From Gemmatimonadota bacterium (GTDB taxonomy: Bacteria; JAAXHH01): a stretch of 64,000 bases of DNA. This document shows, piece by piece, positions 1 through 64,000 of this stretch (position 1 is the first letter of the stretch; every line of letters starts with the position of its first letter). The position numbers and the translations under genes were made by a program. Under the pieces are notes generated by a model, which worked only from the letters and a program-made list of their open reading frames with translations, searched no databases and was not told the DNA's origin. Location: contig JAPOZT010000019.1 in assembly GCA_026705925.1 (NCBI GenBank), positions 49,878 through 113,877 of the forward strand, written 5' to 3'.

Positions 1-668
1 ACGGGCACGGCGAAGGCCACGGCGTAGCCCTTGTCCTCCTCCGAGATGGCCCGGGTGGGCAGCACGACCACTTCGTCCACGAAGGCGGTCCCCGTGGTAT
101 GGGCCTTGGCTCCGCGGACCACGATGCCGTCGGGACGGCGTTCCACGATGCGCACGTAGTAATCGGGATGGGTCTGCTGGGACGGCAGGCGGCTGCGGTC
201 CCCCTTGGCGTCGGTCTGGGCCACGGCCATGCTCAGGTCGCGGTCGCGGCATTCGGCGTGGTAGTTTTTCACGCGGTCCAGGTACCCGGTGCCGTATTTC
301 TCGTCGATCTGCCGCGCGACAAGCCTTAGGGAGAACAGGGCGTCCGTGCCGATTTCCTTGATGAGCAGGACCACGCCGCTACCCTCGCGGGTGCTGGTCT
401 CGATCATCTCCCGGCGCTTCAGCAAGTCCTCCGTGTTGGCCGGCGGGAGGAAGTAGCGGCTGACGCGCTCGGTCGTCTCGGGACATATCGCCGTGAACAG
501 GTCTCGGTGAGCTTCGTCCTCGGCGAGGTGATAGTCCAGCGCTGTGTGCTCGGCGCCCACGCGCAGTTCCGGATGTTCCATGAGGTCGGGCACCCGCTCC
601 CCGCGAAAGTAGATCGTCCTGCCGTCCCGCAATCCTTCCAGGTATTGTTCAGCCGTTCTCAAACCCAT
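1..668 (-). CDS. HpaB/AbfD-family protein (4-hydroxyphenylacetate 3-monooxygenase oxygenase component / 4-hydroxybutyryl-CoA dehydratase family), N-terminal part only; gene runs off window
   Basis: Minus-strand ATG at 668 with GGAG 8 nt upstream. N-terminus MGLRTAEQYLEGLRDGRTIYFRGERVPDLMEHPELRV resembles HpaB-family N-termini. Open to position 1. Confidence 0.55.
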   Translation of the reverse strand, partial: MGLRTAEQYLEGLRDGRTIYFRGERVPDLMEHPELRVGAEHTALDYHLAEDEAHRDLFTAICPETTERVSRYFLPPANTEDLLKRREMIETSTREGSGVVLLIKEIGTDALFSLRLVARQIDEKYGTGYLDRVKNYHAECRDRDLSMAVAQTDAKGDRSRLPSQQTHPDYYVRIVERRPDGIVVRGAKAHTTGTAFVDEVVVLPTRAISEEDKGYAVAFAVP

Positions 669-812
669 TTTCGGTCTCCGGTCAGTTTCATGATTTCACT
701 AATACACCTTTTGCTACGCGAATTGTCAGGTCGCGCGTCATCCGCCGTCAGGTCGCGCTCCAACTGCCGTCGACCGTGCGCGGTCCGGCGGCGTTTCGTC
801 CGCCCCATATCG

Positions 813-1601
813 TCAAGCCGCGCTCCAACCGCCGTCGACCATCAACACGGAACCGGTCGTAAAGGATGCCTGGTCGGAAGCCAGATACAGGATGGCTTGT
901 GCCACTTCTTCAGGCGCACCGAAACGGTCCATGGGGTGCTTTTTCTTAAGCCGCTCGTACATGGCGGCATGGGCCTGTACCGATTCCGTCATGGGGGTAT
1001 CCACCCACCCCGGCGCTACGGCATTGACCCGTATCCCGCGATCTGCGAACTCGACGGCAAGGACACGCGTCAACTGGTCAAGTCCCGCCTTGGAGGCACC
1101 ATAAGCCGCCGACTTCTTCATTCCCGATTGCCCGAGGATCGAGCTGACGTTGACGATACTCCCGGCGCTCCTGGAAACCATCCCCGGCAGGACTGCGCGG
1201 ATGAGCCGGAACGCTCCCGACAGATTGGTCCCGATAATCTGGTCCCAGATTTCGTCTGTGGTTCTTTCGGCGTCCATCAATGGGCCAGTCCCCGCGTTGT
1301 TGACCAGTACGTCGATCTTCCCATAGGTGGCCGTCGTCTGGTCGACCATCCGCTGGCAATCTTCGGTGATGGCCACATCCCCTGAAACGGCCAAAGCTCG
1401 TCCGCCCGTAGCCTCTATGGAGGCAACGACTTCTTCCAGCGGGGCCTTCCTGCGCCCTGTAACACAGACGGCCGCGCCTTCCTCGGCAAAGAGTCTCGCC
1501 GTAGCGGCCCCGATTCCCGTTCCGCCGCCCGTGATGAGCGCGACGCGCCCTTCCAGTTTCAATGCCGGCTCTCCCGGAGAGCGATCTCGGTCAGCTGCCA
1601 T
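813..1601 (-). CDS. short-chain dehydrogenase/reductase (SDR, FabG-like)
   Basis: TGGGTGIG Rossmann motif, NNAG, YGASKAG catalytic motif. 11-nt overlap (ATGGCAGCTGA) with upstream PhyH gene. Confidence 0.8.
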   Translation of the reverse strand: MAADRDRSPGEPALKLEGRVALITGGGTGIGAATARLFAEEGAAVCVTGRRKAPLEEVVASIEATGGRALAVSGDVAITEDCQRMVDQTTATYGKIDVLVNNAGTGPLMDAERTTDEIWDQIIGTNLSGAFRLIRAVLPGMVSRSAGSIVNVSSILGQSGMKKSAAYGASKAGLDQLTRVLAVEFADRGIRVNAVAPGWVDTPMTESVQAHAAMYERLKKKHPMDRFGAPEEVAQAILYLASDQASFTTGSVLMVDGGWSAA

Positions 1602-2433
1602 TGTTCAACGTGCTCTCGGCCAGCGCGCCTTTGGTCTGCGCCCCATCGATCAGCTCGCCGCCGGTCAGCGCACCCTCTCCGAAGATGACGGGGAAGGTCT
1701 CGCCCGTATTGACCGCCCGGGTGGACGCGTCCATGTATGCGATGCTGAATGCCCTTCGCGGGTTGCAGGAGGGATTGCGGGCCGACCGGTGCAGGAGCAG
1801 GTTGTTCAGGAGAATGGCCTCGCCCGCCTCCGCCTCGAGGTAGATACAGTCTTCCTCCCGCGCGTACCGGGCCTGGTCGGCCTCCGACGGGAAGTGCATC
1901 TCGTTGATCACGCCGTGCTTGTGGCTGCCCACCACCACCTCCATGCAGCCGTTTTCGACCGTCGCCGCATCGAGGGCGGTCCAGACTGTCGTCTCCGGGT
2001 TCGCATCCAGCCCCCACCCGATGCCGACGTCCTGGTGCCAGGGGAGATGGGTGCCGTGCTCTGCAGGTTTGTTCATGAACATGGCCCGGAAGATGGAGAC
2101 GTTTGGACCGACGAGGGCCTCCGTGACCTCACGGAAGAACGGGTGCTGCATGTATCCCAGGAAAAGCGGATCCAGTTGCAGGTCGTCGATACGCCGGTAT
2201 GTGAGCGTCTCCTCGCTTTCCTCGAAGGTTCTTGTCGGCAGTTCGCCGTACTCGCCTGTATCCGTGTCGCGCTGCATGGGCATGCCCTCGTAGCGGACGT
2301 TGCCCAGCATGATGTCATCGATGCGGTCGCGCATGGCCTGCAGGTGTTCCTCGGAAGCCACCCGGCCCAGGCGCAGGTAGCCTTCCTCGGCAAACCGGGC
2401 CAGTTCGCTCATGCCGAAATTATGTATGGCCAT
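1591..2433 (-). CDS. phytanoyl-CoA dioxygenase (PhyH) family Fe(II)/2OG oxygenase, copy 1
   Basis: PhyH-family architecture (HxD...H). Start moved to ATG at 2433 (MAIHNFGMSELARF), downstream of ORF-track start. Coupled to SDR. Confidence 0.7.
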   Translation of the reverse strand: MAIHNFGMSELARFAEEGYLRLGRVASEEHLQAMRDRIDDIMLGNVRYEGMPMQRDTDTGEYGELPTRTFEESEETLTYRRIDDLQLDPLFLGYMQHPFFREVTEALVGPNVSIFRAMFMNKPAEHGTHLPWHQDVGIGWGLDANPETTVWTALDAATVENGCMEVVVGSHKHGVINEMHFPSEADQARYAREEDCIYLEAEAGEAILLNNLLLHRSARNPSCNPRRAFSIAYMDASTRAVNTGETFPVIFGEGALTGGELIDGAQTKGALAESTLNNGS

Positions 2434-2601
2434 TGTAACCTCTGTTTTTATCGATATCGAACGAGTCGGATACGCAAACCGTATCACGCACGATAACCTT
2501 ATGTCAAGCGATATTCCGAATGACCTTGACACAAGTTACTGTGCTATTACGCTTTACCCAAAATGGCGACGTTTGGCGGTGTGTAGATCACGCAGCAGAG
2601 G

Positions 2602-2997
2602 ATGGAGGAGACCATGACGGAACAGGACGTTCAGAACTGGCTCGAGGTATATGGCCGTGCCTGGGTCGGTAGCGACCCGGACCTGGCGGTCACATTGTTT
2701 GCCGAAACGGCCACTTATCGTGAAACGCCTTTTGATGAACCAATGAGAGGACGACACGAAATACGGGCGTACTGGCAGAAATACGCGGTGGAAACACACG
2801 AGGACATCGAGTTTGAATCTCAGGTCTGGGCGGTCAGGAACGATACCGCGATTGCCGGCTGGCAAGCCCGCTACACCCTGCAGGCCACCGGAGCACGGGT
2901 CAGCCTCGACGGGACGTTCAGACTCGTGTTTTCAAACGAAACGGGTGCTCTTCAGTGCACTGTCCTCGAAGAGTGGTGGCACAGAAAAGAATCTTGA
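2602..2997 (+). CDS. SnoaL-like / NTF2-fold protein
   Basis: 131-aa ORF with GGAGGAG upstream. WQARYTL...FRLVF pattern typical of SnoaL-like ketosteroid-isomerase fold. Alternative start at 2614. Confidence 0.55.
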   Translation: MEETMTEQDVQNWLEVYGRAWVGSDPDLAVTLFAETATYRETPFDEPMRGRHEIRAYWQKYAVETHEDIEFESQVWAVRNDTAIAGWQARYTLQATGARVSLDGTFRLVFSNETGALQCTVLEEWWHRKES

Positions 2998-3027
2998 GCC
3001 GGTGACTCCGGCCGCCACTGTCAGTCG

Positions 3028-3750
3028 TTACAGCACCCCGGCCACCCGAAAGAAGTTCTCCAGGATCTTCCGCCCGTGCGGGTAGACGTCCACGAAGTAT
3101 TCCGGGTGGAACTGCGTGCCGTACAGGGGCCGTTCCCGGTGCCTGATCGCCTGGATCCGGCAGTTTTCGTTCGACGCGATGAGATCGAAGTCCGGGGGTA
3201 CAGTCTTCATCTCAGCGTAGTGCGACTGCCGGACGACCACCGGATCGGGCAACCCGTCAAAAAGCGGATCGGCCTTCACCGGATTCACCGGGTAGAAGCC
3301 CTCTTCACAGAAGTAACCCAGCGCATCGGGATTGGGATCGAGCACGTCGGGCTCGCCGGACCGAAGCGGACGCATCATCTCGTCTTCGAGTTTGGCCAGG
3401 TTGCGAAAACCGTCATTGAACATGAACCCCATGAGCTGGTGGCTGGCGCACAGTCCCATGGTAGGCACGTCCACCATCGCGTTCAGCGTATCTTCGAAGC
3501 CGTAGAATTCCGCCGGTTTGAAATGCTGGAAGAAGGTCCCTGCGCCGCTGAGCAGCATGGCGCGAGGTTTCAGCGGCTCGACGATTTCCGGCGTCATCTG
3601 CTCCTGGTGCAGCATCAGGCACGGCTGCCCGGAGATTTCCTCCAGCCGCCGCTTCAGCCAGAAATCCCGGCCGTCTTTATTGTAGGATTCCAGCGTCCCG
3701 ATGCGAATCCAGATGATCAAGTAGTCATCCGTCCTGTTTGGAAACCACAT
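3028..3750 (-). CDS. class I glutamine amidotransferase-like protein
   Basis: GATase1 signature ...LYGTQFHPE... near C-terminus, GLCASHQL nucleophile-elbow region. Confidence 0.7.
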   Translation of the reverse strand: MWFPNRTDDYLIIWIRIGTLESYNKDGRDFWLKRRLEEISGQPCLMLHQEQMTPEIVEPLKPRAMLLSGAGTFFQHFKPAEFYGFEDTLNAMVDVPTMGLCASHQLMGFMFNDGFRNLAKLEDEMMRPLRSGEPDVLDPNPDALGYFCEEGFYPVNPVKADPLFDGLPDPVVVRQSHYAEMKTVPPDFDLIASNENCRIQAIRHRERPLYGTQFHPEYFVDVYPHGRKILENFFRVAGVL

Positions 3751-3777
3751 GCGTACAATTCAACGAGAGTCAACCTT

Positions 3778-4110
3778 CTAACCCTTGACATCTTCCTCTT
3801 TTCTTGATTCGAGATACCCGATCAGCCCTTCATTGATTTTACCGTATGTAGATTCTGCCCCCTTCATTACCTCGTGAATCGTTTCGACTGGCTGTCCTTC
3901 CAATATCAATTCTGCGATAACAGTAACCAATGCGTCTGGATCGTCAACCTTGCCCGGGTCCCAATCTCTGAGTCTTTCAGATTCCTCAGCCATATGTTTC
4001 TGAAAGTACTCTATCTGATCAACTTTCATATCACAAGCTCGAATGGAGAGGCCGAGAAGTAGGTTTTCAATGGCAATCAGCTTTCCATACACAAATGAAT
4101 CTACTCTCAT
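3778..4110 (-). CDS. hypothetical acidic soluble protein (islet gene A)
   Basis: Low-GC ORF. Start chosen at the ATG that forms an ATGA overlap with the stop of upstream gene B at 4107-4110. Confidence 0.4.
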   Translation of the reverse strand: MRVDSFVYGKLIAIENLLLGLSIRACDMKVDQIEYFQKHMAEESERLRDWDPGKVDDPDALVTVIAELILEGQPVETIHEVMKGAESTYGKINEGLIGYLESRKEEDVKG

Positions 4111-4337
4111 TCGGACCACCTCCATCCATTTCGTAAGCGAGGTTCCCTTCTATCGAGTAAAATCTCCTGCCTTCCCTTCACCTCGACAACCACTTCCTTT
4201 ATCTCCTTCAAGTCGTCACGAATACCTCGGATTCCATCTGTGATTTTTGTCAGATACTGCCCTCTTAGAGTGAGAAAAACCATGATGACCGCACAAATGG
4301 CAATGACGCTGGACGGTATGATACTCAGGTCAAACAT
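4107..4337 (-). CDS. small N-terminally anchored coiled-coil membrane protein (islet gene B)
   Basis: Start at MFDLSI with GGGAGAGGGA immediately upstream. One TM helix (IIPSSVIAICAVIMVFLTL) followed by charged heptad-like region. Confidence 0.45.
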   Translation of the reverse strand: MFDLSIIPSSVIAICAVIMVFLTLRGQYLTKITDGIRGIRDDLKEIKEVVVEVKGRQEILLDRREPRLRNGWRWSE

Positions 4338-4596
4338 TCCCTCTCCCTGTATGTCGTTTCGGCCGTTGTATCCAGCAAGCTGCCCGGCGTGGGTGACTAC
4401 ATGAATCTCAAATAACAAAGTCACAAGGTCGGCAAATTGTCAACGCCGATTTTGTTGGCATCTCGTCAACACTCGTGTATCCCAGCCTTCTCATCTCCTA
4501 TGCCATCAGATCAGAGTTCCCAGGCCGGTTTGATCCCGATGTTCACCGTTCGATATAACCCCCTTTCTTTTTTGTTAACGCGATCCCGGATTCACG

Positions 4597-4857
4597 TTAC
4601 TGATGCTGGGATATCCGTAATCGTCCCTCTACCCGTCCCAGGCGCGTATTCATGTCGTGTATCTCTTCCCGCATTGAGGATAACTCGGTACGTATAGCAG
4701 CCAACTCGGTACGCATTTCCGAGAAGTCGGAACGGATTTCATCCCTGAATTCCTGGTTCAGCTGATTGACAAACGCAAAAACGGTAATGACAAGAACCCC
4801 TGCGGCCGTTATGATCTGGGCGCCGAAGGCCCATTGGTCCCGAGACATCGTGGTCAT
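4597..4857 (-). CDS. small N-terminally anchored coiled-coil membrane protein (islet gene C, paralogous in architecture to B)
   Basis: ATG preceded by AAGGAG-N6. TM helix (IITAAGVLVITVFAFV) then EFRDEIRSDFSEMRTELAAIRTELSSMREEI coiled-coil-like segment. Confidence 0.5.
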   Translation of the reverse strand: MTTMSRDQWAFGAQIITAAGVLVITVFAFVNQLNQEFRDEIRSDFSEMRTELAAIRTELSSMREEIHDMNTRLGRVEGRLRISQHQ

Positions 4858-4994
4858 GTCTGACTCCTTCCAAAGTTGATCCAAATAAGCCTACCGCCGT
4901 TGATCCCACGCTGATATCTTAAGAGTCGCATTTCAAGTTTCCTATCTCGCAGAAAAAACGCTGTTGAACACTATCTTGCGAAAAGGACCACACA

Positions 4995-5927
4995 ATGATC
5001 GTCATGGCAACGAACAACGGCGACGTGGGCATCCGGCAGGCGGTGGCCGCGCTCAGGGAAGGCAAGACCGCGGTGGACGCCATCGAGATCGGCATCCGGG
5101 AGGTGGAGGTGCACCGTCCCGACCGTAGCGTCGGCCTGCACGGCTATCCCAACATCCTCGGCTATCCCCAGCTGGACGCCCTCATCATGGACGGCCGCAC
5201 CCGCGACGTGGGGGCCGTGGGCGCAGTGACGGGATACGACCACCCGATCTCGATCGCCCGCTGCGTCATGGAGAAGCTGATACACGTCTTTCTCGTCGCC
5301 GACGGGGCGGAGCGGTTCGCCAGCGAAATGGGTTTCGAGAAGAGCACCTATGTGGACCCCGAAATGCCCGAGATCTACGCGAAGCACGTGGTCGAACAAC
5401 TCGGCATCGACGACCCCGAAGAACTCCAGCACACCAAAGAGCTGTGGAAGCTGAGCCACCTGGCCGTCGATCCGCAGAAGGCCGGGGGCACGACCAACTT
5501 CATCGCGCAGGACGGCAACGGCGACCTCTGCGTGGGCGTGAGCACGAGCGGTTGGGGATGGAAGTACCCGGGCCGCCTGGGTGATTCGCCGGTCATCAGC
5601 GCGGGCGGTTTCGCCGACAACCGCTACGGCGCCGCGGCGTGTACGGGCACGGGAGAGCTGGCCATCCGGACCGGCGCGGCCCGGAACGTGGTGACCTACA
5701 TGAAGATGGGCATGTCGCTCGAAGAGGCCACGGCCGAGGGGCTTCGGGACATGAACGAGCTGGATTCCCAGCGCGTGGGCGGCGTGCAGATCATCTCCCT
5801 GGATGCCAGCGGCGCCCACATGGCGGGAACCACGAGCGACCGGAAAGGCAGCCACGTCTACATGACGGCCGACATGGACGAGCCCGAGTTCGTCGAAGGC
5901 ATCTCGGTGCCGTACGAAAGTGCGTAG
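4995..5927 (+). CDS. Ntn-hydrolase asparaginase-2 family (isoaspartyl peptidase / glycosylasparaginase-like)
   Basis: GGTTNF...TSTSGWGWK...GAAACTGTGE motifs of plant-type asparaginase/glycosylasparaginase family. Confidence 0.8.
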   Translation: MIVMATNNGDVGIRQAVAALREGKTAVDAIEIGIREVEVHRPDRSVGLHGYPNILGYPQLDALIMDGRTRDVGAVGAVTGYDHPISIARCVMEKLIHVFLVADGAERFASEMGFEKSTYVDPEMPEIYAKHVVEQLGIDDPEELQHTKELWKLSHLAVDPQKAGGTTNFIAQDGNGDLCVGVSTSGWGWKYPGRLGDSPVISAGGFADNRYGAAACTGTGELAIRTGAARNVVTYMKMGMSLEEATAEGLRDMNELDSQRVGGVQIISLDASGAHMAGTTSDRKGSHVYMTADMDEPEFVEGISVPYESA

Positions 5928-6069
5928 GGGAAACCGACCAGGACGTTCGAGGCCGTTCGAGGCCGTTCGGGGCATTGCGAAGGTATCGCGGGCGACCGAG
6001 CGGAGCACCGCGAGGGAATTGCACGCGGCCGCTCGCGGCATCGCGGATGGACCCGGAGGAGCATCCCGG

Positions 6070-6804
6070 ATGAAGCTGGAGAACGCCAAGGCCCATCTCG
6101 ACGAACACGGTTACGTCGTGCTCAAGGATGCGTTGACCCCGGAGCAGGCCGGTGCCCTGCGAGATCGCTCGGCCGAGTTGGCCGCGCACGAAAAAGCCGG
6201 AAGCGGAGAACACGTATACTTCGACGGGCAGGCGCAACGGGTGTGGAACCTGGTCAACAAGGGCCGCATCTACGAGGAGATGATCCAACTGCCGCAAGTG
6301 CTCGCGCTCCACGAACACCTGCTGGGCGACGACTGTATCTTAAGCAGCTTTACCGTGAATCTCATCGGCCCCGGCGCGCCGGCTGGCGGTCTGCATGTCG
6401 ACTTTCCGCTGGGTCGTTTCCCGCAGCCGCCTCCACCCTTCGCCTTCTGCGCCAACACGATCTTCGTACTCGACGACTTCTCGCCCGAAAACGGGGCCAC
6501 GCGGATCGTGCCGGGCAGTTACAAACGCGGATACGCCCCCGATCCGGAAAAGGAATACGACGACGTCATCCAGCTGGACGCCCGCAAGGGTGATATCGTC
6601 ATTATCCACGGCGCGACCTGGCACAGCAGCGGCGCCAATCGAACCCGGGAGGACCGGATGATCCTGCTGGGGTTCTTCTGCCGCTCGTTCATGAAGCCGC
6701 AGCAGGACCAGTTCAGGCTGGCCAGCCCCGAGGTCGTCGAGCGGGCGACGCCGACCCTGAAGCGCCTGCTGGGATTCGAGTCGCAGTCGGGCATGCGGAC
6801 TTAA
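6070..6804 (+). CDS. phytanoyl-CoA dioxygenase family, copy 2
   Basis: PhyH-family pattern (HVDFP...ATWHSSGAN). Start moved to ATG 6070 (MKLENAKAHLDEHGYVVLKD); the 50-codon upstream extension in the ORF track looks non-coding. Confidence 0.7.
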   Translation: MKLENAKAHLDEHGYVVLKDALTPEQAGALRDRSAELAAHEKAGSGEHVYFDGQAQRVWNLVNKGRIYEEMIQLPQVLALHEHLLGDDCILSSFTVNLIGPGAPAGGLHVDFPLGRFPQPPPPFAFCANTIFVLDDFSPENGATRIVPGSYKRGYAPDPEKEYDDVIQLDARKGDIVIIHGATWHSSGANRTREDRMILLGFFCRSFMKPQQDQFRLASPEVVERATPTLKRLLGFESQSGMRT

Positions 6805-6944
6805 ATCACGGTTCCGGGCCGGCTGTTTGTCCGCTGGACTGAGCCACGTACCCGGACCGACGGCCCAGGTCCACCTGTCCGCGTTTCCCCCGTCGTCCAA
6901 TTCGCAATTCAATCGTCACATTTATCCTAAGAGAAAGAACCATC

Positions 6945-7703
6945 ATGTCCGATGCTACATCGCCGAATATCGTCCCCAAGACCTACACCTGCTACCGTGC
7001 CTGCGGCTCGATCGCGATCGACGGAAAGCTGAGCGATCCGTCCTGGATCCGGGCGCCCCGCACCGACCTCTTCGTCGACATCGAGGGCGACCTCAAGCCC
7101 ATCCCGCGCTTTGGCACGCGCGCCATGATGCTGTGGGACGACGAGTACTTCTACGTCGCCGCGGACATGGAGGAACCGGACGTCTGGGGCACACTGACCA
7201 AGCGGGATTCCGTCATCTGTCTCGACAACGACTTTGAGGTGTTTATCGATCCCGACGGGGACACCAATCACTACATGGAGTTCGAGATCAACCCCTTGAA
7301 CACCGCCTGGGACCTGTACCTGCCCAAGCCCTACAGCAAGGGCGGGAAAGCCGATCACGACTGGGACTTCGAGGGCGTGCGGCACGCCGTCCATATCGAC
7401 GGAACGGTCAACTGCTCCCACGACGTGGACCGCGGCTGGTCCACCGAAATAGCCTTTCCCTGGACCAGCATGGCCGAATACGCCGGCGTCGACTGTCCTC
7501 CCAGGGCCGGAGATTCCTGGCGGGTCAACTTCTCACGGGTCGAGTGGGAATTCGAGCGTTACAAGGACGGCTATCTGAAGAAAGAGGGGGTTCCCTGCGA
7601 CAACTGGGTCTGGTCGCCGCAGGGAGAGATCAACATGCATATCCCCGAGATGTGGGGACACGTCGTGTTTTCGGATACCATCGTAGGAACGGCGGCGATG
7701 TGA
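6945..7703 (+). CDS. carbohydrate-binding family 9-like (CBM9/DOMON-like) protein
   Basis: IDGKLSDPSW...FEVFIDPDGD...WSTEIAFPW pattern typical of CBM9-like domains. Confidence 0.55.
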   Translation: MSDATSPNIVPKTYTCYRACGSIAIDGKLSDPSWIRAPRTDLFVDIEGDLKPIPRFGTRAMMLWDDEYFYVAADMEEPDVWGTLTKRDSVICLDNDFEVFIDPDGDTNHYMEFEINPLNTAWDLYLPKPYSKGGKADHDWDFEGVRHAVHIDGTVNCSHDVDRGWSTEIAFPWTSMAEYAGVDCPPRAGDSWRVNFSRVEWEFERYKDGYLKKEGVPCDNWVWSPQGEINMHIPEMWGHVVFSDTIVGTAAM

Positions 7704-7723
7704 CGGTTTGTTGCCTTGCCCGT

Positions 7724-8050
7724 TCAGGTTAGCTTCATCACGGTCAAGATTGCCCCGAAGCCCGTTACGAAAATCCCAATAGACCATCGAAACAGTGTAT
7801 TCGAGTGGGCGATCATTTCCGTTCTCATCCGCTCCATGTCCGTTCTCATCTGTTCCATGTCTGTTCTCAGTACACCTAGATCGTCACGTGTGGCTACATG
7901 CTCCAGTTTCTCCTCGATTCTGGTCAATCGGATCTTGATGTTGTCCGAACTGTAGTACAGATCGTCCTCGATCCGCCTGATGGACGCCGCGATTTCCCGT
8001 GAACTCATCCCGGTATTGCCGGTTGGACGTTTGCTTTTTGACTGGTTCAT
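7724..8050 (-). CDS. DUF1640-like tail-anchored coiled-coil protein (paralog D)
   Basis: N-terminal conserved NxSKSKRPTGxTGMSSREIxASIRRIEDDLY shared with neighbour. (T/R)xDL / RTxM heptad repeats. C-terminal TM helix (WSIGIFVTGFGAILTVMKL). Contains 21-nt in-frame tandem repeat. Confidence 0.6.
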   Translation of the reverse strand: MNQSKSKRPTGNTGMSSREIAASIRRIEDDLYYSSDNIKIRLTRIEEKLEHVATRDDLGVLRTDMEQMRTDMERMRTEMIAHSNTLFRWSIGIFVTGFGAILTVMKLT

Positions 8051-8086
8051 TTTCGTCTAGCGGTCCTCCCATTGACCTCTGTTTGT

Positions 8087-8509
8087 TCAGGTTAGCTTCA
8101 ATACGGCCAAGATGACCCCCATGCAGGAAACAACAACGCCGATTGTCCATCGAAATTGCGTGTGAACTAGGGCGATCATTTCCGTTCTCAATTCTGCAAG
8201 GTCTTCCTGTGTGGCGAATGCCCCCAGATCGTCCTTTGTGGCAAAGGCCTTCAAATCTTCCTTTGTGGCAAAGGCCTTCAGATCGTCACGTGTGACGAAC
8301 GCTTTCAGATCATCACGGGTGGCGAATGCTTTCAGGTCGTCACGTGTGACGACATGCTCCAGCTTCTCCTCGATCCTGGTCAGGCGTATCATGATGTTGT
8401 CGGACCCGAAATACAGATCATCTTCGATCCGCCTGATGGACGCCTCGATTTCCCGCGAACTCATCCCGGTTCCGCCGGTTGGTCGTTTGCTTTTTGGATT
8501 GTTCATCAC
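8087..8509 (-). CDS. DUF1640-like tail-anchored coiled-coil protein (paralog E) with expanded TRDDLKAFA repeat
   Basis: Same N-terminus and C-terminal TM as 7724-8050. Five to six in-frame 27-nt tandem units encoding TRDDLKAFA variants. Confidence 0.6.
   Translation of the reverse strand: MMNNPKSKRPTGGTGMSSREIEASIRRIEDDLYFGSDNIMIRLTRIEEKLEHVVTRDDLKAFATRDDLKAFVTRDDLKAFATKEDLKAFATKDDLGAFATQEDLAELRTEMIALVHTQFRWTIGVVVSCMGVILAVLKLT
8214..8348 (-). repeat. in-frame 27-nt tandem repeat array (about 5 units) inside DUF1640-like gene E
   Basis: Units ggcaaaggccttcaRatcKtcMYKtgt seen directly. Paralog D has a 21-nt x2.5 repeat at about 7820-7875. Confidence 0.8.
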
Positions 8510-8906
8510 ACCTGTCCTTTTTGGTTAGTATGGTGACTCATTGATCATACCGATTTGCATGTGAGACGTAGAAAACGCTCCGGTTTGCTTTCTGCCCTCT
8601 GATTCTCTCGTGCTGTAGCACACCTTCGGGGATCGGCGCCACGAATCCACCGCGAATCCTCCGGATCAACGCCCTATAAATGTTTCAGTAGTAGCGCGCT
8701 CGAGATATCTCGTGTTTTACTTTATTTAAAGGCGGTTGGCACGGCGGAGATCGTGTTCGCGATCATCTCATCGCATCACAAATACGATTTAGTTTTTCTA
8801 TAATTAAAATCTAATTTTGGTTTATATAAAATCAACTTGCGTTTATATGAACACTGATTTATCTTTTTAACTAAAATGAGAAAGAACAACGAATCGTGGA
8901 AATCTT

Positions 8907-9263
8907 ATGACCAGCGACACCGATTTAAATAACGACACTGTTCGGATACCGAACCCGCGTTTACCCGCCCATTGCCCGGGCTGTGCCGCGGCCCTGAAGG
9001 TCACCCGCCTGGACTGCACCGAGTGCGATACGGCCGTGATCGGCGGCTTTCACCTGCCGCCGTTAGCCCGGCTTGCCCCGGAGGATCAGGCCTTTGTGCT
9101 CTGCTTTCTCCAGACCGGCGGCAATCTCAAGGACATGGCCGAACGCTACGGCGTCTCCTACCCCACGCTGCGGAACCGCCTCGATGACCTGGTCGCGCAT
9201 CTGGATTCGTTGGGGGCGGTGGACCATCCAGAGGAAGAACTCGGCGAAGCAAGCAGCTTCTGA
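8907..9263 (+). CDS. DUF2089-like zinc-ribbon + HTH protein
   Basis: CPGC...CTEC zinc-ribbon followed by HTH-like segment (DMAERYGVSYPTLRNRL). Preceded by a 370-bp very AT-rich region. Confidence 0.55.
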   Translation: MTSDTDLNNDTVRIPNPRLPAHCPGCAAALKVTRLDCTECDTAVIGGFHLPPLARLAPEDQAFVLCFLQTGGNLKDMAERYGVSYPTLRNRLDDLVAHLDSLGAVDHPEEELGEASSF

Positions 9264-9305
9264 TGCGCATTTCGTTACACATTTCGATGGGCAATACGTA
9301 GAAGG

Positions 9306-10334
9306 ATGCCAGTCATGGACGCTTCCCACACCCTCGCTTCCCACACACGCGAGTCTTCAGTCCAGCGCACGTGGCGCACGTGGCTGTTCAATCCCTTCCA
9401 CTACCTGGCCGGCGGGACGGCGCTGGCCTGGGGACTGGCATGTATCGTCTTGACCGCCTGGCTTGGCGGCGCATTCGATTACCGTTACACGGGCACGCTT
9501 TCCTTCCAGCTTTCGACACCGACGCCAATCTGGCTCGCCATAACGCAGGGCCTTACGGCGTGGATCGTACCCAGCGTCCTGCTTTACCTCGCCGGGCGCG
9601 GTCTCAGCCGCAGCCGCGTTCGCCTCGTCGACGTCTTCGGCACCCAGGCCCTGGCGCGTGCGCCTGGACTGCTCGTGGCCCTGATCGTGTTGTCACCGCC
9701 CTTTCGCGACCTCACGGCCTCTCTGATTGCCCAGGGCGCCTCGCATTTCTCGGTCGCACAGCTTACGGCCCTCACTGCGATAGGTACGGTGATGGCGTTG
9801 CTGCTGGTCTGGATCGTGCTACTGATGTACCGCGCTTTTTCCGTCTCGTGCCATGTCGCCGGAGGATGGGCAATCGCCGCATTCATCGCCGCCATCGCCG
9901 TGGGAGAGGTGGCCACCGGTGCGACGGGACAGTTCCTGCAGGGCGCCGTCGCTCCTCAGCCCGTTGCCAGCGTAACCGTCCAGTCCGATCAACACCATCG
10001 GGCCGAGCAGCTGGCCACACGGATCCTCCAGGGGTACGAACTGGGCCGCTTTGAAGCCCTGAGCCCAGAGGAGGCCACCGAGGTATTTCGCACGGGTTTC
10101 ACCGCGGAGGTACAGCGCCAGAACCATCAGACCATACGGCTGATGTTCGGCGCCTTCGAGGGTCTGGATTACATCGAAACGCGGTACATGGACAGCCAGC
10201 CGCACCTGCTGATTCACCGCTTCAAAGGCCGGTACGGGAACGCGTCCCGGCCGCCCGAAGTGCGCGTCGTCCTCGACCGGGACGGCAGGCTGGCGGGCCT
10301 CTGGATCAAGCCCTGGCAGGATGAATTGCAATGA
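9306..10334 (+). CDS. Yip1-like polytopic membrane protein with C-terminal soluble domain
   Basis: Five predicted TM helices then about 120-aa soluble tail. ATGA overlap with next gene. Confidence 0.5.
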   Translation: MPVMDASHTLASHTRESSVQRTWRTWLFNPFHYLAGGTALAWGLACIVLTAWLGGAFDYRYTGTLSFQLSTPTPIWLAITQGLTAWIVPSVLLYLAGRGLSRSRVRLVDVFGTQALARAPGLLVALIVLSPPFRDLTASLIAQGASHFSVAQLTALTAIGTVMALLLVWIVLLMYRAFSVSCHVAGGWAIAAFIAAIAVGEVATGATGQFLQGAVAPQPVASVTVQSDQHHRAEQLATRILQGYELGRFEALSPEEATEVFRTGFTAEVQRQNHQTIRLMFGAFEGLDYIETRYMDSQPHLLIHRFKGRYGNASRPPEVRVVLDRDGRLAGLWIKPWQDELQ

Positions 10335-10792
10335 ACACCTATCGCCACACCCAGTTCGGCACGGTCAACGTCGTCATCATTATCGCCATCGCGCCATTGA
10401 CCTTTCTGCCCGCGTGGGTGGCCGGAGCGGCACCGGTCGCCTGGCTGATCCTGATTTTCCTGCTGGGGATCCTGGCGCTGTTCCACAACCTGACTGTCAC
10501 GATCGATGGCCAGGACCTGCACATCAGTTTCGGCATCGGCCTGATCCGGAAGCGGTTCCCCCTGGATCAGATCGAGTCCTGTCAGCCAGTCAGAAACTCC
10601 TGGCTTTACGGTTGGGGTATACGACTTACGCCGTGGGGCTGGCTATACAACGTTTCGGGACTGGAGGCGGTGGAACTGGAGATGAAGAACGGCAAGACCT
10701 GCCGCATCGGGACGGATGAGCCCTGGGTCCTGTCCGCCGCGCTGCAGGAGGCGCTGGACAGGTTGGGCGGCTCGAGCGATGCGTCGGAGTGA
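10331..10792 (+). CDS. small membrane protein (2 TM + PH-like soluble domain)
   Basis: Translationally coupled (ATGA) to the upstream membrane protein. Confidence 0.45.
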   Translation: MNTYRHTQFGTVNVVIIIAIAPLTFLPAWVAGAAPVAWLILIFLLGILALFHNLTVTIDGQDLHISFGIGLIRKRFPLDQIESCQPVRNSWLYGWGIRLTPWGWLYNVSGLEAVELEMKNGKTCRIGTDEPWVLSAALQEALDRLGGSSDASE

Positions 10793-10864
10793 GGTGCTGA
10801 ACGAGCGACCCCAAGTTTCGAGAAAGTGCAGACTGCGGCTCCCGTGCGTCACTGGCACGGCCGG

Positions 10865-11047
10865 TCATGCGGTTGGAAGAGGGTTTTTCCATGCGTACCA
10901 GACTTTATCCTGATATCCGTTCTTCAGTCTGATCTCGACCTCAATACCAAGCACCTCAATCTCTTCGTCGGTCAACAGATCCAGTATTTTGCTTTTCAGT
11001 ATCTCGGCCTTTCGTGGGTCAATCAGCCGACCTTTCTAGTCTACCAT
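10865..11047 (-). pseudogene. small islet gene interrupted by in-frame amber codon at codon 4 (MVD*KGRLIDPRKAEILKSKILDLLTDEEIEVLGIEVEIRLKNGYQDKVWYAWKNP...)
   Basis: AAGGAG-N8-ATG, then TAG at 11036-11038, then 56 open codons in the same frame to TGA at 10865. Confidence 0.4.
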
Positions 11048-11127
11048 AGGAATACTCCTTCAACCCCGCCAAAGTTGGAATATGATGGTTATTAGCCCGC
11101 CGATGATCGCAGTTCCCAGTCCATAGA

Positions 11128-11310
11128 CTACCCTCCGCAGGAATCGGACTCGGCATCAAACTCCGACATCCTCTTGTAGGAATGGTCGATAAGTTTGTAT
11201 ATGCTGACTTCGGTTCTTTCAAGACCGAATAACCTGCTCTTTATATTTTCGTCTTTAAAAAACACTTCATCCAGGAGCTTTTCTGTCTCTCGTGAATTAC
11301 CTGTGTTCAT
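11128..11310 (-). CDS. hypothetical 60-aa protein (possible partner of the amber-interrupted ORF)
   Basis: Low-GC ORF MNTGNSRETEKLLDEVFFKDENIKSRLFGLERTEV... with weak SD. No recognisable family. Confidence 0.3.
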   Translation of the reverse strand: MNTGNSRETEKLLDEVFFKDENIKSRLFGLERTEVSIYKLIDHSYKRMSEFDAESDSCGG

Positions 11311-11498
11311 GTTTCATGACCTTTACAAGTTTGAGTTACAAGTGCTAACTTAAATGGACATCTATACAGAAAAACCGGCGGCGGCGATTCACGCTTAAAC
11401 CCGAACCTTCTATATTAAATGGTCATAGGGAGAACAGATTATCTCGTGTTTTATCTTTCTGATAGTTTGTTAGCCGATCTACATCACAGGAGCGTAAC

Positions 11499-11735
11499 GT
11501 GCCTAAAGTCAGCTCTAAACGACAGATTACGCTTCCGGCGGATCAGTGCCGTTTAGTCGGCATCGAGCCGGGCGACGAGTGCCAGAGCTTCGTGGCCGAC
11601 GGACGCATTACCATAATACGCCAGGAGCCCGGCATCGCCTGGGGATGCCGGGCGCATCTCGAAGGCGATCCGACGGTTTCGGAAGAGGAATCGCGCCAGG
11701 ACGCGATAGAAGGAAAGCGAGAACAGACGCCTTAA
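11499..11735 (+). CDS. vapB: AbrB/MazE/SpoVT-family antitoxin (VapB-like)
   Basis: GTG start with AGGAG 8 nt upstream. MPKVSSKRQITLPADQCRLVGIEPGDE is a SpoVT-AbrB swapped-hairpin signature. Confidence 0.7.
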   Translation: MPKVSSKRQITLPADQCRLVGIEPGDECQSFVADGRITIIRQEPGIAWGCRAHLEGDPTVSEEESRQDAIEGKREQTP

Positions 11736-12130
11736 TCGCCATCGACACCAATGCCCTGCTGCGCTATCTCCTGAGAGACGACGATGGGAAGGCTGAACAT
11801 GCATGTCGCGTGATAGAAGGCGGCGAGCGTGTGCTTATTACGGATATGGTACTGGCGGAAACGGTGAGGACGTTAGCCAGCCCAGGAATCGCGTGACCCG
11901 GGCGGAGCTGATCGACCTGATCAATAACCTGCCGCAAGGTGCAAATCTGCACTTTGAGGATGACGAAGCGGTCTGAAGCGCCCCGCAGGCCTATCGTAGG
12001 ACGAAGGCGGACTTCGCCGACGCCCTGATCGTGTGCAAGGCCGAAAAGCTGGCTGTCGCGGGCGACGAGTTGAGCGCTGTTTACACCTTCGATGACGTCG
12101 CTTTGCAATTGCCCGGTACTGCAAAGCCGT
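11729..12130 (+). pseudogene. vapC: PIN-domain toxin (VapC) disrupted by at least two frameshifts and lacking canonical start
   Basis: Three consecutive frames encode IAIDTNALLRYLLRDD... / RAELIDLINNLPQGANLHFEDDEAV / ADFADALIVCKAEKLAVAG...YTFDD, which are consecutive PIN-domain segments. Confidence 0.6.
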
Positions 12131-12160
12131 AGTACATTTCCGATTCCCTAACGATACCCC

Positions 12161-12937
12161 TTACCCCACCCCAACCTCAATCCCGATCGGACAGTGATCC
12201 GACCCCATGACGTCCGGCATGATCCACGCGTTGGAGACTGAGGGCATCAGGTCCTCGGTCACGTAGAAGTAATCGATGCGCCAGCCCACGTTCCGCTTTC
12301 TCGCTCCGGACATGAGGTGCCACCAGGTGTAGTTGTCCGGCCCTTCGTCGAATTGCCGGAAGGTATCTACGTAACCCATATCAACGATTTTGTCGATCCA
12401 CTCGCGTTCCATGGGAAGGAACCCAGAGATCTTCTCGTTGTCCTTGGGGCGGGCGAGGTCGATCGCTTTGTGGGCCGTGTTCACGTCGCCGCATATGACG
12501 AGTTTTTTACCATCCGCACGGAGCGACTCCCAGTGGGCCAGGATGGCCGCGTAAAAGTCCATTTTGTACTGCAGCCGTTGGGCGTTCTGCTTACCATTCG
12601 GGAAGTACACGTTGAACAGGGTGAAATCGGGGTACTCCAGCACCAGGGTCCGGCCTTCCGAATCGAAACGTTCCTCGCCGAACCCTTTCTCGACGCTGAT
12701 GGGTTCGTGGCGCGTGTAGACGCCTACGCCGCTGTATCCTTTTTTCTCCGCTTCCGACCAGTAACTCGTATATCCTTCGACATCCGTGATCTTGGCGTCC
12801 AGTTGCGACTCCTGGGACTTGGTTTCCTGAATGCAGAGGATGTCCGGCGCCTCCCCCTGGAACCACTCGATGAAGCCCTTCTTCGCCACCGCCCTTACCC
12901 CGTTCACGTTCCAGCTCAACAGATTCCATGAAGACAT
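12161..12937 (-). CDS. xth: exodeoxyribonuclease III
   Basis: MSSWNLLSWNVNG...QETK...GDVN...SDHCP are ExoIII/AP-endonuclease family signatures. Confidence 0.85.
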   Translation of the reverse strand: MSSWNLLSWNVNGVRAVAKKGFIEWFQGEAPDILCIQETKSQESQLDAKITDVEGYTSYWSEAEKKGYSGVGVYTRHEPISVEKGFGEERFDSEGRTLVLEYPDFTLFNVYFPNGKQNAQRLQYKMDFYAAILAHWESLRADGKKLVICGDVNTAHKAIDLARPKDNEKISGFLPMEREWIDKIVDMGYVDTFRQFDEGPDNYTWWHLMSGARKRNVGWRIDYFYVTEDLMPSVSNAWIMPDVMGSDHCPIGIEVGVG

Positions 12938-13042
12938 GAAGATCACCTTTCCTGGTTAATGCTGCTATTTGGATTCCTTTGTGTGGAACTACAGACGAAA
13001 CGATAACCAAAAGGATGGCTAATCAGATTATGATTAACAAAA

Positions 13043-13077
13043 AACCCGACGCTGACAGACACGTCGGGTTTGTTTCA
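13043..13077 (-). terminator. Rho-independent terminator (bidirectional hairpin; T6 tail on minus strand)
   Basis: aaaaaaCCCGACGctgacagacaCGTCGGGtttgttt: 7-bp GC-rich stem, A-tract 5' and T-tract 3' on both strands. Confidence 0.7.
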
Positions 13078-13173
13078 ATGAGATTACGTCCACTCGATCT
13101 AAAGAGAGGCTGTCATTGAAATCACTGTAATTGAGTAACACTGTCTCCAACTTGACAAATATGTGGCTATTCG

Positions 13174-13317
13174 TCATTTACGGCTGTCAGCCGATTTGAT
13201 GGAACTACCCTGATTGGGTGGCTTGGGCCTTGTCGCCCTGTTCGTTAAGGGCTTTGGCCTGTATCCTCTCGTCTCAACATCTCTACGATTAGGTCCGCTC
13301 TTGGGGGACTTACTCAT
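13174..13317 (-). CDS. 47-aa basic Pro/Lys/Arg-rich peptide
   Basis: Perfect AGGAGG 7 nt upstream of ATG, located 20 nt downstream of the 13338-13973 gene and upstream of the terminator. Sequence MSKSPKSGPNRRDVETRGYRPKPLTNRATRPKPPNQGSSIKSADSRK. Confidence 0.35.
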   Translation of the reverse strand: MSKSPKSGPNRRDVETRGYRPKPLTNRATRPKPPNQGSSIKSADSRK

Positions 13318-13337
13318 ACTTGGTCCTCCTGGTCGTT

Positions 13338-13973
13338 TTAACTCGGCAAGAACTCAATAGAGCTTATGTCTCGGCCTGTAAGGTACACACCGTGACCATT
13401 AGTAACCCAATTGTTTTCTTCATCTAGCTCGAATATCTCTTCGATATACAAATCTCGTTCATCGGGATCAGAAGAGATAAACGAATCTGCTCCTAGGAAA
13501 CCGCCAAACATGGAACCGTTATTCAATCTAACCAGTATATACTGTTCATTCAAGTCTGAAAACGTCCAATCCCAAGCACTCGGAGTTGGATGTATGGGAT
13601 TAAGCCTGATTTTCTTTAACGTTTTATACAGTAACGTTCTGTTTGAAACAGCTCCAGTAACAGCACCTACAATGACTGGAATTATAACAAGAAAAACCAA
13701 CCACCTTAGCGTACCTAGTGTTGGACCTTCCCACCATAAATGATTTGCAATCAACACGTCTGTAATTAGGAACAACACAGCCCAGTAAATCGTGGAAACC
13801 GTTAAATAAAGTAAGAATCCTGCTGGATATGGAAGAATCCTTCCTGAAACTAGTTGCGACCTGACAAAAACGATTATGAATCCTGGCGTGACAGCCATAA
13901 TAAAAACCAGCGCTGTGGGATTTACTTTTAGCGAATGCCACCCAGGAAACAATTCACCGATTAGGTTTTCCAT
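13338..13973 (-). CDS. hypothetical membrane protein (4 N-terminal TM helices + soluble C-terminal domain) in about 40% GC islet
   Basis: Long ORF with strongly AT-biased codon usage versus neighbours. No family recognised. Confidence 0.55.
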   Translation of the reverse strand: MENLIGELFPGWHSLKVNPTALVFIMAVTPGFIIVFVRSQLVSGRILPYPAGFLLYLTVSTIYWAVLFLITDVLIANHLWWEGPTLGTLRWLVFLVIIPVIVGAVTGAVSNRTLLYKTLKKIRLNPIHPTPSAWDWTFSDLNEQYILVRLNNGSMFGGFLGADSFISSDPDERDLYIEEIFELDEENNWVTNGHGVYLTGRDISSIEFLPS

Positions 13974-14147
13974 TTTTTAGTACTGTTCCCCTGATATGCT
14001 GCAGGTTTATGGAGCGAAATCCGATTGTGTCTATTATCAGCTCATAGAATCGTGAGTTTTACGATTTATTACGACTTGGAATCTGATCCTCCTTTTAGCT
14101 TTCGAGTGAAACTTCTGACTTATTGGTAGGCTTATTCCTAATGAGTC

Positions 14148-16403
14148 TCAAGATTCCTCTCGAATCTCGTTAACAAACTCCACATCCGCGATACCGACCC
14201 GTTCAATCCGGTCCCCCCTCGCCCGATGGCTTCGAATGGGAAAATCGTCCGCTTTGAGGTACTCGCAGGTTTCCTCCCCGGCCTTCGCGTCCAGAACTTT
14301 CAGCACGATCTCCGGATCGGCCTCCGCCGTGAAATCCAGCAACTCCGAATCCCCGGGCACGAGTTCGTAGAGCTGGTTGATCCGGCAGCGGTCCATGGTG
14401 CAGCGCTTAATGCAGGCGTATCCTTCGAGATCGCGGTAGGCGACGGTGAACACGCGGCCCGGTTCCTCCATGGCGCAGTACAGGATATCGAGATCGACGT
14501 ACATTTTGTCAAGGGTATTGTGGACGCCAGCGACGCCCCCGGATCGGACGATCACGACCCGGTCGTATAGGGAGACGTTGAAGAGCGGCCGGCCGCTCTC
14601 GATGGTGTATCCCATGTACCCGGATTCGGTGTCGTAACGGAGCACCAGGTCGCGGGCTGCGGCGTCGCGTTCCTCTACCGGCGTGAAGGGTTTGACCTCC
14701 GAGCGGCGGGGATGCTCGTCGCGGTAGGTGCGGATGAGCTGCTCCAGGAAATCGATGGCGAATTCCGTCAGGTGATGAAGGTTGTGGAGCACCGTCCTGA
14801 GCTGGCCTTCGAGATCCCGCATCTCGGCTTCGGCCCGGTCGATGCCGTACCGGGTGATGCGGTGGATCGGTATGTCGAGGAGCCGGTCCAGGTCCTCCTC
14901 CGTCAGGTTGTCGGCCGTAATGATGTCTTCCACGGCGGCCATGCGCCGCGTCGCGGTCAGCTCGTGCCGGATCGCCGCCAGCAGCGACCGCACCAGGCGT
15001 CGATGCGGCTCCGGTCCGTGACCGACCGCGTCCAGGTTCCGTGCGATCATCTCGCGGCTCGGTCCGTAGTGCTCGAAATCCAGGCTGCGGTACACGGTAG
15101 TCAGCAGGCTGCGGGCCGCGTCGCGGATCTCCGGCAGCGCGTCGTTGAGTTCGATCATGCCCCGGTCCACGGCGCGGGCCGTGGTCGAAACCGGGCTATA
15201 CTTCGCGATGGCCTCGCGCACGGCGGCGTATACCCCCTCGATGTTATCTATTTCCTCGATGTCCTTGTATATCCGGTTCTCGATGAAGACCTGCTCGAGC
15301 CTGCGGGCGCGGAGCTGGGCGCGCAGGTCCCGCTCCTCGATCTTCAGTTCCGCTTCGAGGATCTCCAGCAGCCGGGTCGTGCTGTGCCGGATCATGTCCG
15401 TCACGGTCATCACGCGGGGATGGCCGCCTGAGATGACCAGCAGGTTGGCGGCGAGGGCGACCTCGCAGGACGTGAAGGCGTAGAGGCCCTGCAGGATGTC
15501 GTTGATGTCCGCGGTTTCCGCGCCGGGGTCCGTCCGGATCTCGATCTCCACGTCGCCGGTGGTGTAGTCCGTCATTCCGGACACCGCGATGCGCTTCGCC
15601 CGGGCCGCCTCCTCGATCGATTTCATCAGGCTTTCGGTCGTCTCGCCGAAGGGCAGCGCGCGGACCATGACCACGCTGTCGTCCCGGGGTTCCAGCCGCG
15701 CGCGGGTATATACGCGCCCGTTTCCGTCCTCGTATTCGCTCACGTCCATGAGACCGCCGGTGGGGAAGTCGGGGTACAGGTGGAAGGGCTCGCCCTTGAG
15801 GCAGGACACCTGGGCTTCCATGACCTCGATGGGGTTGTGGGGCAGGATGCGGGTGGACATGCCCACGGCGATGCCTTCGGCGCCGAGGATGAGCGCCACC
15901 GGCACCTTGGCCGGGAAGACCACGGGTTCGCGGGCGCGGCCGTCGTAGGAGTCCACGTACTCCGTGATCTCCGGGCTGAGCAGCACTTCCCGGGCGAGGG
16001 GCGTGAGCCGGCATTCGATGTAGCGCGCGGCCGAGGCCTGGCCGCCCGTGAGCACCGAGCCGAAATTTCCCTGCTTGTCGATGAACAGGTTCTTGTTGGC
16101 GAGCGATACCAGGGCGCCGAAGATGGACTGGTCCCCGTGGGGATGGAACCGCATGGTCTGGCCGACGACGTTGGCCACCTTGTGGTACTTGCCGTCGTCG
16201 ATCTCGAAGAGGGTGTGCAGGATGCGGCGCTGAACGGGCTTCAGGCCGTCGTCGATCTCCGGAATCGCCCGGTTCTTGACGACGTAGGTGGCGTATTCGA
16301 GGAAGTAGCGGTCGTATAGGGTTTCGACGTCGGCCAAGATCGGACCCCGGCAGTGGCTAGAACACGTATCGGTTTCCGTACGAATGCAGGCCGGAATCTG
16401 CAC
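14148..16403 (-). CDS. type IIA DNA topoisomerase subunit A (ParC/GyrA family, ParC-like: no GyrA box seen)
   Basis: LKPVQRRILH, active-site region, long coiled-coil/tower. Start uncertain (an internal TTG giving MADVETLYDRY is possible). Confidence 0.8.
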   Translation of the reverse strand: MQIPACIRTETDTCSSHCRGPILADVETLYDRYFLEYATYVVKNRAIPEIDDGLKPVQRRILHTLFEIDDGKYHKVANVVGQTMRFHPHGDQSIFGALVSLANKNLFIDKQGNFGSVLTGGQASAARYIECRLTPLAREVLLSPEITEYVDSYDGRAREPVVFPAKVPVALILGAEGIAVGMSTRILPHNPIEVMEAQVSCLKGEPFHLYPDFPTGGLMDVSEYEDGNGRVYTRARLEPRDDSVVMVRALPFGETTESLMKSIEEAARAKRIAVSGMTDYTTGDVEIEIRTDPGAETADINDILQGLYAFTSCEVALAANLLVISGGHPRVMTVTDMIRHSTTRLLEILEAELKIEERDLRAQLRARRLEQVFIENRIYKDIEEIDNIEGVYAAVREAIAKYSPVSTTARAVDRGMIELNDALPEIRDAARSLLTTVYRSLDFEHYGPSREMIARNLDAVGHGPEPHRRLVRSLLAAIRHELTATRRMAAVEDIITADNLTEEDLDRLLDIPIHRITRYGIDRAEAEMRDLEGQLRTVLHNLHHLTEFAIDFLEQLIRTYRDEHPRRSEVKPFTPVEERDAAARDLVLRYDTESGYMGYTIESGRPLFNVSLYDRVVIVRSGGVAGVHNTLDKMYVDLDILYCAMEEPGRVFTVAYRDLEGYACIKRCTMDRCRINQLYELVPGDSELLDFTAEADPEIVLKVLDAKAGEETCEYLKADDFPIRSHRARGDRIERVGIADVEFVNEIREES

Positions 16404-16649
16404 CGGCGCGCATCAGAATCCGGGGGAATAAAGCAATCGCTGCATTGAACTTATACGTTTCCGGGGCGGATTACAATACATTTGTACCGGTGTCATGCGG
16501 TAAGGGTTGCCCGCGGGTTCGTTCACGTGCATAATGGACGAGGTTGTGCGTGGCGTTTCCGCCGCGTGACCCGGGAACCGGTCAAACCGGCCAGAAACCG
16601 GCCGAGATTGCTGGCCGATGTCCAAAAGATCACAAGGAGCCTCAGATCC

Positions 16650-18509
16650 ATGCCTTCCCGTTGGGAACGAATTGAAGAAGGTATCTACCGATTTCAGGAC
16701 AGCTGCATCGTCTATGCCGTCGAAGGACCGGAGGGGGTCGTGCTGGTCAACGCCGGCACCGGCGAGGCCGCGGACCACCTCGACGAGATCGCGGGCGGCA
16801 GGCCGGTGACGGTCCTGCTTACCCACCACTTCCGCGACCACACTGATGGCGCCATCAGGCTGCGCGAGAAGGGGGTCCGGATTCTCGGCCCGTACTGGGA
16901 CCAGGAGTATCTCGTCGACCCGGAACAGCATTTCCGCGAACGGCAGCACTGGAACTCCTACGACAACCGGTGGGACCGCTTCTCGCCCGTCCGGCCCGTG
17001 CCGGTCGACGGCTGGATGATGGATTACGAGACGCGCGGCATCGCGGGGCTGTCGTGGGAGGTCGTGCCCACGCCCGGCATGACCAACGGCGCGAGCAGCT
17101 ACGTTGTCACTGTTGGCGGCCGGCGCATCGGATTCGTGGGAGAAGTGATCTGCGGGACAGGGAAGACGACCCGCCTGGCGCCGCTGCAATACAACTACAA
17201 CGACTATACCGGCGCGTGGAACCTGTACCACGCTGTCAACCGCCTGCTTGCTGCCGAGGCGGACCGTCTGCTCCCGAGCCTGGGGGACCCGGTGGACGAC
17301 CCGGCCGACGCCATCGCGGCCTTCAAGGCGAACCTGAAGCGCCTCGAGGAGATCCAGCCCGGTGTCGCCGAACCGATGGAGGATGCGGACGAGGACGATA
17401 TCGAGGAAGTCCTGCCGCACCTGTACCGCTCGAAGTATGCCGGGGCGGAGACCCATTTCGTGATCAGCGACACGGGCAAGGTCATGTCCATCGACTACGG
17501 CTACAACGTGAAGACCGGGTTCCAGCCCGGCAAGTCACATGTATCCAACCGAAGGCCGATCCTTCACGGGATCAACGGGCTCAGGAAGCGCTTCCGGATC
17601 GACCGAATCGACGCGACGCTCGTCTCCCATTTCCACGACGACCACGTCAACGGCATCCCCATGCTCCAGCGTCTCTACGGGACGGAGGTCCTGGCGGGCG
17701 AACAGTTCAGCGACCTGCTCGAGCACCCGGTGAAATACGACCGGCCTTGTCTCTGGCACGAGCCGATCCGGGTGGCCCGGCACATCCCCAACGGGACGAC
17801 CGTCCACTGGGAGAACATCCCCATCACGCTGTATCCCATGTCGGGACACACCCGCTTCGCCACGTTGATCTGCATGGAGATCGACGGGACCCGCGTAGCC
17901 CATACGGGCGACCAGGCCTTCTTCAACACGGGGGGCGGCGTGGGCTACGAGGCCGGCGCGCGCATGTTCACCAACCACGTATACAAGAACGGGCTCGACC
18001 TGGGGTGCTACAAACGGTTCCTGAAAGATCTGAAACGCTTCGAGCCCGAACTGGTGATCACGGGCCATACCCGCCCCTACCGCACGTCTCCCGAATGGTA
18101 CACCGAGATCGACCGGGCCGCGACGGCCTTCGACGAAGTGCACACCACGCTCATGTTGCTGGATGACGACACGGCCCACTTCGGCGCCGAGTCTCAGGGC
18201 GGCAAGCTGGTGCCGTACCGGGCCCACGCGCCCGAGGGCGGACCGATCGAGTTCAGCGGATGGGTGCTCAATCCCTTCCCCACGGAACAACCGGCTCGCA
18301 TACGGCTGGTGGGTCCCGAAGGCTGGCAGAGCGAGACGGTGACCCTGTCCCTGGGTCCACGGGAACAGAAGGAGATCCGCCTGGTGCTTCACGTTCCGGA
18401 GGGCACGCAATGCCGGCGGCAGCCCGTAGCGCTCAACCTGACGGTGGGCGGGCGGCCCTTCGGGCAGGTGACCGAGGCCCTGGTGACGGTGGGGATGGCG
18501 AAGTGGTGA
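16650..18509 (+). CDS. tandem double MBL-fold metallo-hydrolase
   Basis: Two metallo-beta-lactamase HxHxDH-type motifs (LLTHHFRDHTDG and VSHFHDDHVNG). Start moved to ATG 16650 with AAGGAG-N9. Confidence 0.65.
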   Translation: MPSRWERIEEGIYRFQDSCIVYAVEGPEGVVLVNAGTGEAADHLDEIAGGRPVTVLLTHHFRDHTDGAIRLREKGVRILGPYWDQEYLVDPEQHFRERQHWNSYDNRWDRFSPVRPVPVDGWMMDYETRGIAGLSWEVVPTPGMTNGASSYVVTVGGRRIGFVGEVICGTGKTTRLAPLQYNYNDYTGAWNLYHAVNRLLAAEADRLLPSLGDPVDDPADAIAAFKANLKRLEEIQPGVAEPMEDADEDDIEEVLPHLYRSKYAGAETHFVISDTGKVMSIDYGYNVKTGFQPGKSHVSNRRPILHGINGLRKRFRIDRIDATLVSHFHDDHVNGIPMLQRLYGTEVLAGEQFSDLLEHPVKYDRPCLWHEPIRVARHIPNGTTVHWENIPITLYPMSGHTRFATLICMEIDGTRVAHTGDQAFFNTGGGVGYEAGARMFTNHVYKNGLDLGCYKRFLKDLKRFEPELVITGHTRPYRTSPEWYTEIDRAATAFDEVHTTLMLLDDDTAHFGAESQGGKLVPYRAHAPEGGPIEFSGWVLNPFPTEQPARIRLVGPEGWQSETVTLSLGPREQKEIRLVLHVPEGTQCRRQPVALNLTVGGRPFGQVTEALVTVGMAKW

Positions 18510-18614
18510 AGCTGCCGAGGCGGTCGTGTATAAAGTTCAGTTATTTCAATAATTTATAGCTGATATTCACGGAAGTTATAACTGGTATCGTCAACAACCC
18601 GAAAGGAAGGATCC

Positions 18615-19697
18615 ATGATCGGTCAGACCAGCTTGGCGTCGCTGCCCTCGCTGCGCGTTTACGACAGCCGCCGGATTTCCAGCTGGAATACTTCAGGTGA
18701 AAACGCCGATTTCTGGCGCATCGAAGCCGGCGAGAAACGGGTCATCGGCGAGATCAACGAACCGGGATGCATCAAGCATCTGTGGATGACGCTGGGGCTG
18801 CCGGCCGAGGACTACTGCCGCCGCATCGTGCTGCGCATGTACTGGGACGGCAGCGCGGAACCGAGCGTGGAGTGCCCCATCGGTGATTTCTTCGGCCTCG
18901 GCCACGGCATGCGCAAGGACTTCATCACCGCCCCGCTGCAGATGAGCCCGCAGGACGGCAAGGGGTTCAATTCCTGGTGGCCCATGCCCTTCAGGGACAA
19001 GGCCGTGATCGAAGTGGAGAACCAGGGGACCGAGGGATACAACCACTATTTCTACATCGATTACGAGACGTATCCCACGGCCGAAGCGGTGGCCGATCAG
19101 GCGTATTTTCACACGCAGTGGCGGCGGGAAGCCAACACCCGGGGATGGGCCTACGAGGAAGGACTCAAGCCGGAAGCCTACCGGAACGACCCGCGCTGGG
19201 CAAACTTAAGCGAGCGGGAAAACTACGTCATCTGCGACGTCGAAGGAAACGGCGTCTACTGCGGCGCCCACCTGGACATCGACTGCTTCCAGCGGAATCC
19301 GAACGACTGGTACGGCGAGGGAGACGACATGATGTTCATCGACGGCGAGGCGTGGCCGCCGTCGCTGCACGGGACCGGCACCGAGGACTGGTACCATTGC
19401 GCCTACTGCCCGACCGACGAGTACAACGCGCCCTATCACGGCATCATCCTCTACAGCGGCAACGACGAGTGGCGGTGGAAGGGCAAGAACACGGTCTACC
19501 GCTACCACATCGAAGATCCGATCCGGTTTCGAAAGAGCTTCCACATCTCCATCGAGCACGGTCACGCGAACAAGCTGAGCAACGATTACTCAAGCACGGC
19601 GTACTACTACCTCTCCGAACCGCGGCACGGCGGACCGGCCCTGCTGCCAGTCGAGGACCGGATTCCGCGTCCGGACGAACCGCACTACGGAGAGTGA
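18615..19697 (+). CDS. DUF2961-like protein (glycoside hydrolase family 172-like), copy 1
   Basis: 360 aa, RISSWNTSGEN...GPGCIKHLWMT... No signal peptide. Family assignment from memory, moderate. Confidence 0.5.
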   Translation: MIGQTSLASLPSLRVYDSRRISSWNTSGENADFWRIEAGEKRVIGEINEPGCIKHLWMTLGLPAEDYCRRIVLRMYWDGSAEPSVECPIGDFFGLGHGMRKDFITAPLQMSPQDGKGFNSWWPMPFRDKAVIEVENQGTEGYNHYFYIDYETYPTAEAVADQAYFHTQWRREANTRGWAYEEGLKPEAYRNDPRWANLSERENYVICDVEGNGVYCGAHLDIDCFQRNPNDWYGEGDDMMFIDGEAWPPSLHGTGTEDWYHCAYCPTDEYNAPYHGIILYSGNDEWRWKGKNTVYRYHIEDPIRFRKSFHISIEHGHANKLSNDYSSTAYYYLSEPRHGGPALLPVEDRIPRPDEPHYGE

Positions 19698-19735
19698 CGG
19701 GCGGACCACGTCCACAAACCTGCAAGGGAGGATCC

Positions 19736-20815
19736 ATGATCGGTCAGACCAGCCTGGCGTCGCTGCCCACGCTGCGCACGTACAGGAGCCACCGGATTTC
19801 GAGCTGGGACACGACGGGCGCCAACACCGACGCCTGGCGGATCGAGGCCGGTGAGAAACGCGTCATCGGGCAAATCGACGGCCCCGGCTGCATCAAGCAT
19901 ATCTGGATGACGCTCGGGATCCCGTCCGAGGACTACTGCCGGCGCATCGTGCTGCGCATGTACTGGGACGGCTGCGCGGAGCCGAGCGTGGAGTGTCCCA
20001 TCGGCGATTTCTTCGGCCTGGGTCACGGCATGCGCAAGGATTTCATCACCGCCCCACTGCAGATGAGCCCCCAGGACGGCAAGGGTTTCAATGCGTGGTG
20101 GCCCATGCCATTCAGTGAAAAGGCCGTGGTGGAAGTGGAAAACCAGGGCGACGAAGGCTACTTCCACTACTTCTACATCGACTGCGAAGCCTATCCCACC
20201 GTTGACGCGGTGGCGGATCAGGCGTATCTTCACGTACAGTGGCGCCGGGAAGCCGACACGAAGGGCTGGGCCTTCGAGGAAGGGCTCAAACCCGAAGAAT
20301 ACCGGAACGACCCGCGCTGGCTGAATACGAGCGACCGGGACAACTACGTCATCTGCGACGTCGAGGGTGACGGCATCTACTGCGGCGCCCACCTGGACAT
20401 CGACTGCTTTCAGCGGAACCCGAACGACTGGTACGGCGAAGGCGACGACATGATGTTCATCGACGGCGAGGCGTGGCCCCCGTCGCTGCACGGCACGGGT
20501 ACCGAGGACTGGTATCACGGCGCGTACGGCCCTACGACGGAGTTTCAGGCGCCGTACCACGGGATCATTCTCTACAGCGGCAACCCGGACTGGAGATTCA
20601 AGGGAAAGAACACCGTCTACCGGTATCACATTGAAGATCCAATCCGGTTTGAGAAGAGTTTCCGCATGTCCATCGAGCACGGCCATGCGAACAAGCTGAG
20701 CAACGATTACTCCAGCACGGCCTACTACTATCTTTCCGAGCCACGGCGCGGCGGTCCGGCCCTGCTGCCGGTGGAAGAACGCCTACCGCGGCCGAACGAG
20801 GAGCGGTACGGCTGA
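19736..20815 (+). CDS. DUF2961-like protein, copy 2 (tandem paralog, about 85% aa identity to copy 1)
   Basis: Same N-terminus MIGQTSLASLP and same RBS context (gaRggatccATG) as copy 1. The ORF-track long ORF 18977-20815 is an out-of-frame run-through of copy 1. Confidence 0.5.
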   Translation: MIGQTSLASLPTLRTYRSHRISSWDTTGANTDAWRIEAGEKRVIGQIDGPGCIKHIWMTLGIPSEDYCRRIVLRMYWDGCAEPSVECPIGDFFGLGHGMRKDFITAPLQMSPQDGKGFNAWWPMPFSEKAVVEVENQGDEGYFHYFYIDCEAYPTVDAVADQAYLHVQWRREADTKGWAFEEGLKPEEYRNDPRWLNTSDRDNYVICDVEGDGIYCGAHLDIDCFQRNPNDWYGEGDDMMFIDGEAWPPSLHGTGTEDWYHGAYGPTTEFQAPYHGIILYSGNPDWRFKGKNTVYRYHIEDPIRFEKSFRMSIEHGHANKLSNDYSSTAYYYLSEPRRGGPALLPVEERLPRPNEERYG

Positions 20816-20844
20816 GGGCAAGCAGTCCCATCACGGAGGTTCAG

Positions 20845-21699
20845 ATGTTATCCCAGGAGCAGGTTGAGTTCTACCACGAGAACGGTTACATGACCGTCGA
20901 TAAAGTGCTTTCCGACGCTGAGGTCGCGGATCTCCAGCAGGTGACGGACGAATTCGTTCAGAAAGCGGCCGCCTTTACCGATCACACGGATTTTTACGAT
21001 CTCGAGCCGGGTCACACATCGCACGATCCACAGGTGCGCCGCCTGAAGAGCCCGATCGACCATCACGACGTGTACATGCGCACCATCAAACACGACAACA
21101 TCCTCGACATCGTGGCGCAGTTGATCGGCGACGACATCCGGACCAACGGCAACAAGCTGAACATGAAGTCCGCCGACTACGGCAGCCCGGTGGAGTGGCA
21201 CCAGGACTGGTCCTTTTATCCCCACACCAACGACGACATTCTGGCCGTGGGCGTCTGCATCGATGAGATGACCGAAGCCAACGGCGCCCTGCTGGTGATT
21301 CCGGGCTCCCACAAAGGCCCGACTTACAATCACCACCAGGACGGACGGTTCTGCGGCGCGGTGACCGATCCCGATTTCACCGCGGAAAACGTCGTGGCGC
21401 TCGAAGTGCCCGCGGGAGGTATATCCATCCATCACGTCCGGACACTGCATGGTTCAGCGCCGAACTATTCGGGCGCACCACGGCGCTTGCTCTTGTTCCA
21501 GATGGCTGCCGCCGACGCGTGGCCGCTCACGGGAGCGGGCGACTGGGACGCCTTCAATGGCAACCTCCTCCGGGGCGAACCGACCAACGTGCCGCGCATG
21601 GCCGACCTGCCCGTACGCATGCCTCTGCCTGGTCCGGAACGAGGCGGCTCGATCTACGAGACCCAGTCGGTCCTCGAGAACAAGACCTGGGCCCGGTAA
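20845..21699 (+). CDS. phytanoyl-CoA dioxygenase family, copy 3
   Basis: WHQDWSFYPHTNDD...PGSH...HHVRTLHGSAPN: 2-His-1-carboxylate PhyH pattern. Confidence 0.7.
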   Translation: MLSQEQVEFYHENGYMTVDKVLSDAEVADLQQVTDEFVQKAAAFTDHTDFYDLEPGHTSHDPQVRRLKSPIDHHDVYMRTIKHDNILDIVAQLIGDDIRTNGNKLNMKSADYGSPVEWHQDWSFYPHTNDDILAVGVCIDEMTEANGALLVIPGSHKGPTYNHHQDGRFCGAVTDPDFTAENVVALEVPAGGISIHHVRTLHGSAPNYSGAPRRLLLFQMAAADAWPLTGAGDWDAFNGNLLRGEPTNVPRMADLPVRMPLPGPERGGSIYETQSVLENKTWAR

Positions 21700-21739
21700 C
21701 CAACCTCTGCGGTAACGGAATCGGCCCGGTGAAGGACGC

Positions 21740-22228
21740 GTGGTGGTGATCGACTCGGCCCACAGTGAAGCGGAACGCAGGCAGCCGATCCTGTTTTTCG
21801 ATGGCGTGTGCGGTCTCTGCAACCGGTTCGTCGACTTCATGCTGTGGTCGGATAGCCGGCATCGGTTCCGGTATGCGCCACTGCAGGGCGTAACCGCTCG
21901 ACGCCTGCTGGGGGTGGACGGCGAGGCCGGGGACCGCCAGCCCGAGGGCGGCAAGGCAGGCGACCAACAGGCCGGCCGCGAGGCGGTCGAACCCCGATCT
22001 TTCATTTTCCTCGATACAGACAGGTGTTTCGAACAGTCCAATGCCGTTTTGCACGCCATGGTACGACTGGGCGGTGCATGGCGGCTAATTGCCGTGCTCT
22101 ACGTTTTTCCACGTCCCCTGCGCGATTTCGTCTATCGCGTCGTCGCGCGCAACCGGTACCGCTGGTTCGGCAGGCGCGACGCGTGCAGGCTGCCTACACC
22201 CGATGAGCGTGCTCGGTTTCTGCCGTGA
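21740..22228 (+). CDS. DCC-family thiol-disulfide oxidoreductase (DUF393)
   Basis: ILFFDGVCGLCNRFVDFMLWSD...RFRYAPLQG signature. Confidence 0.7.
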   Translation: MVVIDSAHSEAERRQPILFFDGVCGLCNRFVDFMLWSDSRHRFRYAPLQGVTARRLLGVDGEAGDRQPEGGKAGDQQAGREAVEPRSFIFLDTDRCFEQSNAVLHAMVRLGGAWRLIAVLYVFPRPLRDFVYRVVARNRYRWFGRRDACRLPTPDERARFLP

Positions 22229-22314
22229 CGGGCGACACCGGTTGAAGTTTCGAACAACGGTTCGTGTCCTGACCATTCGGCCTGTGTCGTCCCTCTCCTC
22301 GCGATCATTCCATC

Positions 22315-23196
22315 ATGACCGCCAGATACACTTCTGATAATCATCCCTTCGTGACCCCCGACCGGGTCAACGTGCTTCCGAGCAAGCCCGCGGATGTCCG
22401 ATCGTCTTACGGTTCAGAGCCGCCCCAATTCGGTGAACTGCGGTTGCCGGCCGGGCGCGGTCCTCATCCGGTGGCCGTGGTCCTGCACGGTGGCTGCTGG
22501 CTTTCGGTCTACGCGGACCTGCGCAACGCGGATGCGCTGGCCGACGCAATTCGGGACGAGGGCGTCGCGACCTGGAACGTCGAATACCGGTGCGTGGACC
22601 AGGAAGGCGGCGGATGGCCGGGGACCTTTCTCGACGCCGGGAGCGCGACAGACCACCTGCACTCGCTGGCCGCCGATCACGACCTCGACCTGAACCGCGT
22701 CATCACCATCGGTCACTCGGCGGGCGGCCACCTTGCCCTCTGGACGGCGGCACGCCACCGGCTGCCTGAGAAAAGCCCGCTCTGGACCGCGGACCCGTTG
22801 CCATTGCGCGGCACCGTCGTACTGGGCGGCCCCGGGGATCTGAAGCGATTTGTTCCTCAAGCGGACGCGGAGTGCCGGCAAGGCGTCGTATCGGAACTGC
22901 TTGGGTGTCCTGGCGTATCATCCGAAGAGCTTGAGCAGCGCGTGGAAGGGCGATTCAGGTGCGGATCTCCCGCGGATTTGTTGCCCCTGGGCCTTCCGCA
23001 GGTCATGATCAGCGCGGAACACGACTGGGTTGTGCCGCCCGAACTGGGTGAGGCCTACGCGACGGCGGCCCGTTTGGCCGGTGACCCTGTCGAGCACGTC
23101 ATCATCCCGAATGCCGGCCACCACGAGTTCATGGTACCGGGTTCCGTGACGTGGCCCGCCGTACGCCAGGCCGTGCATTCGTTGATCGAACACTGA
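22315..23196 (+). CDS. alpha/beta-hydrolase fold esterase
   Basis: VVLHGGCW oxyanion region, GHSAGG nucleophile elbow, C-terminal His. Confidence 0.7.
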   Translation: MTARYTSDNHPFVTPDRVNVLPSKPADVRSSYGSEPPQFGELRLPAGRGPHPVAVVLHGGCWLSVYADLRNADALADAIRDEGVATWNVEYRCVDQEGGGWPGTFLDAGSATDHLHSLAADHDLDLNRVITIGHSAGGHLALWTAARHRLPEKSPLWTADPLPLRGTVVLGGPGDLKRFVPQADAECRQGVVSELLGCPGVSSEELEQRVEGRFRCGSPADLLPLGLPQVMISAEHDWVVPPELGEAYATAARLAGDPVEHVIIPNAGHHEFMVPGSVTWPAVRQAVHSLIEH

Positions 23197-23282
23197 AACA
23201 GTTTGCTGGCCCGGTCGATAACTGTCTGCTGGTCCGGTCTACTAATCTCTGAATGTCAGGTCCATTATCGAAAGGCCAGGTC

Positions 23283-23669
23283 ATGCCCAACATCACCGTT
23301 AAACCCGACTGCAAGAACGCGCCGAAAAAGGCCCTGTTGCGTGACTTCATCTCCGCCTTCGCGCACGCCGATATCGACGGGGTCCTGTCGCCGATGAGCG
23401 ACGATATCGTCTGGAACCTGGTGGGTGACAGCGTGATCGAGGGAAAAGATAATGTCCGCGCATTGCTGGAAGCGATGAAAGGCGTTGGAACGAGCGACCT
23501 GGTCATCGAATCCATCATCACCCATGGCCGGGAAGCGGCAGTCAACGGCGTGATCCGATCAAACTCAGGCCAGGCCCACGCCTTCTGCGACGTCGTTCAG
23601 TTTACCAGTGCGTCGAGCATGAAGATAAAGACCATGACCTCCTACTCAATCGCCCTAGACGATGAGTAG
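23283..23669 (+). CDS. SnoaL-like / NTF2-fold protein, copy 2
   Basis: About 128 aa, alpha+beta cone pattern. Alternative upstream start at 23253. Confidence 0.45.
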   Translation: MPNITVKPDCKNAPKKALLRDFISAFAHADIDGVLSPMSDDIVWNLVGDSVIEGKDNVRALLEAMKGVGTSDLVIESIITHGREAAVNGVIRSNSGQAHAFCDVVQFTSASSMKIKTMTSYSIALDDE

Positions 23670-23795
23670 GCCTAGCCGACCAGGAACGCCCCGTACGAGG
23701 TGGACGCGTACCTGTCCTAGCTTCCGGAAGCGCAAACGGAGAAGGCCTGCGGGCGCGTCTATTGGAGTTGGAGGTTGTAAAAAGGAGGACCCAAA

Positions 23796-23999
23796 ATGAC
23801 AGAACGAAGATCCCGTCCCCAAATGCCCGCATTCGTGAAGGCTTTGGTCGCTATGATGTTCGGCATCCTGGCCGGCGGCGCGATCAATTTCATGCTGGGC
23901 GAGCAAGGCGCGGATACGCCTGCCTTCGCGATCTACGGTGGGGCGCTTGCGCTCGTGATCTACGTTATTCAGGCCAGGCTAAGGTCGCGTAGAAAGTAA
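23796..23999 (+). CDS. small 2-TM membrane protein
   Basis: AAGGAGG 7 nt upstream of ATG. Two hydrophobic helices. Confidence 0.5.
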   Translation: MTERRSRPQMPAFVKALVAMMFGILAGGAINFMLGEQGADTPAFAIYGGALALVIYVIQARLRSRRK

Positions 24000-24055
24000 C
24001 TGCCGGATGTCTGCGGCTGGTGACCCTGGGCTGGCGATCACTGTTCGGCCGAACG

Positions 24056-24508
24056 CTACGTATCGAGTCTCAGCGTCCAGTTGTTCCACTTGCAGTCCGG
24101 CTGTCCACCCAGGGACCGGTAGAATGCCTCGGCGTCGACGTTCCCGGTCATGACTGTCCAGATGACTTCGGACGCGTCCATAGACCGGGCATGCGCAGTC
24201 ACCAACGCCATCAATGCCTTTCCCACGCCCATACTCCGGGCAGCCTCGGCAACAAACAGCTCTTTGAGCACGAGCTTCGGACGCAAGGTGTAGGTCCAAT
24301 GGATCGGATAGGTGACCGCCATTCCGACCAGTTCATCGTCGTGTTCGGCAACGAACGCGGTGAACAGCCGCTCATCGCCAAATCCGTGCTCGAGGATGCT
24401 CTCCCGCGTCACGGCGAACTGGTCGATGTAGTCTTCGTACCGCGCCAGCCCCATCATGAGTTCGAGCAGGCGATCGGTGTCTTCCGGAACGGCTTGTCTG
24501 ACGTGCAT
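24056..24508 (-). CDS. GNAT family N-acetyltransferase
   Basis: RSMGVGKALM acetyl-CoA binding motif. Immediately downstream of hisC. Confidence 0.65.
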   Translation of the reverse strand: MHVRQAVPEDTDRLLELMMGLARYEDYIDQFAVTRESILEHGFGDERLFTAFVAEHDDELVGMAVTYPIHWTYTLRPKLVLKELFVAEAARSMGVGKALMALVTAHARSMDASEVIWTVMTGNVDAEAFYRSLGGQPDCKWNNWTLRLDT

Positions 24509-24538
24509 GTGGAATCGTCCGACTTCGGGGGAACGCAC

Positions 24539-25630
24539 TCAATCCTGCGTGGCCAGCACTTCCCGCAGCGCCTCGAGAAAGGCGTCATTTTCTTCCGGCA
24601 GTCCGATCGTCACGCGCATGCCCCGCTCCAGCATGGGATAGCGGCTGACGTCGCGGATGAGCACGCCCCGTTCGATGAGGCCGTGAAAAACCCCGGCGAC
24701 CAACCGGTCCGTCTCGAACAGGACGAAGTTGGCGTGGGAAGGATAGGGCTTGATGCCCGGCAGGTCCCGCAGGGCTTCGAAGACCCGTTGCCTTTCCGAC
24801 CGGATCAACGACGTACGTTCCTCGATCAGTACATCCTGGCCGATCAGCATTCGTGCCGTGATCAGGGAAATGATGTTGACGTTGTAGGGAAGTTTGACTT
24901 TCTCGATCTCCCGCGCCACGGCAGGATCGGAGACGAGATATCCCAGCCGAAGGCCGGCCGCGCCGAGGGCTTTCGAGAAAGTGCGCGTGATCACCAGGTT
25001 GGGATGGCGTTCCAGCAGTTCAATGCACGATACGCCGACGAACTCGAAATAGGCCTCGTCCACCACGACCAGGCCCGCGGTCGCGTCGGCGATCCGCGCC
25101 GTATCTTCCGGTGTGATCATCGAGCCGGTCGGGTTGTTCGGCGAACACAGCACCACCAGCCTGACGTCCGAATGAGCGCTTTCTTCCGCCAGCCGATCGA
25201 CGTCGAAGCTCAAGTCGCGCTTGAGGTGTACCGTTCGGATCTCGGCGCCCGCGATCCTGCCCATGAGCGCGTACAGGGTGAAGGTCGGCGCGGGCAGCAC
25301 GACCGCATCGCCCGTCGAGACCGTCGCCTGGAAGATCGACTGGATCAGTTCGTTGGAGCCGTTACCGATCAGGACGTGCTCGGGACCCAGCCCGTGCCGC
25401 TCGCCGATGGCCGCCTTGACCTCGCCGGGCACAAAACTTGGATATCGGCCCCAGTTGCTCGCCAGGGCCTCGTCCACGATCTCCCGCTTGAGTTCCTCGG
25501 GCACGTCGAAGGGGCATTCGTTCTGGTTGAGCTTGACCGGGCAGTCCGGCTGGACCAGCGTGTAACCGGACATGGCGCGGACCGCCGCCTTCACCCCGGT
25601 AACGTCGGCCTTTCGAAGCTTCTGATCCAT
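24539..25630 (-). CDS. hisC: histidinol-phosphate aminotransferase
   Basis: Class-II aminotransferase with LNQNECPF, NPTG, TFSKA(L/Y)GLAGLRLGY lysine motif. Confidence 0.85.
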   Translation of the reverse strand: MDQKLRKADVTGVKAAVRAMSGYTLVQPDCPVKLNQNECPFDVPEELKREIVDEALASNWGRYPSFVPGEVKAAIGERHGLGPEHVLIGNGSNELIQSIFQATVSTGDAVVLPAPTFTLYALMGRIAGAEIRTVHLKRDLSFDVDRLAEESAHSDVRLVVLCSPNNPTGSMITPEDTARIADATAGLVVVDEAYFEFVGVSCIELLERHPNLVITRTFSKALGAAGLRLGYLVSDPAVAREIEKVKLPYNVNIISLITARMLIGQDVLIEERTSLIRSERQRVFEALRDLPGIKPYPSHANFVLFETDRLVAGVFHGLIERGVLIRDVSRYPMLERGMRVTIGLPEENDAFLEALREVLATQD

Positions 25631-25643
25631 GGTGCGGCCACCG

Positions 25644-26513
25644 TCAGTAAATCACCTTGTTCAGCGGATATTCCACCAGGCCCTGGGCACCGGCCCTTTT
25701 GAGCGCCGGGATCAGCTGCCGGATGGTGTGCTCCTCGATCATCACTTCGATGGCCACCCACTCCTGATCGGCCAGGGGGGATATGGTCGGGTTCTGCAGC
25801 GCGGGCAGCAGGGCGGACACGGCGTCGAGGTCGGTACGCTTCACGTTCATCTTGAGGCCGACCATCTCCTCGGCGAGCATGGCGCCTTTGAGCAGCAGGG
25901 CGATGTTCTCGATCTTGCGCCGCTTGTCCGGATCCTGCCAGCTCGTCTTGTTCGCGATGAGCCGGTTGGTGGACACCATCAGGGTATCGATGATCCGAAG
26001 CTTGTTGGCCCGGATCGAGCCGCCCGTTTCGGTGATTTCCACAATCGCGTCCGCCAGTTCCGGGGCCTTGGCCTCCGTGGCGCCCCAGGAAAACTCCACC
26101 TTCGCGTTCACACCGTGTTTCTTCAGGTAGTCTTCCGTGATGTTGACGACTTCCGTGGCGATGCGCTTGCCTTCCAGGTCCTGGACACTGTGGATGTCCG
26201 AGGCCTCGGGCGCGGCCAGCACCCATCGCAGGGGCTGCCGGGTATGCTTGGCATAGACCAGCTCCGCCACCTCCACCACGTCCGCCCCGGTCTCCACGAT
26301 CCAGTCCTTGCCCGTTAGCCCCGCGTCGAAGACCTCGTCCTCGACGTAACGGCCGATCTCCTGCGCCCGGATCAGCATGATCTCCAGTTCTTCGTCGTCC
26401 ACCCAGGGGGAATAGGACCGGCTGCTGACCGTGCAATGAAAACCCGCCTTGCGCATGAGCTCGAAGGTGGATTCCTGCAGGCTTCCTTTCGGCAGCGCCA
26501 GTTTGACTAACAT
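25644..26513 (-). CDS. hisG: ATP phosphoribosyltransferase, long form
   Basis: [13 protein letters not shown]-terminus, catalytic core, C-terminal regulatory domain. 13-nt gap to hisC. Confidence 0.85.
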
Positions 26514-26691
26514 CTTAGTATGCTCCTCGTGACTCTTGTAGGGATCGATTCCCTTTGTTACCTTCTATGATCTGCCCTTCACAAAGCCGCCTGAAAATAG
26601 CACGACACGCCGGGAATGTCCATTACTATTGAAATCAGCACCCAATCGGGATCGATCACCTCTTCACGCTGACGCCGCATCATTCGAACAA

Positions 26692-27357
26692 ATGAAACCA
26701 ACAAACACCGCCGTGATATTCGATATCGACGGGACCCTGGTCGAGAGTTCCGGTTTCGAAGACGACTTGTACATCGCCGCCGTAAGAGATGTATTGGGAG
26801 ATGTGTGCATCCGCAAAGCGTGGAATACATACAGACATGTAACCGATTCAGGCATTCTGCGTCAGATCATGGAAGAGCACCGGATTCGCGGCAAGGACCG
26901 AATTCGGGAGGTCCGCTCCAGGTTCGGCGACAAGGTCGGCCAGTACTTCCGCGACGGAGGCGAATGCAACCCGACGATTGGGGCGATCGACCTGATCGAC
27001 GAGCTTCGCGCAGCCCCCGGATTTGCCGTCGGATTCGCCACCGGTGGATGGGGCCAAACCGCCCGAATGAAACTCGAACATGCTGGATTCAACCTGAAGC
27101 ACGCCGTCCTGGCTTCCAGCGATGACGGCCACGAACGGACGGTGATCATGCGGAAGTGCCTGGATACGCTGGATGCCAAGGGGAACTCCTTCCAGCGAAT
27201 CGTATACGTAGGCGATGCCGAATGGGATGTTCGGGCGACCCGGGAACTGGGATGGCATTTCATCGGCGTCGGACCGCGGCTTAAGGGCAGGTGTACATGC
27301 TGGGTCGAAGACTTTTCGAACCAGAAGGTATTTATGGAGATGCTGCATGCTCGTTAA
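26692..27357 (+). CDS. HAD-superfamily hydrolase, copy 1
   Basis: FDIDGTL motif I, GDAEWD motif IV. Confidence 0.7.
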   Translation: MKPTNTAVIFDIDGTLVESSGFEDDLYIAAVRDVLGDVCIRKAWNTYRHVTDSGILRQIMEEHRIRGKDRIREVRSRFGDKVGQYFRDGGECNPTIGAIDLIDELRAAPGFAVGFATGGWGQTARMKLEHAGFNLKHAVLASSDDGHERTVIMRKCLDTLDAKGNSFQRIVYVGDAEWDVRATRELGWHFIGVGPRLKGRCTCWVEDFSNQKVFMEMLHAR

Positions 27358-27369
27358 CGGAGTCGCGCT

Positions 27370-29772
27370 TTGCTGAAACACTACTTCACGATCAGTGCGA
27401 GGCATCTGCTCAGGCACAAACCCTATGCCGCGCTCAATATCCTTAACCTGGCCGTCGGCATGGCCTGTGCGGTCCTCATCGGCCTGTATATACAAGACGA
27501 ACGGGCCTATGACCGGTACCATGCGAACGCGGAACGGATCTACCGCATCGTGAACGGGACCAATGCGAAGACGACCCCCGCCCTCGGTCCCGCCATCCAT
27601 GAACTCCTTCCTGAAGTCCAGTCATACGCCCGCATAAGTCCGCCCTTCGGAGGGTGGATCATACGCTATGAAGACCAATCGTACTTCGAAGACCGCGTGT
27701 TCTGGGCGGATCCCGATCTCTTCGAGGTTTTCTCCTTTCCACTGGTGCGGGGCAATCCCGCACAGGCGCTGCAGGATCCGGGGACGGTCGTCATCACCGA
27801 GTCCATGGCGCGCAAGTACTTCGGAAGCGCCGACCCCCTCGGCGAGACGGTATCGCTGGATACGTATCCCTTCACCGTCACCGGGGTGATGCGGGATATG
27901 CCCGAGCACTCGCATTTCCAGGCTGACTTTTTCCTCGGGATCGAGGGGTCGCTCGGTATCCTGGGAGATGATTACCTGGAGCAGTGGGATTGGCCTTCGT
28001 TTTATACCTACCTTTTGCTGTCACCGGATGTAGATCCCGTCGACTTCGCGCGGAAAATGCCGGATGTGCTCGAAGAAAGGTTTGGCGCCCGGTGGGAAGC
28101 CGAGAACATCACGATGGACCTCCGGCTGCAGCCGCTGACCGACATCTACCTTTACTCCCAACTCGAGAACGAGGCCGGCGAGAACGGCAACGGCACGTAC
28201 CTGCTGCTCCTCGGCGCCCTGGCCGTCGTCATCGTCCTGCTGGCCTGTTTCAACTTCATGAACATGGCGACCGCCCGCTCTCTCACGCGTAACCGCGAGG
28301 TCGCGCTTCGGAAGGCCTTCGGCGCGAACCGGGGTCAGCTGGTCCGCCAGTTCATGGGCGAATCCTTCGGCATCACCTGCGTCGCCATCGTGACCGCGCT
28401 GATCCTCGTCGCGCTCAGTCTGCCGTTCTTCCAGGACCTCACCGGAAAGACCATCGCGCTCGACATCTTTAGGTCCTGGCAGTTCTGGATGGGCATCGCC
28501 GCGGTAACCCTCCTGGTGGGGTTCGTTTCCGGCAGCTATCCCGCGTTTTTCACGGCGGCCTTCACGCCGGCAGCACACCTGAAGGGCAGGACCGGAACCG
28601 GCGCAACCCGCCACCTGGTACGCAGGCTGCTGGTCATGGGCCAGTGCATGATGGTAATCCTGCTGCTCGGCAGCACCTGGGTATTCACCGCGCAGCTGGA
28701 CTACATACAGGCCAAACGGCTGGGCCTGCAGCCGGAACGAGTGCTCGTCGGACCCTCCAGTTTCCCGGCCTTCGTGGATCAGTATCCGGTTTTCAGGGAA
28801 ACACTCGAGCAGTATCCCCGGATCGAAAGCGTCGGTACCACCCTGATGCTGCCTGGCCGCACGGGGCGCAAGGGTTTGCTCGCCACGACGGGGACGCGGC
28901 GGACCGACCGGCCGCAGACGGAAGCGCAGAACCTGCTCGACTGGGCGATCACCGACGATTTCGTCGAAGTATTCGGGATGGAGCTGCTGGCCGGCCGGAG
29001 TCTTTCCAGTTCGCGTCTGGCGGATCGGAGGGAAGCCGTGATGATCAACGAAACCGCCATGCGGCAGCTGGGATGGAACGCGCCCGAAGAGGCCATCGAT
29101 CAGGAGGTCCTGATCCACATCGGCCATCCCTGGGTACACGATCGCCGGATCATCGGCGTGATCGCGGATTTCCACATGCGGTCGCTGCACCATCGCATCG
29201 AGCCGATGATCATCCGGCATTGGCCCAGGGAGAACTTGCCCTTCTACGCGATCCGCATCCGATCCGATGACGTGACCGGCACGGTCTCATGGATCCAGGA
29301 AACCTGGAAGCGACAGATGCCGGACGTTCCCATGGTGTATTCGTTTCTCGATGAGGATTACGGGCGGCTCTACGCGGCCGAGGCGACGCTCCGCGAGGTC
29401 TTCGGCGTTTTCTCGTCCGTGGCGGTCTTCATGGCCTGCGCCGGGCTGTTCGGCCTGGCCTCATTCATGTCGGCGCGGCGTACGAGGGAAGTAGGCATGC
29501 GGAGGATTCTCGGGGCCTCAGTCGTCCAGACGGCGGGTCTGCTTCTGAGGGAATTCGTCTACCTGGTCCTGATCGCTACGGTACTGGCCGCGCCCATCGC
29601 CTACTTCGCCATGCGGCAGTGGCTTCAACTGTTCTCCTACCGTGCGGACGTCGGTCCCGTAGCCTTCTTCGCCGCTGGCGCGGTCGTCCTGGTCATCGCC
29701 CTGATGACGGTGAGTCTCCGTGTCGTCGGCGTGGCCCGGGCGAACCCGGTGGACACGCTGAGGTATGAGTAG
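27370..29772 (+). CDS. FtsX-family (MacB-type, two FtsX domains) ABC transporter permease, 800 aa
   Basis: N-terminal TM, large periplasmic domain, four TM, repeated. Characteristic FtsX loop motifs. No ATPase gene adjacent. Confidence 0.75.
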   Translation: MLKHYFTISARHLLRHKPYAALNILNLAVGMACAVLIGLYIQDERAYDRYHANAERIYRIVNGTNAKTTPALGPAIHELLPEVQSYARISPPFGGWIIRYEDQSYFEDRVFWADPDLFEVFSFPLVRGNPAQALQDPGTVVITESMARKYFGSADPLGETVSLDTYPFTVTGVMRDMPEHSHFQADFFLGIEGSLGILGDDYLEQWDWPSFYTYLLLSPDVDPVDFARKMPDVLEERFGARWEAENITMDLRLQPLTDIYLYSQLENEAGENGNGTYLLLLGALAVVIVLLACFNFMNMATARSLTRNREVALRKAFGANRGQLVRQFMGESFGITCVAIVTALILVALSLPFFQDLTGKTIALDIFRSWQFWMGIAAVTLLVGFVSGSYPAFFTAAFTPAAHLKGRTGTGATRHLVRRLLVMGQCMMVILLLGSTWVFTAQLDYIQAKRLGLQPERVLVGPSSFPAFVDQYPVFRETLEQYPRIESVGTTLMLPGRTGRKGLLATTGTRRTDRPQTEAQNLLDWAITDDFVEVFGMELLAGRSLSSSRLADRREAVMINETAMRQLGWNAPEEAIDQEVLIHIGHPWVHDRRIIGVIADFHMRSLHHRIEPMIIRHWPRENLPFYAIRIRSDDVTGTVSWIQETWKRQMPDVPMVYSFLDEDYGRLYAAEATLREVFGVFSSVAVFMACAGLFGLASFMSARRTREVGMRRILGASVVQTAGLLLREFVYLVLIATVLAAPIAYFAMRQWLQLFSYRADVGPVAFFAAGAVVLVIALMTVSLRVVGVARANPVDTLRYE

Positions 29773-29800
29773 GCGTAAAGCGGCTGCGGAGAGCAACCGC
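29773..29800. terminator. possible bidirectional terminator hairpin between convergent genes (no T-tract)
   Basis: GCGGCUGC-GGAGA-GCAACCGC, 7/8-bp stem. Confidence 0.3.
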
Positions 29801-30784
29801 TCAAAGTAATCCGGCGTGGCCAAGTCGTATTCTCAAACCTTCGATTCCGTCCTCCACCAGATCCGACTTTCCTTCTTCCAAACCGTAGATGACCTCGTGA
29901 CAGGAAGCCATCCAGGTGTAGAACCGGAGCCTGTTCACGAAGTTGACGTCCAGTGCGCGATGGATGCATGACGTGTGCTGGACGACGGATGCGCCCTGGA
30001 CGTCTGACTCGCGCTGATAACCGGTTCGTATCCTTTCAACGGCCTCCATGCCGTAAGTAACATAAATACCGACGAAATCGATCGCCGGATCGCCGATGGT
30101 CGCGTCTTCGAAGTCAATCAGCCCGGTCACGGCCATCCCGTCCTCGACGATCAGGATATGCTCGCAACCCAGGTCGCAGTGCACCAGGGCGACGTCATCA
30201 AGCGTCGTGAGTTCCTCGTCGAGAAACCGGTTGAAACCGCGTTCGACCGCGTTGAGTGTGCGTGTATCCAGTAAGCGCGAAACCGTGGCGCGTACCGTTT
30301 CCCTCAACTCTTGGTAGCGCTGCCGCCATGCCTCGACGGTGGCTTCAACGCCACAGGCCTCAGCGACCAGCGAGGCGGGAATGGCATGAAGTGAGGAGAG
30401 CGCGGCCGCTATGGATCCGGCCAATTCAGCAGCGAGCTTGACGCCGGACATTTGGAGGCTGGACAGAGGACGACCCGGAATCCGCCAATACCCCGCATAG
30501 GGTTGATCACGCCAGGTTCCCACATATTCGAAACACGGTACGGCGAACTCGACCTGTGGAGCGACTACTGACAGAACCGTATGCTCTTTTTTCAGGTTTT
30601 CAGCGACGACACTGTTTTTTGGAAATCGAAAGATCCAGCCCGGAGTCGTGGACACGGCCTGCTCATCGTGGCTCCTGTGCTTGACTTCGAAGGTCCAGTA
30701 CGACCAGCCACCCGCGATGGGATGGACCCGTCCGTGATCCAGTCCGAGGCTGATGAGCAGGTTTTCAACATCACGGATTGTCAC
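29801..30784 (-). CDS. aminoglycoside/choline-kinase-type phosphotransferase (APH family), copy 1
   Basis: HCDLGCEHILI catalytic loop and IDFEDATIGDPAIDF Mg-binding motif. Confidence 0.7.
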   Translation of the reverse strand: MTIRDVENLLISLGLDHGRVHPIAGGWSYWTFEVKHRSHDEQAVSTTPGWIFRFPKNSVVAENLKKEHTVLSVVAPQVEFAVPCFEYVGTWRDQPYAGYWRIPGRPLSSLQMSGVKLAAELAGSIAAALSSLHAIPASLVAEACGVEATVEAWRQRYQELRETVRATVSRLLDTRTLNAVERGFNRFLDEELTTLDDVALVHCDLGCEHILIVEDGMAVTGLIDFEDATIGDPAIDFVGIYVTYGMEAVERIRTGYQRESDVQGASVVQHTSCIHRALDVNFVNRLRFYTWMASCHEVIYGLEEGKSDLVEDGIEGLRIRLGHAGLL

Positions 30785-30976
30785 AAACGGGTACTGTATG
30801 ATCGATCCGCCTTTCTTCTCTGGTGAGTGTGGTCATCAGAAGGAGCGGCAATGTATCTGGCGATTTGGTCAAAATGGGCCCAGAACAGTCTTAAACTATA
30901 CAACACAGAACCGGGCTTAACGCTGCTGTCCATCTCCGGGCAATAACTCCGTCCAGGTAGATTACAATCTGACCAG

Positions 30977-31013
30977 TTGACGTAGCATGGATGCGGGGCT
31001 ATTATGCTATAAT
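30977..31013 (+). promoter_or_regulatory. sigma70-like promoter of higBA (TTGACG-N17-TATTAT), -10 region abuts the start codon
   Basis: Hexamers read directly. Predicted TSS at about 31012, implying a leaderless or near-leaderless higB mRNA. Confidence 0.4.
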
Positions 31014-31305
31014 GATAATGTCGTTCCGCAGTAAAGGAACTGAAGATATCTTCGATGGACGCGAAACACGTGCTGCGCGCTCCACATGTCCGTCCTCACT
31101 ATGGTCTGTTGCTGTACGTAAACTTGAACAGTTGGATTCGGTTGATAAACTACATGACATGAACAAACCCCCAGGCAATCGTCTCCAGTCCCTGCGAGGT
31201 GCGCGTTCCGGGCAGTACAGCGTTCGAATCAACGACCAGTACCGCGTGTGCTTCGTCTGGTCGGATGCTGGACCGCGGGATGTTGAAATCGTCGACTATC
31301 ATTAA
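31012..31305 (+). CDS. higB: HigB toxin (RelE/ParE superfamily, plasmid-maintenance killer protein)
   Basis: MIMSFRSKGTEDIFDG...PPGNRLQSL...YSVRINDQYRVCFVW...DVEIVDYH matches HigB family. Confidence 0.75.
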   Translation: MIMSFRSKGTEDIFDGRETRAARSTCPSSLWSVAVRKLEQLDSVDKLHDMNKPPGNRLQSLRGARSGQYSVRINDQYRVCFVWSDAGPRDVEIVDYH

Positions 31306-31326
31306 AACAAGTTAGAGGTGTTTATT

Positions 31327-31641
31327 ATGGTACGTGTTCCTACAAATCGCATTCCAACCCATCCGGGTGAAATGCTGCTGGAAGAGTTCCTGATACCTAT
31401 GAAGTTGACGCAGCGTGAATTGGCTGACGCACTTAACGTTCCCTACCAGCGCGTGAACGAACTGGTAAACGCCCGTCGCGGTATTACACCCAGCACAGCG
31501 CTGCGCCTGGCCAAGTACTTCGACGTGTCGCCCTCATTCTGGCTGAATCTACAGCTACGTTGGGACTTGTATCACGCTATGCGGTCAGAAGCCCGCGAGT
31601 TGGCGGCGATCGAGCCTCGGCGCATAGGCGTCGAAGCGTAA
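31327..31641 (+). CDS. higA: HigA antitoxin (XRE-family HTH addiction-module antidote)
   Basis: HPGEMLLEEFL...LTQRELADALNVPYQRVNELVNARRGITPSTALRLAKYF. Confidence 0.75.
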   Translation: MVRVPTNRIPTHPGEMLLEEFLIPMKLTQRELADALNVPYQRVNELVNARRGITPSTALRLAKYFDVSPSFWLNLQLRWDLYHAMRSEARELAAIEPRRIGVEA

Positions 31642-31711
31642 ATGGCAGGCAGGAATCAGACCAGTTATCGGATTTGTGAGTTTCCCAGTTCGGCCTCACC
31701 CTTGTTCGGCC

Positions 31712-34114
31712 TCACCCGGTACGCAACGCGTCGACTGGATTGGCCGTGGCGGCCTTCAACGCGTGGTATCCCACCGTCAACCAGGTAACAAGTAGCGTTG
31801 CAAGGCCGGCAAACACGAAAACCCACAGGCTCAGTTCGATACGATAGGGAAAGTTTTCCAGCCACGTCTGCACACCGAAGAAACCTGCCGGAGCGCCGAT
31901 CACGAATGCGAGCAGGACCAGCTTAGTGTAGTCCCCGGACAACAGCAGTATGACGTTCGAAATCGTAGCGCCGAGGACCTTGCGTACGCCGATTTCCCTG
32001 GTCCGCTGCTCCGCCATGTAGGCTGCCAGTCCCAGAAGTCCCAGGCACGCGATCAGAATGGAAAGCACCGCGCCGGCGACGAAGACGGATCCCAGCCTTT
32101 GCTCGGCATCGTACTGTCGCTCGAGTTCCTGGTCCAGGAAGTAGAAATCCATGCCGGGATGGCTTTGATACGTTGTCCGCCACCGGTCCTGTAGGATTTC
32201 AAGTCCGCGGGGCAGGTCCTGTCCCTGCAGCCTGACCACCATAAACCTGCCTTCTGGCCAGTACATTACGATCAAGGGCTCAATGCGTTGATGCAGCGAT
32301 TGGTGGTGATAATCCGCCATCAGGCCGATGACGTTCCTGGATGGAGCAGTATCTGGTGCGCCCGGCTGCCTGAAGGTCTTTCCGATCGGGTCTTTCCATC
32401 CAAAAGTGCGTGCGGCAGTTTCGTTGATCACGACGGCGTCGTTGTCGGAGGTGAAAGTCCGCGAAAACGAACGGCCGGACTTGATCTCGATGTCCAGTGT
32501 TTCCAGGAAGTCGAAGTCCGCCCAGATCGTGGCGACCAAAGGCGTCTGATCCTCCGGGAATCCTTCTGGTTGAATCGAATTGAGCGAGGGTGCCGTCCCG
32601 GGTACGCTGGCCGATGAACTCACGTTTAAGATTTCCGGATACTGCATGACCTCGCGCTTGAATACCGGATAACCAAGCACAGCCTCTCTATCGGGAAGTC
32701 GTATGACTACCACGTGTTCTTTATCGAATCCCAGCTTCTTGTTCCGCATGTACTCCACCTGCCCGAGCACGGTAGCCGTTCCGATAATCACGACAATCGA
32801 GACGATGAACTGGAAGGTGATCAGCGCTATTCGCAGAAAGGACAGGGAGCCCCCCGCTTTCAACTCGCCACTCAGTACGGCAACCGGCCTGAAGGACGAA
32901 AGGACGAGTGCGGGATATCCGCCGGCAGCGATTCCCGTAAAAAGGATTATCGCCCCGAGGGTCGGCACCAGCCATGTTGACTGATAGTCCATTTCCAGCG
33001 CTTTACCGGACAACTGGTTGAACTGCGGCAGGAGCAGGTGGACCAGTGCGAGTGCGACGATCAGCGCGATCAGGGAAAAGAAGACCGACTCTCCGATAAA
33101 CTGCTTGATCAGCTGGACCCGGTGGGCACCCAGTACTTTCCGGATGCCGACCTCCTGCGCCCTTCTGACGGCACGGGCGGTGGCCAGGTTCATGAAGTTG
33201 ACGCAGGCAATCAGCAAGATGAAAGCGGCCAGGGAGGAGAAGATGTAAACATACCGTACGTCGCTGTTCGCTTCGATCTCGAGCTTCAGATGGGAGTGCA
33301 GATGTATGTCGGTGAGCGACTGCAGGAACGGTCTCATTTCCATGCCCAGTGCCTTCAGTTGCTCACCCACATGTCTATCCAGAAACTGAGGGAGTTTCTT
33401 CTCCAGATCTTCGGCGGCACGTCCTTCCTTGAGCAGAAGATACGTGTACATGGAGGAGTTCAGGTTCCTCATCGTGGTCGGCTCGAAGTATATGCCATCC
33501 ACCGCCATGGTGGCGAAGGAGGCCAGGAAGTCGGCGTGGAAATGCGAATTTGCAGGCATGTCCCGCATGATCCCCGTAACCGTAAAGTTATACTGGTCGT
33601 CAGCAGCGATGACTTTTCCAATCGGATTTTCATCTCCGAAATACTTCTCCACCATCGCTTCCGAAACCACCACGGCGTGCGGTTCCGCCAGGGCTGTCTT
33701 TGGATTTCCCTGAACAAGGGGGATAGTGAAAATGTCAAAGACCGACGAATCCGCGAAGACGAAATACTTCTCATAGGACCGATTATCGCCGTAGCGAACG
33801 AGCCAACCGGTGTTCGGCGGCTTTATCCGCGTGTAGTGTTCGATTTCAGGGAATTCCGACGCCAGTACAGGGGCCCAGGACGGAGGCGACATCGCCCATT
33901 CATCCGGTTTGCCACCCGCCATCTCGGAGATCGCCAGGCGATAAATCCGTTCCTTCTTCTCGTGGTGCTGGTCGTAGCTGAGTTCGTCCTGCACATAGAG
34001 CATGATCAACACGCAGGAGGCTATACCGATAGCCAATCCAAGCACGTTGATCGCCGAATAGCCTCTGTACTGGAGCAGATGCCTTATGGCGGTGTTCAGG
34101 TAGTTTCTGAACAT
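31712..34114 (-). CDS. FtsX-family (MacB-type) ABC transporter permease, 800 aa, paralog of 27370-29772
   Basis: Same architecture and N-terminus (MFRNYLNTAIRHLLQYRGYSAIN versus MLKHYFTISARHLLRHKPYAALN). Confidence 0.75.
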   Translation of the reverse strand: MFRNYLNTAIRHLLQYRGYSAINVLGLAIGIASCVLIMLYVQDELSYDQHHEKKERIYRLAISEMAGGKPDEWAMSPPSWAPVLASEFPEIEHYTRIKPPNTGWLVRYGDNRSYEKYFVFADSSVFDIFTIPLVQGNPKTALAEPHAVVVSEAMVEKYFGDENPIGKVIAADDQYNFTVTGIMRDMPANSHFHADFLASFATMAVDGIYFEPTTMRNLNSSMYTYLLLKEGRAAEDLEKKLPQFLDRHVGEQLKALGMEMRPFLQSLTDIHLHSHLKLEIEANSDVRYVYIFSSLAAFILLIACVNFMNLATARAVRRAQEVGIRKVLGAHRVQLIKQFIGESVFFSLIALIVALALVHLLLPQFNQLSGKALEMDYQSTWLVPTLGAIILFTGIAAGGYPALVLSSFRPVAVLSGELKAGGSLSFLRIALITFQFIVSIVVIIGTATVLGQVEYMRNKKLGFDKEHVVVIRLPDREAVLGYPVFKREVMQYPEILNVSSSASVPGTAPSLNSIQPEGFPEDQTPLVATIWADFDFLETLDIEIKSGRSFSRTFTSDNDAVVINETAARTFGWKDPIGKTFRQPGAPDTAPSRNVIGLMADYHHQSLHQRIEPLIVMYWPEGRFMVVRLQGQDLPRGLEILQDRWRTTYQSHPGMDFYFLDQELERQYDAEQRLGSVFVAGAVLSILIACLGLLGLAAYMAEQRTREIGVRKVLGATISNVILLLSGDYTKLVLLAFVIGAPAGFFGVQTWLENFPYRIELSLWVFVFAGLATLLVTWLTVGYHALKAATANPVDALRTG

Positions 34115-34298
34115 GGCGCTATGCCGACATTCTCGGATATCCCGGGCGTTCCGGGTATTTCGAGTAAAATGATGCGGAAGGGTTCAAACTGGCGTAGTCC
34201 CGTCTGTTAGACGATTCTCATCGAACACATTTCAAATATAAACTCAAACGACTCGTAGCGTCTATCCGCAAATCACACCCGGCAGCCCTTCGCCCTGG

Positions 34299-35570
34299 CT
34301 ACAGCTTGTAGTTCCCGGCGTTGATGGTGAGCGTTCCGTCTTCGTGTTCCTCGTGCTCCTCGTGTTCCTCCTGCTCCTCTTCGTTACTTTCCGTCCCTTC
34401 GGCCGCATCGTGCATCGTGCCTTCATTGACGACCATTCTGGCTTCAACTGCGCTCATCTGGTCCGGAAAGCAGGTTATCGTTCCCCAATTGTAAACTGCG
34501 GCCAGACGATCATGAAGTTGCCCGGCGTCTACGTCTTCTTCAATGGTCAGGTTTCCCGAATTGTACAGTGTGGCGGTCCAATCGATCAGATCCAGGCGCG
34601 ACTGGCGAAGCGTGAGGTCGGTTTCCACGACCCAGAGGGCGCCCTCATAGAAGGCGACATCGGTGTTCAAAGTATCGCAGGTGCCCGAAAAGACTTCGCT
34701 CAGCGGTTCCGGGCACAGGACCCTGCCCGTACAGACGAGACCATCGAGCGCCCGGTCCAGTGCGTCTGCGTCTATGTCGTCATGAATCGTGACGTCCCCG
34801 TTAGCGTAGATCTTCCTCCCCTTCCACGACCGGATGCTTCCGGCGGTCAGGGACAGGTCGCGTTCGACCAGTTCATGGTCGTCGGGCACGACGGTCGTCT
34901 GCGGAGTACCGGCCCCGGGATCATATTTGGAGCGAAGCATACGAACGTTTCCCGCGCGGCAGAGGACATCGCCCCTGACGTGGACCGTATTGAGCTTCCG
35001 GTCGAGCGCGTCGTTCGGCACGGGCTCCGGAATCCTGAGATTCCCGGTGATGACCAGGTCCACGCCATCGGGCAGTGTCGCCAGATAGACTTCATCCAGC
35101 ACGACGTCGCCGTTAATAAGTTGCGCGGAGGTCCTGTACGAAGCGAGGCCTCCCATATTGGACGTCAGTTTGTTCGTGATCGGTCCGGCCACGTGTTCCG
35201 GGTACAGGATGTTCCCCATGTTGATGATTTCACTCCATGAACCTTCCACTCCTTCAGCGGTGACATCCGGTTCCAGTGTGATGTTGCTCATATTCAGGAT
35301 AAGAAACGGCTCTGGTTCACCTGAAAACGCATCCCTGCCCAGGATCTCATCTGCCATGACCGTCTTCAGCCTGACCTCTTTGGGGACTTCGATCAGGGTT
35401 CCCATGTTATTGGAAAACATCGACAGGAAATCTCTGGTTTCAGGCGTCACCAGTACGGTGCCGGCATTGACATGCAAGATCCTGGACGCTACCTGTTCCG
35501 TGGTTTCCCGCATGTCCAGTGTGCCGCAATTGATTCGAACCGAACGGGGGGCGCGCTCTTCGAGTTTCAT
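34299..35570 (-). CDS. soluble repeat protein (beta-helix-like xNGDVxIxxDxD modules) with C-terminal Glu/His-rich tail, downstream of ECF sigma
   Basis: AGGAGG-N6-ATG. At least three internal repeats (LINGDVVLDEV..., YANGDVTIHDDIDADALDRALDG..., YNSGNLTIEEDVDAGQLHDRLAA...). Tail EEQEEHEEHEEHED. Confidence 0.5.
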   Translation of the reverse strand: MKLEERAPRSVRINCGTLDMRETTEQVASRILHVNAGTVLVTPETRDFLSMFSNNMGTLIEVPKEVRLKTVMADEILGRDAFSGEPEPFLILNMSNITLEPDVTAEGVEGSWSEIINMGNILYPEHVAGPITNKLTSNMGGLASYRTSAQLINGDVVLDEVYLATLPDGVDLVITGNLRIPEPVPNDALDRKLNTVHVRGDVLCRAGNVRMLRSKYDPGAGTPQTTVVPDDHELVERDLSLTAGSIRSWKGRKIYANGDVTIHDDIDADALDRALDGLVCTGRVLCPEPLSEVFSGTCDTLNTDVAFYEGALWVVETDLTLRQSRLDLIDWTATLYNSGNLTIEEDVDAGQLHDRLAAVYNWGTITCFPDQMSAVEARMVVNEGTMHDAAEGTESNEEEQEEHEEHEEHEDGTLTINAGNYKL

Positions 35571-35672
35571 GGTCTTCCTCCTGTCCTTTGGTGTGGCATG
35601 CATCCGCAACCGGGAACCAGTAACTGAGGTACCTCGGCATTGTGCTCTCGGGGATTCGATACCGACGCATCG

Positions 35673-36185
35673 TCAGGCGAATCGGGATTTTCGCGCACGC
35701 AGTTTCCTGATGGCCACATGCAGGCGAAAACGGACCGTCGAAGCCGGAATTCCCGTCCGACTGGCGATTTCCTCGCTGGTCATTCCCGTTACGAAACGCA
35801 TATGAAAGAGATCGTGATCTTTCTCCGGTATGTGCCTCATCATCTCCGGTATGCTGATCGTTTCGAAAATGTGTGCATCCGTATCAGACCGCCATCCGGC
35901 GGTTTTATGGATCGACTCCTCCTTTAGGATTTGGTGTAGTGTCCCGAGGAATGCCCTTTCTCTCCGCCGGGCACGTTGCTTGTCCACGAACAGATTGCCC
36001 ATGGTCCTGAACATCCAGGCACGCCTCCGGTGGGGCGACAGCGATTTGAGCAGACGCAGGTTTCTCATGGCTCTCATGAACGTCTCCTGAAGCAGATCGT
36101 CCGCGTTGTCTTCGTCCGCTGTCAGCCGTCGAGCGTGCTTCATCAGTTGAGCGGCATACGTTTCATAAAGATCATCGACAGTCAT
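35673..36185 (-). CDS. ECF-subfamily RNA polymerase sigma-70 factor
   Basis: Region 2 (DDLLQETFMRAMRNL) and region 4 HTH (MTSEEIASRTGIPASTVRFRLHVAIRKLR). Confidence 0.8.
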   Translation of the reverse strand: MTVDDLYETYAAQLMKHARRLTADEDNADDLLQETFMRAMRNLRLLKSLSPHRRRAWMFRTMGNLFVDKQRARRRERAFLGTLHQILKEESIHKTAGWRSDTDAHIFETISIPEMMRHIPEKDHDLFHMRFVTGMTSEEIASRTGIPASTVRFRLHVAIRKLRARKSRFA

Positions 36186-36583
36186 CCGCGAATCCGATCA
36201 TCAACCTGAGAGCAATTAAAATCGAAGCAGTTCTCATGCCTATGGCAGTCTGGCGTCCAGGGTGTTTGCCACAGTTGGCGTTCCTTCGCTGATGCCGCGC
36301 TGCCGCGGGTGATGCTCCGGCGTCCAGGGCGCTCCACCGAGTGTGGCATTCTGTCACAGGTTACGCTCCACCGTGGGTGACGGCCTTTCACGGGTGGCGC
36401 CCCGCCGCGGGTGGCCGTCTACTATCTACGACGATCCACGATGAGGAACCGTTTGAAAAAAGAATGTAAATCCGTGTAGACGAAACCAAAACCCGGCCAG
36501 GCAAGTCAATACAGTGCGGGACGTGGCGATCATCCTGTCAGAAACGGTCATTCCATCGTACGAGATATCGGTCAGGAGGGTAT

Positions 36584-38244
36584 ATGTGGCCAGCGTTGCG
36601 GGATTTCCTGGACGTACCTGAAGAGTTGACGGGAAAGGGCGTCCGTATCGCCATTGTCGACGGCGATTTCCCGAATCATCCAGATATCACTACGAACCAA
36701 CACCGTACTTCCCACAAAGTAATGGTGATGGATCCAGATCTGGTTCCGAAGGAGTTTAACGTTGAATCCGGACCGTGGAAAGGCGGTGCCCACGGTCTCT
36801 GGGCCGCGGCCTCCGCGGCAAGTTCCGGCGCCGAATCCAGGGGGCTGTACAAGGGTGTGGCCCACGATGCGGATCTGTTTCTCGTCGCCCGTTATTTTCC
36901 CGGACAGAGCCGGCAACCGGGAAAATAGATGAAGCGCATCTCAGGTCCCTGGAATGGATCCGGGACAATTGGCGGAAGTATGAGATTCGCGGAGTTTTAA
37001 CGGCCAGAAAAAGCGCTTTGGACGCAAGCCTTCTACCCTGGCAGTCGGACCCAGTCAGGGTATTGTGCGAGGAAATCGCGTCCGAGGGGGTTCTTGTCGT
37101 ATCCGGTTCGGGAAACCTATCTGACCGGACGGCCGCTTTGGCAGAAGCAGCGGCTCCTTCCGCTCTTTCTGTCGGCGGGGTCGTGATTCCATCGAATGGA
37201 GATCCTGGGAGCGCGGATGTTTTTCCCGGATGCCGGGGAACGACCTTCGAAGGGAAGTGGATACCCGAAATCCTGGCGCCCGCAGCGAACATCGTGCTGC
37301 CGCATGGAACCGATAAAGAGATTGAGCACCACTACTACGGGAAGATCGACGATCTGCCCCGTCGATACGCGCGACTGCACGGCACCTCGTTCGCCGGACC
37401 GATAGTCCTTGGCGTCGCGGCCTGTCTGTGGCAGGCGCGACCCGAATGGACGAGCCAGGAAATGAAGTCGGCCCTCATCGAATCGTCCATACAACAGCCG
37501 GGATGGACCGACCTGCGCGCCGGTCTCGTTTCGGTCCGCGCCGCCCTGGGCTCAACGCCATCAGCAACCCGTCGTGACCACGGAATCTGGCCCCGCCAGC
37601 CCTGGACCGTGTTACGCTCGCTATCCGTAGCGTCCAGACTGGGGATGCTGGGAGATAGCGATCCGGAACACGTTATAGCAGCCATTCTCTCTTTTGTCGG
37701 AGACGAGAACGCGCTCCCTGACAATGTATTGATACCCTTCCGGACGTGTTTGCGACATACGGATCCCCGCGTCCGAGCCGCTGCGTCGTGTGCCCTGGCC
37801 ATGGGACGCTCCTCGATAAACGCTTCCGAGATCATCGAAGCGTTCAGGGACGATTCTCCTTTCGTCCGCGCCGCCATCATATCTCTGCTGCGTAAACATT
37901 CGGATCTCTGGACAGAATGCACCACGGCGTTACCCGACCTCTTCAATGATACGAACCCGGATGTCCGCTACGCGGCCCTCCAGCTTGCCGTACAGATGGC
38001 GGATCCGCGAATGGCCTGTGCAATCCTGGCCGGCCTGGAGGAGGACGCCCGGGCGAATCGAATTTCGAGCTTTGCAACTCGAAGGAATGCGCTGGAAGCA
38101 ATAACGGCTCACCGGCTGGAAATGACGCCGCCTTACAGGCATGGAGAGCCGTTCTACTCCGACGACCTCCGTGCATCGCGGCTGGATCTTGCGCGCCGAT
38201 GGAATGAGTGGATCCGGGAAGAGTGGCTGCCGGAACGTGCGTAG
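36584..38244 (+). pseudogene. S8 subtilisin-family peptidase fused to C-terminal HEAT-like repeats, split by a +1/-1 frameshift near 36895-36915
   Basis: Frame A carries Asp (IAIVDGDF) and His (HGLWAAASAASSG) motifs. Frame B carries Ser motif (GTSFAGPIVLG) and HEAT-like repeats (PDVRYAALQLAVQMADPRMA). Junction in tttt/ccc run. Confidence 0.6.
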
Positions 38245-38397
38245 CGTCTCAGCCATTCATACACAAGTAAGAGACCATAAGTAGCAAGGCGACATTCAGC
38301 AGGTCGCCTGGAGCACGAAGTTCGGCCTCATCCAGGGACTAAGTTGGTGACAAAGGCCTGAGGACTTGATGTGCCAGCAATGGTCAATCACTACGGT

Positions 38398-38610
38398 TCA
38401 CTGCTCAAGATTCGTAATCTTCTCTTCAACAAACACCTGCTCAATCGGCATATCAAATAACCTGGAGATCTTGAAGGCCAGGGACAGGCTCGGGTCATAC
38501 TTGCCTTTCTCAATGGCATTCACTGTCTGCCTCGAGACTTTCAAACGATCCGCCAATTCGGCCTGGGTCCAGTCCCTTTCGGCGCGCAATACCTTCAGAC
38601 GGTTTCTCAT
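38398..38610 (-). CDS. XRE-family HTH transcriptional regulator (70 aa), cassette 1
   Basis: MRNRLKVLRAERDWTQAELADRLKVSRQTVNAIEKGKYDPSLSLAFKISRLF, Cro/C1-type HTH. Confidence 0.8.
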   Translation of the reverse strand: MRNRLKVLRAERDWTQAELADRLKVSRQTVNAIEKGKYDPSLSLAFKISRLFDMPIEQVFVEEKITNLEQ

Positions 38611-39005
38611 CGGTACTTCCTACCGGCGACGAGTTGCCCCATACTCCAAAGCAGAATCATGACAAAGCCAACCCACATCGTGTTGAAGGAAGGAAATCCC
38701 ACGTTTTCCAGCAACCCGTAGCTCAAACAGAAAATCAGGGTGGCAATGTACGCGATCACAACCGCTTCAAGATGTAAGTGCCTGAGCATTTCATCCATAC
38801 GCCGAACGAAACGAACCACGGCCAGCATCATGAACACGAAGGGGATCACCGGCGCCACCGTAACCGGGATCCGCCAGGGTGAATCGAGGTTCTCTCTCAG
38901 AAACATCAGCGACGCTACCTGTACGACTACATAGGCCAGCATGGAGCCGCCGAATTCCAGCAAATAACGTATTGTAGTTTGTCTCATCGTGTGCTGCCTC
39001 CTCAC
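38607..39005 (-). CDS. small polytopic membrane protein partnered with XRE regulator, cassette 1
   Basis: ATGA overlap with downstream HTH gene. Four hydrophobic helices. TTGACA-type promoter upstream. Confidence 0.55.
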   Translation of the reverse strand: MRRQHTMRQTTIRYLLEFGGSMLAYVVVQVASLMFLRENLDSPWRIPVTVAPVIPFVFMMLAVVRFVRRMDEMLRHLHLEAVVIAYIATLIFCLSYGLLENVGFPSFNTMWVGFVMILLWSMGQLVAGRKYR

Positions 39006-39212
39006 TCGAAGATTGAATTTGTAATGTACTGAAGTAATCGCCGTGTCGAGTTATTATGACATAATGTAAATATATATAATCATTTTGTCAAGTTTTATAT
39101 ACATTATTTACAGGGTGATCCCTACTTCCTAATACTGTACTTTAGGCTGAAGTGCGATTTTCCGGTCTAAATCTGTCTGTATGGCTTTCACCGAAGCTAC
39201 CTGGGGTAAACC

Positions 39213-39905
39213 GTGAACATCACCGCAATCTCCTTCGACGTCGACCAGACCCTGATCGACACAGACCTGGTCATCATGCGATCCATGGAATCCGTTCGTG
39301 AGGAACTGATAAAGCGCGTACCGGGCGAGCGATCCCAGAGCCTGACGGTTGAGCAGATGTGGTCTATTCGTGACCGGGAAGAGAAAGATTACGTGGGAAA
39401 GGTAAGAGACTTCGACGAGATACGGCGGAGGTCCTTCCTCAGGATGCTTGATCATGTCGGATACGCGGGTCCCGATCTGTCGGCGCGTCTCAACGAAGTA
39501 TATCTGAAACACCGGTACAACGACATCAGACCTTACGAGGACGTCGTGCCCATGCTCGATGCCCTTGCCCTGCGTTTCAAACTCGGGCTGCTGTCGAATG
39601 GCAACAACTATCCGGAGTACTTCGGGCTCGCTGACCGTTTTGACTTCGCCGTCTACGCCCAGGATATCGAAATCGAGAAACCGGATCCGAGGGCGTTTCA
39701 GATCGCGGTGGAACGGGCGGGTTGTAGCCAGAACCAACTGCTACACGTGGGAGATTCGCTGGAAACGGACGTCGAAGGCGCACAGGCGGTTGGTGTGCGT
39801 GCGGTATGGTTGAATCGCAATGGCGCATTCAATGATACGGGAATAGAACCCGATTATCAAATCGCTACATTGACCGACCTCCCTGCCCTGTTAAGTCTGG
39901 ATTGA
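39213..39905 (+). CDS. HAD-superfamily hydrolase, copy 2
   Basis: SFDVDQTL motif I, GDSLETD motif IV. Confidence 0.7.
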   Translation: MNITAISFDVDQTLIDTDLVIMRSMESVREELIKRVPGERSQSLTVEQMWSIRDREEKDYVGKVRDFDEIRRRSFLRMLDHVGYAGPDLSARLNEVYLKHRYNDIRPYEDVVPMLDALALRFKLGLLSNGNNYPEYFGLADRFDFAVYAQDIEIEKPDPRAFQIAVERAGCSQNQLLHVGDSLETDVEGAQAVGVRAVWLNRNGAFNDTGIEPDYQIATLTDLPALLSLD

Positions 39906-39959
39906 GACTGGTTCGAAACGTATTCACGTGAAATCAAGGTCAGGGAACATCATCCGGAC

Positions 39960-40541
39960 ATGCCAGATCACTTTGCCGGGCACCAGGTCCATCTGCAAAC
40001 CGCGCGCCTGCAACTTCGTCCTTTCCGGGAGGCAGATTTCGAGATCGCGGAGGCCTACTACCGGGATCCCGAATTCCTGAATGCCATGGAAGGAGAACCG
40101 CCGGCCGATCCTCCGACGGCGGATTCGCTCACGCGGGTGGGCAGGATCATGGCAGAGCAAAGGTTTCTTTTTGCCATCGTGGAAAGGGCGAGCGACCGGA
40201 CGATCGGCGAGGTATGCCTTCAGTGGATGAATCTGGACCGCGCAAAGATTCCGGACGAGAAGGTGATGCGCATGCCGATCGGGATTTGGGACAAGTCCTT
40301 GTGGGGCCGAGGATATGGCAGGGAAGTAGTATGCTGTTTGATGGATTACGCGTTTGAGGTGCTGGAAATAGACCGGCTTCGTCCCTTAGATGTTTCCGAG
40401 GACAACGCCCGTTCCGTCGCGCTATGGCGGGCCTGCGGACTGAGGATCGCCTGCGAATCGTCGGACAGAAAGCTGGATTTCGAGATCACGCGGTCGGAAT
40501 ACGTCCGGCAACGCCCGATTCATCCCGATCAGAATCCATAA
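39960..40541 (+). CDS. GNAT family N-acetyltransferase (RimJ/RimL-like), copy 2
   Basis: LRPFREADFE..., WGRGYGRE motif A. Confidence 0.65.
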   Translation: MPDHFAGHQVHLQTARLQLRPFREADFEIAEAYYRDPEFLNAMEGEPPADPPTADSLTRVGRIMAEQRFLFAIVERASDRTIGEVCLQWMNLDRAKIPDEKVMRMPIGIWDKSLWGRGYGREVVCCLMDYAFEVLEIDRLRPLDVSEDNARSVALWRACGLRIACESSDRKLDFEITRSEYVRQRPIHPDQNP

Positions 40542-40595
40542 GGCAGGCTCAACGAAAGAACCTTCAGAGCGACTCGATGGGTGAACTGATCCGAT

Positions 40596-41081
40596 CTACT
40601 CCACTCGGCTGAACGCCAGGCGCTCTCCGGCGAATCCTTCGCGCCAGACGCTCATGCACGCCTCCACCATCTCCTCGAGATTCTCTGTAATCTCGCCGAA
40701 GCGATTGCCGGGAACCAGGCCCATGTTGGGGGACAGGATCAGATTGTCCCGTCCGTAGAAGATCGCGAGATCGACCAGACCCGTACTGAACGCGGCCTCG
40801 CGCAACGATGGCACATTGACGGCGCCGGGGGGAAAGAAGAAGTAAAGCAGATCGCCGGTGATCGGCGTAACTGTGGGATTCTCCATACCGATCTCGCTTG
40901 GCGCGAAGGAAGGGACGAGGGTATAGACTTCGTTGCTCGCGTACTTGGCGTGATAGGCATCATTCTCCTGCGGCAAGGCATTCCACACCGCCTCGCACGT
41001 CTTCGGCGCGAGGTCGTCCAGCAATCGTGCTATGCAGCTCACACCGCGTTTCTTCAAGGTCACTTCAATATAACGATCCAT
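40596..41081 (-). CDS. hypothetical protein (last gene of ADC-like / racemase-family operon)
   Basis: 161-aa ORF co-oriented with and 29 nt downstream of 41110-41835. Confidence 0.4.
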   Translation of the reverse strand: MDRYIEVTLKKRGVSCIARLLDDLAPKTCEAVWNALPQENDAYHAKYASNEVYTLVPSFAPSEIGMENPTVTPITGDLLYFFFPPGAVNVPSLREAAFSTGLVDLAIFYGRDNLILSPNMGLVPGNRFGEITENLEEMVEACMSVWREGFAGERLAFSRVE

Positions 41082-41109
41082 GCGGTTCTCCTTTGGTATC
41101 CGTCAAACG

Positions 41110-41835
41110 TCATGCGGTGACTTCCATCAACCGTCCCAAACCGGACTGCTGTGTCAGACGGTTCGCAAGCCGCAGGGCCTCCCACATCGTCACCTGGTTC
41201 GCCGTCAGTACCGTTTTGCTGACTGCCGTCTCGAGTTCAGACAGGAAACCCACGGTGTGCAATGCGGTGTCGGGAATCAGGACTGCTTCTGCGTCTGGAT
41301 GATCGTTGGCTCGTGCGAAGCGCAGGACCTCGTCGCGATCAATGAGCGCGGACTCATCCCCCGTCCAGACCTCGAGACATCCCATGTGGACTACTTCGAG
41401 GCCGTCTGCCTCGAGAAAAGTGCGAAAGGCCTTCGACAGCTCTTGCGGATAGGTCGCCGCTACCGCAACCCGTCTTAGCCCGAGGGCTTTGCAAGCACTC
41501 AGGTACGCCAGCGACGTACTCGATGACGGTACGCCGAGTGCATCGGCAAGATCCTGTGCCTGGCGCCGGGCTCCATCGAGGCCGAAGACGAAACTCCCGC
41601 TCGTGCACGCCCACATACAGACGTCGACGTCGTGAGAACGCAGTTCGTCCACGCCCGCCAACAGGTATTCCCGGCTTCCTGTGATCTGAGTCTCGTCAAT
41701 ACGATGCAGGTTCGGACTGTCGGTATGGATCACCCGGACCTCCACTGCGGGCTTCAGCGCGGCAGCGAGGCGAGGGTAGTCGTCCTCCGCGGAATGCGCG
41801 GGATAGAGGACTCCGATTTTCAGCCTGTCTTCCAT
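41110..41835 (-). CDS. Asp/Glu/hydantoin racemase superfamily protein (maleate isomerase / arylmalonate decarboxylase-like)
   Basis: About 240 aa with two Cys-containing half-site motifs (CTSGS...). Overlaps upstream gene by ATGG. Confidence 0.55.
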   Translation of the reverse strand: MEDRLKIGVLYPAHSAEDDYPRLAAALKPAVEVRVIHTDSPNLHRIDETQITGSREYLLAGVDELRSHDVDVCMWACTSGSFVFGLDGARRQAQDLADALGVPSSSTSLAYLSACKALGLRRVAVAATYPQELSKAFRTFLEADGLEVVHMGCLEVWTGDESALIDRDEVLRFARANDHPDAEAVLIPDTALHTVGFLSELETAVSKTVLTANQVTMWEALRLANRLTQQSGLGRLMEVTA

Positions 41836-41838
41836 CGA

Positions 41839-42672
41839 TCACGGTTCCTCGCTCAGATAGTCGTAAACAACCCGGGCGTACCCTTCGGTGTAGCTGCTCT
41901 CCATGTGGAAGGCGTCGCCGTATTCGAGCGGCGCGAGCGGCGTGAGGTCGCACCGCGGGGAAGCGCCGAGTTCGATAGTGCCCTTCCCCTGCGCGAAGGC
42001 GTGCACTTCCACGTCCTGTGTCGTTTCGCTGCAATCGATCAACTGTTTGAGGGCAAGTCCCGGACCGTCAGCCCGGGGTATGATCTTCAGACGCCAGGCC
42101 GGGGTCAGGGCGGGCATCGCGGCGTGGCCAGCACCGGCATCGGGCGCGGTACAGGTGCCGGGCGCGGCGCCGACATCCTGCGAAGCGCCGGCGGCCTGGC
42201 CGGCAACGGCATCCCGGGGAACGCCGGTTTCCACGCTTGAGGCAATGCGCAATACCGGCACCCCGCCATAGGAGGTCTCCGTCACCATGTACCGGTCCTC
42301 ATGGATCACCCTCATGTCCGCATACACCTTCGGCGTCCCGTAGATCTCCCTGCCCGCGGCGATGCCGGCGGGTCCGTTGTGGAAGACATGGGAACAGTAG
42401 AACCCGGTCTGATCTTGGAAATGGCACTTCATCACGATAAACGACTCTTCGAAGGGACCGTAGTTCTCACAGTGAGGCACCTCCAACCCGGAGGCCACGC
42501 ACAACCCGTCCTCCGCCGCCTGCAAGGGCTCGGGGAGAAAGTCCTGTACGGCGGACGGCGCGGCGTGAAAGAAGACGAACTGGAACCGCACATTTCGATA
42601 GACCGCCGGAAGCGGGGGATAGAAGGGGCTTCCCGCCGGGATGTTCCATCCGTCGTCTTGTTTGAGTCTCAT
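41839..42672 (-). CDS. acetoacetate decarboxylase (ADC) family protein
   Basis: N-terminal YPPLPAVYRNVRFQFVFF pattern of ADC-fold proteins. Start moved to MRLKQDD. Confidence 0.5.
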   Translation of the reverse strand: MRLKQDDGWNIPAGSPFYPPLPAVYRNVRFQFVFFHAAPSAVQDFLPEPLQAAEDGLCVASGLEVPHCENYGPFEESFIVMKCHFQDQTGFYCSHVFHNGPAGIAAGREIYGTPKVYADMRVIHEDRYMVTETSYGGVPVLRIASSVETGVPRDAVAGQAAGASQDVGAAPGTCTAPDAGAGHAAMPALTPAWRLKIIPRADGPGLALKQLIDCSETTQDVEVHAFAQGKGTIELGASPRCDLTPLAPLEYGDAFHMESSYTEGYARVVYDYLSEEP

Positions 42673-43002
42673 GTCCGGGTCTCCAGCGACACGGTCCGGG
42701 ACCATGCGACACGGTCCGGGTCTGGGCCCGCACCCAGGGCAATTCGAGTTGCCGCGCCGGATTCAATTCCGCGAAAGTAAGATTCAGGATTCGTCTGCGA
42801 CCTTGCAACTTGTCATTAACTTAATCGATCGACATATTAGGTACAGGATGAATCCGCCAGCATTTTCGTCAACGTCTCAGACAACGTCTCTGTCAACGTC
42901 TACACCTGTGTCTGCGACTGCCATTTCAGCCGGCGGTTGCGAGACCGTATCAACCGGAAGCAGGTGGCCCCGGACCGCTTCCCTTATCGCCAGAATCTAA
43001 CC

Positions 43003-44508
43003 ATGCCCACTTCCACGCCCAACATCATCTACATCCTCGCCGACGACATGGGATACGGCGACATGGGGTGCAACAACCCCGATTCGAAGATCCCGACGCC
43101 CCACCTGGATTTGCTCGCCGGGGAAGGCATGCGCTTCACCGACGCCCACGCCCCTTCGAGCGTGTGCACGCCGAGCCGGTACGCCCTGCTGACGGGCCGC
43201 TACTGCTGGCGCACGCCCCTGAAGAACAGCGTCCTCTGGCCCTACGACCCGCCCCTGATCGAGCCCGGACGCCTTACCGCGGCGGAATTGCTTCGCCAGC
43301 AGGGCTACCGCACCGCGTGCATCGGAAAATGGCACCTCGGCTGGGAATGGGCCACCCTGGACGGGAAGCCCGCCCACGAGGGCACGGCGGTGGGCAGGCT
43401 GGACCGGGAACTGAGGGAGGAACGGGAACGGCACGTCGATTTCAGCACGCCCATGCGCGGGGGGCCGGTCGACTGCGGATTCGACACGTACTTCGGCGTG
43501 GATGTGCCGAATTTCCCGCCCTACACCTGGTTCGAGCAGGACCGGCTCGCCGGGGAGCCGACCGTACCCAAGCCCGACGACATGTTCGGATGGCCCGGCA
43601 TCATGAAACCCGGCTGGTCGCTCGAGGAGATGATCCCCGCGTTCATACGCCGCGTGGTCAACTACATCGAATCGTCCGGACCCGATCCGTTCTTCCTCTA
43701 CTTCCCGCTCACTTCGCCCCACACGCCCATCGTGCCCAACGCGCCGTTCATCGGAAGGAGCGGCTCGGGGCTCTATGGCGATTTTGTGTGTGAAGTGGAC
43801 TGGGTGGTGGGCCAGATCATGGCGGCCCTCGAGCGCCGCGGCATCGCCGACGACACCTTGCTGATCTTCACGAGCGACAACGGACCGGAGTGCGCCCCGG
43901 CCGCGGACGGCGGGAGCTACGAACACGCACGAATTCATGGCCACTACAGCATGGGGAACCTGCGCGGCGTCAAGCGCGACGTGTGGGAGGGCGGGCACCG
44001 CGTCCCCTTCCTCGCTCGGTGGCCGGGCGTTGTGCCCGCCGGCGCGGTCTGCGACCAGCTCACCACCCTGGGCGACTTCATGGCGACCTGCGCCGACCTG
44101 ACCGGCTTCGATCTCGGGGAGGACGAAGGCGAGGACAGCGTGAGCATGCTGCCGCTGTTGCAGGGGGAGACCGGTGATCCGGTGCGAGACTTCGCCGTGC
44201 ACCACAGTTGCCACGGGACCTTCGCCATCCGCAGAGGCAAATGGGTCTTCATCGATGCCCCGAACGGAGACGACAACCGCGAGCCCGACTGGTTCAAGGA
44301 AGAGCGTGGCTATACCGCCCACGATTTCCCCGGCGAGCTCTTCGATCTCGATAAGGACCTATCGGAACGGGTAAACCGATACGGCGACCATCCGGAACTC
44401 GTCCGGGAGATGTCACGGATGCTGGAACAGGTGAAGTCGGAAGACATCGCGGTAAGGCCTTCGCCCGCGGTACCTTTCTGTAATGATGACCGTGAACGGA
44501 AAGCATGA
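43003..44508 (+). CDS. arylsulfatase-family sulfatase (formylglycine-dependent)
   Basis: ILADDMGYGD, C-T-P-S-R formylglycine motif (SVCTPSRYALLTGR), GKWHLG. No obvious signal peptide. Confidence 0.85.
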   Translation: MPTSTPNIIYILADDMGYGDMGCNNPDSKIPTPHLDLLAGEGMRFTDAHAPSSVCTPSRYALLTGRYCWRTPLKNSVLWPYDPPLIEPGRLTAAELLRQQGYRTACIGKWHLGWEWATLDGKPAHEGTAVGRLDRELREERERHVDFSTPMRGGPVDCGFDTYFGVDVPNFPPYTWFEQDRLAGEPTVPKPDDMFGWPGIMKPGWSLEEMIPAFIRRVVNYIESSGPDPFFLYFPLTSPHTPIVPNAPFIGRSGSGLYGDFVCEVDWVVGQIMAALERRGIADDTLLIFTSDNGPECAPAADGGSYEHARIHGHYSMGNLRGVKRDVWEGGHRVPFLARWPGVVPAGAVCDQLTTLGDFMATCADLTGFDLGEDEGEDSVSMLPLLQGETGDPVRDFAVHHSCHGTFAIRRGKWVFIDAPNGDDNREPDWFKEERGYTAHDFPGELFDLDKDLSERVNRYGDHPELVREMSRMLEQVKSEDIAVRPSPAVPFCNDDRERKA

Positions 44509-44520
44509 GGGAAGCTGAAG

Positions 44521-46221
44521 ATGATTGACAATTTCGATTTCGATCCGGGATCAGGACGCATCGCGCTGCTGTGCCGGGGCGTCACCGGTGAGCGGTGGAT
44601 CGAGATACGAAATCCGGCCGGGGAGGCAATTCGCCGGATCCCACCGAACTATCTGCCCCATCACCCGCGCTGGTCTCCGGACGGCAAGAAGTTGACCTTC
44701 TCGGGTAACGACGGACGAATTGCCGTACATGACGTTTCCAGGGACGAAACCACGATCATATACGACGACAGTGTATTGAAAGCGGGATTCAGCAGGTGGT
44801 CACACGATGGATCTCATCTTTCCTTCACCGCGTCTGGCCGGCATATCACGGAGCACGGTTTCACCCGGCCTCCGGACCTGTTCCGCCATGAAATCGCGAC
44901 GGGAGTTACAGAGAGGCTGACTAATTCGGACAACTTCGTGGACCGGTTTCCCGCATGGTCGCCTTCCGGCAGACAGATCGCATTTCACCGGGGAGACCTT
45001 GATGAAGACGAGAAGCCCCAGGAGGCCTGTATTTATGACCGGACACGGGAATCGGTCCGGCCCGTTCTGAAAGGAACCACCAGTCAGCATATCGGCCTGT
45101 CTCCCTGGTCCGCCGACGAGAGATGGTTCTCACTCAGCGAACGTACCGAATCGGGATACCGCACCCGCGTCGTCGATCTTTCCGGGCAGGCTGCCGATTG
45201 CCTGGAATTTCCCGGGAGGGAGGGTGTATTTTCGTCCGAACCGGGTTCGACCGAGCTGCTTTGCATTGACACGGGCGAGGTGGCCTGGCACGAGGTTCCC
45301 TCCGGGCGAAAGTGCGCGTCAATCCAGCTCCCGCCAGGAGTCGAAGTAGCGAAGGAATTGACCTGGCACAAGGTCGCCTTCGGGGATCATGGCCGGTGTG
45401 TGTATTTTATCGGTACGGACGGCAAGGTTTATTTCGGGGAGAAAGGAGCCGGGTGCGCCGTATTCGCCGAATACGATGAACCGGCGCCGGAATACAGCCT
45501 GCAGGAGTTCGTCGTCACCGCGTCCGACGGGCTGAAATTGCCCGCGCAGCGCCTGGTACCCGCCTCTCCGCGCAATGTGGCCGTAGTATACGTCCACGGA
45601 GGCCCGGGGGGTGACCTGAACCGGACCGACTCGTGGGCGATGTGTCTTGTGCGCGAAGGGTTTGAAGTGGTCCGCGTGGCGTATCGCGGATCGCGAGGAT
45701 TCGGCGACAATCTGTTCCAGGCAAACCGGGGCGTCGCGGGAGTCAAAGACGTCCAGGATGTGATCGATACCGGGATTGCATGGCATAATCAATTCGGCGC
45801 AGGCCGCGATCTGGCGCTGTTCGGAAACAGCTACGGCGGGTATCTCGGCATGATGGCTGTCAAGCATCCTGAATCGCCATTTTCGTGCGTCGTAGCGACC
45901 TGTTGCTGCATGAATCTCCGTGTGCTGCCTGGTCGCCACGGCACGTTGCTTCCGCCAGGCGCAATCGAGCGGGAGAGGGCGCTGGAGGAAAGATCCGTAC
46001 GGCGTAACGTCGAAAGGATCAGAGTACCTGTATTGCTCTTTCACGGAGAGCTGGATACCGTAGCATCGACGAGTGACATGCGCCGGTTGCATGAAAGCAT
46101 CAATGAATCGGGCGGCGACTGTTCCCTGGTGGTCTACCCCGACGACACGCACAACCTCGCGAAACATCGGGCCGAGATCTTCGCGAAGGTCTCGCAATTC
46201 GTCGATCGTAACGCGGCGTAA
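44521..46221 (+). CDS. S9 prolyl-oligopeptidase family peptidase (beta-propeller + alpha/beta-hydrolase)
   Basis: N-terminal propeller repeats (WSPDGKKLTF), GNSYGG nucleophile elbow, C-terminal Asp/His. Confidence 0.8.
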   Translation: MIDNFDFDPGSGRIALLCRGVTGERWIEIRNPAGEAIRRIPPNYLPHHPRWSPDGKKLTFSGNDGRIAVHDVSRDETTIIYDDSVLKAGFSRWSHDGSHLSFTASGRHITEHGFTRPPDLFRHEIATGVTERLTNSDNFVDRFPAWSPSGRQIAFHRGDLDEDEKPQEACIYDRTRESVRPVLKGTTSQHIGLSPWSADERWFSLSERTESGYRTRVVDLSGQAADCLEFPGREGVFSSEPGSTELLCIDTGEVAWHEVPSGRKCASIQLPPGVEVAKELTWHKVAFGDHGRCVYFIGTDGKVYFGEKGAGCAVFAEYDEPAPEYSLQEFVVTASDGLKLPAQRLVPASPRNVAVVYVHGGPGGDLNRTDSWAMCLVREGFEVVRVAYRGSRGFGDNLFQANRGVAGVKDVQDVIDTGIAWHNQFGAGRDLALFGNSYGGYLGMMAVKHPESPFSCVVATCCCMNLRVLPGRHGTLLPPGAIERERALEERSVRRNVERIRVPVLLFHGELDTVASTSDMRRLHESINESGGDCSLVVYPDDTHNLAKHRAEIFAKVSQFVDRNAA

Positions 46222-46403
46222 GTCTTCTCACAGCTCGATCTGATTGTTTCCCTTCTATCGCTTTCTCATTGGAACCTGTACACCATACCCGGCGGGCATA
46301 TCGAACTCGGTGAGACGACGGAAGAAGCGCTGACACTTCCTGTCGACCGGTACACGGCCCGCGCCGTCGAAGCCCTGCTCGCAAGGCGGAGATCCAACAA
46401 GTA

Positions 46404-47102
46404 ATGACCCGGTTTGTCCTCTTCGACCTGGATGGAACGCTGATCGACACGTTGAACCTGTATGTACGGTCGGTCGTCCAGACGCTGCAGGCGACCGGAC
46501 ACAACCTGTTGTCCCTGGAAGAAGTACTGGCGCTCCGCCTGAATTCCGAACCGCGCCTGATGGCCCATTTCTATCCGCCGGATGAAGTTGAAAGCGCCCA
46601 TCGGCGATTCCTGGAAAACTACCGAGGCCTACACGCCAGTTACTTCGATGGTGTGTATCCCGGTGTCGACGGACTGTTGACATCGCTGCGTAGTCGCGGT
46701 ATCAAGATGGGTATCGTTTCCGGCAAGAGCCGGGGTGCCTGGGCGATCACCCGCGAACACGCCCGGTTGGGCGCATTCGATACGCTGGTCTTCGATGACG
46801 ATGTATCCGCGCCCAAACCGGATTGCGAAGGTCTCGTGAAGGCGATGAGCAACCTGGGCGCTTCACCTTCTGATACCGTCTACGTCGGCGATTCCGTCGA
46901 TGACCTGGAAGCCGCGACGGCCGCGGGGGTCTCTTTCTATGCGGCCCTGTGGTCGAAATCCGAATCGGAAACGCTGGCGTTCGAGCAGGCCGCTGCCGGG
47001 ATCGGCCCGTATGCAGGCGTGGACCATCCGGGGAAGGTTGTACAGATGGTATATGACGCTGGAAGGCGACAGGGCGGTTACCGTCCGAGGGCGGAACTGT
47101 AG
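46404..47102 (+). CDS. HAD-superfamily hydrolase, copy 3
   Basis: FDLDGTL, VGDSVDD. Confidence 0.7.
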   Translation: MTRFVLFDLDGTLIDTLNLYVRSVVQTLQATGHNLLSLEEVLALRLNSEPRLMAHFYPPDEVESAHRRFLENYRGLHASYFDGVYPGVDGLLTSLRSRGIKMGIVSGKSRGAWAITREHARLGAFDTLVFDDDVSAPKPDCEGLVKAMSNLGASPSDTVYVGDSVDDLEAATAAGVSFYAALWSKSESETLAFEQAAAGIGPYAGVDHPGKVVQMVYDAGRRQGGYRPRAEL

Positions 47103-47173
47103 TGGAGTACGCTACGTTGAAACAGACCCCGACGGAGGAAACCGAGACGGAGGAAACCGCGACGGAGCACACC

Positions 47174-48040
47174 ATGCCGGATTACAACTATCATTTTGAT
47201 CGAGACGACATAGAGGCGGCCCTGGCCTGCCTGGATAAGTACGGCTTCTGCGTCATCCGGCAGCTGATCGACCGGGACATGGTCGCCGCATTGAAGGATT
47301 CCATCGACCGGCACCTGGATCCGGAGGGTGACCTGGCCCCGGCGTCCAACCGGTACCACATGTCCTTCGCCGAGGACAGCGAACCTGTCTGGGACCTGGT
47401 CGACCACCCGGCCTACATGGGATTCATTCGCACTATCCACGGCACCGACGACCTCTGCCTGCATCGGTCCGCGGCCATCCTGCGCACTCCGGGCGAGGGC
47501 ATGGGCCGCTGGCACCAGGACCACCGGGGACACATCGACAATCCGCAGCGGGCCAATGACGTCCTCAACCGCTATCCCATCCCCAGCGGCTGCTGGTTCT
47601 ATCTCAACGGAAGCCATCCGGACCGCAGCGGTATCGCGGTCATCGAGAAGTCCCACCATCTCGAGTGGGACGGTCCCGACGGGTTCGTCATGGGACCGAA
47701 CCGGGTCGGTCTGTACCCCGAAGGTGGTACGCCCGATACGCCCTACGACCCCATGTCCGTGCCCGGCTGCGTCCCGGTCCTCGCCGACCCCGGCGACCTG
47801 ATCTGCTTCGCCGCGCTCACCTGGCATGCCAACATGGCCACCCGCGAAAGACGCTACTCCTGCGGCATCGGTTTCCGCCCGAAAGCGTGGCGCATCGACG
47901 CGCCGTGGCCCCTTCCCGCTTCGGCCGCCGCCCTCGCCGAACGGCTTCCCGATCGTCTCAAGCATTTCACCGACGGATATACGGGTTTCGACGGGTTGTG
48001 GAGGGCGGAGGAAACAGCGGACGCATCCAGGCACGGCTGA
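47174..48040 (+). CDS. phytanoyl-CoA dioxygenase family, copy 4
   Basis: WHQDHRGH...H pattern. Start moved to ATG 47174; the upstream 24 codons are a 15-nt tandem repeat. Confidence 0.65.
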   Translation: MPDYNYHFDRDDIEAALACLDKYGFCVIRQLIDRDMVAALKDSIDRHLDPEGDLAPASNRYHMSFAEDSEPVWDLVDHPAYMGFIRTIHGTDDLCLHRSAAILRTPGEGMGRWHQDHRGHIDNPQRANDVLNRYPIPSGCWFYLNGSHPDRSGIAVIEKSHHLEWDGPDGFVMGPNRVGLYPEGGTPDTPYDPMSVPGCVPVLADPGDLICFAALTWHANMATRERRYSCGIGFRPKAWRIDAPWPLPASAAALAERLPDRLKHFTDGYTGFDGLWRAEETADASRHG

Positions 48041-48100
48041 CGTGCGACCAGATTCCTCCTCGCAGACGAATCCTGATTTGTGATCCCCGGTTGGACCTTG

Positions 48101-48787
48101 ATGACTACAACGTTGTTCTTCGATATCGGTGAAACCATCCTGGACGCCGGACCACAGATGGACGCGTTGATGGAAGTGCATCGAAACGCCCTGGAGGACT
48201 TCGGCTTTTCCATATCGCAGGACGAATACCGGCAGCTGGATGATGCGATGATAAGGTCCTTCGTGCCCAGTGCGATGCATGCGATTACGTGGCATTTTGC
48301 GAAATCGGATAAAGGCCTGCACGACGACATTACCCGCAAGATACGTTCGCATTATGATGAGATCAGGCAGATTGAAATCAGACTCAATCCCGGCGTAGAT
48401 AGGCTACTGGAAAAGTTGGCCGACGCTTATACGCTTGGTCTTGCCGGAAACGCGCCCGCATCGGTTCGAGAACTTCTGGAGGAACTTGGCATATTACACC
48501 GGTTCACCCACACCGACGTATCCGGGAGTATCGGAGTAAAGAAACCGGATCAACGCTTCTTTGAGACCATCCTCGCGAATGCGGACACGAAGGCGTCCGA
48601 AGCAATCATGATCGGAGACCGGCTCGACAACGACATCATACCGGCCAGGCGAATCGGCATGAAAACGATATGGTTACGATGGGGGCGTTATCGTATGATG
48701 GAACCTCGCACACCGGATGAGGCTCCTGATACGACCGTGGCCGATGTGCGCGAAGTTTCGGACGCGGTAAACTCGCTAGCTAGCTGA
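48101..48787 (+). CDS. HAD-superfamily hydrolase, copy 4
   Basis: FFDIGETI, IGDRLDND. Confidence 0.65.
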   Translation: MTTTLFFDIGETILDAGPQMDALMEVHRNALEDFGFSISQDEYRQLDDAMIRSFVPSAMHAITWHFAKSDKGLHDDITRKIRSHYDEIRQIEIRLNPGVDRLLEKLADAYTLGLAGNAPASVRELLEELGILHRFTHTDVSGSIGVKKPDQRFFETILANADTKASEAIMIGDRLDNDIIPARRIGMKTIWLRWGRYRMMEPRTPDEAPDTTVADVREVSDAVNSLAS

Positions 48788-48858
48788 CTCCCTGTGCCGA
48801 ATCGTAATAACCTCCTGCAGCCTCCTGCATCGATTGCCTGCAGTTTTAAGAGAAAACC

Positions 48859-49671
48859 ATGCGTTCCCATCCGCCTACTCCGAATAGCCTTCCCGATCCC
48901 GTCCGTGATCGCCTGAGGGGATACAAGTCTGACGGCCGCAATCAGAGGACCGAATCCTGTTCGGACGTCTTCCTCTATACGCACCCCTTGAAGAGCGGCC
49001 TGATCCTGAAGACACGAGACGTCCGATTGAGGCTGCAGGAACCGGACCTGCTGGCGGAGACCGTGGCCCTGACCTGGTTGCAAGACAAACTGCCCGTACC
49101 CGAGTACCGGTGTTTTCACGTGGAAGGCGATATCCAGTACCTGCTCATGACGCAGTTGGAAGGCGTAACAGGGATACATCCGGACGTGACCGGCGATCCT
49201 GCGCATCTCGTGGCGGAATTCGCACGGGGCCTGCGCGAAATACACGCACAGGACATCGGATCCTGTCCCATGGATTGGCGCATGTCGCGGTTCTTTCAAT
49301 GGGCGGAGGACCTGATCGACGGTGGTGTGTTTGACGATCGGATCCCGGCAGGCGGTACCAGAGACGGTCTAAGGGAAGAACTCGACGCGATCAAAACCGC
49401 TCTGCCCGAGGAGGAAGACCTGGTCTTCACACACGGCGACTACTGCCTGCCCAACGTCCTGTTCAAGGACGGCGAACTGACCGGATTCATAGACCTTGGT
49501 TACGCGGGTGTCGGCGACAGGTACCTGGATTTCGTGTCCGCGACCTGGACGATACAGAGAAACCTGGGCGAGGAGTGGATCTCCCGGTTTTTCCACGCCT
49601 ATGGCCTCGAGCATCCCGATCGGGAGAAAATGAAGACCTGGCAGAGCGTGTTCGAGTTTGTTTTTCGATAG
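48859..49671 (+). CDS. APH(3')-type aminoglycoside phosphotransferase family protein
   Basis: VFTHGDYCLPNVLF catalytic loop and GFIDLGYAGVGDRYLDF motif match APH(3') signatures. Whether it confers resistance is not inferable. Confidence 0.7.
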   Translation: MRSHPPTPNSLPDPVRDRLRGYKSDGRNQRTESCSDVFLYTHPLKSGLILKTRDVRLRLQEPDLLAETVALTWLQDKLPVPEYRCFHVEGDIQYLLMTQLEGVTGIHPDVTGDPAHLVAEFARGLREIHAQDIGSCPMDWRMSRFFQWAEDLIDGGVFDDRIPAGGTRDGLREELDAIKTALPEEEDLVFTHGDYCLPNVLFKDGELTGFIDLGYAGVGDRYLDFVSATWTIQRNLGEEWISRFFHAYGLEHPDREKMKTWQSVFEFVFR

Positions 49672-49707
49672 GAAATTGGCACGCACACGACACCACGACG
49701 GGAGACG

Positions 49708-50532
49708 ATGTACGTGAATATACCCCACGCCCAGGTCGAAGCCCTTCTTCGCGAAGCCACCGAGCAAATCGTCATGCCGTTCTGGAGGAATCTGGGTCGA
49801 GACGACATCACCGAGAAGAGTGCGGGCGATGTGACCACGTCGGCCGATACCCGGTGCGAGGCTTTCCTGACATCTCAACTACCCGGTTTAATCGAAGACT
49901 CGCTGGTCCTGGGCGAGGAGAGCGTCCATGACGATCCCGGTCTGTTGGCCGCGCTCCAGACGGATGCGCCTGTCTGGGTAATCGATCCCCTGGATGGCAC
50001 AAAGTACTTCGCGGCAGGCCAACCGGAGTTTGCTATCATGGTTTGCCTCATTCAGTCGGGCTTGACGATAGGAGCGTGGATACTCAACCCGATAGACGGC
50101 CAGTTGACGAGTGCGGAACGGGGGTGCGGGGCCTTCCAGGGAGACAGGCCCCTGACCGTTGACCCATCCTCCGTTCCCCTGGATCGTATGCGCGGCGTGG
50201 TGGCGACATGGTACCTGCCTGATTCCTTGCGACCCACCGCCGAAGCGGTACTGGGTTCCTTCCTGTACATCGAACGTACCCGGTGCGCCGGCTATAACTA
50301 TCCTTCCTTCGCAAAGAACGAACTGCACTTCCTGTTCTTCTATCGCACCCTGGTCTGGGATCACGCGCCGGGCGCGTTGATCGCGCAAGAGGCCGGCGGT
50401 TTCGTGCGCAGACTGGATGGGAGGGAGTATTCGCCGGTGGATGACCGCAAGGGGCTGCTGTGTGCCAACAACCCGGAAACGTGGAAATCGGTACAGCGGA
50501 CGCTGGTGCCGTCAGTATCGGTAGTCGGTTAG
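49708..50532 (+). CDS. inositol monophosphatase family protein
   Basis: WVIDPLDGT metal-binding motif, LGEES upstream motif. Confidence 0.75.
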   Translation: MYVNIPHAQVEALLREATEQIVMPFWRNLGRDDITEKSAGDVTTSADTRCEAFLTSQLPGLIEDSLVLGEESVHDDPGLLAALQTDAPVWVIDPLDGTKYFAAGQPEFAIMVCLIQSGLTIGAWILNPIDGQLTSAERGCGAFQGDRPLTVDPSSVPLDRMRGVVATWYLPDSLRPTAEAVLGSFLYIERTRCAGYNYPSFAKNELHFLFFYRTLVWDHAPGALIAQEAGGFVRRLDGREYSPVDDRKGLLCANNPETWKSVQRTLVPSVSVVG

Positions 50533-50669
50533 GCTCCGCGTAAGGCTCTGCTACGACTTTAGGTGCCGGACAAATACTGATGTCAAAAATTCTTGACACG
50601 CCAGTTAATGTCTAGTATTTTTTACACCATGTCAAGTATATCAGTCATATGATCCGCATTGGGAGACGC

Positions 50670-51089
50670 ATGAACATGTCCTTCGAAGAGAAGAGTGTCT
50701 GGGTTGAATTCGTCAGTTACTTCATCGGCCTGGGCGGCTACCTGATTGTCGCCGGCCGCATGCTGTCAAACGGTGTCAGTGCCTTGCCACCCTACGTGCC
50801 GGTCTTCGCCGTGGCGGTCGTCTTCATCGTGGCTGTAAATATCGTAGGACACATCGTCGCGGCAGCCACCAGCCGGTCGGACGAGGTCGACGAGCGTGAT
50901 CGGCTCATCGGCTGGCGCGCGGAAAGCGGGTCGTCGTGGATCCTGGGCTTCGGCGTCATCGGCGCGATCACTGCGCTGATCTTTTCGGTCGGCAGCGTCT
51001 GGGTGGCTCACCTGCTTCTCATCTCGTTGTTCGTATCCGAAGTGACGAAGAACGTGTTGCAGATCGTCTACTACCGCCGGGGGATCTGA
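50670..51089 (+). CDS. small polytopic membrane protein partnered with XRE regulator, cassette 2
   Basis: GGGAG 4 nt upstream of ATG. TGTCAAaaattcTTGACA inverted repeat / -35 box upstream. Paralogous in layout to 38607-39005. Confidence 0.55.
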   Translation: MNMSFEEKSVWVEFVSYFIGLGGYLIVAGRMLSNGVSALPPYVPVFAVAVVFIVAVNIVGHIVAAATSRSDEVDERDRLIGWRAESGSSWILGFGVIGAITALIFSVGSVWVAHLLLISLFVSEVTKNVLQIVYYRRGI

Positions 51090-51091
51090 AC

Positions 51092-51331
51092 GTGGCTAGA
51101 TCGAGAGTGAGCATCCGCAACCAGATCCGGATCCTGCGGTTCCGCCACGGCGAGATGACGCAGCAGCAACTCGCCGACCAGGTCGGTGTCACCCGGCAGA
51201 CGGTCAACGCGATCGAGGGCGGCAAATACTCGCCGTCGCTCGAAGTCGCGTTCCGGATAGCCCACGTATTCGGGGAGCCGCTCGAAGAAGTGTTTCAGTT
51301 CGTCGATGCAGAGCCCGGGCGTCGCGGATAG
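51092..51331 (+). CDS. XRE-family HTH regulator, cassette 2 (GTG start 2 nt after partner stop)
   Basis: ...IRNQIRILRFRHGEMTQQQLADQVGVTRQTVNAIEGGKYSPSLEVAFRIAHVF aligns with 38398-38610 product. Confidence 0.7.
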   Translation: MARSRVSIRNQIRILRFRHGEMTQQQLADQVGVTRQTVNAIEGGKYSPSLEVAFRIAHVFGEPLEEVFQFVDAEPGRRG

Positions 51332-51342
51332 GCGCAAATAAT

Positions 51343-51519
51343 CACGGACCAGGCGTCCTGATTGCGCAGGAGGCGGGCGGTTTCGTGCGAAGGTTGGACG
51401 GCACCGAGTACACCCCTGTGGATGACCGCAAGGGGCTGCTGTGTGCCAACAATCCGGAGATGTGGAAGTCGGTGCAGCGGACGCTGGTGCCGTCCGTCGA
51501 GATCGACGGCAAAATCTAG
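51343..51519 (+). pseudogene. 3' fragment duplicate of the inositol monophosphatase gene (last about 58 codons)
   Basis: About 85% nt identity to 50356-50532, translating to HGPGVLIAQEAGGFVRRLDGTEYTPVDDRKGLLCANNPEMWKSVQRTLVPSV.... Forms direct repeats flanking cassette 2. Confidence 0.75.
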
Positions 51520-51636
51520 CACCTACTCTTCTGTGGAGTTCATGGATAACGTGGCCCCGCGACTTCCACGGGGCCACGCCTGGCCGCGAAATGCCGGTTC
51601 ACGATGCGAGGCGCCACTTCACCTCGAGACGTCCTT

Positions 51637-52431
51637 TTACCTCGTGGTCTGGAACGGTCGAACTGTTCCGGAGAAAGGTAACGGCGGATCAAGTCGCCAA
51701 ACCCGGGATACAGCCGCAATTCTGGCCAGTTTTGCATACGCTCCGTCAATCGAATCGTATTCGGCTTCAAACCGGTCAATGGTACCGGACGTTTCACCAG
51801 GATGTTCTCCCATAGATTCGGAGTGCGACGTATTCCCGGTGGATGCGTCATACACCAGTGAAAGGTTGAATAACACCGGTTTGCCTTCCGATTTGCCGTC
51901 ACTGGCGAAGATGACCGCCGGCAGTACGGGAACGATACCGACGTTTCCGTATACAGACGCAAATTCAGCCGGCGTTACGGAACTCCGGGGCCGGATGATG
52001 AATCGACTGCCATACCGATCGACACAGAGCAGCGCTTCCTCGGGGGATCGAATGCCCAGCCTGCCGGGAATCGCGATACCGAACCGGTAGGTAATAACAT
52101 CCTTCTCATAGTCCGACGCCGGATCCCCCTCGAACTCCAGTTCCGTCCCGGGACCCGCAGGGAACTGGACGACGCGAGAACGATCATAGACCGGGTCGTT
52201 TACGACCGGAGGGTGGTTAGGACCGTGGTGCACGGGCCGGACCAGGGACATCGCATTGAAGACGGCCGGTGCCGGCTTCCAATGCAGCGCCGGCTGCACC
52301 TGCTGCGCCGGCTTCGTCGACTGCTTCACCTGCGGTGACGTCGTGGAATCCGAGAATCCGATCCAGGCGACCACGAACGTGACCGCGAGTAAAGGAACCA
52401 GAAAGTAGGAAACCAGGGTTGACCGTGACAT
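51637..52431 (-). CDS. hypothetical protein with N-terminal signal-anchor/TM
   Basis: 264-aa ORF. Hydrophobic N-terminus (LVSYFLVPLLAVTFVVAWIGF). Confidence 0.45.
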   Translation of the reverse strand: MSRSTLVSYFLVPLLAVTFVVAWIGFSDSTTSPQVKQSTKPAQQVQPALHWKPAPAVFNAMSLVRPVHHGPNHPPVVNDPVYDRSRVVQFPAGPGTELEFEGDPASDYEKDVITYRFGIAIPGRLGIRSPEEALLCVDRYGSRFIIRPRSSVTPAEFASVYGNVGIVPVLPAVIFASDGKSEGKPVLFNLSLVYDASTGNTSHSESMGEHPGETSGTIDRFEAEYDSIDGAYAKLARIAAVSRVWRLDPPLPFSGTVRPFQTTR

Positions 52432-52834
52432 GGGTAGCTCCCTTGTTGCTGTGTGAATGAGAACAGGAAGGAACTACGGACATGTGGTCATGGAGGAGAT
52501 CTCGACTGCCAGCTGCTGCGTATGACATCTGGCAATCCGTGTTTTGTGTGTGAATCGTCATCGACGAAAATGACCGGTGCCGAAGAGACAGGTAGCAGGA
52601 TCTTGCGAGACAACGAGTTGACGTGCAGACCGCACAAATCCACCAACCCGTCCAGAGACAGCCTGTCCTGCAAAAAAGAGAAGCATTTGCACACCCAGAT
52701 CCTGATCATGGCCTTTCCTCTCGGACACGTCGAGGTTGACGGCGTCTCTACCCCGTTTTACGACCATGGCAATTCACAGGTTCCCGGGAAAGCGTGAACA
52801 GACGCAAACCGGGCCGGTTTTTTTTGGACGCCAT

Positions 52835-54058
52835 TCAGGAATTGGAAATCTGCGGCGGCCGCAATCCGGTGTATCTGGCCCGCGGCCGGATGAGCTGGTC
52901 CCTTTCGTACTGTTCGATCGCGTGTCCGATCCAGCCGGCCGTGCGGCCGAGGGCGAACAGGGCCATGGCGCTGCCTTCGGGCATATTCAGGACGCGCACC
53001 AGCGCCGTGAGGGCCAGGTCGATGTTGTAACGGTCCGGGACCAGACGATGGGTTGTTTCGATGATTTCCCGCGCGAGTAGCAGGTCCTTCGATCCCGGAA
53101 ACCGATCTTCCAGCTTGCGCAACAGCAGGCTTGCCCGCGGGTCCACGTCGCGATAGACGGCGTGGCCGAACCCGGGGATCTTCTCACCGATCCGCAACCG
53201 ATTGGCGATCGCCCGTTCAACGCTGCCGATCGATTCCGCCTCTTGAAACAGCGCTTCGACCCGCTCGCTGGCCGCGCCGTGTTTATAGCCGCGCAGTGCG
53301 GCGAGACCCGCGCAGACCGCACTGTAGGGCGTCGTTCCCGCCGATGCGGCGCATCGCACCGTAAAGGTCGATACATTCAATTCGTGATCCGCGAACAGCA
53401 CCAGGGTCGTATTGATCAGCTCCGCCGCGCCTTCAATGTCCGGCGCCCAGGCCCTTCGCAAGGCCTGGGCGATCCCACCCATCGGGTCTTCGCCCGTGGC
53501 CACACCCGTCATGAACCAGAGAATCCGCATGCCCGTGGCGGCGACCGTGTCCCGCCGCAGGTCCAGTGCGGCCAGGTCATCCGCCTCGGCCAGGGGAAGC
53601 AGCGTCTGGAAGCGTTCGACGGGTTTGAGGTTGTTCAATTTCAACCAGCTTTCGCGGTAGTCTCTCTGATAGGTGTTCGAGAAAATGGGAAAGGAGAATC
53701 GCTTGTCATTGGTCCAGATCAGGGCCGCAACGCGCTCGAACGATTCGTTTGCCGCCAGGATCGTCGCGTCCCGGCCCCGGTAGAACAGCCGCTCGTCCGT
53801 GATCAACGTAATCGCCGATTCCAGGATAGGATCCCCCGTGTACAGGGCTCGTTTTACCGCCCAACCCGGATTCCGGCGGGATCTCTTGCGGGCTTTCAAC
53901 CGCTCGATGTCTTCACTGCGATACAACCGCTTCCGTCTGCCGTCGCCGCTTTCTTCGGACCGGATCATGCCGCGGCTAACATACGCATAGAGCGTAGATG
54001 GACTGACATTCAGCGCGGAAGCCGCTTCGGTGGATGTCATGTATCTTCTGCTGTTCAC
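52835..54058 (-). CDS. HTH (MerR/excisionase-type) fused to citrate-synthase-like domain
   Basis: N-terminal MTSTEAASALNVSPSTLYAYVSRG HTH. Citrate-synthase motifs ADHELNVSTFT, YKHGAASE (His), GFGHAVYRDVDPRA (His), GRTAGWIGHAIEQ. Confidence 0.7.
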   Translation of the reverse strand: MNSRRYMTSTEAASALNVSPSTLYAYVSRGMIRSEESGDGRRKRLYRSEDIERLKARKRSRRNPGWAVKRALYTGDPILESAITLITDERLFYRGRDATILAANESFERVAALIWTNDKRFSFPIFSNTYQRDYRESWLKLNNLKPVERFQTLLPLAEADDLAALDLRRDTVAATGMRILWFMTGVATGEDPMGGIAQALRRAWAPDIEGAAELINTTLVLFADHELNVSTFTVRCAASAGTTPYSAVCAGLAALRGYKHGAASERVEALFQEAESIGSVERAIANRLRIGEKIPGFGHAVYRDVDPRASLLLRKLEDRFPGSKDLLLAREIIETTHRLVPDRYNIDLALTALVRVLNMPEGSAMALFALGRTAGWIGHAIEQYERDQLIRPRARYTGLRPPQISNS

Positions 54059-54077
54059 TGCAATGTCCTCTCGTATA

Positions 54078-54145
54078 TACGGCCCGTTGTGGGTTACGGC
54101 CCGTTGTGGGTTACGGCCCGTTGTGGGTTCCGGGCCGTTGTGGGG
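54078..54145. repeat. 17-bp tandem repeat x4 (tacggcccgttgtgggt) in divergent promoter
   Basis: Read directly. Followed by palindromes TCAATATTGA and TGACA-ata-TGTCA at 54166-54215. Confidence 0.85.
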
Positions 54146-54257
54146 TGTCCCATTTCAAGAATATATGTTGATTGATATTTTAATCAATATTGACAATATG
54201 TCAAATCACCTTTTGTTAGATACGGACGGGACAACTGCCTGATAAAGGAGGAACGAC

Positions 54258-55337
54258 TTGCACCAGATCGCCGTGCTGCCCGGAGACGGGATCGGACCTG
54301 AAATAACCCGCGAGGCCGTTAAGGTTCTGAAGGCTGTAGGGGAGCGACACCAACTGGATCTCGATTTCTCCCACCACCTGGTCGGGGGAGCGCTGCTCGA
54401 TGCGCAGGGCGTCGCCTTGTCCGATGAACTCGTGGAGGCTTGCAGGCGCAGCGACGCGGTACTCTTCGGCGCGGTGGGCGGGCCAAAATGGGACCACCTG
54501 GACATGCAGGACCGGGCGGACCATGCCCTGATTCGACTACGGCAGGAACTAAACGTCTACGCGAATCTACGGCAGTTCCGATTGTACGCGGGGCTGGAAG
54601 ACGCGTCCGCAGTCAAAGCCGATCTCATAAGCGGGGGTGTTGATTTCATCATACTGCGCGAGCTTTCCAGCGGCGCCTACTACGGACGGCCCAAGTTCAG
54701 CGAAGTCACCTCCAGCGGCCGGCGGGCCGTCGATACCATCGAGTACTACGATTTCCAGGTCGAACGACTGGCCCGCTACGGATACGAACTGGCGCGGCAG
54801 AGGCGTGGGAGGCTGACCTCGATGTCGAAGTGGAATGCCCTGGAATCCTCCAGGCTCTGGCGCGATGTCGTCGATGAAGTGGCCCCGGTATATCCCGATG
54901 TCGATACACGGCATGAAATCGTCGACGCAGGCGCCATGAACCTGATCCAGCGGCCCGCCGAGTACGACGTGATCGTCATGCCCAACATGTTCGGTGATAT
55001 ACTGGGCGACGAGGCGGCCGTTCTTGCCGGGTCTATCGGAATGGTCCCGTCCGCGGAGATCTCGCTGGACGGCACCTCGCTGTATGAGCCGATACACGGG
55101 AGTGCGAATGACATCGAAGGCAAGAACATCGCGAATCCCATCGGAACGATCCTGAGCGGCGCCCTGATGTTCCGGTACAGCCTGGACTGTCCCGACGGCG
55201 CCGACGAGATCGAACGCGCGGTCGGCAGGGTGATCGAAGAAGGATACAGGACCGCGGACATCCTGAGGTCGCCCGGTCAACAGAGGGTATCCACGTTGGA
55301 AATGGGCGATCTGGTGGTTGAAATGTTAAGGGAGTGA
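54258..55337 (+). CDS. isopropylmalate/isocitrate/tartrate dehydrogenase family (IPMDH-like)
   Basis: TTG start with AGGAGG-N7. IAVLPGDGIGPEI, NLFGDILSD-like (NMFGDILGDEAA) motifs. Confidence 0.75.
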   Translation: MHQIAVLPGDGIGPEITREAVKVLKAVGERHQLDLDFSHHLVGGALLDAQGVALSDELVEACRRSDAVLFGAVGGPKWDHLDMQDRADHALIRLRQELNVYANLRQFRLYAGLEDASAVKADLISGGVDFIILRELSSGAYYGRPKFSEVTSSGRRAVDTIEYYDFQVERLARYGYELARQRRGRLTSMSKWNALESSRLWRDVVDEVAPVYPDVDTRHEIVDAGAMNLIQRPAEYDVIVMPNMFGDILGDEAAVLAGSIGMVPSAEISLDGTSLYEPIHGSANDIEGKNIANPIGTILSGALMFRYSLDCPDGADEIERAVGRVIEEGYRTADILRSPGQQRVSTLEMGDLVVEMLRE

Positions 55338-55339
55338 TC

Positions 55340-56470
55340 ATGTCTTACTCACCTGGACTCAAGGACGTCGTAGCGGCGGAAACCCGCCTGAGTCATGTCG
55401 ATGGCGAAGCCGGCATACTGGTCATCGGGGGATATCCACTCGAGGAGATTGCCGAAAGGGCGACTTACGAGGAGATGGTATACCTCCTTTGGCACGGGAG
55501 GCTGCCCACCGAGGCTGCCCTCGAGGGATTCGCTGGCGAACTGGCTGCGAGCCGCCCGCTGCCCGGTGTCACCCACGATCTGTTGCGCGGCGCGGCGAAG
55601 GAACGCCGACCTGTCATCGACGTGGTTCGCATGGCCGCGGCCTCCCTTCCTTCCATCGACGACACAGCCGACGCCCGGTCCCTGGTGGCCGGCCTGCCGA
55701 CCATCGTGGCGGCCTACTGGCGCCTTCTTCACGGCAAAGAACCGGTAGCACCCGACGCCAGTCTCGGCCACGCGGCCAATCTGCTGTACATGCTGGACGG
55801 CGAAAACCCCGGCGGTGATCGCGTACGGGCACTGACGACCTATCTCAACACGGTGATCGACCACGGCATGAACGCTTCCACCTTCACGGCGCGGGTTATC
55901 GTTTCCACGCGTTCGGACTTCGTTTCTGCCGTTTCAGGTGCGATCAGCGCGCTCAAAGGACCCCTCCACGGCGGCGCACCCGGCCCCGTCATTTCCATGC
56001 TCGAAGCGATCGGCGACGCCGATAACGCCGAATCCTACCTTCGCGAACGGCTTGAGTCCGGTGAACGGCTCATGGGTTTCGGTCACGCGGTATACCGGGT
56101 TCGCGACCCGCGGGCCGACGTCCTTTCGCGCGCCGCGCGCGCCTTCTTCGACCATGAAGACGACGACCGTGAAGACGACCTGTACGACCTGTACGACCTG
56201 GCCGTGCACGTCGAGAAAACCGCCCTCGAACTCCTCGAAGAATACAAACCCGGCCGGCGCCTGCAGACCAACGTCGAGTTCTACACCGCTCTTCTCCTCA
56301 AGGGGCTGGGGCTCCACCCGGACCTCTTCACCCCCATGTTCGCCGTGGGACGCGTCGCCGGCTGGACCGCACACTGCATCGAGCAGCGGGCCGTCGATCG
56401 TATCTTTCGTCCGGAATCTCTTTACTCGGGCGAGATGGCCAGACAGTGGACGCCCCGTGATGAGCGGTAG
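55340..56470 (+). CDS. citrate synthase (short about 375-aa type; could be 2-methylcitrate synthase)
   Basis: GPLHGGA, GFGHAVYRVRDPRA, GRVAGWTAHCIEQ. Acidic insertion with 9-nt tandem repeat. Overlaps upstream gene stop. Confidence 0.8.
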   Translation: MSYSPGLKDVVAAETRLSHVDGEAGILVIGGYPLEEIAERATYEEMVYLLWHGRLPTEAALEGFAGELAASRPLPGVTHDLLRGAAKERRPVIDVVRMAAASLPSIDDTADARSLVAGLPTIVAAYWRLLHGKEPVAPDASLGHAANLLYMLDGENPGGDRVRALTTYLNTVIDHGMNASTFTARVIVSTRSDFVSAVSGAISALKGPLHGGAPGPVISMLEAIGDADNAESYLRERLESGERLMGFGHAVYRVRDPRADVLSRAARAFFDHEDDDREDDLYDLYDLAVHVEKTALELLEEYKPGRRLQTNVEFYTALLLKGLGLHPDLFTPMFAVGRVAGWTAHCIEQRAVDRIFRPESLYSGEMARQWTPRDER

Positions 56471-56609
56471 CTTATTGCCACGGGTACTCATCTACTTAAC
56501 GCTGGCATAACGTGTCCGAATCTCGCATAATACCATCTTGAGACATCTATACGGTTGAGGACATGACTTCAGGTTGATCTTGCGGGCAATACCGGGAGAG
56601 GAACAGGCT

Positions 56610-57500
56610 ATGGCGATGGTCGACATGAAGCAGATCCACGCGCTGGAAGATGCGACGGACCTGCTGAGACGCCCCGACGAACTGCGGCAACGCGCCGCGG
56701 AGCACGGCTGCCTGTTCTTTCGGCGACTGCTCGATCCGGCGCGCGTGATGGAGGTCCGGCGCCAGGTGCTCGGTGTGTGCCGGGAACACGGGTGGCTTGC
56801 CCCCGGTTCGGATCTCATGGACGGCATCGCGAATCCCGAAATCAGCGTGTTCGAAGGCGACGACCCGCGCTGGACTGCTTTCTACGACGATGTCCAGCGG
56901 ATCCGCGACTTCCACGCACTGGCCCTCGACCCCGCAATCATCCACATGCTCGAAGTGCTGTTCGGAGAACCCGTGCTTGCCCACAGCCGGAACATCTGCC
57001 GGCTCGTATTCCCGGACACGAACACCCACTCGACCCCGCCGCACCAGGACAACTATTTCATCGGCGGTTCGGACGAGACGTGGACGGGCTGGATTCCGCT
57101 GGGAGACTGTCCGGAGGAACTCGGCGGACTCGCCGTCAACCGGAGATCCCACCGTAGCGGCATGCTGGAAACGACCGAGGGCGTGGGGCCGGGCGGGCGG
57201 CAGGTTCCCGTAGAGGACGATTCCGCCTGGGTCGGCGGCGACTACGCCTGCGGCGACGTGATTATCCTGCACAGCCTGACGATTCACCAGGGCCGGGACA
57301 ACATGACCACGGATCGTCTCCGGCTGTCCTCCGACTATCGGTACCAGCCGAGAAGCCACCCCGTCCGGGAGGATTCTCTCCAGCCCCACATGAACTGGTT
57401 GACATGGGACCAAGTTTACGAAAACTGGGAGGAGGACGATCCGGTGAGGTACTATTGGCGGGATTGGCCCCTGGACGTGGTCAAGCGGGAGCCGCAGTAG
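56610..57500 (+). CDS. phytanoyl-CoA dioxygenase family, copy 5
   Basis: HTPPHQD...H pattern. Confidence 0.6.
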   Translation: MAMVDMKQIHALEDATDLLRRPDELRQRAAEHGCLFFRRLLDPARVMEVRRQVLGVCREHGWLAPGSDLMDGIANPEISVFEGDDPRWTAFYDDVQRIRDFHALALDPAIIHMLEVLFGEPVLAHSRNICRLVFPDTNTHSTPPHQDNYFIGGSDETWTGWIPLGDCPEELGGLAVNRRSHRSGMLETTEGVGPGGRQVPVEDDSAWVGGDYACGDVIILHSLTIHQGRDNMTTDRLRLSSDYRYQPRSHPVREDSLQPHMNWLTWDQVYENWEEDDPVRYYWRDWPLDVVKREPQ

Positions 57501-57617
57501 GCGGCCCGCGCCTGGACTTGCCCGCGCCTGGACAGGCCCTTGGACACGGTCCGCCTACGGCCACGCCGGCGCCTGGGCCTGTATCTGGACACTGCCCGCA
57601 CCAGGACACCCCCGGAT

Positions 57618-58733
57618 ATGCCCAATCCAGTTATCAAAACCGCCCAGCACCTGGTGCGCATGTTCCTCCCCAAACCGATGGCAGCGCTGGTCGATATGTC
57701 GGGGCGCTACGTGATCGTGACCGGGGCGTCACCCGGTTCGCTCGGGTACGAAACCGCGCGGGTCCTCGCGGGCTGGGGGGCCAAGGTCGTGGCGACCCGG
57801 GTCCGGCACGTAGCCCTGATGGAAGCGGCGCTGAAAGACGACCTTCGCAGGCGCGGCGACGACGCGGACAACCTCACGGCACACGCACTGGACCTCTCCG
57901 ATGCGCACAGCGTCAACGCCTTCGCCGCCTGGTACCGCGACCGACACCAGGGCAAGCTCCATGTGCTGATCAACAACGCGGGCATCCACAGGAAGACTTT
58001 GGCCCCGCGCAGCGAAGTGCCTTTGACCGAAGATGGCTTCGAAGTGCACTGGCGGACCAACTATCTCGGCGTCTTTCACCTGACCCGGGTGCTGCTGCCC
58101 CTCCTTCAACAATCCGGTATCGAAAGCGGCGACGCACGGGTCGTCAACGTGTCCTCCGGCCTGCACGACAGGGTAGGGAACGCGGACCTGTTCGACGAGG
58201 GGCCGAACCCCGACGGGTCGGGCCGCCACCAGCCGAACCGCTACCGGCCGCGCGGCGATTCAACACGCCGTAACTTGCCGAACGGCAACTTGCCGAACGG
58301 CAACTTGCCGCAACGTGATTTGTCACCCCGCGATAGGCCGCGCTACCACTCCTGGGACGCCTATGGGAAGTCGAAACTGGCGATGAATCACCTGGCCTTT
58401 GAAATCGAAAGGCGATTCGCCGAATCCCACAACCTGCACGGGATGGCCGTACACCCGGGCGTCGTCATGACCAACCTGACCCTGCCGCAAGCGTTTGAAG
58501 GCTGGATTGGTAAGGCACTCCATCGTATCAGTTCCGCGCTGGCCTCGCTGGTCCTGCTGTCCCCGAATGCCGGGGCGCAGACCATCGTGATGTGCGCGAG
58601 CCAGCGTCCCCTGCAAGGGGGAAGATACTATGAGCGCTGCGACATCGCCGAACCGAGCACGGACAGCCTCGACACCGACGCCTCGAAACGCCTGTGGGAA
58701 CAGTCGGAACAGTGGGTCGGGACGCTTGTGTAA
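57618..58733 (+). CDS. SDR family oxidoreductase (retinol-dehydrogenase-like) with low-complexity NLPNGNLPNGNLP insertion
   Basis: VTGASPGSLG, NNAG, YGKSK. 15-nt tandem repeat x2.6 at 58271-58313 encodes the insertion. Confidence 0.7.
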   Translation: MPNPVIKTAQHLVRMFLPKPMAALVDMSGRYVIVTGASPGSLGYETARVLAGWGAKVVATRVRHVALMEAALKDDLRRRGDDADNLTAHALDLSDAHSVNAFAAWYRDRHQGKLHVLINNAGIHRKTLAPRSEVPLTEDGFEVHWRTNYLGVFHLTRVLLPLLQQSGIESGDARVVNVSSGLHDRVGNADLFDEGPNPDGSGRHQPNRYRPRGDSTRRNLPNGNLPNGNLPQRDLSPRDRPRYHSWDAYGKSKLAMNHLAFEIERRFAESHNLHGMAVHPGVVMTNLTLPQAFEGWIGKALHRISSALASLVLLSPNAGAQTIVMCASQRPLQGGRYYERCDIAEPSTDSLDTDASKRLWEQSEQWVGTLV

Positions 58734-58855
58734 GGACGTGGTGCTCGCGCGGCCAACCATGCGGCACACAACGCAAACCGCGCTGAACATGTAGACAATT
58801 CGTAATCAACCCGGGTGAATCAACCCACGGGAATCAAGCTACAGGACAGCCCACT

Positions 58856-59626
58856 TTGGACAACGAACTATTAAAACGGGGGTTCTCACCCCGGCCGCTG
58901 ACGTCCGCGCAACGCAAGGCGCTGGACACCGATGGCTTCATCGTACTGGAGGAGATCATCTCGCCGGACTGGCTCGTCGGGCTGCGCCAGGCTTTCGATG
59001 AGATTCATGACCGCGAAGGCGAAAAGGCCGGAGAGGAGGTCGCCCAGATGGAAGGGGTACGCCGGCTTGCCGATCTGATTAACAAGGGATCGGTTTTCGA
59101 CGCGGTCTACCTGCAGCCCGAGCTCTTGACGGCGGTCTTCCATGTCCTGCAGCGGCCGTTCAAGCTGCACTCGCTCAACGGGCACGACCCGCTGCCGGGA
59201 AGCGGGCTGCAGATCCTGCACGCCGATTGGGGACAACCGACCGCACCCGGCGGACCCTACCACGTCGTCAACTCCATGTGGATGCTCGACGATTTCACCC
59301 GGGTCAACGGTGCGACGCGCTGCGTACCCGGCAGCCACCGAATATCCGGAAGGATTACCGACCATGTAGCTGATCGCCTGGCGGACCACCCCGGACAGGT
59401 CTACCTGACGGGCCGCGCCGGTTCGGTGGCCGTATTCAACGGCAGTCTCTGGCACAGTTCTTACATCAACCGCAGCGACGCCCCCCGGCGAGCCCTGCAC
59501 TGCGCCTTCATCGCCCGTGAACACCCCCAGCAGACGAATCAGCGCGAGTACCTCCGGCCCGAGACGGCTCTACGCCTGTCCCCGCTGGCGCGCTACATCC
59601 TGGACGTCGAGGACGACCCGCGGTAA
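58856..59626 (+). CDS. phytanoyl-CoA dioxygenase family, copy 6
   Basis: LHADW...PGSH...WHSS pattern. Confidence 0.6.
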   Translation: MDNELLKRGFSPRPLTSAQRKALDTDGFIVLEEIISPDWLVGLRQAFDEIHDREGEKAGEEVAQMEGVRRLADLINKGSVFDAVYLQPELLTAVFHVLQRPFKLHSLNGHDPLPGSGLQILHADWGQPTAPGGPYHVVNSMWMLDDFTRVNGATRCVPGSHRISGRITDHVADRLADHPGQVYLTGRAGSVAVFNGSLWHSSYINRSDAPRRALHCAFIAREHPQQTNQREYLRPETALRLSPLARYILDVEDDPR

Positions 59627-59683
59627 CTCATTTAGCAAGCAGGTGCGATCGTCCGGCAACGCCTGCTATCCAGACAGCTCCTG

Positions 59684-61111
59684 CTATCCAAACAGCTCCT
59701 GCACCAGTACCCGCGCCCGATCGATCACGGTTTCGAGGCAGCCGGGTGCCAGCTTTGCCCAGTAGGTGACGTCTTCGTTGGCCTCGTGCCCACCGCGGGG
59801 ATAAGCCTCCCGCGTAGGCAGGTAGCCGACATAGTGCGACGTGAGATGTGCCGGAAACAGATATGAAGCCGGCGAATTCAGTTTGAGCGACAGTTGCCCT
59901 TCCACGAAAGGTTCCCCGGGAAGGCCAATAATACAGAGGTCGCCCACGCGAAATGCCTGGATCTCATAGCTGAACGCGCCGTCCCGCTGCCTGCACAGCT
60001 CGACGCTGCGGGTAGACGCCGCCCGGAACCAGCGTGGGTCTACCTGCCCGTCCGCTTCCCGCGGTGGCTGGGGATGCTCGGCGAGGATCGCATCGACTTC
60101 GCGCAGACGCTCTTCCGGAATCTCGCGAAAAGGCAGGCCGATCGTTTCGATCCGGGTATCCAGAGCGGCTTCGCCCGAAAAGTTGCCGGCGTACGTCATG
60201 TCGTGCACGATACGCTCGCTCAAACCAGACAGTTCGCGGCCCATTCGAAGGTGGTCCGGCCGGAAATCCGGGTCGTAAGGATGCCAGGGGTTGATGTTGC
60301 CGCAACACCCGTTGACGACCAGCGGCACGGCATCGGGACCGAAGGCCTGCTGCATCTCCCGGGACCAGGCGCCGGGCCAATCCGCCGACGCGGCCAGGAA
60401 GGTCTCGCTGTTACCGTACGCATTGACCGGGTGGCACGTGTAGTGCAGCAGAAAGGCGAGCGGCTTACCTGTCATGTCCTGGATACAGCAAACCCCCACT
60501 TCCGGATCGATAGGTCCTTCCAGGTAACACACCTCCGAGATACCGAATGGCTGCTGCTCCCGACCCTGCGGCCTGGGCATGAATAAGGTGCCGTCCCGGC
60601 GTATGCCGCGCCGGTTGAAAGCCAGGTCGCCCATCACGCCGCGACCCAGACCGATGCGCGCGGGCTCAAGCCTGCCCGCCGCTTCGATCGCGGCCTCCAC
60701 GGCAGCGGCTGCGGCCCGGTCACCATAGGCGCGCTCGGCGCCGCGCAGATACTCCGTCTCCTCGGTGGTCTCCAGCGGAAAATCCGGATCCAGCATGAAG
60801 TAGCCGAGGCTCGGGGCGGAATGGGTCTGCGTCGCCTGGACCATGATCGCGTCCCGTTCAATGCCCGTCTGCTCGTGGATCTCCGCGCGGATCCGGTCCG
60901 TGTAGTCGCCGGTAACGATGATGAGATCCAGGATCACCAGGCAGACGCGGCGCCCAGCCACCTCAAAGACGATGGCCTTGGCAAAGAGCGGATCCAGGAC
61001 GGTACTGGCCGGACGGTGGTCACCGGCTCCGCTGCCCCCCAGATGTGTCCCAACCGAAGGGGAGATGTCGATCATCGCCGCACCGGCGCTCAGCTGGTTT
61101 GACGCGTTCAT
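59684..61111 (-). CDS. hypothetical protein, possibly neutral/alkaline ceramidase-like family
   Basis: 475-aa soluble protein. Weak recollection of ceramidase-like N-domain. Low certainty. Confidence 0.4.
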   Translation of the reverse strand: MNASNQLSAGAAMIDISPSVGTHLGGSGAGDHRPASTVLDPLFAKAIVFEVAGRRVCLVILDLIIVTGDYTDRIRAEIHEQTGIERDAIMVQATQTHSAPSLGYFMLDPDFPLETTEETEYLRGAERAYGDRAAAAAVEAAIEAAGRLEPARIGLGRGVMGDLAFNRRGIRRDGTLFMPRPQGREQQPFGISEVCYLEGPIDPEVGVCCIQDMTGKPLAFLLHYTCHPVNAYGNSETFLAASADWPGAWSREMQQAFGPDAVPLVVNGCCGNINPWHPYDPDFRPDHLRMGRELSGLSERIVHDMTYAGNFSGEAALDTRIETIGLPFREIPEERLREVDAILAEHPQPPREADGQVDPRWFRAASTRSVELCRQRDGAFSYEIQAFRVGDLCIIGLPGEPFVEGQLSLKLNSPASYLFPAHLTSHYVGYLPTREAYPRGGHEANEDVTYWAKLAPGCLETVIDRARVLVQELFG

Positions 61112-61201
61112 GGCGGTCCTTTCTTCGTTTCCCTTTCGTTCCTGGATGATTCAGACTAACATAAAGCATCCACATCACATTTTAGAAAGGGGAATTCGAT
61201 C

Positions 61202-62341
61202 ATGATCGAATGGCTGGGTATCGAACACCTTTTCGAACTGTCCCGGACGGAAGCGATCTGGGGATTCTTCACCCCGCTGATCGTCTACGCCGCGTTTTTT
61301 GTGGTCCAACTCATGCTTCCCGGCAGGTGGGTCCCCGGCTACGTCGTCAACCCGGCGACCGGCGAACCCCGAAACTACCGCCTGAACGGCATGCTCGTGT
61401 TCTTGATCGCGATCGTCGTGTGGGCGCTCGAACTCACCGGGCTTCCCCACGACTGGTTCTACCGGTCCTCGGTCTATGCCGTGGCCGGCGGAACGGTCTT
61501 CAGCATAATCTTCACCCTGATCGCCGTGTTTACCCAACCGGAAGGCAAGGTGAAAAACAGGTTCCTGGCGTGGTGGTTCGGCCGTGCGCAGGAGATTTCG
61601 TTCTTCAACGAACGCATCGACGTGAAGATGTACATGTATGTCGTCGGGGGAACGATGCTGTCGCTCAACGCCCTTTCCGGCGCGGTGTATCACTACGAAC
61701 TCTTCGGCGAGAAAGCCAATCCGGGCGTCATCCTCTACGCGGCGTTCTTCACCTTCTACATCATGGACTACATGGTCTTCGAGCGCGTACAGCTCTATAC
61801 CTACGACCTGATCCACGAGAATGTCGGCTTCAAGCTGATCTGGGGCTGCCTCGTGGTCTACGGCTGGTTGTTCATCCTGCCGCTGTGGGGCATGGCCGCG
61901 TACCCGAACCCCGGGTTCTCACCCGCCTGGACGAATGTCTGGCTCATCGGCGCGTCCGCGCTGTTCCTCTTCGGCTGGGGCATCTCGCGCGGCGCCAACC
62001 TGCAGAAATACACCTTCAAGCGATGGCCGGACCGCAAGTTCCTCGGCCTCATCGCGCCGAAGTACATCCAGGCCGGCGAACGCAGGATCCTGTGCAGCGG
62101 CCTGTGGGGCGTCGCCCGTCACCTCAACTACATGGGCGAGGGGTTCCTTGCCCTGTCCATCGCCCTGATATTCGGTTGCTTCACCAACTTCTGGGCGTGG
62201 ACCTATTTCATCTTCATCGTGTCCCTGTTCGTCTACCGGCAGTGGGACGACGACCGTCACTGCGCCGAGAAGTACGGCGCCGAAAATTGGGCGGAATACA
62301 AGGAGCGGGTGAAGTACCGGATCGTGCCGGGGATCTACTAA
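61202..62341 (+). CDS. sterol-reductase family polytopic membrane protein (ERG4/ERG24/DHCR7-like C-terminal signature)
   Basis: LWGVARHLNYMGE...YRQWDDDRHCAEKYGAENWAEYKERVKYRIVPGIY closely resembles the conserved C-terminus of eukaryotic sterol C14/C7/C24 reductases. Confidence 0.6.
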   Translation: MIEWLGIEHLFELSRTEAIWGFFTPLIVYAAFFVVQLMLPGRWVPGYVVNPATGEPRNYRLNGMLVFLIAIVVWALELTGLPHDWFYRSSVYAVAGGTVFSIIFTLIAVFTQPEGKVKNRFLAWWFGRAQEISFFNERIDVKMYMYVVGGTMLSLNALSGAVYHYELFGEKANPGVILYAAFFTFYIMDYMVFERVQLYTYDLIHENVGFKLIWGCLVVYGWLFILPLWGMAAYPNPGFSPAWTNVWLIGASALFLFGWGISRGANLQKYTFKRWPDRKFLGLIAPKYIQAGERRILCSGLWGVARHLNYMGEGFLALSIALIFGCFTNFWAWTYFIFIVSLFVYRQWDDDRHCAEKYGAENWAEYKERVKYRIVPGIY

Positions 62342-62398
62342 GGGAGGGTCGAAGCATTTGTATTCCAGGCACTTCTCGTTCCGACAGCCATCAAGGAG

Positions 62399-63115
62399 AT
62401 GCCGCCAATGGCCTCCAGCAGCACACAGGAATTTCTGAGGTTACTGCACTCCGTGAAGGACAAATACAATGGTCCTGAAGAACTTGATATTCGAAAAGGT
62501 GAGCTGAAAAACGGTATCCGGGAGGCGGAACAGGCGTTCGTGGGAAAGTTCCCGAAAAACAGTCGCCTTCTGGACATTGGTTGCGCGTCGGGACGATTGT
62601 GCTTCGCACTTGCGCGGCAGGGATACGACGTCACCGGTATCGATGTCGCCGAAAATCAGATTGAACAGGCAAGACGTACCGCGGAAGCGGAAGGCGTCGA
62701 CGTGACGTTCCTACAGTACGAGATGCCGAATCTGCCTTTTCCCGACGCCTCATTTGCCGCTGCATTTATGGGAAACGTTTACTGCTATGTCCCGTACCGC
62801 GCGTCACGTATCGCTTTTCTGGAAGAGATCGCGCGGGTGCTATATCCGAATGGCGAGGTGTTTCTTTCGCAGACTGTCCTGGATTCCGTACTGGAGAGTT
62901 ACGATGACCTCTGCGATGACAACCATCGTAAGTTCGCTCCCGATTACGAGACCCTGGAGGAGGGAGACGGATTCGTGCTGGGAGCGCCCCAGTTTCTGCA
63001 CTTCTTCTTCGCCGATGATCTCATGGCAGAACTGGAAACATCTTCATTTCATGTGGCGAGTCCAGAATTGAAGAAGTCAGATTTCAAGTGTGTTTTACGT
63101 AAGCGCAATATATGA
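62399..63115 (+). CDS. class I SAM-dependent methyltransferase
   Basis: LLDIGCASGR motif I, GYDVTGIDV motif II. Lower GC than flanks. Confidence 0.7.
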   Translation: MPPMASSSTQEFLRLLHSVKDKYNGPEELDIRKGELKNGIREAEQAFVGKFPKNSRLLDIGCASGRLCFALARQGYDVTGIDVAENQIEQARRTAEAEGVDVTFLQYEMPNLPFPDASFAAAFMGNVYCYVPYRASRIAFLEEIARVLYPNGEVFLSQTVLDSVLESYDDLCDDNHRKFAPDYETLEEGDGFVLGAPQFLHFFFADDLMAELETSSFHVASPELKKSDFKCVLRKRNI

Positions 63116-63146
63116 GCCGTGCGGTTACATTGTTTCAATGTGCTTT

Positions 63147-63884
63147 TCACACCTTCCTCGCCACGTGTCGATCTTCGTATATCCCTTTAAGGAACTTCTC
63201 CGGATTGAGTTCTTCAGGCATATAATGCCAGGCCGTGCTGTAACGGGTGCGGGTGCTGTGGTTGTCGTAGGCGCCGTGCAGGAGATTGGCGGAAAACAGC
63301 ACGACCGTGCCCGCGGGTATAACCAGGTCCACGGCCTGCGCTTCATCGACCTTTGTCCAGCTGCCATGCCTGCTTAGCTCACTGCGGTGCTCGACGATCT
63401 CACCGATCCGGTGGCTACCTGGCACCACCCGCAGGCAACCGTTCTCCACGTCCGCATCTTCCAGGTAGATCCCGCAACTGACGATGCGATCCGTATCGGT
63501 CCCGAAATAGAAATTGTCCTGGTGCCAGCCCGTCGACGTGCCTCCATCGGGCAATTTCGGAAAGAACTTGGTGCCGAACACGTCGAGATTCTCGCCGATC
63601 AACTCAGCCACGCGGTCTACAATCGCCGGTTCCCGCGCCAGTTCCAGCACGCGGTCGTCGACCACGCATACGCCCTGGACTTTGTGCAGCAGACCCGCCC
63701 TGGGTTCGCCGCCTTCGTCCAGCTCGAGTGACCAGTGCGGGGTCTGCTCATTCAACCGGCTGCCCTGTGTGACAAGTTCATCGAATACCTGCTTGTACCA
63801 GGCCAGTCGCTCGCTCTGTATCAAGGATTCAAAAACGAGAAACCCGTCTTCCCGGTACTGTATTACTTGTTCGTCGGTTAACAT
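63147..63884 (-). CDS. phytanoyl-CoA dioxygenase family, copy 7
   Basis: WHQDNFYF...PGSH...LLHGAYDN pattern. Confidence 0.65.
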   Translation of the reverse strand: MLTDEQVIQYREDGFLVFESLIQSERLAWYKQVFDELVTQGSRLNEQTPHWSLELDEGGEPRAGLLHKVQGVCVVDDRVLELAREPAIVDRVAELIGENLDVFGTKFFPKLPDGGTSTGWHQDNFYFGTDTDRIVSCGIYLEDADVENGCLRVVPGSHRIGEIVEHRSELSRHGSWTKVDEAQAVDLVIPAGTVVLFSANLLHGAYDNHSTRTRYSTAWHYMPEELNPEKFLKGIYEDRHVARKV

Positions 63885-63896
63885 GAGCACCTCTTT

Positions 63897-64000
63897 GGAA
63901 TGGCGTGATCAACCGCCTTGCGTCTCCTCGAGCGTCTCCAGCCAGCGGTAACCGTAAACCGGAACCAGGGGCGATCCGGTCATGCCATCGGGTGATCCGG
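63897..64000 (-). CDS. C-terminal end of an unidentified ORF running in from beyond the window
   Basis: Open frame ending ...YGYRWLETLEETQGG* at 63897. Too short to classify. Confidence 0.2.

What the first reader, a model, noticed from the sequence alone, without database searches (positions are those of the whole stretch)
1591..63884. Seven PhyH-family Fe(II)/2OG oxygenase paralogs in 64 kb, with repeated partner families
PhyH-family genes at 1591, 6070, 20845, 47174, 56610, 58856 and 63147 are interleaved with four HAD phosphatases, two SnoaL-like, two SDRs, two GNATs, two APH-type kinases, sulfatase, S9 peptidase, MBL-fold, DCC oxidoreductase and an ADC/racemase-family operon. This density is far above typical bacterial genomes. 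It suggests a hydroxylation/dealkylation-centred catabolic toolkit for branched or recalcitrant lipid- or terpenoid-like substrates. This kind of paralog expansion has been reported for some dark-ocean and oligotroph lineages. That attribution is inference only.
Basis: partly seen in the sequence, partly recalled or inferred. Interest (0 to 1): 0.55.

Follow-up and report, generated by a model that had tools for sequence, protein, structure and literature searches.

The report
Seven divergent PhyH oxygenases, sponge symbiont
This 64-kb stretch of chromosome from a sponge-associated Latescibacterota bacterium carries seven very different, apparently functional iron/2-oxoglutarate oxygenase genes of the PhyH family, a richness reported before only for another sponge-symbiont phylum (Poribacteria), and what these enzymes act on is still unknown.

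Summary
Seven ORFs at the stated positions score above Pfam's PhyH threshold, and a six-frame search finds no eighth. They are only 17-29% identical to each other, so they are not assembly duplicates. All seven keep the His-x-Asp...His iron site and the aligned Arg.

The contig belongs to a sponge-associated Latescibacterota lineage (97% LeuB-like identity to an Ircinia ramosa MAG), not a dark-ocean oligotroph. The closest precedent is the PhyH richness of Poribacteria (Kamke 2014). The window contains no acyl-CoA, beta-oxidation or hydroxyacyl-CoA lyase gene that would point to phytanoyl- or terpenoid-type catabolism. No copy reaches the cut-off for EctD, PhnY*, PtlH or the halogenases.

The genes sit in six separate gene strings between ordinary chromosomal genes. 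They are not one cluster. Four copies have same-position orthologs at 82-98% identity in up to ten related species. Four copies have cross-phylum relatives at 42-68% identity, including Poribacteria. The set is therefore an old, retained collection of distinct subfamilies rather than a recent duplication burst.

The genome-wide PhyH count could not be obtained. I rate this a new member of a known kind, of moderate interest.

The parts
1591..2532 (-). PhyH copy 1 (longest ORF; probable start at ATG 2412). PHYH/PHYHD1/EvdO2-like subgroup. Overlaps the downstream SDR gene by 11 nt.
   Evidence: Pfam 97.5 bits. Triad H166/D168/H248 and R259. Nearest solved structure is human PHYH 2a1x, E 1.3e-14. 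Relatives at 42-68% identity in metagenomes.
6070..6804 (+). PhyH copy 2 (244 aa; the ORF is open from 5920). SptF/AsqJ/FtmOx1/DhiD-like subgroup. Lies between an Asparaginase_2 gene and a CBM9-like gene.
   Evidence: Pfam 100.7 bits. PDB best hit SptF, E 4e-16. The start at 6070 fits 244-aa homologs with 100% coverage; Poribacteria homologs are 54-61% identical. Absent from the same position in the GC-52% relatives L060 and L062.
20845..21699 (+). PhyH copy 3. EvdO2/EctD/PHYH-like subgroup. Fourth gene of a same-strand string: MBL, DUF2961, DUF2961, PhyH, DCC1, esterase, SnoaL.
   Evidence: Pfam 120.8 bits. PDB best hit EvdO2, E 1e-20. More than 7,700 homologs; 63-67% full-length identity in proteins named Poribacteria, Caldilineaceae and Planctomycetota.
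47102..48040 (+). PhyH copy 4, the most divergent (probable start 47174). Embedded in the string sulfatase, S9 peptidase, HAD, PhyH, HAD, APH, IMPase.
   Evidence: Pfam 40.6 bits. AlphaFold2 model pLDDT 91.8. Foldseek top hits are PhyH-type Fe/2OG dioxygenases (SptF, PrhA, FtmOx1), E about 1e-14. H138/D140/H242/R251 invariant in 40 homologs. Orthologs at 86-98% in 11 relatives.
56574..57500 (+). PhyH copy 5 (called start 56610). PtlH-like subgroup. Downstream of the IsoDH-citrate synthase pair and followed by an SDR.
   Evidence: Pfam 50.0 bits. NCBIfam PtlH 67.6 bits against a 550-bit cut-off. PDB 2rdn, E 9e-15. Same-position orthologs at 82-96%.
58856..59626 (+). PhyH copy 6. PrhA/AndA/SptF-like subgroup. 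Its closest in-window paralog is copy 2 (29%).
   Evidence: Pfam 90.9 bits. PDB best hit PrhA, E 3.9e-8. Same-position orthologs at 84-93%.
63147..63890 (-). PhyH copy 7 (database gene call 63147-63884, 245 aa). PHYHD1/PHYH/6zyk-like subgroup. Sits 24 nt downstream of a DUF4377 gene that lies just outside the window.
   Evidence: Pfam 121 bits. PDB 6zyk, E 1e-14, and PHYHD1, E 7.5e-12. Exact 245-aa product found on 6 public contigs. Orthologs at 83-97%.
3..1601 (-). Partners of copy 1: SDR (813-1601) and an HpaB_N-family flavoenzyme (3-668, cut by the window start).
   Evidence: Pfam. The PhyH1, SDR, HpaB-like trio is kept in relatives down to 65% PhyH identity (L059-L062).
4995..7703 (+). Same-strand string around copy 2: Asparaginase_2 (4995-5927), PhyH copy 2, CBM9-like protein (6945-7703).
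   Evidence: Pfam. Same gene order in L057 and L058.
16482..23669 (+). Seven-gene same-strand string around copy 3, with gaps of 105 nt or less: double MBL-fold protein (16482-18509), DUF2961/GH172-like x2 (18615-19697, 19736-20815), PhyH copy 3, DCC1 (21740-22228), BD-FAE/alpha-beta hydrolase (22315-23196), SnoaL_2 (23253-23669).
   Evidence: Pfam. Coordinates. The DUF2961 pair is 85% identical.
42937..50532 (+). Seven-gene same-strand string around copy 4: sulfatase (42937-44508), S9 peptidase (44521-46221), HAD (46404-47102), PhyH copy 4, HAD (48080-48787), APH kinase (48859-49671), inositol-monophosphatase family (49708-50532).
   Evidence: Pfam. Order largely kept in 11 relatives.
54258..59626 (+). 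Same-strand string holding copies 5 and 6: Iso_dh (LeuB-like, 54258-55337), citrate synthase (55334-56470), PhyH copy 5, SDR (57540-58733), PhyH copy 6.
   Evidence: Pfam. Order kept in 8 relatives.
24056..42705 (.). Mixed with hisC/hisG, two MacB/FtsX permeases and an ECF sigma factor.
   Evidence: Pfam.

Best explanation
**What it is.** The window is an ordinary chromosomal segment of a sponge-associated Latescibacterota bacterium. NCBI record titles label some of these MAGs 'Gemmatimonadetes bacterium'. Relatives have closed chromosomes of 3.8-4.0 Mb.

The segment carries seven anciently diverged members of the PhyH family of Fe(II)/2-oxoglutarate oxygenases. All seven keep the iron and 2-oxoglutarate ligands. 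They sit in six separate gene strings.

**How it most likely works (inferred).**
- Each enzyme binds Fe(II) through His-x-Asp...His and binds 2-oxoglutarate through the conserved Arg.
- Each uses O2 to hydroxylate an unactivated C-H of its own small-molecule substrate, releasing succinate and CO2.
- The hydroxylated product then goes to the neighbouring enzymes: an SDR that would oxidise the new alcohol, phosphatases, kinases, a sulfatase, an esterase, GH172-like hydrolases.
- Together they would form several independent front-end oxidation modules for scavenging chemically modified organic compounds available inside the sponge.

**Origin of the set.** It is a retained collection of distinct subfamilies, at least two shared with Poribacteria, rather than a recent burst of duplication.

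**Shown:** family membership, intact catalytic residues, divergence between copies, lineage, conserved position and sequence in relatives, cross-phylum relatives.

**Inferred:** catalytic activity, catabolic role, coupling to neighbours, and any substrate.
For: **Family and catalytic residues.** Pfam scores. Invariant H/D/H/R in all seven. The copy 4 model has the PhyH-type dioxygenase fold.

**Divergence.** 17-29% identity between copies. The PDB neighbours fall into three sequence groups plus one orphan.

**Lineage.** The LeuB-like protein is 97% identical to VXTP01000044 (SB0665_bin_8) and 79-93% identical to twelve 'Latescibacterota', 'Gemmatimonad' or unnamed MAGs, several with closed 3.8-4.0 Mb chromosomes. 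SB0665_bin_8 is listed as p__Latescibacterota from the sponge Ircinia ramosa. APA_bin_41 is listed as Latescibacterota from Aplysina aerophoba.

**Retention.** Copies 4-7 have same-position orthologs at 82-98% identity. That is as conserved as, or more conserved than, neighbouring HAD, APH, SDR and citrate-synthase genes.

**Ancient subfamilies.**

| Copy | Identity of relatives outside the lineage |
|---|---|
| 4 | 44-67% (Verrucomicrobia, Bacteriovoracaceae) |
| 3 | 63-67% (Poribacteria, Caldilineaceae, Planctomycetota) |
| 2 | 54-61% (Poribacteria) |
| 1 | 42-68% (environmental metagenomes) |

**Operon-like coupling.** Copy 1 overlaps the SDR gene by 11 nt, and the trio with the HpaB-like gene is kept in 65%-identity relatives. 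Gaps of 24-142 nt separate the other copies from same-strand neighbours.

**Precedent.** PhyH is the most abundant Pfam family in the poribacterial single-cell genomes analysed, with 305 genes in 193 clusters at 60% identity, mostly of unknown function (PMC3909097). PhyH genes are transcribed in Poribacteria (PMC5087111).
Against: - No substrate is known for any copy, and no expression data exist for this lineage.
- The neighbourhoods of copy 3 and copy 4 relatives in other phyla are completely different. Their in-window neighbours may therefore not be functional partners.
- The nearest solved structures for copies 2, 4, 5 and 6 are natural-product tailoring enzymes, so a biosynthetic role cannot be excluded from sequence alone.
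- The genome-wide PhyH count is unknown. I cannot say whether this window is a local hot spot or typical of the genome. The only outside figure is 5 genes assigned K00477 in the related MAG APA_bin_41. The next 10 kb has none.
Confidence: 0.6

Rival explanations
1. The seven enzymes and their partners form a catabolic toolkit for branched or recalcitrant lipid- or terpenoid-like substrates (phytanoyl-CoA-type alpha-oxidation or dealkylation), as in dark-ocean oligotrophs.
For: - Copy 1's best solved-structure match is human phytanoyl-CoA hydroxylase (E 1.3e-14).
- Copy 5 is distantly PtlH-like, and PtlH is a sesquiterpenoid hydroxylase.
- An ERG4/ERG24-family membrane reductase lies nearby.
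- SAR202 genomes were reported to carry PhyH together with a 2-hydroxyphytanoyl-CoA lyase.
- More distant relatives of copy 1 occur in environmental metagenomes.
Against: - No Pfam-scanned ORF in the window matched a TPP-dependent lyase, an acyl-CoA ligase, an acyl-CoA dehydrogenase, an enoyl-CoA hydratase or a thiolase.
- All matches to characterised enzymes are remote: E no better than 1e-20, and NCBIfam scores 58 to 68 bits at best against cut-offs of 226-550.
- The lineage is sponge-associated.
- The neighbours are phosphatases, kinases, a sulfatase, glycoside-hydrolase-like proteins and peptidases, which fit polar substrates better than lipids.
Confidence: 0.1
2. The PhyH enzymes are tailoring oxygenases in the biosynthesis of secondary metabolites by the symbiont.
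For: - The closest solved structures for copies 2, 4, 5 and 6 are tailoring enzymes: SptF, AsqJ, FtmOx1, PrhA, AndA, PtlH.
- Copy 3's best hit is EvdO2, from everninomicin biosynthesis.
- Poribacterial PhyH transcripts were annotated as mitomycin- or fumonisin-like.
- SnoaL-like, methyltransferase and GNAT genes are nearby.
Against: - The window contains no PKS, NRPS, terpene synthase or other core biosynthetic gene.
- The PDB is heavily biased towards natural-product enzymes, so the nearest structure says little about role.
- Identities are only 12-20% in the structural alignments.
- The genes are scattered among ordinary chromosomal genes.
Confidence: 0.12
3. The region is a single co-regulated catabolic island. 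The seven oxygenases and the repeated HAD, APH, SDR and SnoaL partners act in one multi-step pathway.
For: - The local density is far above any known genome-wide frequency (P = 1.9e-4 even at 1.9%).
- The flanking 10 kb has none.
- Long same-strand strings exist at 16482-23669, 42937-50532 and 54258-59626.
Against: - Genes on both strands and of unrelated function separate the strings: hisC/hisG, a topoisomerase subunit, exonuclease III, two MacB permeases, an ECF sigma factor.
- Some relatives keep the copy 4 string but lack the copy 5-7 string next to it (L013, L017, L035).
- Copy 2 is absent from otherwise syntenic relatives.
- The repeated partner families are 30% identical or less, or unrelated by BLAST.
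Confidence: 0.1
4. Artefact or chance: assembly duplicates, mis-binned mixed sequence, or an over-permissive family assignment.
For: The sequence comes from metagenome assemblies.
Against: - The copies are 17-29% identical.
- Independent assemblies from several samples carry the same products: 5 contigs for the LeuB-like protein and 6 for copy 7. Where the contigs are long enough they also show the same gene order. The arrangement also occurs in closed chromosomes of related species.
- All copies score above Pfam's curated cut-off with intact active sites.
- GC content is uniform at 0.55-0.63.
Confidence: 0.01

Closest known systems
PhyH-family richness of Candidatus Poribacteria, sponge symbionts (Kamke et al. 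2014, PMC3909097; Jahn et al. 2016, PMC5087111)
   Same: - A symbiont of marine sponges with many PF05721 genes that are highly diverse (305 genes in 193 clusters at 60% identity) and mostly of unknown function.
- Copies 2 and 3 have relatives at 54-64% identity in proteins named Poribacteria.
   Different: - A different phylum (Latescibacterota).
- The genome-wide frequency here is not known, whereas Poribacteria exceed 1.9% of genes.
- No PhnY/PhnZ-type phosphonate module is present here.
- None of the papers returned by my searches that I checked reports this for Latescibacterota.
Human phytanoyl-CoA 2-hydroxylase PHYH (2a1x) and PHYHD1 (2opw), with the bacterial 2'-O-methyl-nucleoside demethylases of the same family (PMC12709175)
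   Same: Same Pfam family. Copies 1, 3 and 7 are nearest to this subgroup (E 1e-10 to 1e-14). Same iron and 2OG ligands.
   Different: - Copies 1, 3 and 7 align full-length to the tested demethylases, including a poribacterial one, at 21-27% identity. The highest local value is 32% over 151 residues for copy 1.
- No alpha-oxidation partner genes are present.
- No evidence of orthology.
Natural-product PhyH-type oxygenases: SptF, AsqJ, FtmOx1, PrhA/AusE, AndA, DhiD, PtlH, EvdO2
   Same: - They are the nearest solved structures for copies 2, 4, 5 and 6, and EvdO2 for copy 3.
- The copy 4 model superposes on them with TM 0.55-0.61.
   Different: - Remote similarity (12-20% identity in the structural alignments).
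- No biosynthetic cluster surrounds the genes here.
- Most of these enzymes are fungal or actinomycete.
Ectoine hydroxylase EctD, methylphosphonate hydroxylase PhnY*, SyrB2/CytC3-type halogenases
   Same: Same Pfam family. Weak NCBIfam hits.
   Different: - Scores of 17-63 bits against cut-offs of 226-500.
- All seven keep Asp in His-x-Asp, where halogenases carry Ala or Gly (established knowledge of that family).
- No ect genes and no HD-phosphohydrolase gene nearby.
Paralog expansions of catabolic enzymes in SAR202 dark-ocean Chloroflexota (Landry 2017, PMC5395668; Saw 2020, PMC6946804)
   Same: The general idea that many divergent paralogs of an oxidative enzyme family broaden the range of usable organic compounds.
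   Different: - The SAR202 paper mentions PhyH only once, as present, and does not describe it as expanded.
- Different phylum and habitat.

Membership tests
Pfam PF05721 PhyH (Fe(II)/2-oxoglutarate oxygenase, PhyH type) | Whole-protein score at or above the curated gathering threshold (22 bits) | tested here: met
   40.6-121 bits for all seven.
Pfam PF05721 PhyH (Fe(II)/2-oxoglutarate oxygenase, PhyH type) | His-x-Asp...His iron-binding triad and a basic residue (Arg) for the 2-oxoglutarate C5 carboxylate | tested here: met
   The H, D, H and R columns are invariant in the seven-way alignment. For copy 4 they are also invariant across 40 homologs. Assigning the Arg to 2OG binding rests on family knowledge; it was not tested.
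Pfam PF05721 PhyH (Fe(II)/2-oxoglutarate oxygenase, PhyH type) | The fold of solved PhyH-type dioxygenases (double-stranded beta-helix) | tested here: met
   Tested for copy 4 only, the weakest Pfam scorer. AF2 model pLDDT 91.8. Top 50 Foldseek PDB hits are all Fe/2OG dioxygenases. The other six were not modelled.
Phytanoyl-CoA 2-hydroxylase proper (EC 1.14.11.18, alpha-oxidation) | Orthology to PHYH, together with a 2-hydroxyacyl-CoA lyase (TPP enzyme) and acyl-CoA activation genes | tested here: not met
   The best match to 2a1x is remote (E 1.3e-14, copy 1). No Pfam-scanned ORF in the window matched TPP_enzyme, AMP-binding or beta-oxidation families. The rest of the genome was not examined.
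Ectoine hydroxylase EctD (TIGR02408) | Score at or above the equivalog cut-off of 336.5 bits | tested here: not met
   Best score 58 bits, copy 3.
Methylphosphonate hydroxylase PhnY* (NF052437); also considered: the PhnY/PhnZ 2-aminoethylphosphonate pathway | Score at or above 500 bits for NF052437. For PhnY/PhnZ, an adjacent HD-phosphohydrolase gene (PhnZ). | tested here: not met
   Best score 40 bits. No gene next to any of the seven copies matched an HD-phosphohydrolase family.
Non-heme iron halogenases (TIGR01762, SyrB2/CytC3 type) | Score at or above 226.3 bits, and Ala or Gly in place of the Asp iron ligand | tested here: not met
   Best score 63 bits. Asp is present in all seven.
1-deoxypentalenic acid 11-beta-hydroxylase PtlH (NF045813) | Score at or above 550 bits | tested here: not met
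   Copy 5 scores 67.6 bits. PDB 2rdn, E 9e-15.
2'-O-methyl-nucleoside demethylases (FJS/PHYHD1 type, PMC12709175) | Close sequence relationship to the experimentally active enzymes. No formal threshold exists. | tested here: inconclusive
   Copies 1, 3 and 7 give E 1e-8 to 1e-18 at 21-32% identity to the Poribacteria, Acidisoma, Sphingomonas and Fadolivirus enzymes. The paper reports this activity as widespread in PF05721, so it cannot be excluded.
Sponge-symbiont PhyH richness as described for Poribacteria | The lineage is associated with marine sponges | tested here: met
   The nearest genome (97% LeuB-like identity) is MAG SB0665_bin_8, listed from Ircinia ramosa. The relative APA_bin_41 is listed from Aplysina aerophoba. 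Both are listed as Latescibacterota.
Sponge-symbiont PhyH richness as described for Poribacteria | PF05721 genes exceed about 1.9% of all genes genome-wide | not testable with these tools
   Only the window (7 of about 63 genes), 10 kb beyond it (0 of 11) and syntenic loci could be read. K00477 = 5 in APA_bin_41 is a partial count by a narrower definition.
Sponge-symbiont PhyH richness as described for Poribacteria | High sequence diversity among the copies (most below 60% identity) | tested here: met
   All pairs are 17-29% identical over alignments longer than 200 residues.

The most novel reading that the evidence does not exclude
Two unrelated sponge-symbiont phyla, Poribacteria and a sponge-associated Latescibacterota clade, have assembled overlapping repertoires of the same PhyH subfamilies, by exchange or by parallel retention. 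These enzymes would be a shared, habitat-specific toolkit for host-derived modified metabolites.

On this reading the window is a real hot spot of the repertoire. Copy 2 would be a gain specific to the sponge clade. The conserved neighbour sets would each mark a different substrate class:
- PhyH, SDR, HpaB-like
- GH172-like x2, PhyH, esterase
- sulfatase, HAD, PhyH, HAD, kinase, IMPase

This reading would make the question of what the sponge-symbiont PhyH genes do, open since 2014, experimentally approachable.
Probability: 0.3. Interest if true: 0.55.

Novelty: new member of a known kind. Interest (0 to 1): 0.36.

Why it matters
In 2014 PhyH-family oxygenases were found to be the most abundant protein family in Poribacteria, a dominant sponge symbiont. 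Their functions are still almost entirely unknown.

A second, unrelated sponge-symbiont lineage with a dense, conserved set of PhyH genes, some from the same subfamilies, suggests the trait is tied to life in the sponge and not to one phylum.

The window also gives concrete handles for experiments. It offers seven intact enzymes with defined orthologs in closed genomes, several with conserved neighbours. One copy is present in the sponge clade but absent from the same position in lower-GC relatives. These are good starting points for substrate screening.

The find is not a new kind of system, and no new chemistry is shown.

Tried and rejected
**Extra or degraded copies.** A six-frame HMM search found no eighth copy and no fragment.

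**Non-coding features.** The window has no tRNA and no Rfam family. The ORF-poor stretch 10800-12160 has no tandem repeat and no credible Rfam match.

**Specific functional assignment.**
- NCBIfam equivalogs were all far below their cut-offs.
- The 2'-O-methyl-nucleoside demethylase sequences, taken from a paper supplement, are only remotely related.

**Function from conserved neighbourhood outside the lineage.** The contexts of copy 3 and copy 4 relatives in other phyla share nothing with the window. The GH172-PhyH and HAD-PhyH-HAD links could not be generalised.

**Genome-wide count and upstream extension.**
- Five exact-protein look-ups for genes at or near the two window ends found nothing. 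The cause is probably SNPs or different start calls.
- The Pfam count table in the Robbins et al. supplement is cut before PF05721. Only K00477 could be read.

**Literature.**
- Of the papers returned by my searches, the ones I checked do not report PhyH richness in Latescibacterota.
- Sample and chromosome accession numbers appear in no held paper.
- The Entotheonella vesicle paper mentions a PhyH protein but gives no functional lead.

**MAG statistics.** I did not use the GC or gene-number columns of the MAG table. The value that appears to be GC does not fit the 60% GC of locus L005, so the columns may be misaligned in the stored text.

Full report
**1. Gene map**

The window has about 59% G+C, with no tRNA and no Rfam family. 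I called about 63 genes from stop-to-stop ORFs with a strong third-position GC bias. I annotated most of them with Pfam.

**2. The observation**

Seven ORFs match PF05721 (PhyH) above the 22-bit gathering score, with scores of 40.6-121 bits.
- 6070 for copy 2 is supported by 244-aa homologs at 100% coverage.
- 56610 for copy 5 and 63884 for copy 7 agree with public gene calls.
- 47174 for copy 4 fits homologs of about 284-288 aa.

A profile built from the seven finds no further copy or fragment in any frame.

The seven proteins are 17-29% identical over alignments longer than 200 residues. The closest pairs are copies 2 and 6, and copies 3 and 7. They are therefore not assembly duplicates. The alignment has invariant His-x-Asp, a distal His and an Arg, which are the family's iron and 2-oxoglutarate ligands. 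Asp is kept in every copy, which argues against halogenases.

Copy 4 has the weakest Pfam match, so I modelled it from 40 homologs. The model has pLDDT 91.8. Its best PDB matches are all Fe/2OG dioxygenases of the PhyH type, such as SptF, PrhA, FtmOx1, AsqJ and DhiD.

**3. Is the density more than chance?**

- Seven of about 63 genes is 11%.
- As an empirical control, 437 kb of neighbourhoods around the same housekeeping-type gene in 28 unrelated bacteria and archaea contain no PhyH.
- Kamke et al. reported more than 1.9% of genes in Poribacteria and less than 0.049% in every other genome available in 2013.
- Even at 1.9%, seven or more in 63 genes has P = 1.9e-4.
- The repeated HAD, SDR, GNAT and APH partners are among the commonest bacterial families (general knowledge). 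Their in-window pairs are at most 30% identical or not detectable by BLAST. I do not count their repetition as a signal.
- The only recent duplication in the window is the tandem DUF2961 pair, at 85% identity.

**4. Whose genome is it?**

The LeuB-like protein (54258-55337) occurs with identical sequence on five public metagenome contigs, one of 271 kb and one over 1 Mb. It is 97% identical to a contig of MAG SB0665_bin_8. It is 79-93% identical to twelve further MAGs titled 'Candidatus Latescibacterota', 'Gemmatimonadetes' or simply 'bacterium', several with closed chromosomes of 3.8-4.0 Mb.

The supplementary table of Robbins et al. 2021 lists SB0665_bin_8 (VXTP00000000) as p__Latescibacterota from the sponge Ircinia ramosa. 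It lists APA_bin_41 as Latescibacterota from Aplysina aerophoba. The organism is therefore a sponge-associated Latescibacterota, not a dark-ocean oligotroph.

**5. Age and origin of the copies**

Copies 4-7 have orthologs in the same positions at 82-98% identity in up to ten related species. They are at least as conserved as the neighbouring HAD, APH, SDR and citrate-synthase genes. This points to purifying selection and vertical inheritance.

Database searches show that four copies belong to subfamilies found well outside this lineage:

| Copy | Identity outside the lineage | Where |
|---|---|---|
| 4 | 44-67% | proteins named Verrucomicrobia, Opitutaceae, Bacteriovoracaceae |
| 3 | 63-67%, full length | a family of more than 7,700 members, including Poribacteria, Caldilineaceae, Planctomycetota |
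| 2 | 54-61% | Poribacteria |
| 1 | 42-68% | environmental metagenomes |

These values are far above the 29% or less between the in-window copies. The set is an accumulation of old, distinct subfamilies, not a recent within-genome burst.

One gain-or-loss event is visible. More distant relatives with about 52-54% GC (L060, L062) keep the Asparaginase_2 and CBM9-like genes side by side, without copy 2 between them. The sponge-clade contigs L057 and L058 have copy 2 there.

**6. Organisation**

The seven genes lie in six separate strings:
- (a) PhyH1 overlaps an SDR gene by 11 nt, and an HpaB-family flavoenzyme gene follows. This trio is kept in relatives down to 65% identity.
- (b) Asparaginase_2, PhyH2, CBM9-like.
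- (c) MBL, DUF2961, DUF2961, PhyH3, DCC1, esterase, SnoaL, with gaps of 105 nt or less.
- (d) Sulfatase, S9 peptidase, HAD, PhyH4, HAD, APH, IMPase.
- (e) IsoDH, citrate synthase, PhyH5, SDR, PhyH6.
- (f) DUF4377, PhyH7.

Between them are hisC/hisG, a topoisomerase IV/gyrase A-type gene, exonuclease III, two MacB-type permeases, an ECF sigma factor and others. Some relatives keep string (d) but not (e) and (f) next to it. This is not one gene cluster.

Outside the lineage, the neighbours of copy 3 and copy 4 relatives are entirely different. Apart from string (a), the neighbour links are conserved only within the clade, or untested for strings (b) and (c).

**7. Function**

No copy reaches any NCBIfam equivalog cut-off. 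The best scores are EctD 58 of 336.5, PhnY* 40 of 500, halogenase 63 of 226, and PtlH 67.6 of 550.

The solved-structure neighbours split the seven into groups:
- Copies 1, 3 and 7 are nearest to PHYH, PHYHD1, EvdO2 and EctD.
- Copies 2 and 6 are nearest to SptF, AsqJ, FtmOx1, PrhA and AndA.
- Copy 5 is nearest to PtlH.
- Copy 4 has almost no sequence match.

Experimentally tested 2'-O-methyl-nucleoside demethylases of this family, one from Poribacteria, are 21-32% identical.

The window holds no acyl-CoA ligase, beta-oxidation gene or TPP-dependent lyase among the scanned ORFs. The name-giving phytanoyl-CoA pathway is therefore not supported.

My best reading is inference, not demonstration. 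Each enzyme hydroxylates its own small, probably polar substrate. The product is then passed to dehydrogenases, phosphatases, kinases, a sulfatase, an esterase or glycoside-hydrolase-like neighbours. Together these form several independent front-end oxidation modules for scavenging modified organic compounds in the sponge.

A biosynthetic tailoring role is the main alternative. It is weakened by the absence of any core biosynthetic gene.

**8. Comparison with what is known, and novelty**

The closest known case is the PhyH richness of Poribacteria (PMC3909097). It shares the same habitat, the same family, the same high diversity and the same unknown function. Two subfamilies are also shared (copies 2 and 3).

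Among the papers returned by my searches, the ones I checked report nothing comparable for Latescibacterota.

I therefore class this as a new member of a known kind.

**9. What remains open**

I could not obtain the genome-wide PF05721 count. The available partial figures are:
- no PhyH among the next 11 genes beyond the window
- five K00477 assignments in the related MAG APA_bin_41

These hint that the window may be a local hot spot, but they do not settle it.

Noticed in passing
window 18615-19697 and 19736-20815 (+): Tandem pair of DUF2961 (GH172-like) genes, 85% identical. This is the only recent duplication in the window, and it lies directly upstream of PhyH copy 3 with a 29-nt gap.
   Followed up: partly
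window 7724-8050 and 8087-8509 (-); also 4107-4424 and 4597-4884 (-): Tandem small proteins with a coiled-coil region and a C-terminal hydrophobic segment, 54% identical. The second carries repeated 8-residue units (ATRDDLKAF-like). Two more small ORFs of similar build lie 3 kb away. The only Pfam signal is a sub-threshold DUF2730 match.
   Followed up: no
window 10800-12160: About 1.37 kb without a credible ORF in a gene-dense region. It has no tRNA, no Rfam match at gathering level, no tandem repeat, and GC 0.52.
   Followed up: partly
window 13338-13973 (-): The DUF6338 gene has GC 0.41 against 0.59 for the window, with no third-position GC bias. It looks like a foreign insertion between the exonuclease III gene and the topoisomerase gene.
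   Followed up: no
window 52835-54058 (-) with 54258-56470 (+): A citrate-synthase-like protein fused to an N-terminal MerR-type HTH. It is transcribed divergently from an IsoDH (LeuB-like) and citrate-synthase pair whose genes overlap by 4 nt. The fusion gene is detected in 13 of the 14 related loci. The arrangement could be a regulator derived from an enzyme.
   Followed up: partly
window 61202-62341 (+) and 62399-63115 (+): A bacterial ERG4/ERG24 (sterol-reductase family) membrane protein (135.9 bits) is followed by a SAM-dependent methyltransferase. The first is conserved in five related loci and the second in four. The methyltransferase matches only general methyltransferase families.
   Followed up: partly
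window 27370-29772 (+) and 31712-34114 (-): Two 800-aa MacB_PCD/FtsX permeases, 37% identical. No ABC ATPase gene lies beside either.
   Followed up: no
window 57540-58733 (+): The SDR between PhyH copies 5 and 6 carries a low-complexity insertion (NLPNGNLPNGNLPQRDLSPRDRPRY) in the middle of the Rossmann domain. The Pfam match covers only the N-terminal part. It is the least conserved gene of its string (68-89% in relatives).
   Followed up: no
L060 (about 1100-2200) and L062, compared with L057 and L058: Lower-GC relatives (about 52-54% GC, 65-68% PhyH1 identity; one on a 748-kb JGI contig, Ga0315338_1000037) share the PhyH1 neighbourhood. They lack PhyH copy 2 between the asparaginase and CBM9-like genes. 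L059, from that 748-kb contig, shows the asparaginase gene and no copy 2 ortholog, but the CBM9-like gene was not detected in it.
   Followed up: partly
L051 7148-10111 and L054 1954-8855: Unrelated large-genome bacteria (contigs of 4.9 and 8.1 Mb) that carry a copy 4 relative also have a second PhyH gene within 6 kb. In L051 the two are in tandem and are followed by an enolase-superfamily gene. Across the 53 metagenome loci fetched with copy 1, 17 additional PhyH genes were found in 506 kb.
   Followed up: partly

Follow-up and report, generated by a model that had tools for sequence, protein, structure and literature searches.

What is encoded in a short low-GC tract of a Gemmatimonadota chromosome, and do its three small genes form one functional module? 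This question is raised by positions 3778-4857 of the 64,000-nucleotide stretch of DNA analysed here (hereafter the window). GC content falls to 0.486 over a 1.4-kb trough (3607-5037), compared with 0.59-0.69 in the flanks and 0.593 in the window as a whole, a drop that the initial annotation had pointed out and that gives the tract a foreign-looking composition. The genes, named C, B and A, lie head to tail in that order on the minus strand, among genes for asparaginase, PhyH, GATase, SnoaL and SDR proteins; no phage genes occur within ±5 kb, and no further copies of A, B or C exist within the 64-kb window. Third-position GC is 0.61 in C, 0.52 in B and 0.43 in A, compared with 0.70-0.88 in adjoining genes, such that B-A has the lowest values of the region.

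Gene C (4597-4857, minus strand; ATG at 4857, stop at 4597) encodes 86 amino acids and is preceded by the ribosome-binding site AAGGAG (4864-4869), 6 nt 5' of its ATG, as had been reported earlier. A spacer of 259 nt (4338-4596) separates it from gene B (4107-4337, minus strand; ATG at 4337, TGA at 4107-4109; 76 aa), which has the ribosome-binding site GGGAGAGGG (4339-4347) 5' of its ATG. Gene A (3778-4110, minus strand; ATG at 4110-4108, stop at 3778; 110 aa) starts within B: the TGA of B and the ATG of A overlap as ATGA (4107-4110), in agreement with the initial annotation, and we additionally found a ribosome-binding site for A, GGAGGTG (4117-4123), which lies in the 3'-terminal part of B, 6 nt 5' of the A ATG, and coincides with part of the codons for the conserved C-terminus of B (EPxLxxGxRW). 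The overlap and the internal ribosome-binding site together indicate that A is translationally coupled to B, and the two proteins are predicted to be co-produced stoichiometrically. The ATGA overlap is retained in all contigs that carry A, including L001-L003, L005 and L007, and start codons, ribosome-binding sites and the B/A overlap are conserved across three genomic contexts.

Orthologous loci of the region were found in several metagenome assemblies, one of them in a record named 'sponge.metagenome', with 82-100% identity for A and B. Nei-Gojobori estimates from sequence pairs put dN/dS at 0.06-0.12 in A and at 0.07-0.08 in B, over dS values of 0.3-1.1 (in A up to 1.1), and at 0.24-0.48 in C. 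Since all three have metagenome orthologues and dN/dS ratios well below 1, A, B and C can be taken, on this comparative evidence, as real genes under purifying selection rather than chance ORFs, and the gene calls of the initial annotation stand; the absence of conservation from related genomes that it had named as a refutation is not seen for any of the three. It is therefore barely credible that these are spurious ORFs of AT-rich junk DNA or remnants without function: such a reading would account for the shortness of the genes and for the absence of annotated homologues of A and B, but spurious ORFs are effectively excluded by the ratios for A and B at these levels of synonymous divergence, and the starts, ribosome-binding sites and overlap kept in three contexts likewise argue against it.

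The proteins encoded by C and B each combine one N-terminal transmembrane helix with a coiled coil, as first described, a result borne out by Kyte-Doolittle peaks and heptad shuffling. In C, the transmembrane helix covers residues 11-30 or thereabouts (nt 4768-4827; peak 19-residue mean of 2.17, from residue 12) and is followed by a heptad coiled coil at about residues 31-82 (nt 4612-4767). Hydrophobic residues occupy 80-82% of the a/d positions in C and B, a value reached in 0 of 2000 shuffles for C and in 4 of 2000 for B. AlphaFold, run on C with a 36-sequence alignment, returned one continuous helix over residues 3-85 (pLDDT 78). C clearly shows the RxE(L/M) pattern that had been ascribed to both proteins, as RDEI, RTEL, RTEL and REEI; B follows it more loosely, with RDDL and RQEI. 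A repeat search detected three 21-nt, 7-codon direct repeats in C (4682-4744, minus strand), which are the DNA trace of heptads varying in number among paralogues. The soluble part of C has a pI of 5.6, and with one K/R before the transmembrane helix against two to three after it, its topology is ambiguous.

The first 5-7 residues or so of B (MFDLS...) form an acidic N-terminus, after which come a transmembrane helix at residues 6-24 or so (nt 4266-4322; peak 19-residue mean of 2.61, from residue 6) and a basic heptad helix that ends in EPRLRNGWRW. The pI is 9.0 for the whole protein and 9.8 for the part after the transmembrane helix, with four K/R within 16 residues of that helix, and by the positive-inside rule we infer an N-out/C-in topology for B. 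A has the opposite charge (pI 4.6; 23 D+E versus 13 K+R); AlphaFold modelled it as all-helical, with four helices, but unreliably (pLDDT 51). We regard A as a predicted acidic, all-helical soluble protein of an essentially orphan family.

Remote homology searches, which the initial annotation had called for, separated C sharply in numbers from its two neighbours. At least 88 homologues of C were found, all in Gemmatimonadota-type assemblies, at 2-5 per genome (a 3.18-Mb contig and a 191-kb contig, for instance, carry three each) and with lengths of 79-102 aa; the names that such homologues bear at NCBI assign the lineage to the Gemmatimonadota. The family has invariant N-terminal residues (R6, W9, F11, G12 and Q14), then the transmembrane helix, then NQxNxEFRDE, and an invariant C-terminal HDMNTRLGRVEGxLR; between the two invariant ends, members differ by indels of 4, 7 and 11 residues. 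The C protein of the window carries every family invariant (R6, W9, F11, G12, Q14, EFR and NTRLGRVEGxLR) and is 49-91% identical to 35 aligned members. Paralogues of C occur solo or in tandem amid housekeeping genes (SelA/SelD, an LptD-like gene, thiolase, aminotransferase). Profile matches of C were sub-threshold (DUF6779, 22.6 bits; DUF2730, 12.3 bits, E 0.19; phrog_1009, E 2.3e-5) and sit within transmembrane or coiled-coil sequence, and a PDB profile search with C gave generic coiled coils only. C is thus a resident, vertically inherited member of a Gemmatimonadota-specific, multi-copy family of anchored coiled coils whose ends are fixed and whose heptad count varies. The family has no database name, and is a clean illustration from nature of anchored coiled coils that differ in length.

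Small coiled-coil genes often follow C paralogues. An 88-aa protein with five SQVRETQ repeats lies between two C paralogues at L017 4314-4580. Directly beside C-family genes at L014 5524-5739 is a 70-aa protein built from RLxxLExKMDx repeats of 11 residues; the 137-aa, N-anchored protein at L011 5501-5914 is a longer-repeat allele of the latter.

For A and B, a word-indexed search of 5.8 billion proteins recovered only three near-identical relatives of A and two of B. HMMER with A over 1.84 billion representatives added one marginal match, the 82-aa protein P0094 (E 7.6e-4), which is the sole distant relative of A. It is encoded on a short contig (L008) between a Pam3 gp33-like (DUF7307) protein and an Anp1-like glycosyltransferase, in a string of genes (3-1245) with overlapping stops and starts that looks phage-type; this neighbourhood is a faint hint of phage ancestry. 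A Gp157-like identity was considered for the protein upstream of P0094 and rejected in favour of the Pam3 gp33-like assignment that Pfam gives. Alignments of A and B scanned against GTDB representative genomes, IMG/VR and JGI metagenomes gave no match, nor did tblastn searches of phage and plasmid records with A, and neither protein matched anything in 50,697 phage records. PADLOC returned 0 matches for both, Pfam, NCBIfam and PHROGs returned noise only, as did a PDB profile search with A, and no DNA-binding domain is recognisable in A. Two candidate relationships of A were also rejected: it is not WXG100-like, since its W-D-P-G stretch does not conform to WxG and lacks a conserved G, and an 84-aa protein of L005 is not its paralogue (BLASTP E 1.7). 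Two genes 3' of A in L005, a 141-aa protein (2390-2815) shows a D...QxK arrangement that recalls PD-(D/E)xK nucleases, and gave no Pfam or PADLOC match.

Whether C belongs with B-A can be judged from the sister genome GCA_965242885.1 (locus L009). In blastn, this locus aligns to window 5200-4353 at 91-93% identity, spanning asparaginase, C and nearly all of the C-B spacer, and aligns again to window 3780-3024, from the stop codon of A into the GATase gene. Between these matches the window has a 572-bp B-A cassette (3781-4352, minus strand), comprising the ribosome-binding site, B and A, where the sister genome has instead 540 bp with an unrelated gene (L009 5575-5964), which encodes a 129-aa protein of seven NVADLKT heptads. 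According to blastn and inspection of the junctions, the cassette borders fall at 4352/4353 and 3780/3781, that is, at gene ends, with GAAACGAC as the junction sequence of the slot downstream of C. (The 129-aa protein and the 88-aa SQVRETQ-repeat protein were considered as mutual relatives, and do not align.) Moreover, B-A alone is shared with contigs whose flanks are unrelated to the window: L007 has only 4346-3783 in common with it (86% identity), and L005 and L006 only 4149-3778 (82% identity), matches that amount to the ribosome-binding site, B and A, or most thereof. The L007 contig has a GC content of 43%, and A is immediately followed there by a gene for an IS1-like DDE transposase; in L005 the pair sits among other small orphan genes, with B as a 90-aa variant that has 14 extra residues and retains the ATGA overlap.

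Because the sister genome keeps C without B-A, and because B-A alone is shared with unrelated contigs, the alignments indicate that C and the 259-nt spacer are part of the resident chromosome and that B-A is a discrete, foreign, horizontally mobile two-gene cassette. The low-GC islet is therefore a composite of resident C and foreign B-A, and the single three-gene module first proposed for it is not supported. With only about five independent B-A sequences, what is drawn from their distribution is thin. The SnoaL-like gene between the GATase and PhyH genes (window 2602-2997; L001 7341-7724) is missing from L002 and L009, and is a second small strain-variable insertion of the same neighbourhood.

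The spacer is about 90% conserved in three strains regardless of the cassette that follows, and is resident down to position 4353; in L002 it has a 26-nt deletion. Consensus scans of the spacer found no relevant promoter or terminator, its predicted fold is no more stable than that of shuffled sequence (z +0.9), and Rfam has no matches anywhere in the 64-kb window. At the cassette borders we found neither direct nor inverted repeats, attC-like ones included, and near the cassette no recombinase. The spacer could supply the cassette slot with a promoter or serve as a landing site for recombination, and ORF-precise borders without repeats or a recombinase, combined with a conserved spacer, hint at a mechanism for the exchange of small genes.

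The initial annotation had also likened C and B to a pair of genes at 7.7-8.5 kb, describing the same chemistry with inverted topology. This pair, D1 and D2 (window 7724-8050 and 8087-8509, minus strand), encodes paralogous tail-anchored coiled coils, with MRTDM/MRTEM heptads and tandem DNA repeats (21 nt x2.7 and 27 nt x5.3; TRDDLKAFA units). The lengths of the called orthologues differ between strains (108/125, 126/139 and 126/130 aa), and may reflect variation in repeat number. D1 matches phrog_689 'holin' (E 7.8e-6) and falls just below the cut-off for DUF2730 (22.6 bits). Within the window, C and D1 show weak similarity (E about 0.03) and have their anchors at opposite ends, so the proposed kinship of chemistry holds for C against D1/D2 but not for B, which is dissimilar to both; the broader notion that small anchored coiled coils recur in this lineage is upheld.

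Combining the above results, B-A most resembles a selfish toxin-antidote pair of the addiction or abortive-defence type, a tentative reading that we consider possible rather than probable. In this proposal, the slot directly downstream of C, which B-A fills here, is a site where small cassettes are exchanged. B would span the inner membrane, its N-terminus facing out and its basic heptad helix in the cytoplasm, and A, predicted to be an acidic four-helix cytoplasmic protein, would be translated by coupling from the same mRNA. A may then bind the basic cytoplasmic helix of B, the putative membrane-acting component, and hold it inactive. We propose this binding because the two proteins would be co-produced, are of opposite charge, have a membrane anchor on one partner, are both under strong constraint, move as a unit and are present or absent at the strain level. 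Against this reading, neither A nor B shows above-noise similarity to any family of toxins, antitoxins, immunity or defence proteins in PADLOC, Pfam, NCBIfam or PHROGs, a toxin-first membrane toxin with a protein antidote is an uncommon arrangement, and B is longer than classic small membrane toxins, with a regular coiled coil that would suit a scaffold equally. In L007, too, B-A comes after a C-like gene, an adjacency that could mean a functional link and to which the cassette reading gives little weight.

Two other low-GC islets of the window, with ORF translations read by eye, contain an AbrB/SpoVT-like plus PIN-like pair (11499-11896) and a HigB-like plus XRE/HigA-like pair (30991-31641), a context in favour of the toxin-antidote reading; the other low-GC islets of the window are, judging by these translations, probable toxin-antitoxin or accessory pairs. 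Read in the same way, the islet at 38398-39005 encodes an XRE regulator and a small multi-pass membrane protein, and that at 13338-13973 a 211-aa membrane protein.

The main rival to the toxin-antidote reading, in line with the initial annotation, takes C and whatever lies downstream of it as one system, in which anchored coiled coils of the C family serve as membrane scaffolds with an interchangeable partner, which may be a soluble coiled-coil protein or, as in this islet, B-A, such that the islet would be a modular organiser of the membrane or envelope and not a selfish cassette. Several arrangements favour this view: C is followed by the 129-aa heptad-repeat protein in L009; a 91-aa C paralogue, the 88-aa SQVRETQ-repeat protein and an 80-aa C paralogue follow one another in L017; and anchored proteins of 83, 80 and 73 aa precede the 70-aa soluble coiled coil in L014. 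Furthermore, in L007, where the flanks are unrelated, a divergent C-like gene of 84 aa lies directly 5' of B-A (pairwise E 5e-6 against C, over the NTRLxRxEG end), and the C-B spacer is conserved whichever cassette comes next. However, B-A in L005/L006 has no C-family gene directly beside it, C paralogues also occur solo (L018, L019 and L021), third-position GC is much lower in B-A than in C, and B-A has a far narrower distribution, with 2-3 homologues compared with at least 88 for C. Terminator and promoter scans gave no evidence either way on co-transcription of C with B-A. On balance we hold the one-system reading to be somewhat unlikely. A bolder combination appears more doubtful still: C-family genes would mark integrase-free slots that swap ORF-precise mini-cassettes (B-A in this case, diverse coiled-coil genes, soluble or anchored, in others) among sponge-associated bacteria of differing GC, C plus a variable partner would be a modular two-part membrane system, such as a diversifying device against phages or at the host interface, and B-A would be the first of a new family of membrane toxins with protein antidotes.

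An origin of B and/or C as a phage-derived lysis or exclusion accessory, comparable to the phage Mu gp25 'releasin' (DUF2730) or to an XhlA-type holin accessory, is improbable. Membrane-tethered charged helices would here regulate how membrane-bound enzymes are released, or prevent superinfection. The predicted architecture does resemble that of gp25, which has an N-terminal transmembrane domain, an N-out/C-in topology and an anionic cytoplasmic domain of 70-odd residues, and gp25-type genes lie within about 5 genes of the endolysin in transposable (Mu-like) phages (PMC9239132). Consistent with such an origin are the sub-threshold matches of C (phrog_1009 over nearly its full length, and DUF2730), the 18.2 bits of L005 B against DUF2730, precomputed weak PF10805 matches on several C homologues, and the adjacency of P0094 to a Pam3 gp33-like phage protein. 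Membership of DUF2730/gp25 (PF10805) is set at a Pfam gathering score of 24.9 bits, however, and C (12.3), L005 B (18.2) and D1 (22.6) all score below it, with B of the window not listed; the scores arise in coiled-coil and transmembrane regions and are driven by composition. In addition, endolysin, spanin, transposase and other phage genes are absent within ±5 kb, A and B are unmatched in the phage records and IMG/VR, and the cytoplasmic domain of B is basic, in contrast to the anionic domain of gp25. Very unlikely, finally, is a role in host interaction, in which the anchored heptad coiled coils of a sponge symbiont (C, B and the pair at 7.7-8.5 kb) would act as mimics of eukaryotic SNARE-like or tether-like proteins and disturb host membrane traffic. 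The near-identical locus in the 'sponge.metagenome' record would fit such a role, as would small membrane-anchored heptad coiled coils of variable repeat number with many copies per genome; but we saw no secretion signal or linkage to a secretion system, Pfam scans gave no similarity to SNARE or Inc families, and the reading is based on architecture alone.

The toxin-antidote reading of B-A thus stays a proposal of function, and the present value of the locus is descriptive, with no long-standing open question touched. Should B and A prove to be a membrane toxin and its protein antidote, they would constitute a new toxin-antitoxin or defence family outside all current databases, from an uncultured, sponge-associated lineage of Gemmatimonadota.

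How do these proteins compare with known systems? The comparison with tail-anchored coiled coils of the XhlA and DUF1640 (CCDC90-like) type fits the pair at 7.7-8.5 kb, and not B or C; C shares MRTEL/MRTDM-type heptad chemistry with that pair and carries the anchor at the opposite end, and every Pfam score is below cut-off. Like DUF2730/gp25, B and C are small, with an N-terminal transmembrane anchor and a charged helical C-terminal domain, and B is predicted to be N-out/C-in; unlike it, they have no transposable-phage context or nearby endolysin, and C is chromosomal and multi-copy. Small N-anchored helper proteins such as PspB, TatA/TatB and YhcB offer a parallel in size (70-90 residues) and in their N-terminal transmembrane helix with an amphipathic or coiled helix after it. 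None of these families, including the PspB- and TatA-type ones (PF06667 and PF02416), is listed for B or L005 B among Pfam matches with E up to 10, and no psp or tat genes lie beside the islet.

Type I membrane toxins (Hok, TisB, Fst, TxpA) are hydrophobic peptides of usually fewer than 60 aa that are paired with an antisense RNA. B, at 76-90 aa, is longer, with a soluble domain of at least 50 residues and a protein partner, and Rfam gave no match in the window to an antisense RNA, although an uncatalogued one is conceivable. Among two-protein toxin-antitoxin systems, higBA, hicAB and mqsRA are toxin-first bicistrons, and SpoIISA/SpoIISB and GhoT/GhoS have membrane toxins. B-A differs from such bicistrons in having no sequence kinship to a known toxin, antitoxin or immunity family and no detected DNA-binding domain in A, and its putative toxin B is a single-pass coiled coil, not a known toxin fold. 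The likeness lies in two small, overlapping, coupled genes that encode a basic and an acidic partner, in a mobile, strain-variable, low-GC cassette within a window whose other low-GC islets look like toxin-antitoxin pairs. The layout itself is type II-like: a small overlapping bicistron with an internal ribosome-binding site, found in three contexts and replaced in the sister genome.

What the first reader, a model, noticed from the sequence alone, without database searches (positions are those of the whole stretch)
7724..8509. Tandem paralogous DUF1640-like tail-anchored coiled-coil proteins with in-frame tandem nucleotide repeats, in a ~45% GC islet
Two adjacent minus-strand genes share a conserved N-terminus (NxSKSKRPTGxTGMSSREIxASIRRIEDDLY), a heptad-like (T/R)xDL repeat core and a C-terminal TM anchor, but differ in repeat number. 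Gene E carries about five 27-nt in-frame units (TRDDLKAFA) and gene D carries 21-nt units (RTDMEQM). A 21-nt identical block (gggcgatcatttccgttctca) marks their paralogy. In-frame tandem repeats in surface or membrane-anchored coiled coils are classic length-variable contingency loci. The islet is flanked by a 370-bp extremely AT-rich region.
Basis: partly seen in the sequence, partly recalled or inferred. Interest (0 to 1): 0.6.

Follow-up and report, generated by a model that had tools for sequence, protein, structure and literature searches.

The report
Membrane-anchored stalk proteins with repeat-built stalks
Two neighbouring genes encode small membrane-anchored stalk proteins whose in-frame DNA repeats are structural building blocks of a known unusual triple-stranded fibre, so repeat number probably sets stalk length and does not act as a rapid on/off or surface-variation switch.

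Summary
Two minus-strand paralogues, D (7724-8050, 108 aa) and E (8087-8506, 139 aa), share a conserved N-terminus and a C-terminal membrane helix. E carries 27-nt repeats and D carries 21-nt repeats.

E's 9-residue unit F-A-T-[RK]-[DE]-D-L-K-A fits the published "nonad" beta-layer motif of trimeric alpha/beta coiled coils. E matches PDB 5APZ (Tcar0761 nonads) at E = 5e-7. D has one beta-layer followed by three ordinary heptads.

The overall build (head, beta-layer neck, stalk, C-terminal anchor) is that of DUF1640/CCDC90-like proteins. Both proteins fail Pfam's threshold, and their head is different.

The locus is syntenic in at least nine uncultured species, labelled Latescibacterota or Gemmatimonadota. 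These carry 1-3 tandem copies, each with 0-13 beta-layer motifs.

Repeat number differs between genomes about 96% identical in flanking DNA. Three other assemblies are 100% identical to the window across the arrays, and the window's units are old and diverged. There is no signal peptide, so the stalk should face the cytoplasm.

The contingency-locus reading is therefore not supported. I rate this a new variant of a known kind, of moderate interest.

The parts
8087..8506 (-). Gene E, 139 aa. Basic N-terminal tail (aa 1-14), conserved helical head (aa 15-51), six nonads (aa 52-105), about 1.5 heptads, and a C-terminal membrane helix.
   Evidence: ORF list and sequence. GGA-containing Shine-Dalgarno-like motif about 7 nt before the ATG, read. 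dN/dS 0.07 against the L016 orthologue. Identical to MCY3713354.1.
8192..8353 (-). E nonad array: VVTRDDLKA, FATRDDLKA, FVTRDDLKA, FATKEDLKA, FATKDDLGA, FATQEDLAE. That is six beta-layer motifs at exact 9-residue spacing.
   Evidence: TRF 27 nt x 5.3. Unit table. Spacing of 9 throughout. phmmer match to PDB 5APZ, E = 5e-7. Motif definition in PMC4786415.
8354..8464 (-). E head (aa 15-51, MSSREIEASIRRIEDDLYFGSDNIMIRLTRIEEKLEH). Two predicted helices joined by a short loop. Specific to this family.
   Evidence: Most invariant and nearly invariant columns of the family alignments lie here. AF2 monomer gives H17-32 and H38-49 at low confidence. Only 13 cluster representatives reach E <= 1e-10 among 1.84 billion.
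8099..8155 (-). E C-terminal membrane helix (FRWTIGVVVSCMGVILAVL), followed only by K-L-T.
   Evidence: Best 19-residue hydropathy window (2.14) runs to the C-terminus; no hydrophobic N-terminal segment. R119, W120 and K137 are invariant.
7724..8050 (-). Gene D, 108 aa. Same head, one nonad, three heptads, C-terminal membrane helix.
   Evidence: GGGAGGA about 13 nt before the ATG, read. AF2 monomer gives H17-33, H35-51, a break at 52-54 and H55-107.
7871..7897 (-). D's single nonad (VATRDDLGV, aa 52-60): the beta-layer "neck" that follows the head directly.
   Evidence: Motif match. The only break in the AF2 helix falls on V52-A53-T54.
7808..7870 (-). D heptad repeats LRTDMEQ, MRTDMER, MRTEMIA (aa 61-81). 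L/M fall at position d and M at position a, an ordinary coiled-coil register.
   Evidence: TRF 21 nt x 2.7 at 7814-7869. Units 57-81% identical in DNA. Register assigned by hand from the sequence.
7736..7792 (-). D C-terminal membrane helix (FRWSIGIFVTGFGAILTVM), followed by K-L-T.
   Evidence: Hydropathy maximum at aa 86-104. R88, W89, K106 and L107 are invariant.
8507..8906 (.). Shared AT-rich spacer between E and the divergent DUF2089 regulator gene (8907-9263, +). Presumably holds the promoters and E's leader. Contains a conserved block with the palindrome CGAGATATCTCG at 8701-8712.
   Evidence: GC 0.41 overall and 0.33 at 8700-8900. Conserved blocks across 8 loci. Palindrome located. Sigma-70-like sites found only on the + strand.

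Best explanation
D and E are tail-anchored inner-membrane proteins. I predict they form parallel homotrimers.

Each has four parts:
- a small family-specific two-helix head;
- a beta-layer "neck" (V-[AV]-T-R-D-D);
- a stalk;
- a single C-terminal membrane helix that leaves at most 3 residues on the far side.

Head and stalk should therefore sit in the cytoplasm.

The DNA repeats encode whole structural modules of the stalk:
- E's 27-nt unit is a nonad (F-A-T-[RK]-[DE]-D-L-K-A). Six in a row should give an alpha/beta coiled coil. Short helical turns would alternate with triangular beta-layers, each moving the chains 120 degrees round the trimer axis.
- D's 21-nt unit is an ordinary heptad with a Met/Leu core.

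Adding or losing a unit keeps the register and changes only stalk length. About 35 residues separate head and membrane helix in D, and about 66 in E. My rough estimate is 5 nm against 9-10 nm.

By analogy with the mitochondrial relatives MCUR1/CCDC90B and Put6/Put7, the likely job is a membrane-tethered scaffold or spacer that holds a partner bound by the head at a set distance from the membrane.

Repeat number changes over evolutionary time through unequal recombination between units. Tandem paralogues also exchange modules by gene conversion.

Shown: motif, spacing, similarity to a solved nonad fibre, synteny, copy-number and repeat-number differences, purifying selection.
Inferred: trimer state, topology, scaffold function.
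For: - **Motif and spacing.** The published beta-layer consensus is [aliphatic]-A-T-K-[polar]-[DE], and MATKDDIAN nonads form a trimeric alpha/beta coiled coil (PMC4786415). E has six such motifs exactly 9 residues apart. Across all related loci the spacing is 9, or 11 in one subtype.
- **Solved structure.** E matches PDB 5APZ (GCN4-Tcar0761 nonads) at E = 5e-7. The family profile matches it at 0.002, and matches 6H9L (ATKEDIEALRK units) at 0.06.
- **Register.** L42(a), I45(d), L49(a), E-H, V-[AV]-T, R-D-D, L58(a) reproduces the published a-b-c-b1-b2-b3-e-f-g pattern. This was read by hand.
- **AF2 monomers.** D's long helix breaks only at V52-A53-T54. E's nonad region is not modelled as a continuous helix.
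- **Family link.** PF07798 is the commonest Pfam hit among 100 distant relatives (22) and among 78 family members (18, best 1e-8). P0053 passes the cut-off over the stalk and membrane helix. Proteins with a classical DUF1640 head, FATKDDL nonads and a C-terminal membrane helix exist: P0122, P0127, P0201.
- **Topology.** No N-terminal hydrophobic segment; the membrane helix sits at the extreme C-terminus. Put6/Put7 are matrix-facing (PMC7519068).
- **Conserved chromosomal locus.** At least nine species carry 1-3 copies. dN/dS is 0.07.
- **Unit gain.** L001 and L015 are 95.7% identical in flanking DNA. Their seven shared units of the E gene are 27/27 identical. L015 has two extra units copied from unit 6. 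Their D-type genes differ by one nonad plus one heptad.
- **Module exchange.** In L001, L015 and L007 the D-position gene carries the E-type membrane helix.
Against: - No multimer prediction or experiment was possible, so the trimer and the beta-layers are inferred from motif and homology.
- Both AF2 models are low confidence (pLDDT 64 and 58).
- Position b1 is Phe or Val, not the typical Met/Ile/Leu. Position e is often Arg or Gln, not Lys.
- Neither window protein reaches the PF07798 cut-off, and the head has no detectable relative outside this clade. The scaffold function therefore rests on analogy alone.
- No neighbouring gene is strictly co-conserved. The DUF2089 and adjacent membrane-protein genes are missing in L004, and only the third gene of that operon remains.
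- Hits to coiled-coil and membrane-helix profiles are prone to compositional bias.
Confidence: 0.62

Rival explanations
1. Contingency locus. The tandem repeats mutate at high frequency within a population, giving length variants of an exposed membrane protein for immune or phage evasion.
For: Repeat number differs between close relatives. L001 and L015, at 95.7% flank identity, differ by two nonads in one gene and by a nonad plus a heptad in the other. Family lengths range from 87 to 197 aa.
Against: - The window's units are only 59-85% identical in DNA, with large synonymous divergence. The longest exactly periodic run is 22 nt.
- L017, L018 and L019 are 100% identical to the window across both arrays.
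- Clusters at 90% identity contain no repeat-number variants; length differences there come from start-site calls or truncated contigs.
- Units are multiples of 3 nt, so no on/off switching is possible.
- There is no signal peptide and the anchor is C-terminal, which predicts a cytoplasmic stalk.
Confidence: 0.08
2. Phage-derived lysis accessory or holin-like proteins (XhlA / DUF2730 / PHROG 689 type) left behind by a prophage.
For: Weak profile hits: phrog_689 "holin" at 7.8e-6, DUF2730 at 1.2e-4, XhlA at 0.08. Twelve of 78 family members hit XhlA and twelve hit DUF2730 at E <= 0.01. The build is the same: a coiled coil followed by a C-terminal membrane helix. GC3 is lower than in the neighbours.
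Against: - All hits fall below the curated cut-offs and lie in the coiled-coil and membrane-helix part.
- No phage genes flank the pair. It sits between a DUF2089 operon and CBM9/PhyH/asparaginase genes in at least nine species.
- tblastn finds nothing in 50,697 phage records or 72,556 plasmids.
- No PADLOC hit.
Confidence: 0.07
3. An ordinary alpha-helical coiled-coil or single-helix stalk. On this view the ATKxD motif is only a compositional resemblance and the 9-residue period is accommodated without beta-layers.
For: AF2 monomer models are low confidence and give no beta structure. Phe at position b1 is unusual. No experimental data exist for this family.
Against: - A strict 9-residue period over as many as 13 units does not fit a heptad-based helix, according to the published analysis.
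- Sequence identity to crystallised nonads is significant.
- Protein-level conservation of A-T-[KR]-x-D holds despite saturated synonymous change between units.
Confidence: 0.15

Closest known systems
Tcar0761 of Thermosinus carboxydivorans and the DUF3782-type nonad coiled coils (PDB 5APZ; Hartmann et al., eLife 2016, PMC4786415)
   Same: Consecutive 9-residue units with the A-T-K-[polar]-[DE] beta-layer motif, flanked by heptads. There is direct sequence similarity: E = 5e-7 for residues 69-123 of E against the crystallised MATKDDIAN units.
   Different: Tcar0761 is described as a coiled-coil protein related to PD-(D/E)XK endonuclease stalks. The paper mentions no membrane anchor. D and E have no DUF3782 hit, have a C-terminal membrane helix and a different head, and use Phe/Val at b1 and Arg/Lys/Gln at e.
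DUF1640 / CCDC90-like family (PF07798): MCUR1, CCDC90B, yeast Put6/Put7 and prokaryotic members
   Same: The build is head, then a beta-layer motif at the start of the stalk, then a coiled-coil stalk, then a single C-terminal membrane helix. The bulk of the protein faces the matrix, the equivalent of the bacterial cytoplasm. Members occur as paralogue pairs that form complexes. PF07798 is the top Pfam family for distant relatives.
   Different: D and E score 12.9 and 16.2 bits against a 33.5 cut-off, and only over the stalk and membrane helix. No match to the classical head (profile positions 1-78) was found. The stalk is dominated by repeated nonads or Met-core heptads.
6H9L "uncharacterized protein" (ATKEDIEALRK 11-residue units)
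   Same: The third subtype of this family has 11-residue units such as ATRDDMEKLNV (seen in L003, L004, L005, L011). It resembles this chain's repeat; the family profile matches it at E = 0.06.
   Different: The match is weak. This subtype is not present in the window itself. I could not read the paper that describes the entry.
Borrelia Bdr proteins (from my own knowledge, not tested beyond a BLAST search)
   Same: Paralogous families of small proteins with a variable number of short in-frame repeats containing a T-K-x-D-like core, and a C-terminal inner-membrane anchor. This is a precedent for repeat-number polymorphism in non-surface proteins.
   Different: tblastn of E against 72,556 plasmids, a collection I assume includes Borrelia plasmids, gave no match at E <= 0.01. 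Bdr genes are plasmid-borne, whereas this locus is chromosomal and syntenic.

Membership tests
PF07798 DUF1640 / CCDC90-like | Score at or above Pfam's gathering threshold (33.5 bits) | tested here: not met
   D scores 12.9 bits and E 16.2 bits. Eighteen of 78 family members hit at E <= 0.01. Of the members whose bit scores were examined, only P0053 reaches the cut-off (35.7 bits).
PF07798 DUF1640 / CCDC90-like | Classical N-terminal head domain (profile positions about 1-78) | tested here: not met
   All matches of D, E and their relatives fall in profile positions 79-175. The head of D and E has relatives only within this clade.
PF07798 DUF1640 / CCDC90-like | Beta-layer motif at the start of the stalk | tested here: met
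   V-[AV]-T-R-D-D follows helix 2 directly, in the a-b-c-b1-b2-b3-e-f-g register. The AF2 helix breaks there.
PF07798 DUF1640 / CCDC90-like | Single C-terminal membrane helix (tail anchor) | tested here: met
   The hydropathy maximum lies in the last 19-23 residues, and at most 3 residues follow it.
Alpha/beta coiled coil (nonad beta-layer fibre) | Consensus [aliphatic]-A-T-K-[polar]-[DE] | tested here: met
   E has VVTRDD, FATRDD, FVTRDD, FATKED, FATKDD and FATQED. Conservative departures: F/V at b1 and R/Q at e.
Alpha/beta coiled coil (nonad beta-layer fibre) | Exact 9-residue spacing within a heptad background | tested here: met
   Spacing is 9 throughout E and in all nonad-type relatives, for up to 13 motifs. 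Heptads follow: LRTEMIA in E and three units in D.
Alpha/beta coiled coil (nonad beta-layer fibre) | Sequence similarity to a solved nonad fibre | tested here: met
   5APZ matches at E = 5e-7 with E alone and at 0.002 with the family profile.
Alpha/beta coiled coil (nonad beta-layer fibre) | Parallel homotrimer with beta-layers in three dimensions | not testable with these tools
   Only monomer AF2 was available. Models are low confidence, and the nonad region is not a continuous helix.
Contingency (hypermutable repeat) locus | Near-perfect tandem repeats able to slip at high frequency | tested here: not met
   Unit-to-unit DNA identity is 59-85%. The longest exactly periodic run is 22 nt. Synonymous divergence (dS) between units is mostly 0.4 to above 1.
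Contingency (hypermutable repeat) locus | Repeat-number differences within a strain or population | tested here: inconclusive
   Three other assemblies are 100% identical to the window, and there are no variants within 90% clusters. Genomes at 95.7% flank identity do differ. Reads could not be inspected.
Contingency (hypermutable repeat) locus | Product exposed at the cell surface | tested here: not met
   No signal peptide and a tail anchor predict a cytoplasmic N-terminal part. This is sequence-based inference.
XhlA (PF10779) / holin PHROG 689 / DUF2730 | Score above the curated cut-off, and a phage lysis-cassette context | tested here: not met
   XhlA scores 13.6 against 34.7 bits and DUF2730 scores 22.6 against 24.9 bits. 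There are no phage neighbours and no tblastn hit in phage records.

The most novel reading that the evidence does not exclude
The locus could be a natural, evolving "length series" of alpha/beta coiled-coil tethers. On this reading, one clade of uncultured bacteria, probably host-associated, keeps 1-3 tandem paralogues with the same unique head. Their stalks are assembled from interchangeable 7-, 9- and 11-residue modules, giving 0-13 beta-layer motifs. Selection would tune how far the head is held from the inner face of the membrane, so the proteins act as adjustable molecular rulers for an unknown partner or intracellular structure. Paralogues of different length would work together, as MCUR1 and CCDC90B do.
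Probability: 0.15. Interest if true: 0.55.

Novelty: new variant of a known kind. Interest (0 to 1): 0.35.

Why it matters
Beta-layer nonads were described from one crystallised fragment and a few families. Here they appear in a compact, conserved locus where nature has varied the number of units (0-13 motifs) and mixed them with heptad and 11-residue units, all behind the same head and anchor.

That offers a ready-made comparative set for asking two questions:
- how alpha/beta coiled coils evolve by unit duplication;
- whether stalk length matters in DUF1640-like membrane scaffolds, whose function in prokaryotes is, to my knowledge, still unknown.

It also corrects a tempting misreading. In-frame repeats in a membrane protein are not automatically a contingency locus.

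Tried and rejected
- **NCBIfam:** no meaningful hit.
- **PADLOC defence models** for D, E and four neighbours: none.
- **Rfam** on 7000-9500 at E <= 1: none.
- **tblastn** of E against plasmids and of D against phages: no match.
- **Structured RNA in E's leader:** RNAalifold on six loci gave -11.6 kcal/mol with an unfavourable covariation term. About 130 nt of the leader is deleted in L016. I dropped the idea.
- **Promoter scan:** sigma-70-like sites on the + strand only, and no convincing terminator.
- **AF2 monomer models:** both too low in confidence (pLDDT 64 and 58) for a fold search, so none was run.
- **Adlakha et al. 2019** (Structure 27:464), which describes prokaryotic DUF1640 relatives, is not held in the library.
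- **Exact look-up of P0077:** no record. P0078 and P0035 were used in its place.
- **Recently acquired islet:** rejected. The locus is syntenic in at least nine species, though the low GC3 remains unexplained.

Full report

Yes. Two minus-strand ORFs lie at 7724-8050 (D, 108 aa) and 8087-8506 (E, 139 aa from the ATG; a GTG lies 3 nt upstream). They are 54% identical, BLASTP E = 1e-46. Nearly all the difference lies in a central gap of 31 residues.

Tandem Repeats Finder reports 27 nt x 5.3 copies at 8209-8352 and 21 nt x 2.7 copies at 7814-7869.

Two details need correcting:
- The pair is 51% GC, not 45%.
- The upstream spacer is 41% GC, with only about 200 bp at 33%.

The dip is still real in relative terms. 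GC3 is 0.62-0.64, against 0.76-0.88 in the six neighbouring genes.

Both genes have Shine-Dalgarno-like motifs, read. E evolves under strong purifying selection, with dN/dS = 0.006/0.086 against its orthologue in L016.

**2. What the repeats encode**

E's unit reads V/F-A/V-T-R/K/Q-D/E-D-L-K/G/A-A/E, six times at exact 9-residue spacing. This fits the "nonad" beta-layer motif of Hartmann et al. (eLife 2016, PMC4786415). That paper reports:
- the consensus is [aliphatic]-A-T-K-[polar]-[DE];
- the MATKDDIAN repeats of Thermosinus Tcar0761 crystallise as a trimeric alpha/beta coiled coil;
- three residues per unit leave the helix, form a triangular beta-layer and shift each chain 120 degrees round the axis.

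A plain sequence search of the PDB with E finds that construct, 5APZ, at E = 5e-7. The next hit is 6H9L, which has 11-residue ATKEDIEALRK units.

The register fits by hand. In both proteins L42(a), I45(d), L49(a), E, H, then V-[AV]-T, R-D-D, L58(a) reproduces the published a-b-c-b1-b2-b3-e-f-g pattern.

D has this one beta-layer only. It is followed by three heptads (LRTDMEQ, MRTDMER, MRTEMIA) with L/M at position d and M at position a. So the 27-nt and 21-nt DNA repeats are two kinds of coiled-coil module.

AF2 monomer models are of low confidence (pLDDT 64 and 58) but consistent with this:
- D's C-terminal helix (55-107) begins only after a break at V52-A53-T54.
- E's nonad region is not modelled as a continuous helix.

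**3. Overall architecture and family**

Each protein has, in order:
- a basic tail (aa 1-14);
- a highly conserved two-helix head (aa 15-51);
- the beta-layer neck;
- the stalk;
- a hydrophobic helix at the very C-terminus, followed only by K-L-T.

There is no N-terminal hydrophobic segment. This is the tail-anchored head-neck-stalk-anchor plan of DUF1640/CCDC90-like proteins. The eLife paper describes those as integral membrane proteins carrying the beta-layer motif at the start of the stalk.

Formal membership fails. D and E score 12.9 and 16.2 bits against a 33.5 cut-off, and only over the stalk and membrane helix. The link is nevertheless consistent:
- PF07798 is the commonest Pfam family among 78 family members (18 at E <= 0.01, best 1e-8) and among 100 distant profile hits (22).
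- One member, P0053, passes the cut-off over profile positions 79-174.
- Proteins with the classical DUF1640 head, FATKDDL nonads and a C-terminal membrane helix exist: P0122, P0127 and P0201.

The head of D and E is different and rare. A profile search of 1.84 billion cluster representatives gives only 13 hits at E <= 1e-10. A word-indexed search of 5.8 billion proteins gives 76.

**4. Distribution and synteny**

All named homologues come from uncultured genomes. NCBI labels them Gemmatimonadota. The GTDB-representative record titles say Candidatus Latescibacterota. One isolate name (Plut_88884) and several sample labels suggest marine host-associated samples. That is my inference, not a test.

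Window E is identical to MCY3713354.1.

In every long contig the genes sit in the same place. They lie between a divergent DUF2089 (zinc-ribbon plus HTH) operon and a convergent CBM9-like gene, which is followed by PhyH and asparaginase genes. This is therefore not a recently acquired islet.

Copy number at the locus is 1, 2 or 3. Each copy has 0-13 beta-layer motifs. Lengths run from 89 to 197 aa, apart from one truncated 69-aa copy in L014.

A third subtype uses 11-residue units, such as ATRDDMEKLNV.

**5. How fast do the repeats change?**

In the window's allele the six units of E are old. They are 59-85% identical in DNA. Synonymous divergence between them is mostly 0.4 to above 1, while the protein motif is conserved. 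The longest exactly periodic run is 22 nt.

Contigs from three other assemblies are 100% identical to the window over 12,378, 3,943 and 2,348 nt, including both arrays. These are L017 (SRR10996931), L018 (SAMEA7723723) and L019 (ERR5005034). They may not all be independent samples. Clusters at 90% identity show only start-site or truncation differences.

Change does happen on an evolutionary scale. L001 and L015 are 95.7% identical in flanking DNA:
- The seven shared units of the E gene are 27/27 identical.
- L015 has two extra units derived from unit 6.
- The D-type genes differ by one nonad plus one heptad.

Tandem paralogues also exchange modules. In L001, L015 and L007 the D-position gene carries the E-type membrane helix. 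Its last 90 coding nt (30 codons) are 83-88% identical to window E's, against 74% to window D's.

**6. Interpretation**

The best reading has four parts:
- D and E are cytoplasm-facing, tail-anchored, probably trimeric stalk proteins.
- The repeats are stalk modules.
- Unit gain or loss preserves register and changes stalk length, about 35 against about 66 residues between head and membrane.
- The proteins act as membrane-tethered scaffolds or spacers.

The scaffold idea rests on analogy with MCUR1/CCDC90B and Put6/Put7. Those are paralogue pairs that form matrix-facing membrane complexes. The structural part is well supported by sequence. Trimer state, topology and function are inferred.

The contingency-locus reading is not supported, for the reasons set out in section 5 and in the topology argument of section 3.

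A phage-lysis (XhlA / holin / DUF2730) origin is suggested only by sub-threshold hits in the coiled-coil and membrane-helix region. It is contradicted by context and by empty phage and plasmid searches.

**7. Novelty and score**

The motif, the fibre and the DUF1640 architecture are all published. What is new here:
- a clade-specific head;
- a multi-nonad stalk in a tail-anchored protein family, which I did not find described in the papers I could read;
- tandem paralogy;
- a natural series of stalk lengths built from 7-, 9- and 11-residue modules.

I rate it a new variant of a known kind, with interest 0.35.

Noticed in passing
window 8685-8717 (palindrome at 8701-8712): The block ACACGAGATA...CTACTACTG, including the perfect palindrome CGAGATATCTCG, is invariant or nearly so in the spacer between E and the divergent DUF2089 gene in 8 related loci. 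It could be an operator or a promoter element for the DUF2089 HTH protein.
   Followed up: partly
window about 8545-8675: About 130 nt of E's putative leader is conserved in five relatives but cleanly deleted in L016. RNAalifold gave no convincing structure, and Rfam found nothing.
   Followed up: partly
window 4597-4857 (-), ORF listed as 4597-4884: An 86-aa protein with the opposite layout: an N-terminal membrane helix followed by a C-terminal MRTEL/IRTEL heptad coiled coil. Its products in L017 and L020 carry a weak precomputed DUF2730 hit, and the ORF is also present in L016. It lies in a 45-50% GC stretch about 3 kb from D. tblastn with D touches it (4681-4737, E = 0.06).
   Followed up: partly
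window 10800-12150, and the same position in L001-L004: The stretch between the Exo_endo_phos gene (12161-12946) and the DUF2089 operon varies between relatives. The window has an AbrB-like ORF (11499-11735) and an ORF with a sub-threshold PIN match (11546-11896). Relatives carry PIN/RHH pairs, an IS1595 transposase (L003), GmrSD (L001) or a type I restriction-modification system (L004).
   Followed up: no
window 13338-13973 (-): A DUF6338 membrane protein gene sits in a 40% GC islet. The same gene is present in L016 and L017.
   Followed up: no
L014 4001-4210: The only family copy found in this genome's locus is truncated to 69 aa after the head. It is probably a frameshifted pseudogene, so the family can be lost.
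   Followed up: no
P0113, P0116-P0118 (metagenome proteins, not in the window): Proteins with 8 to more than 15 near-perfect FATK[DE]DLK nonads occur in quite different contexts. One example is a PD-(D/E)XK/DUF3782 nuclease. Of 100 distant hits, 70 have at least 3 beta-layer motifs, and spacings of 9 dominate (292 counts). Multi-nonad stalks therefore look much commoner in metagenomes than the few described cases suggest.
   Followed up: partly
record titles of L006-L014, and names: The same lineage is named Gemmatimonadota/Gemmatimonadetes in NCBI protein records and Candidatus Latescibacterota in the genome record titles.
   Followed up: no
window 7724-8506 and all orthologues: GC3 of every family member (0.56-0.66) stays well below that of the flanking genes (0.76-0.88), even though the locus is old and syntenic. 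Neither recent transfer nor amino-acid composition alone explains this.
   Followed up: partly
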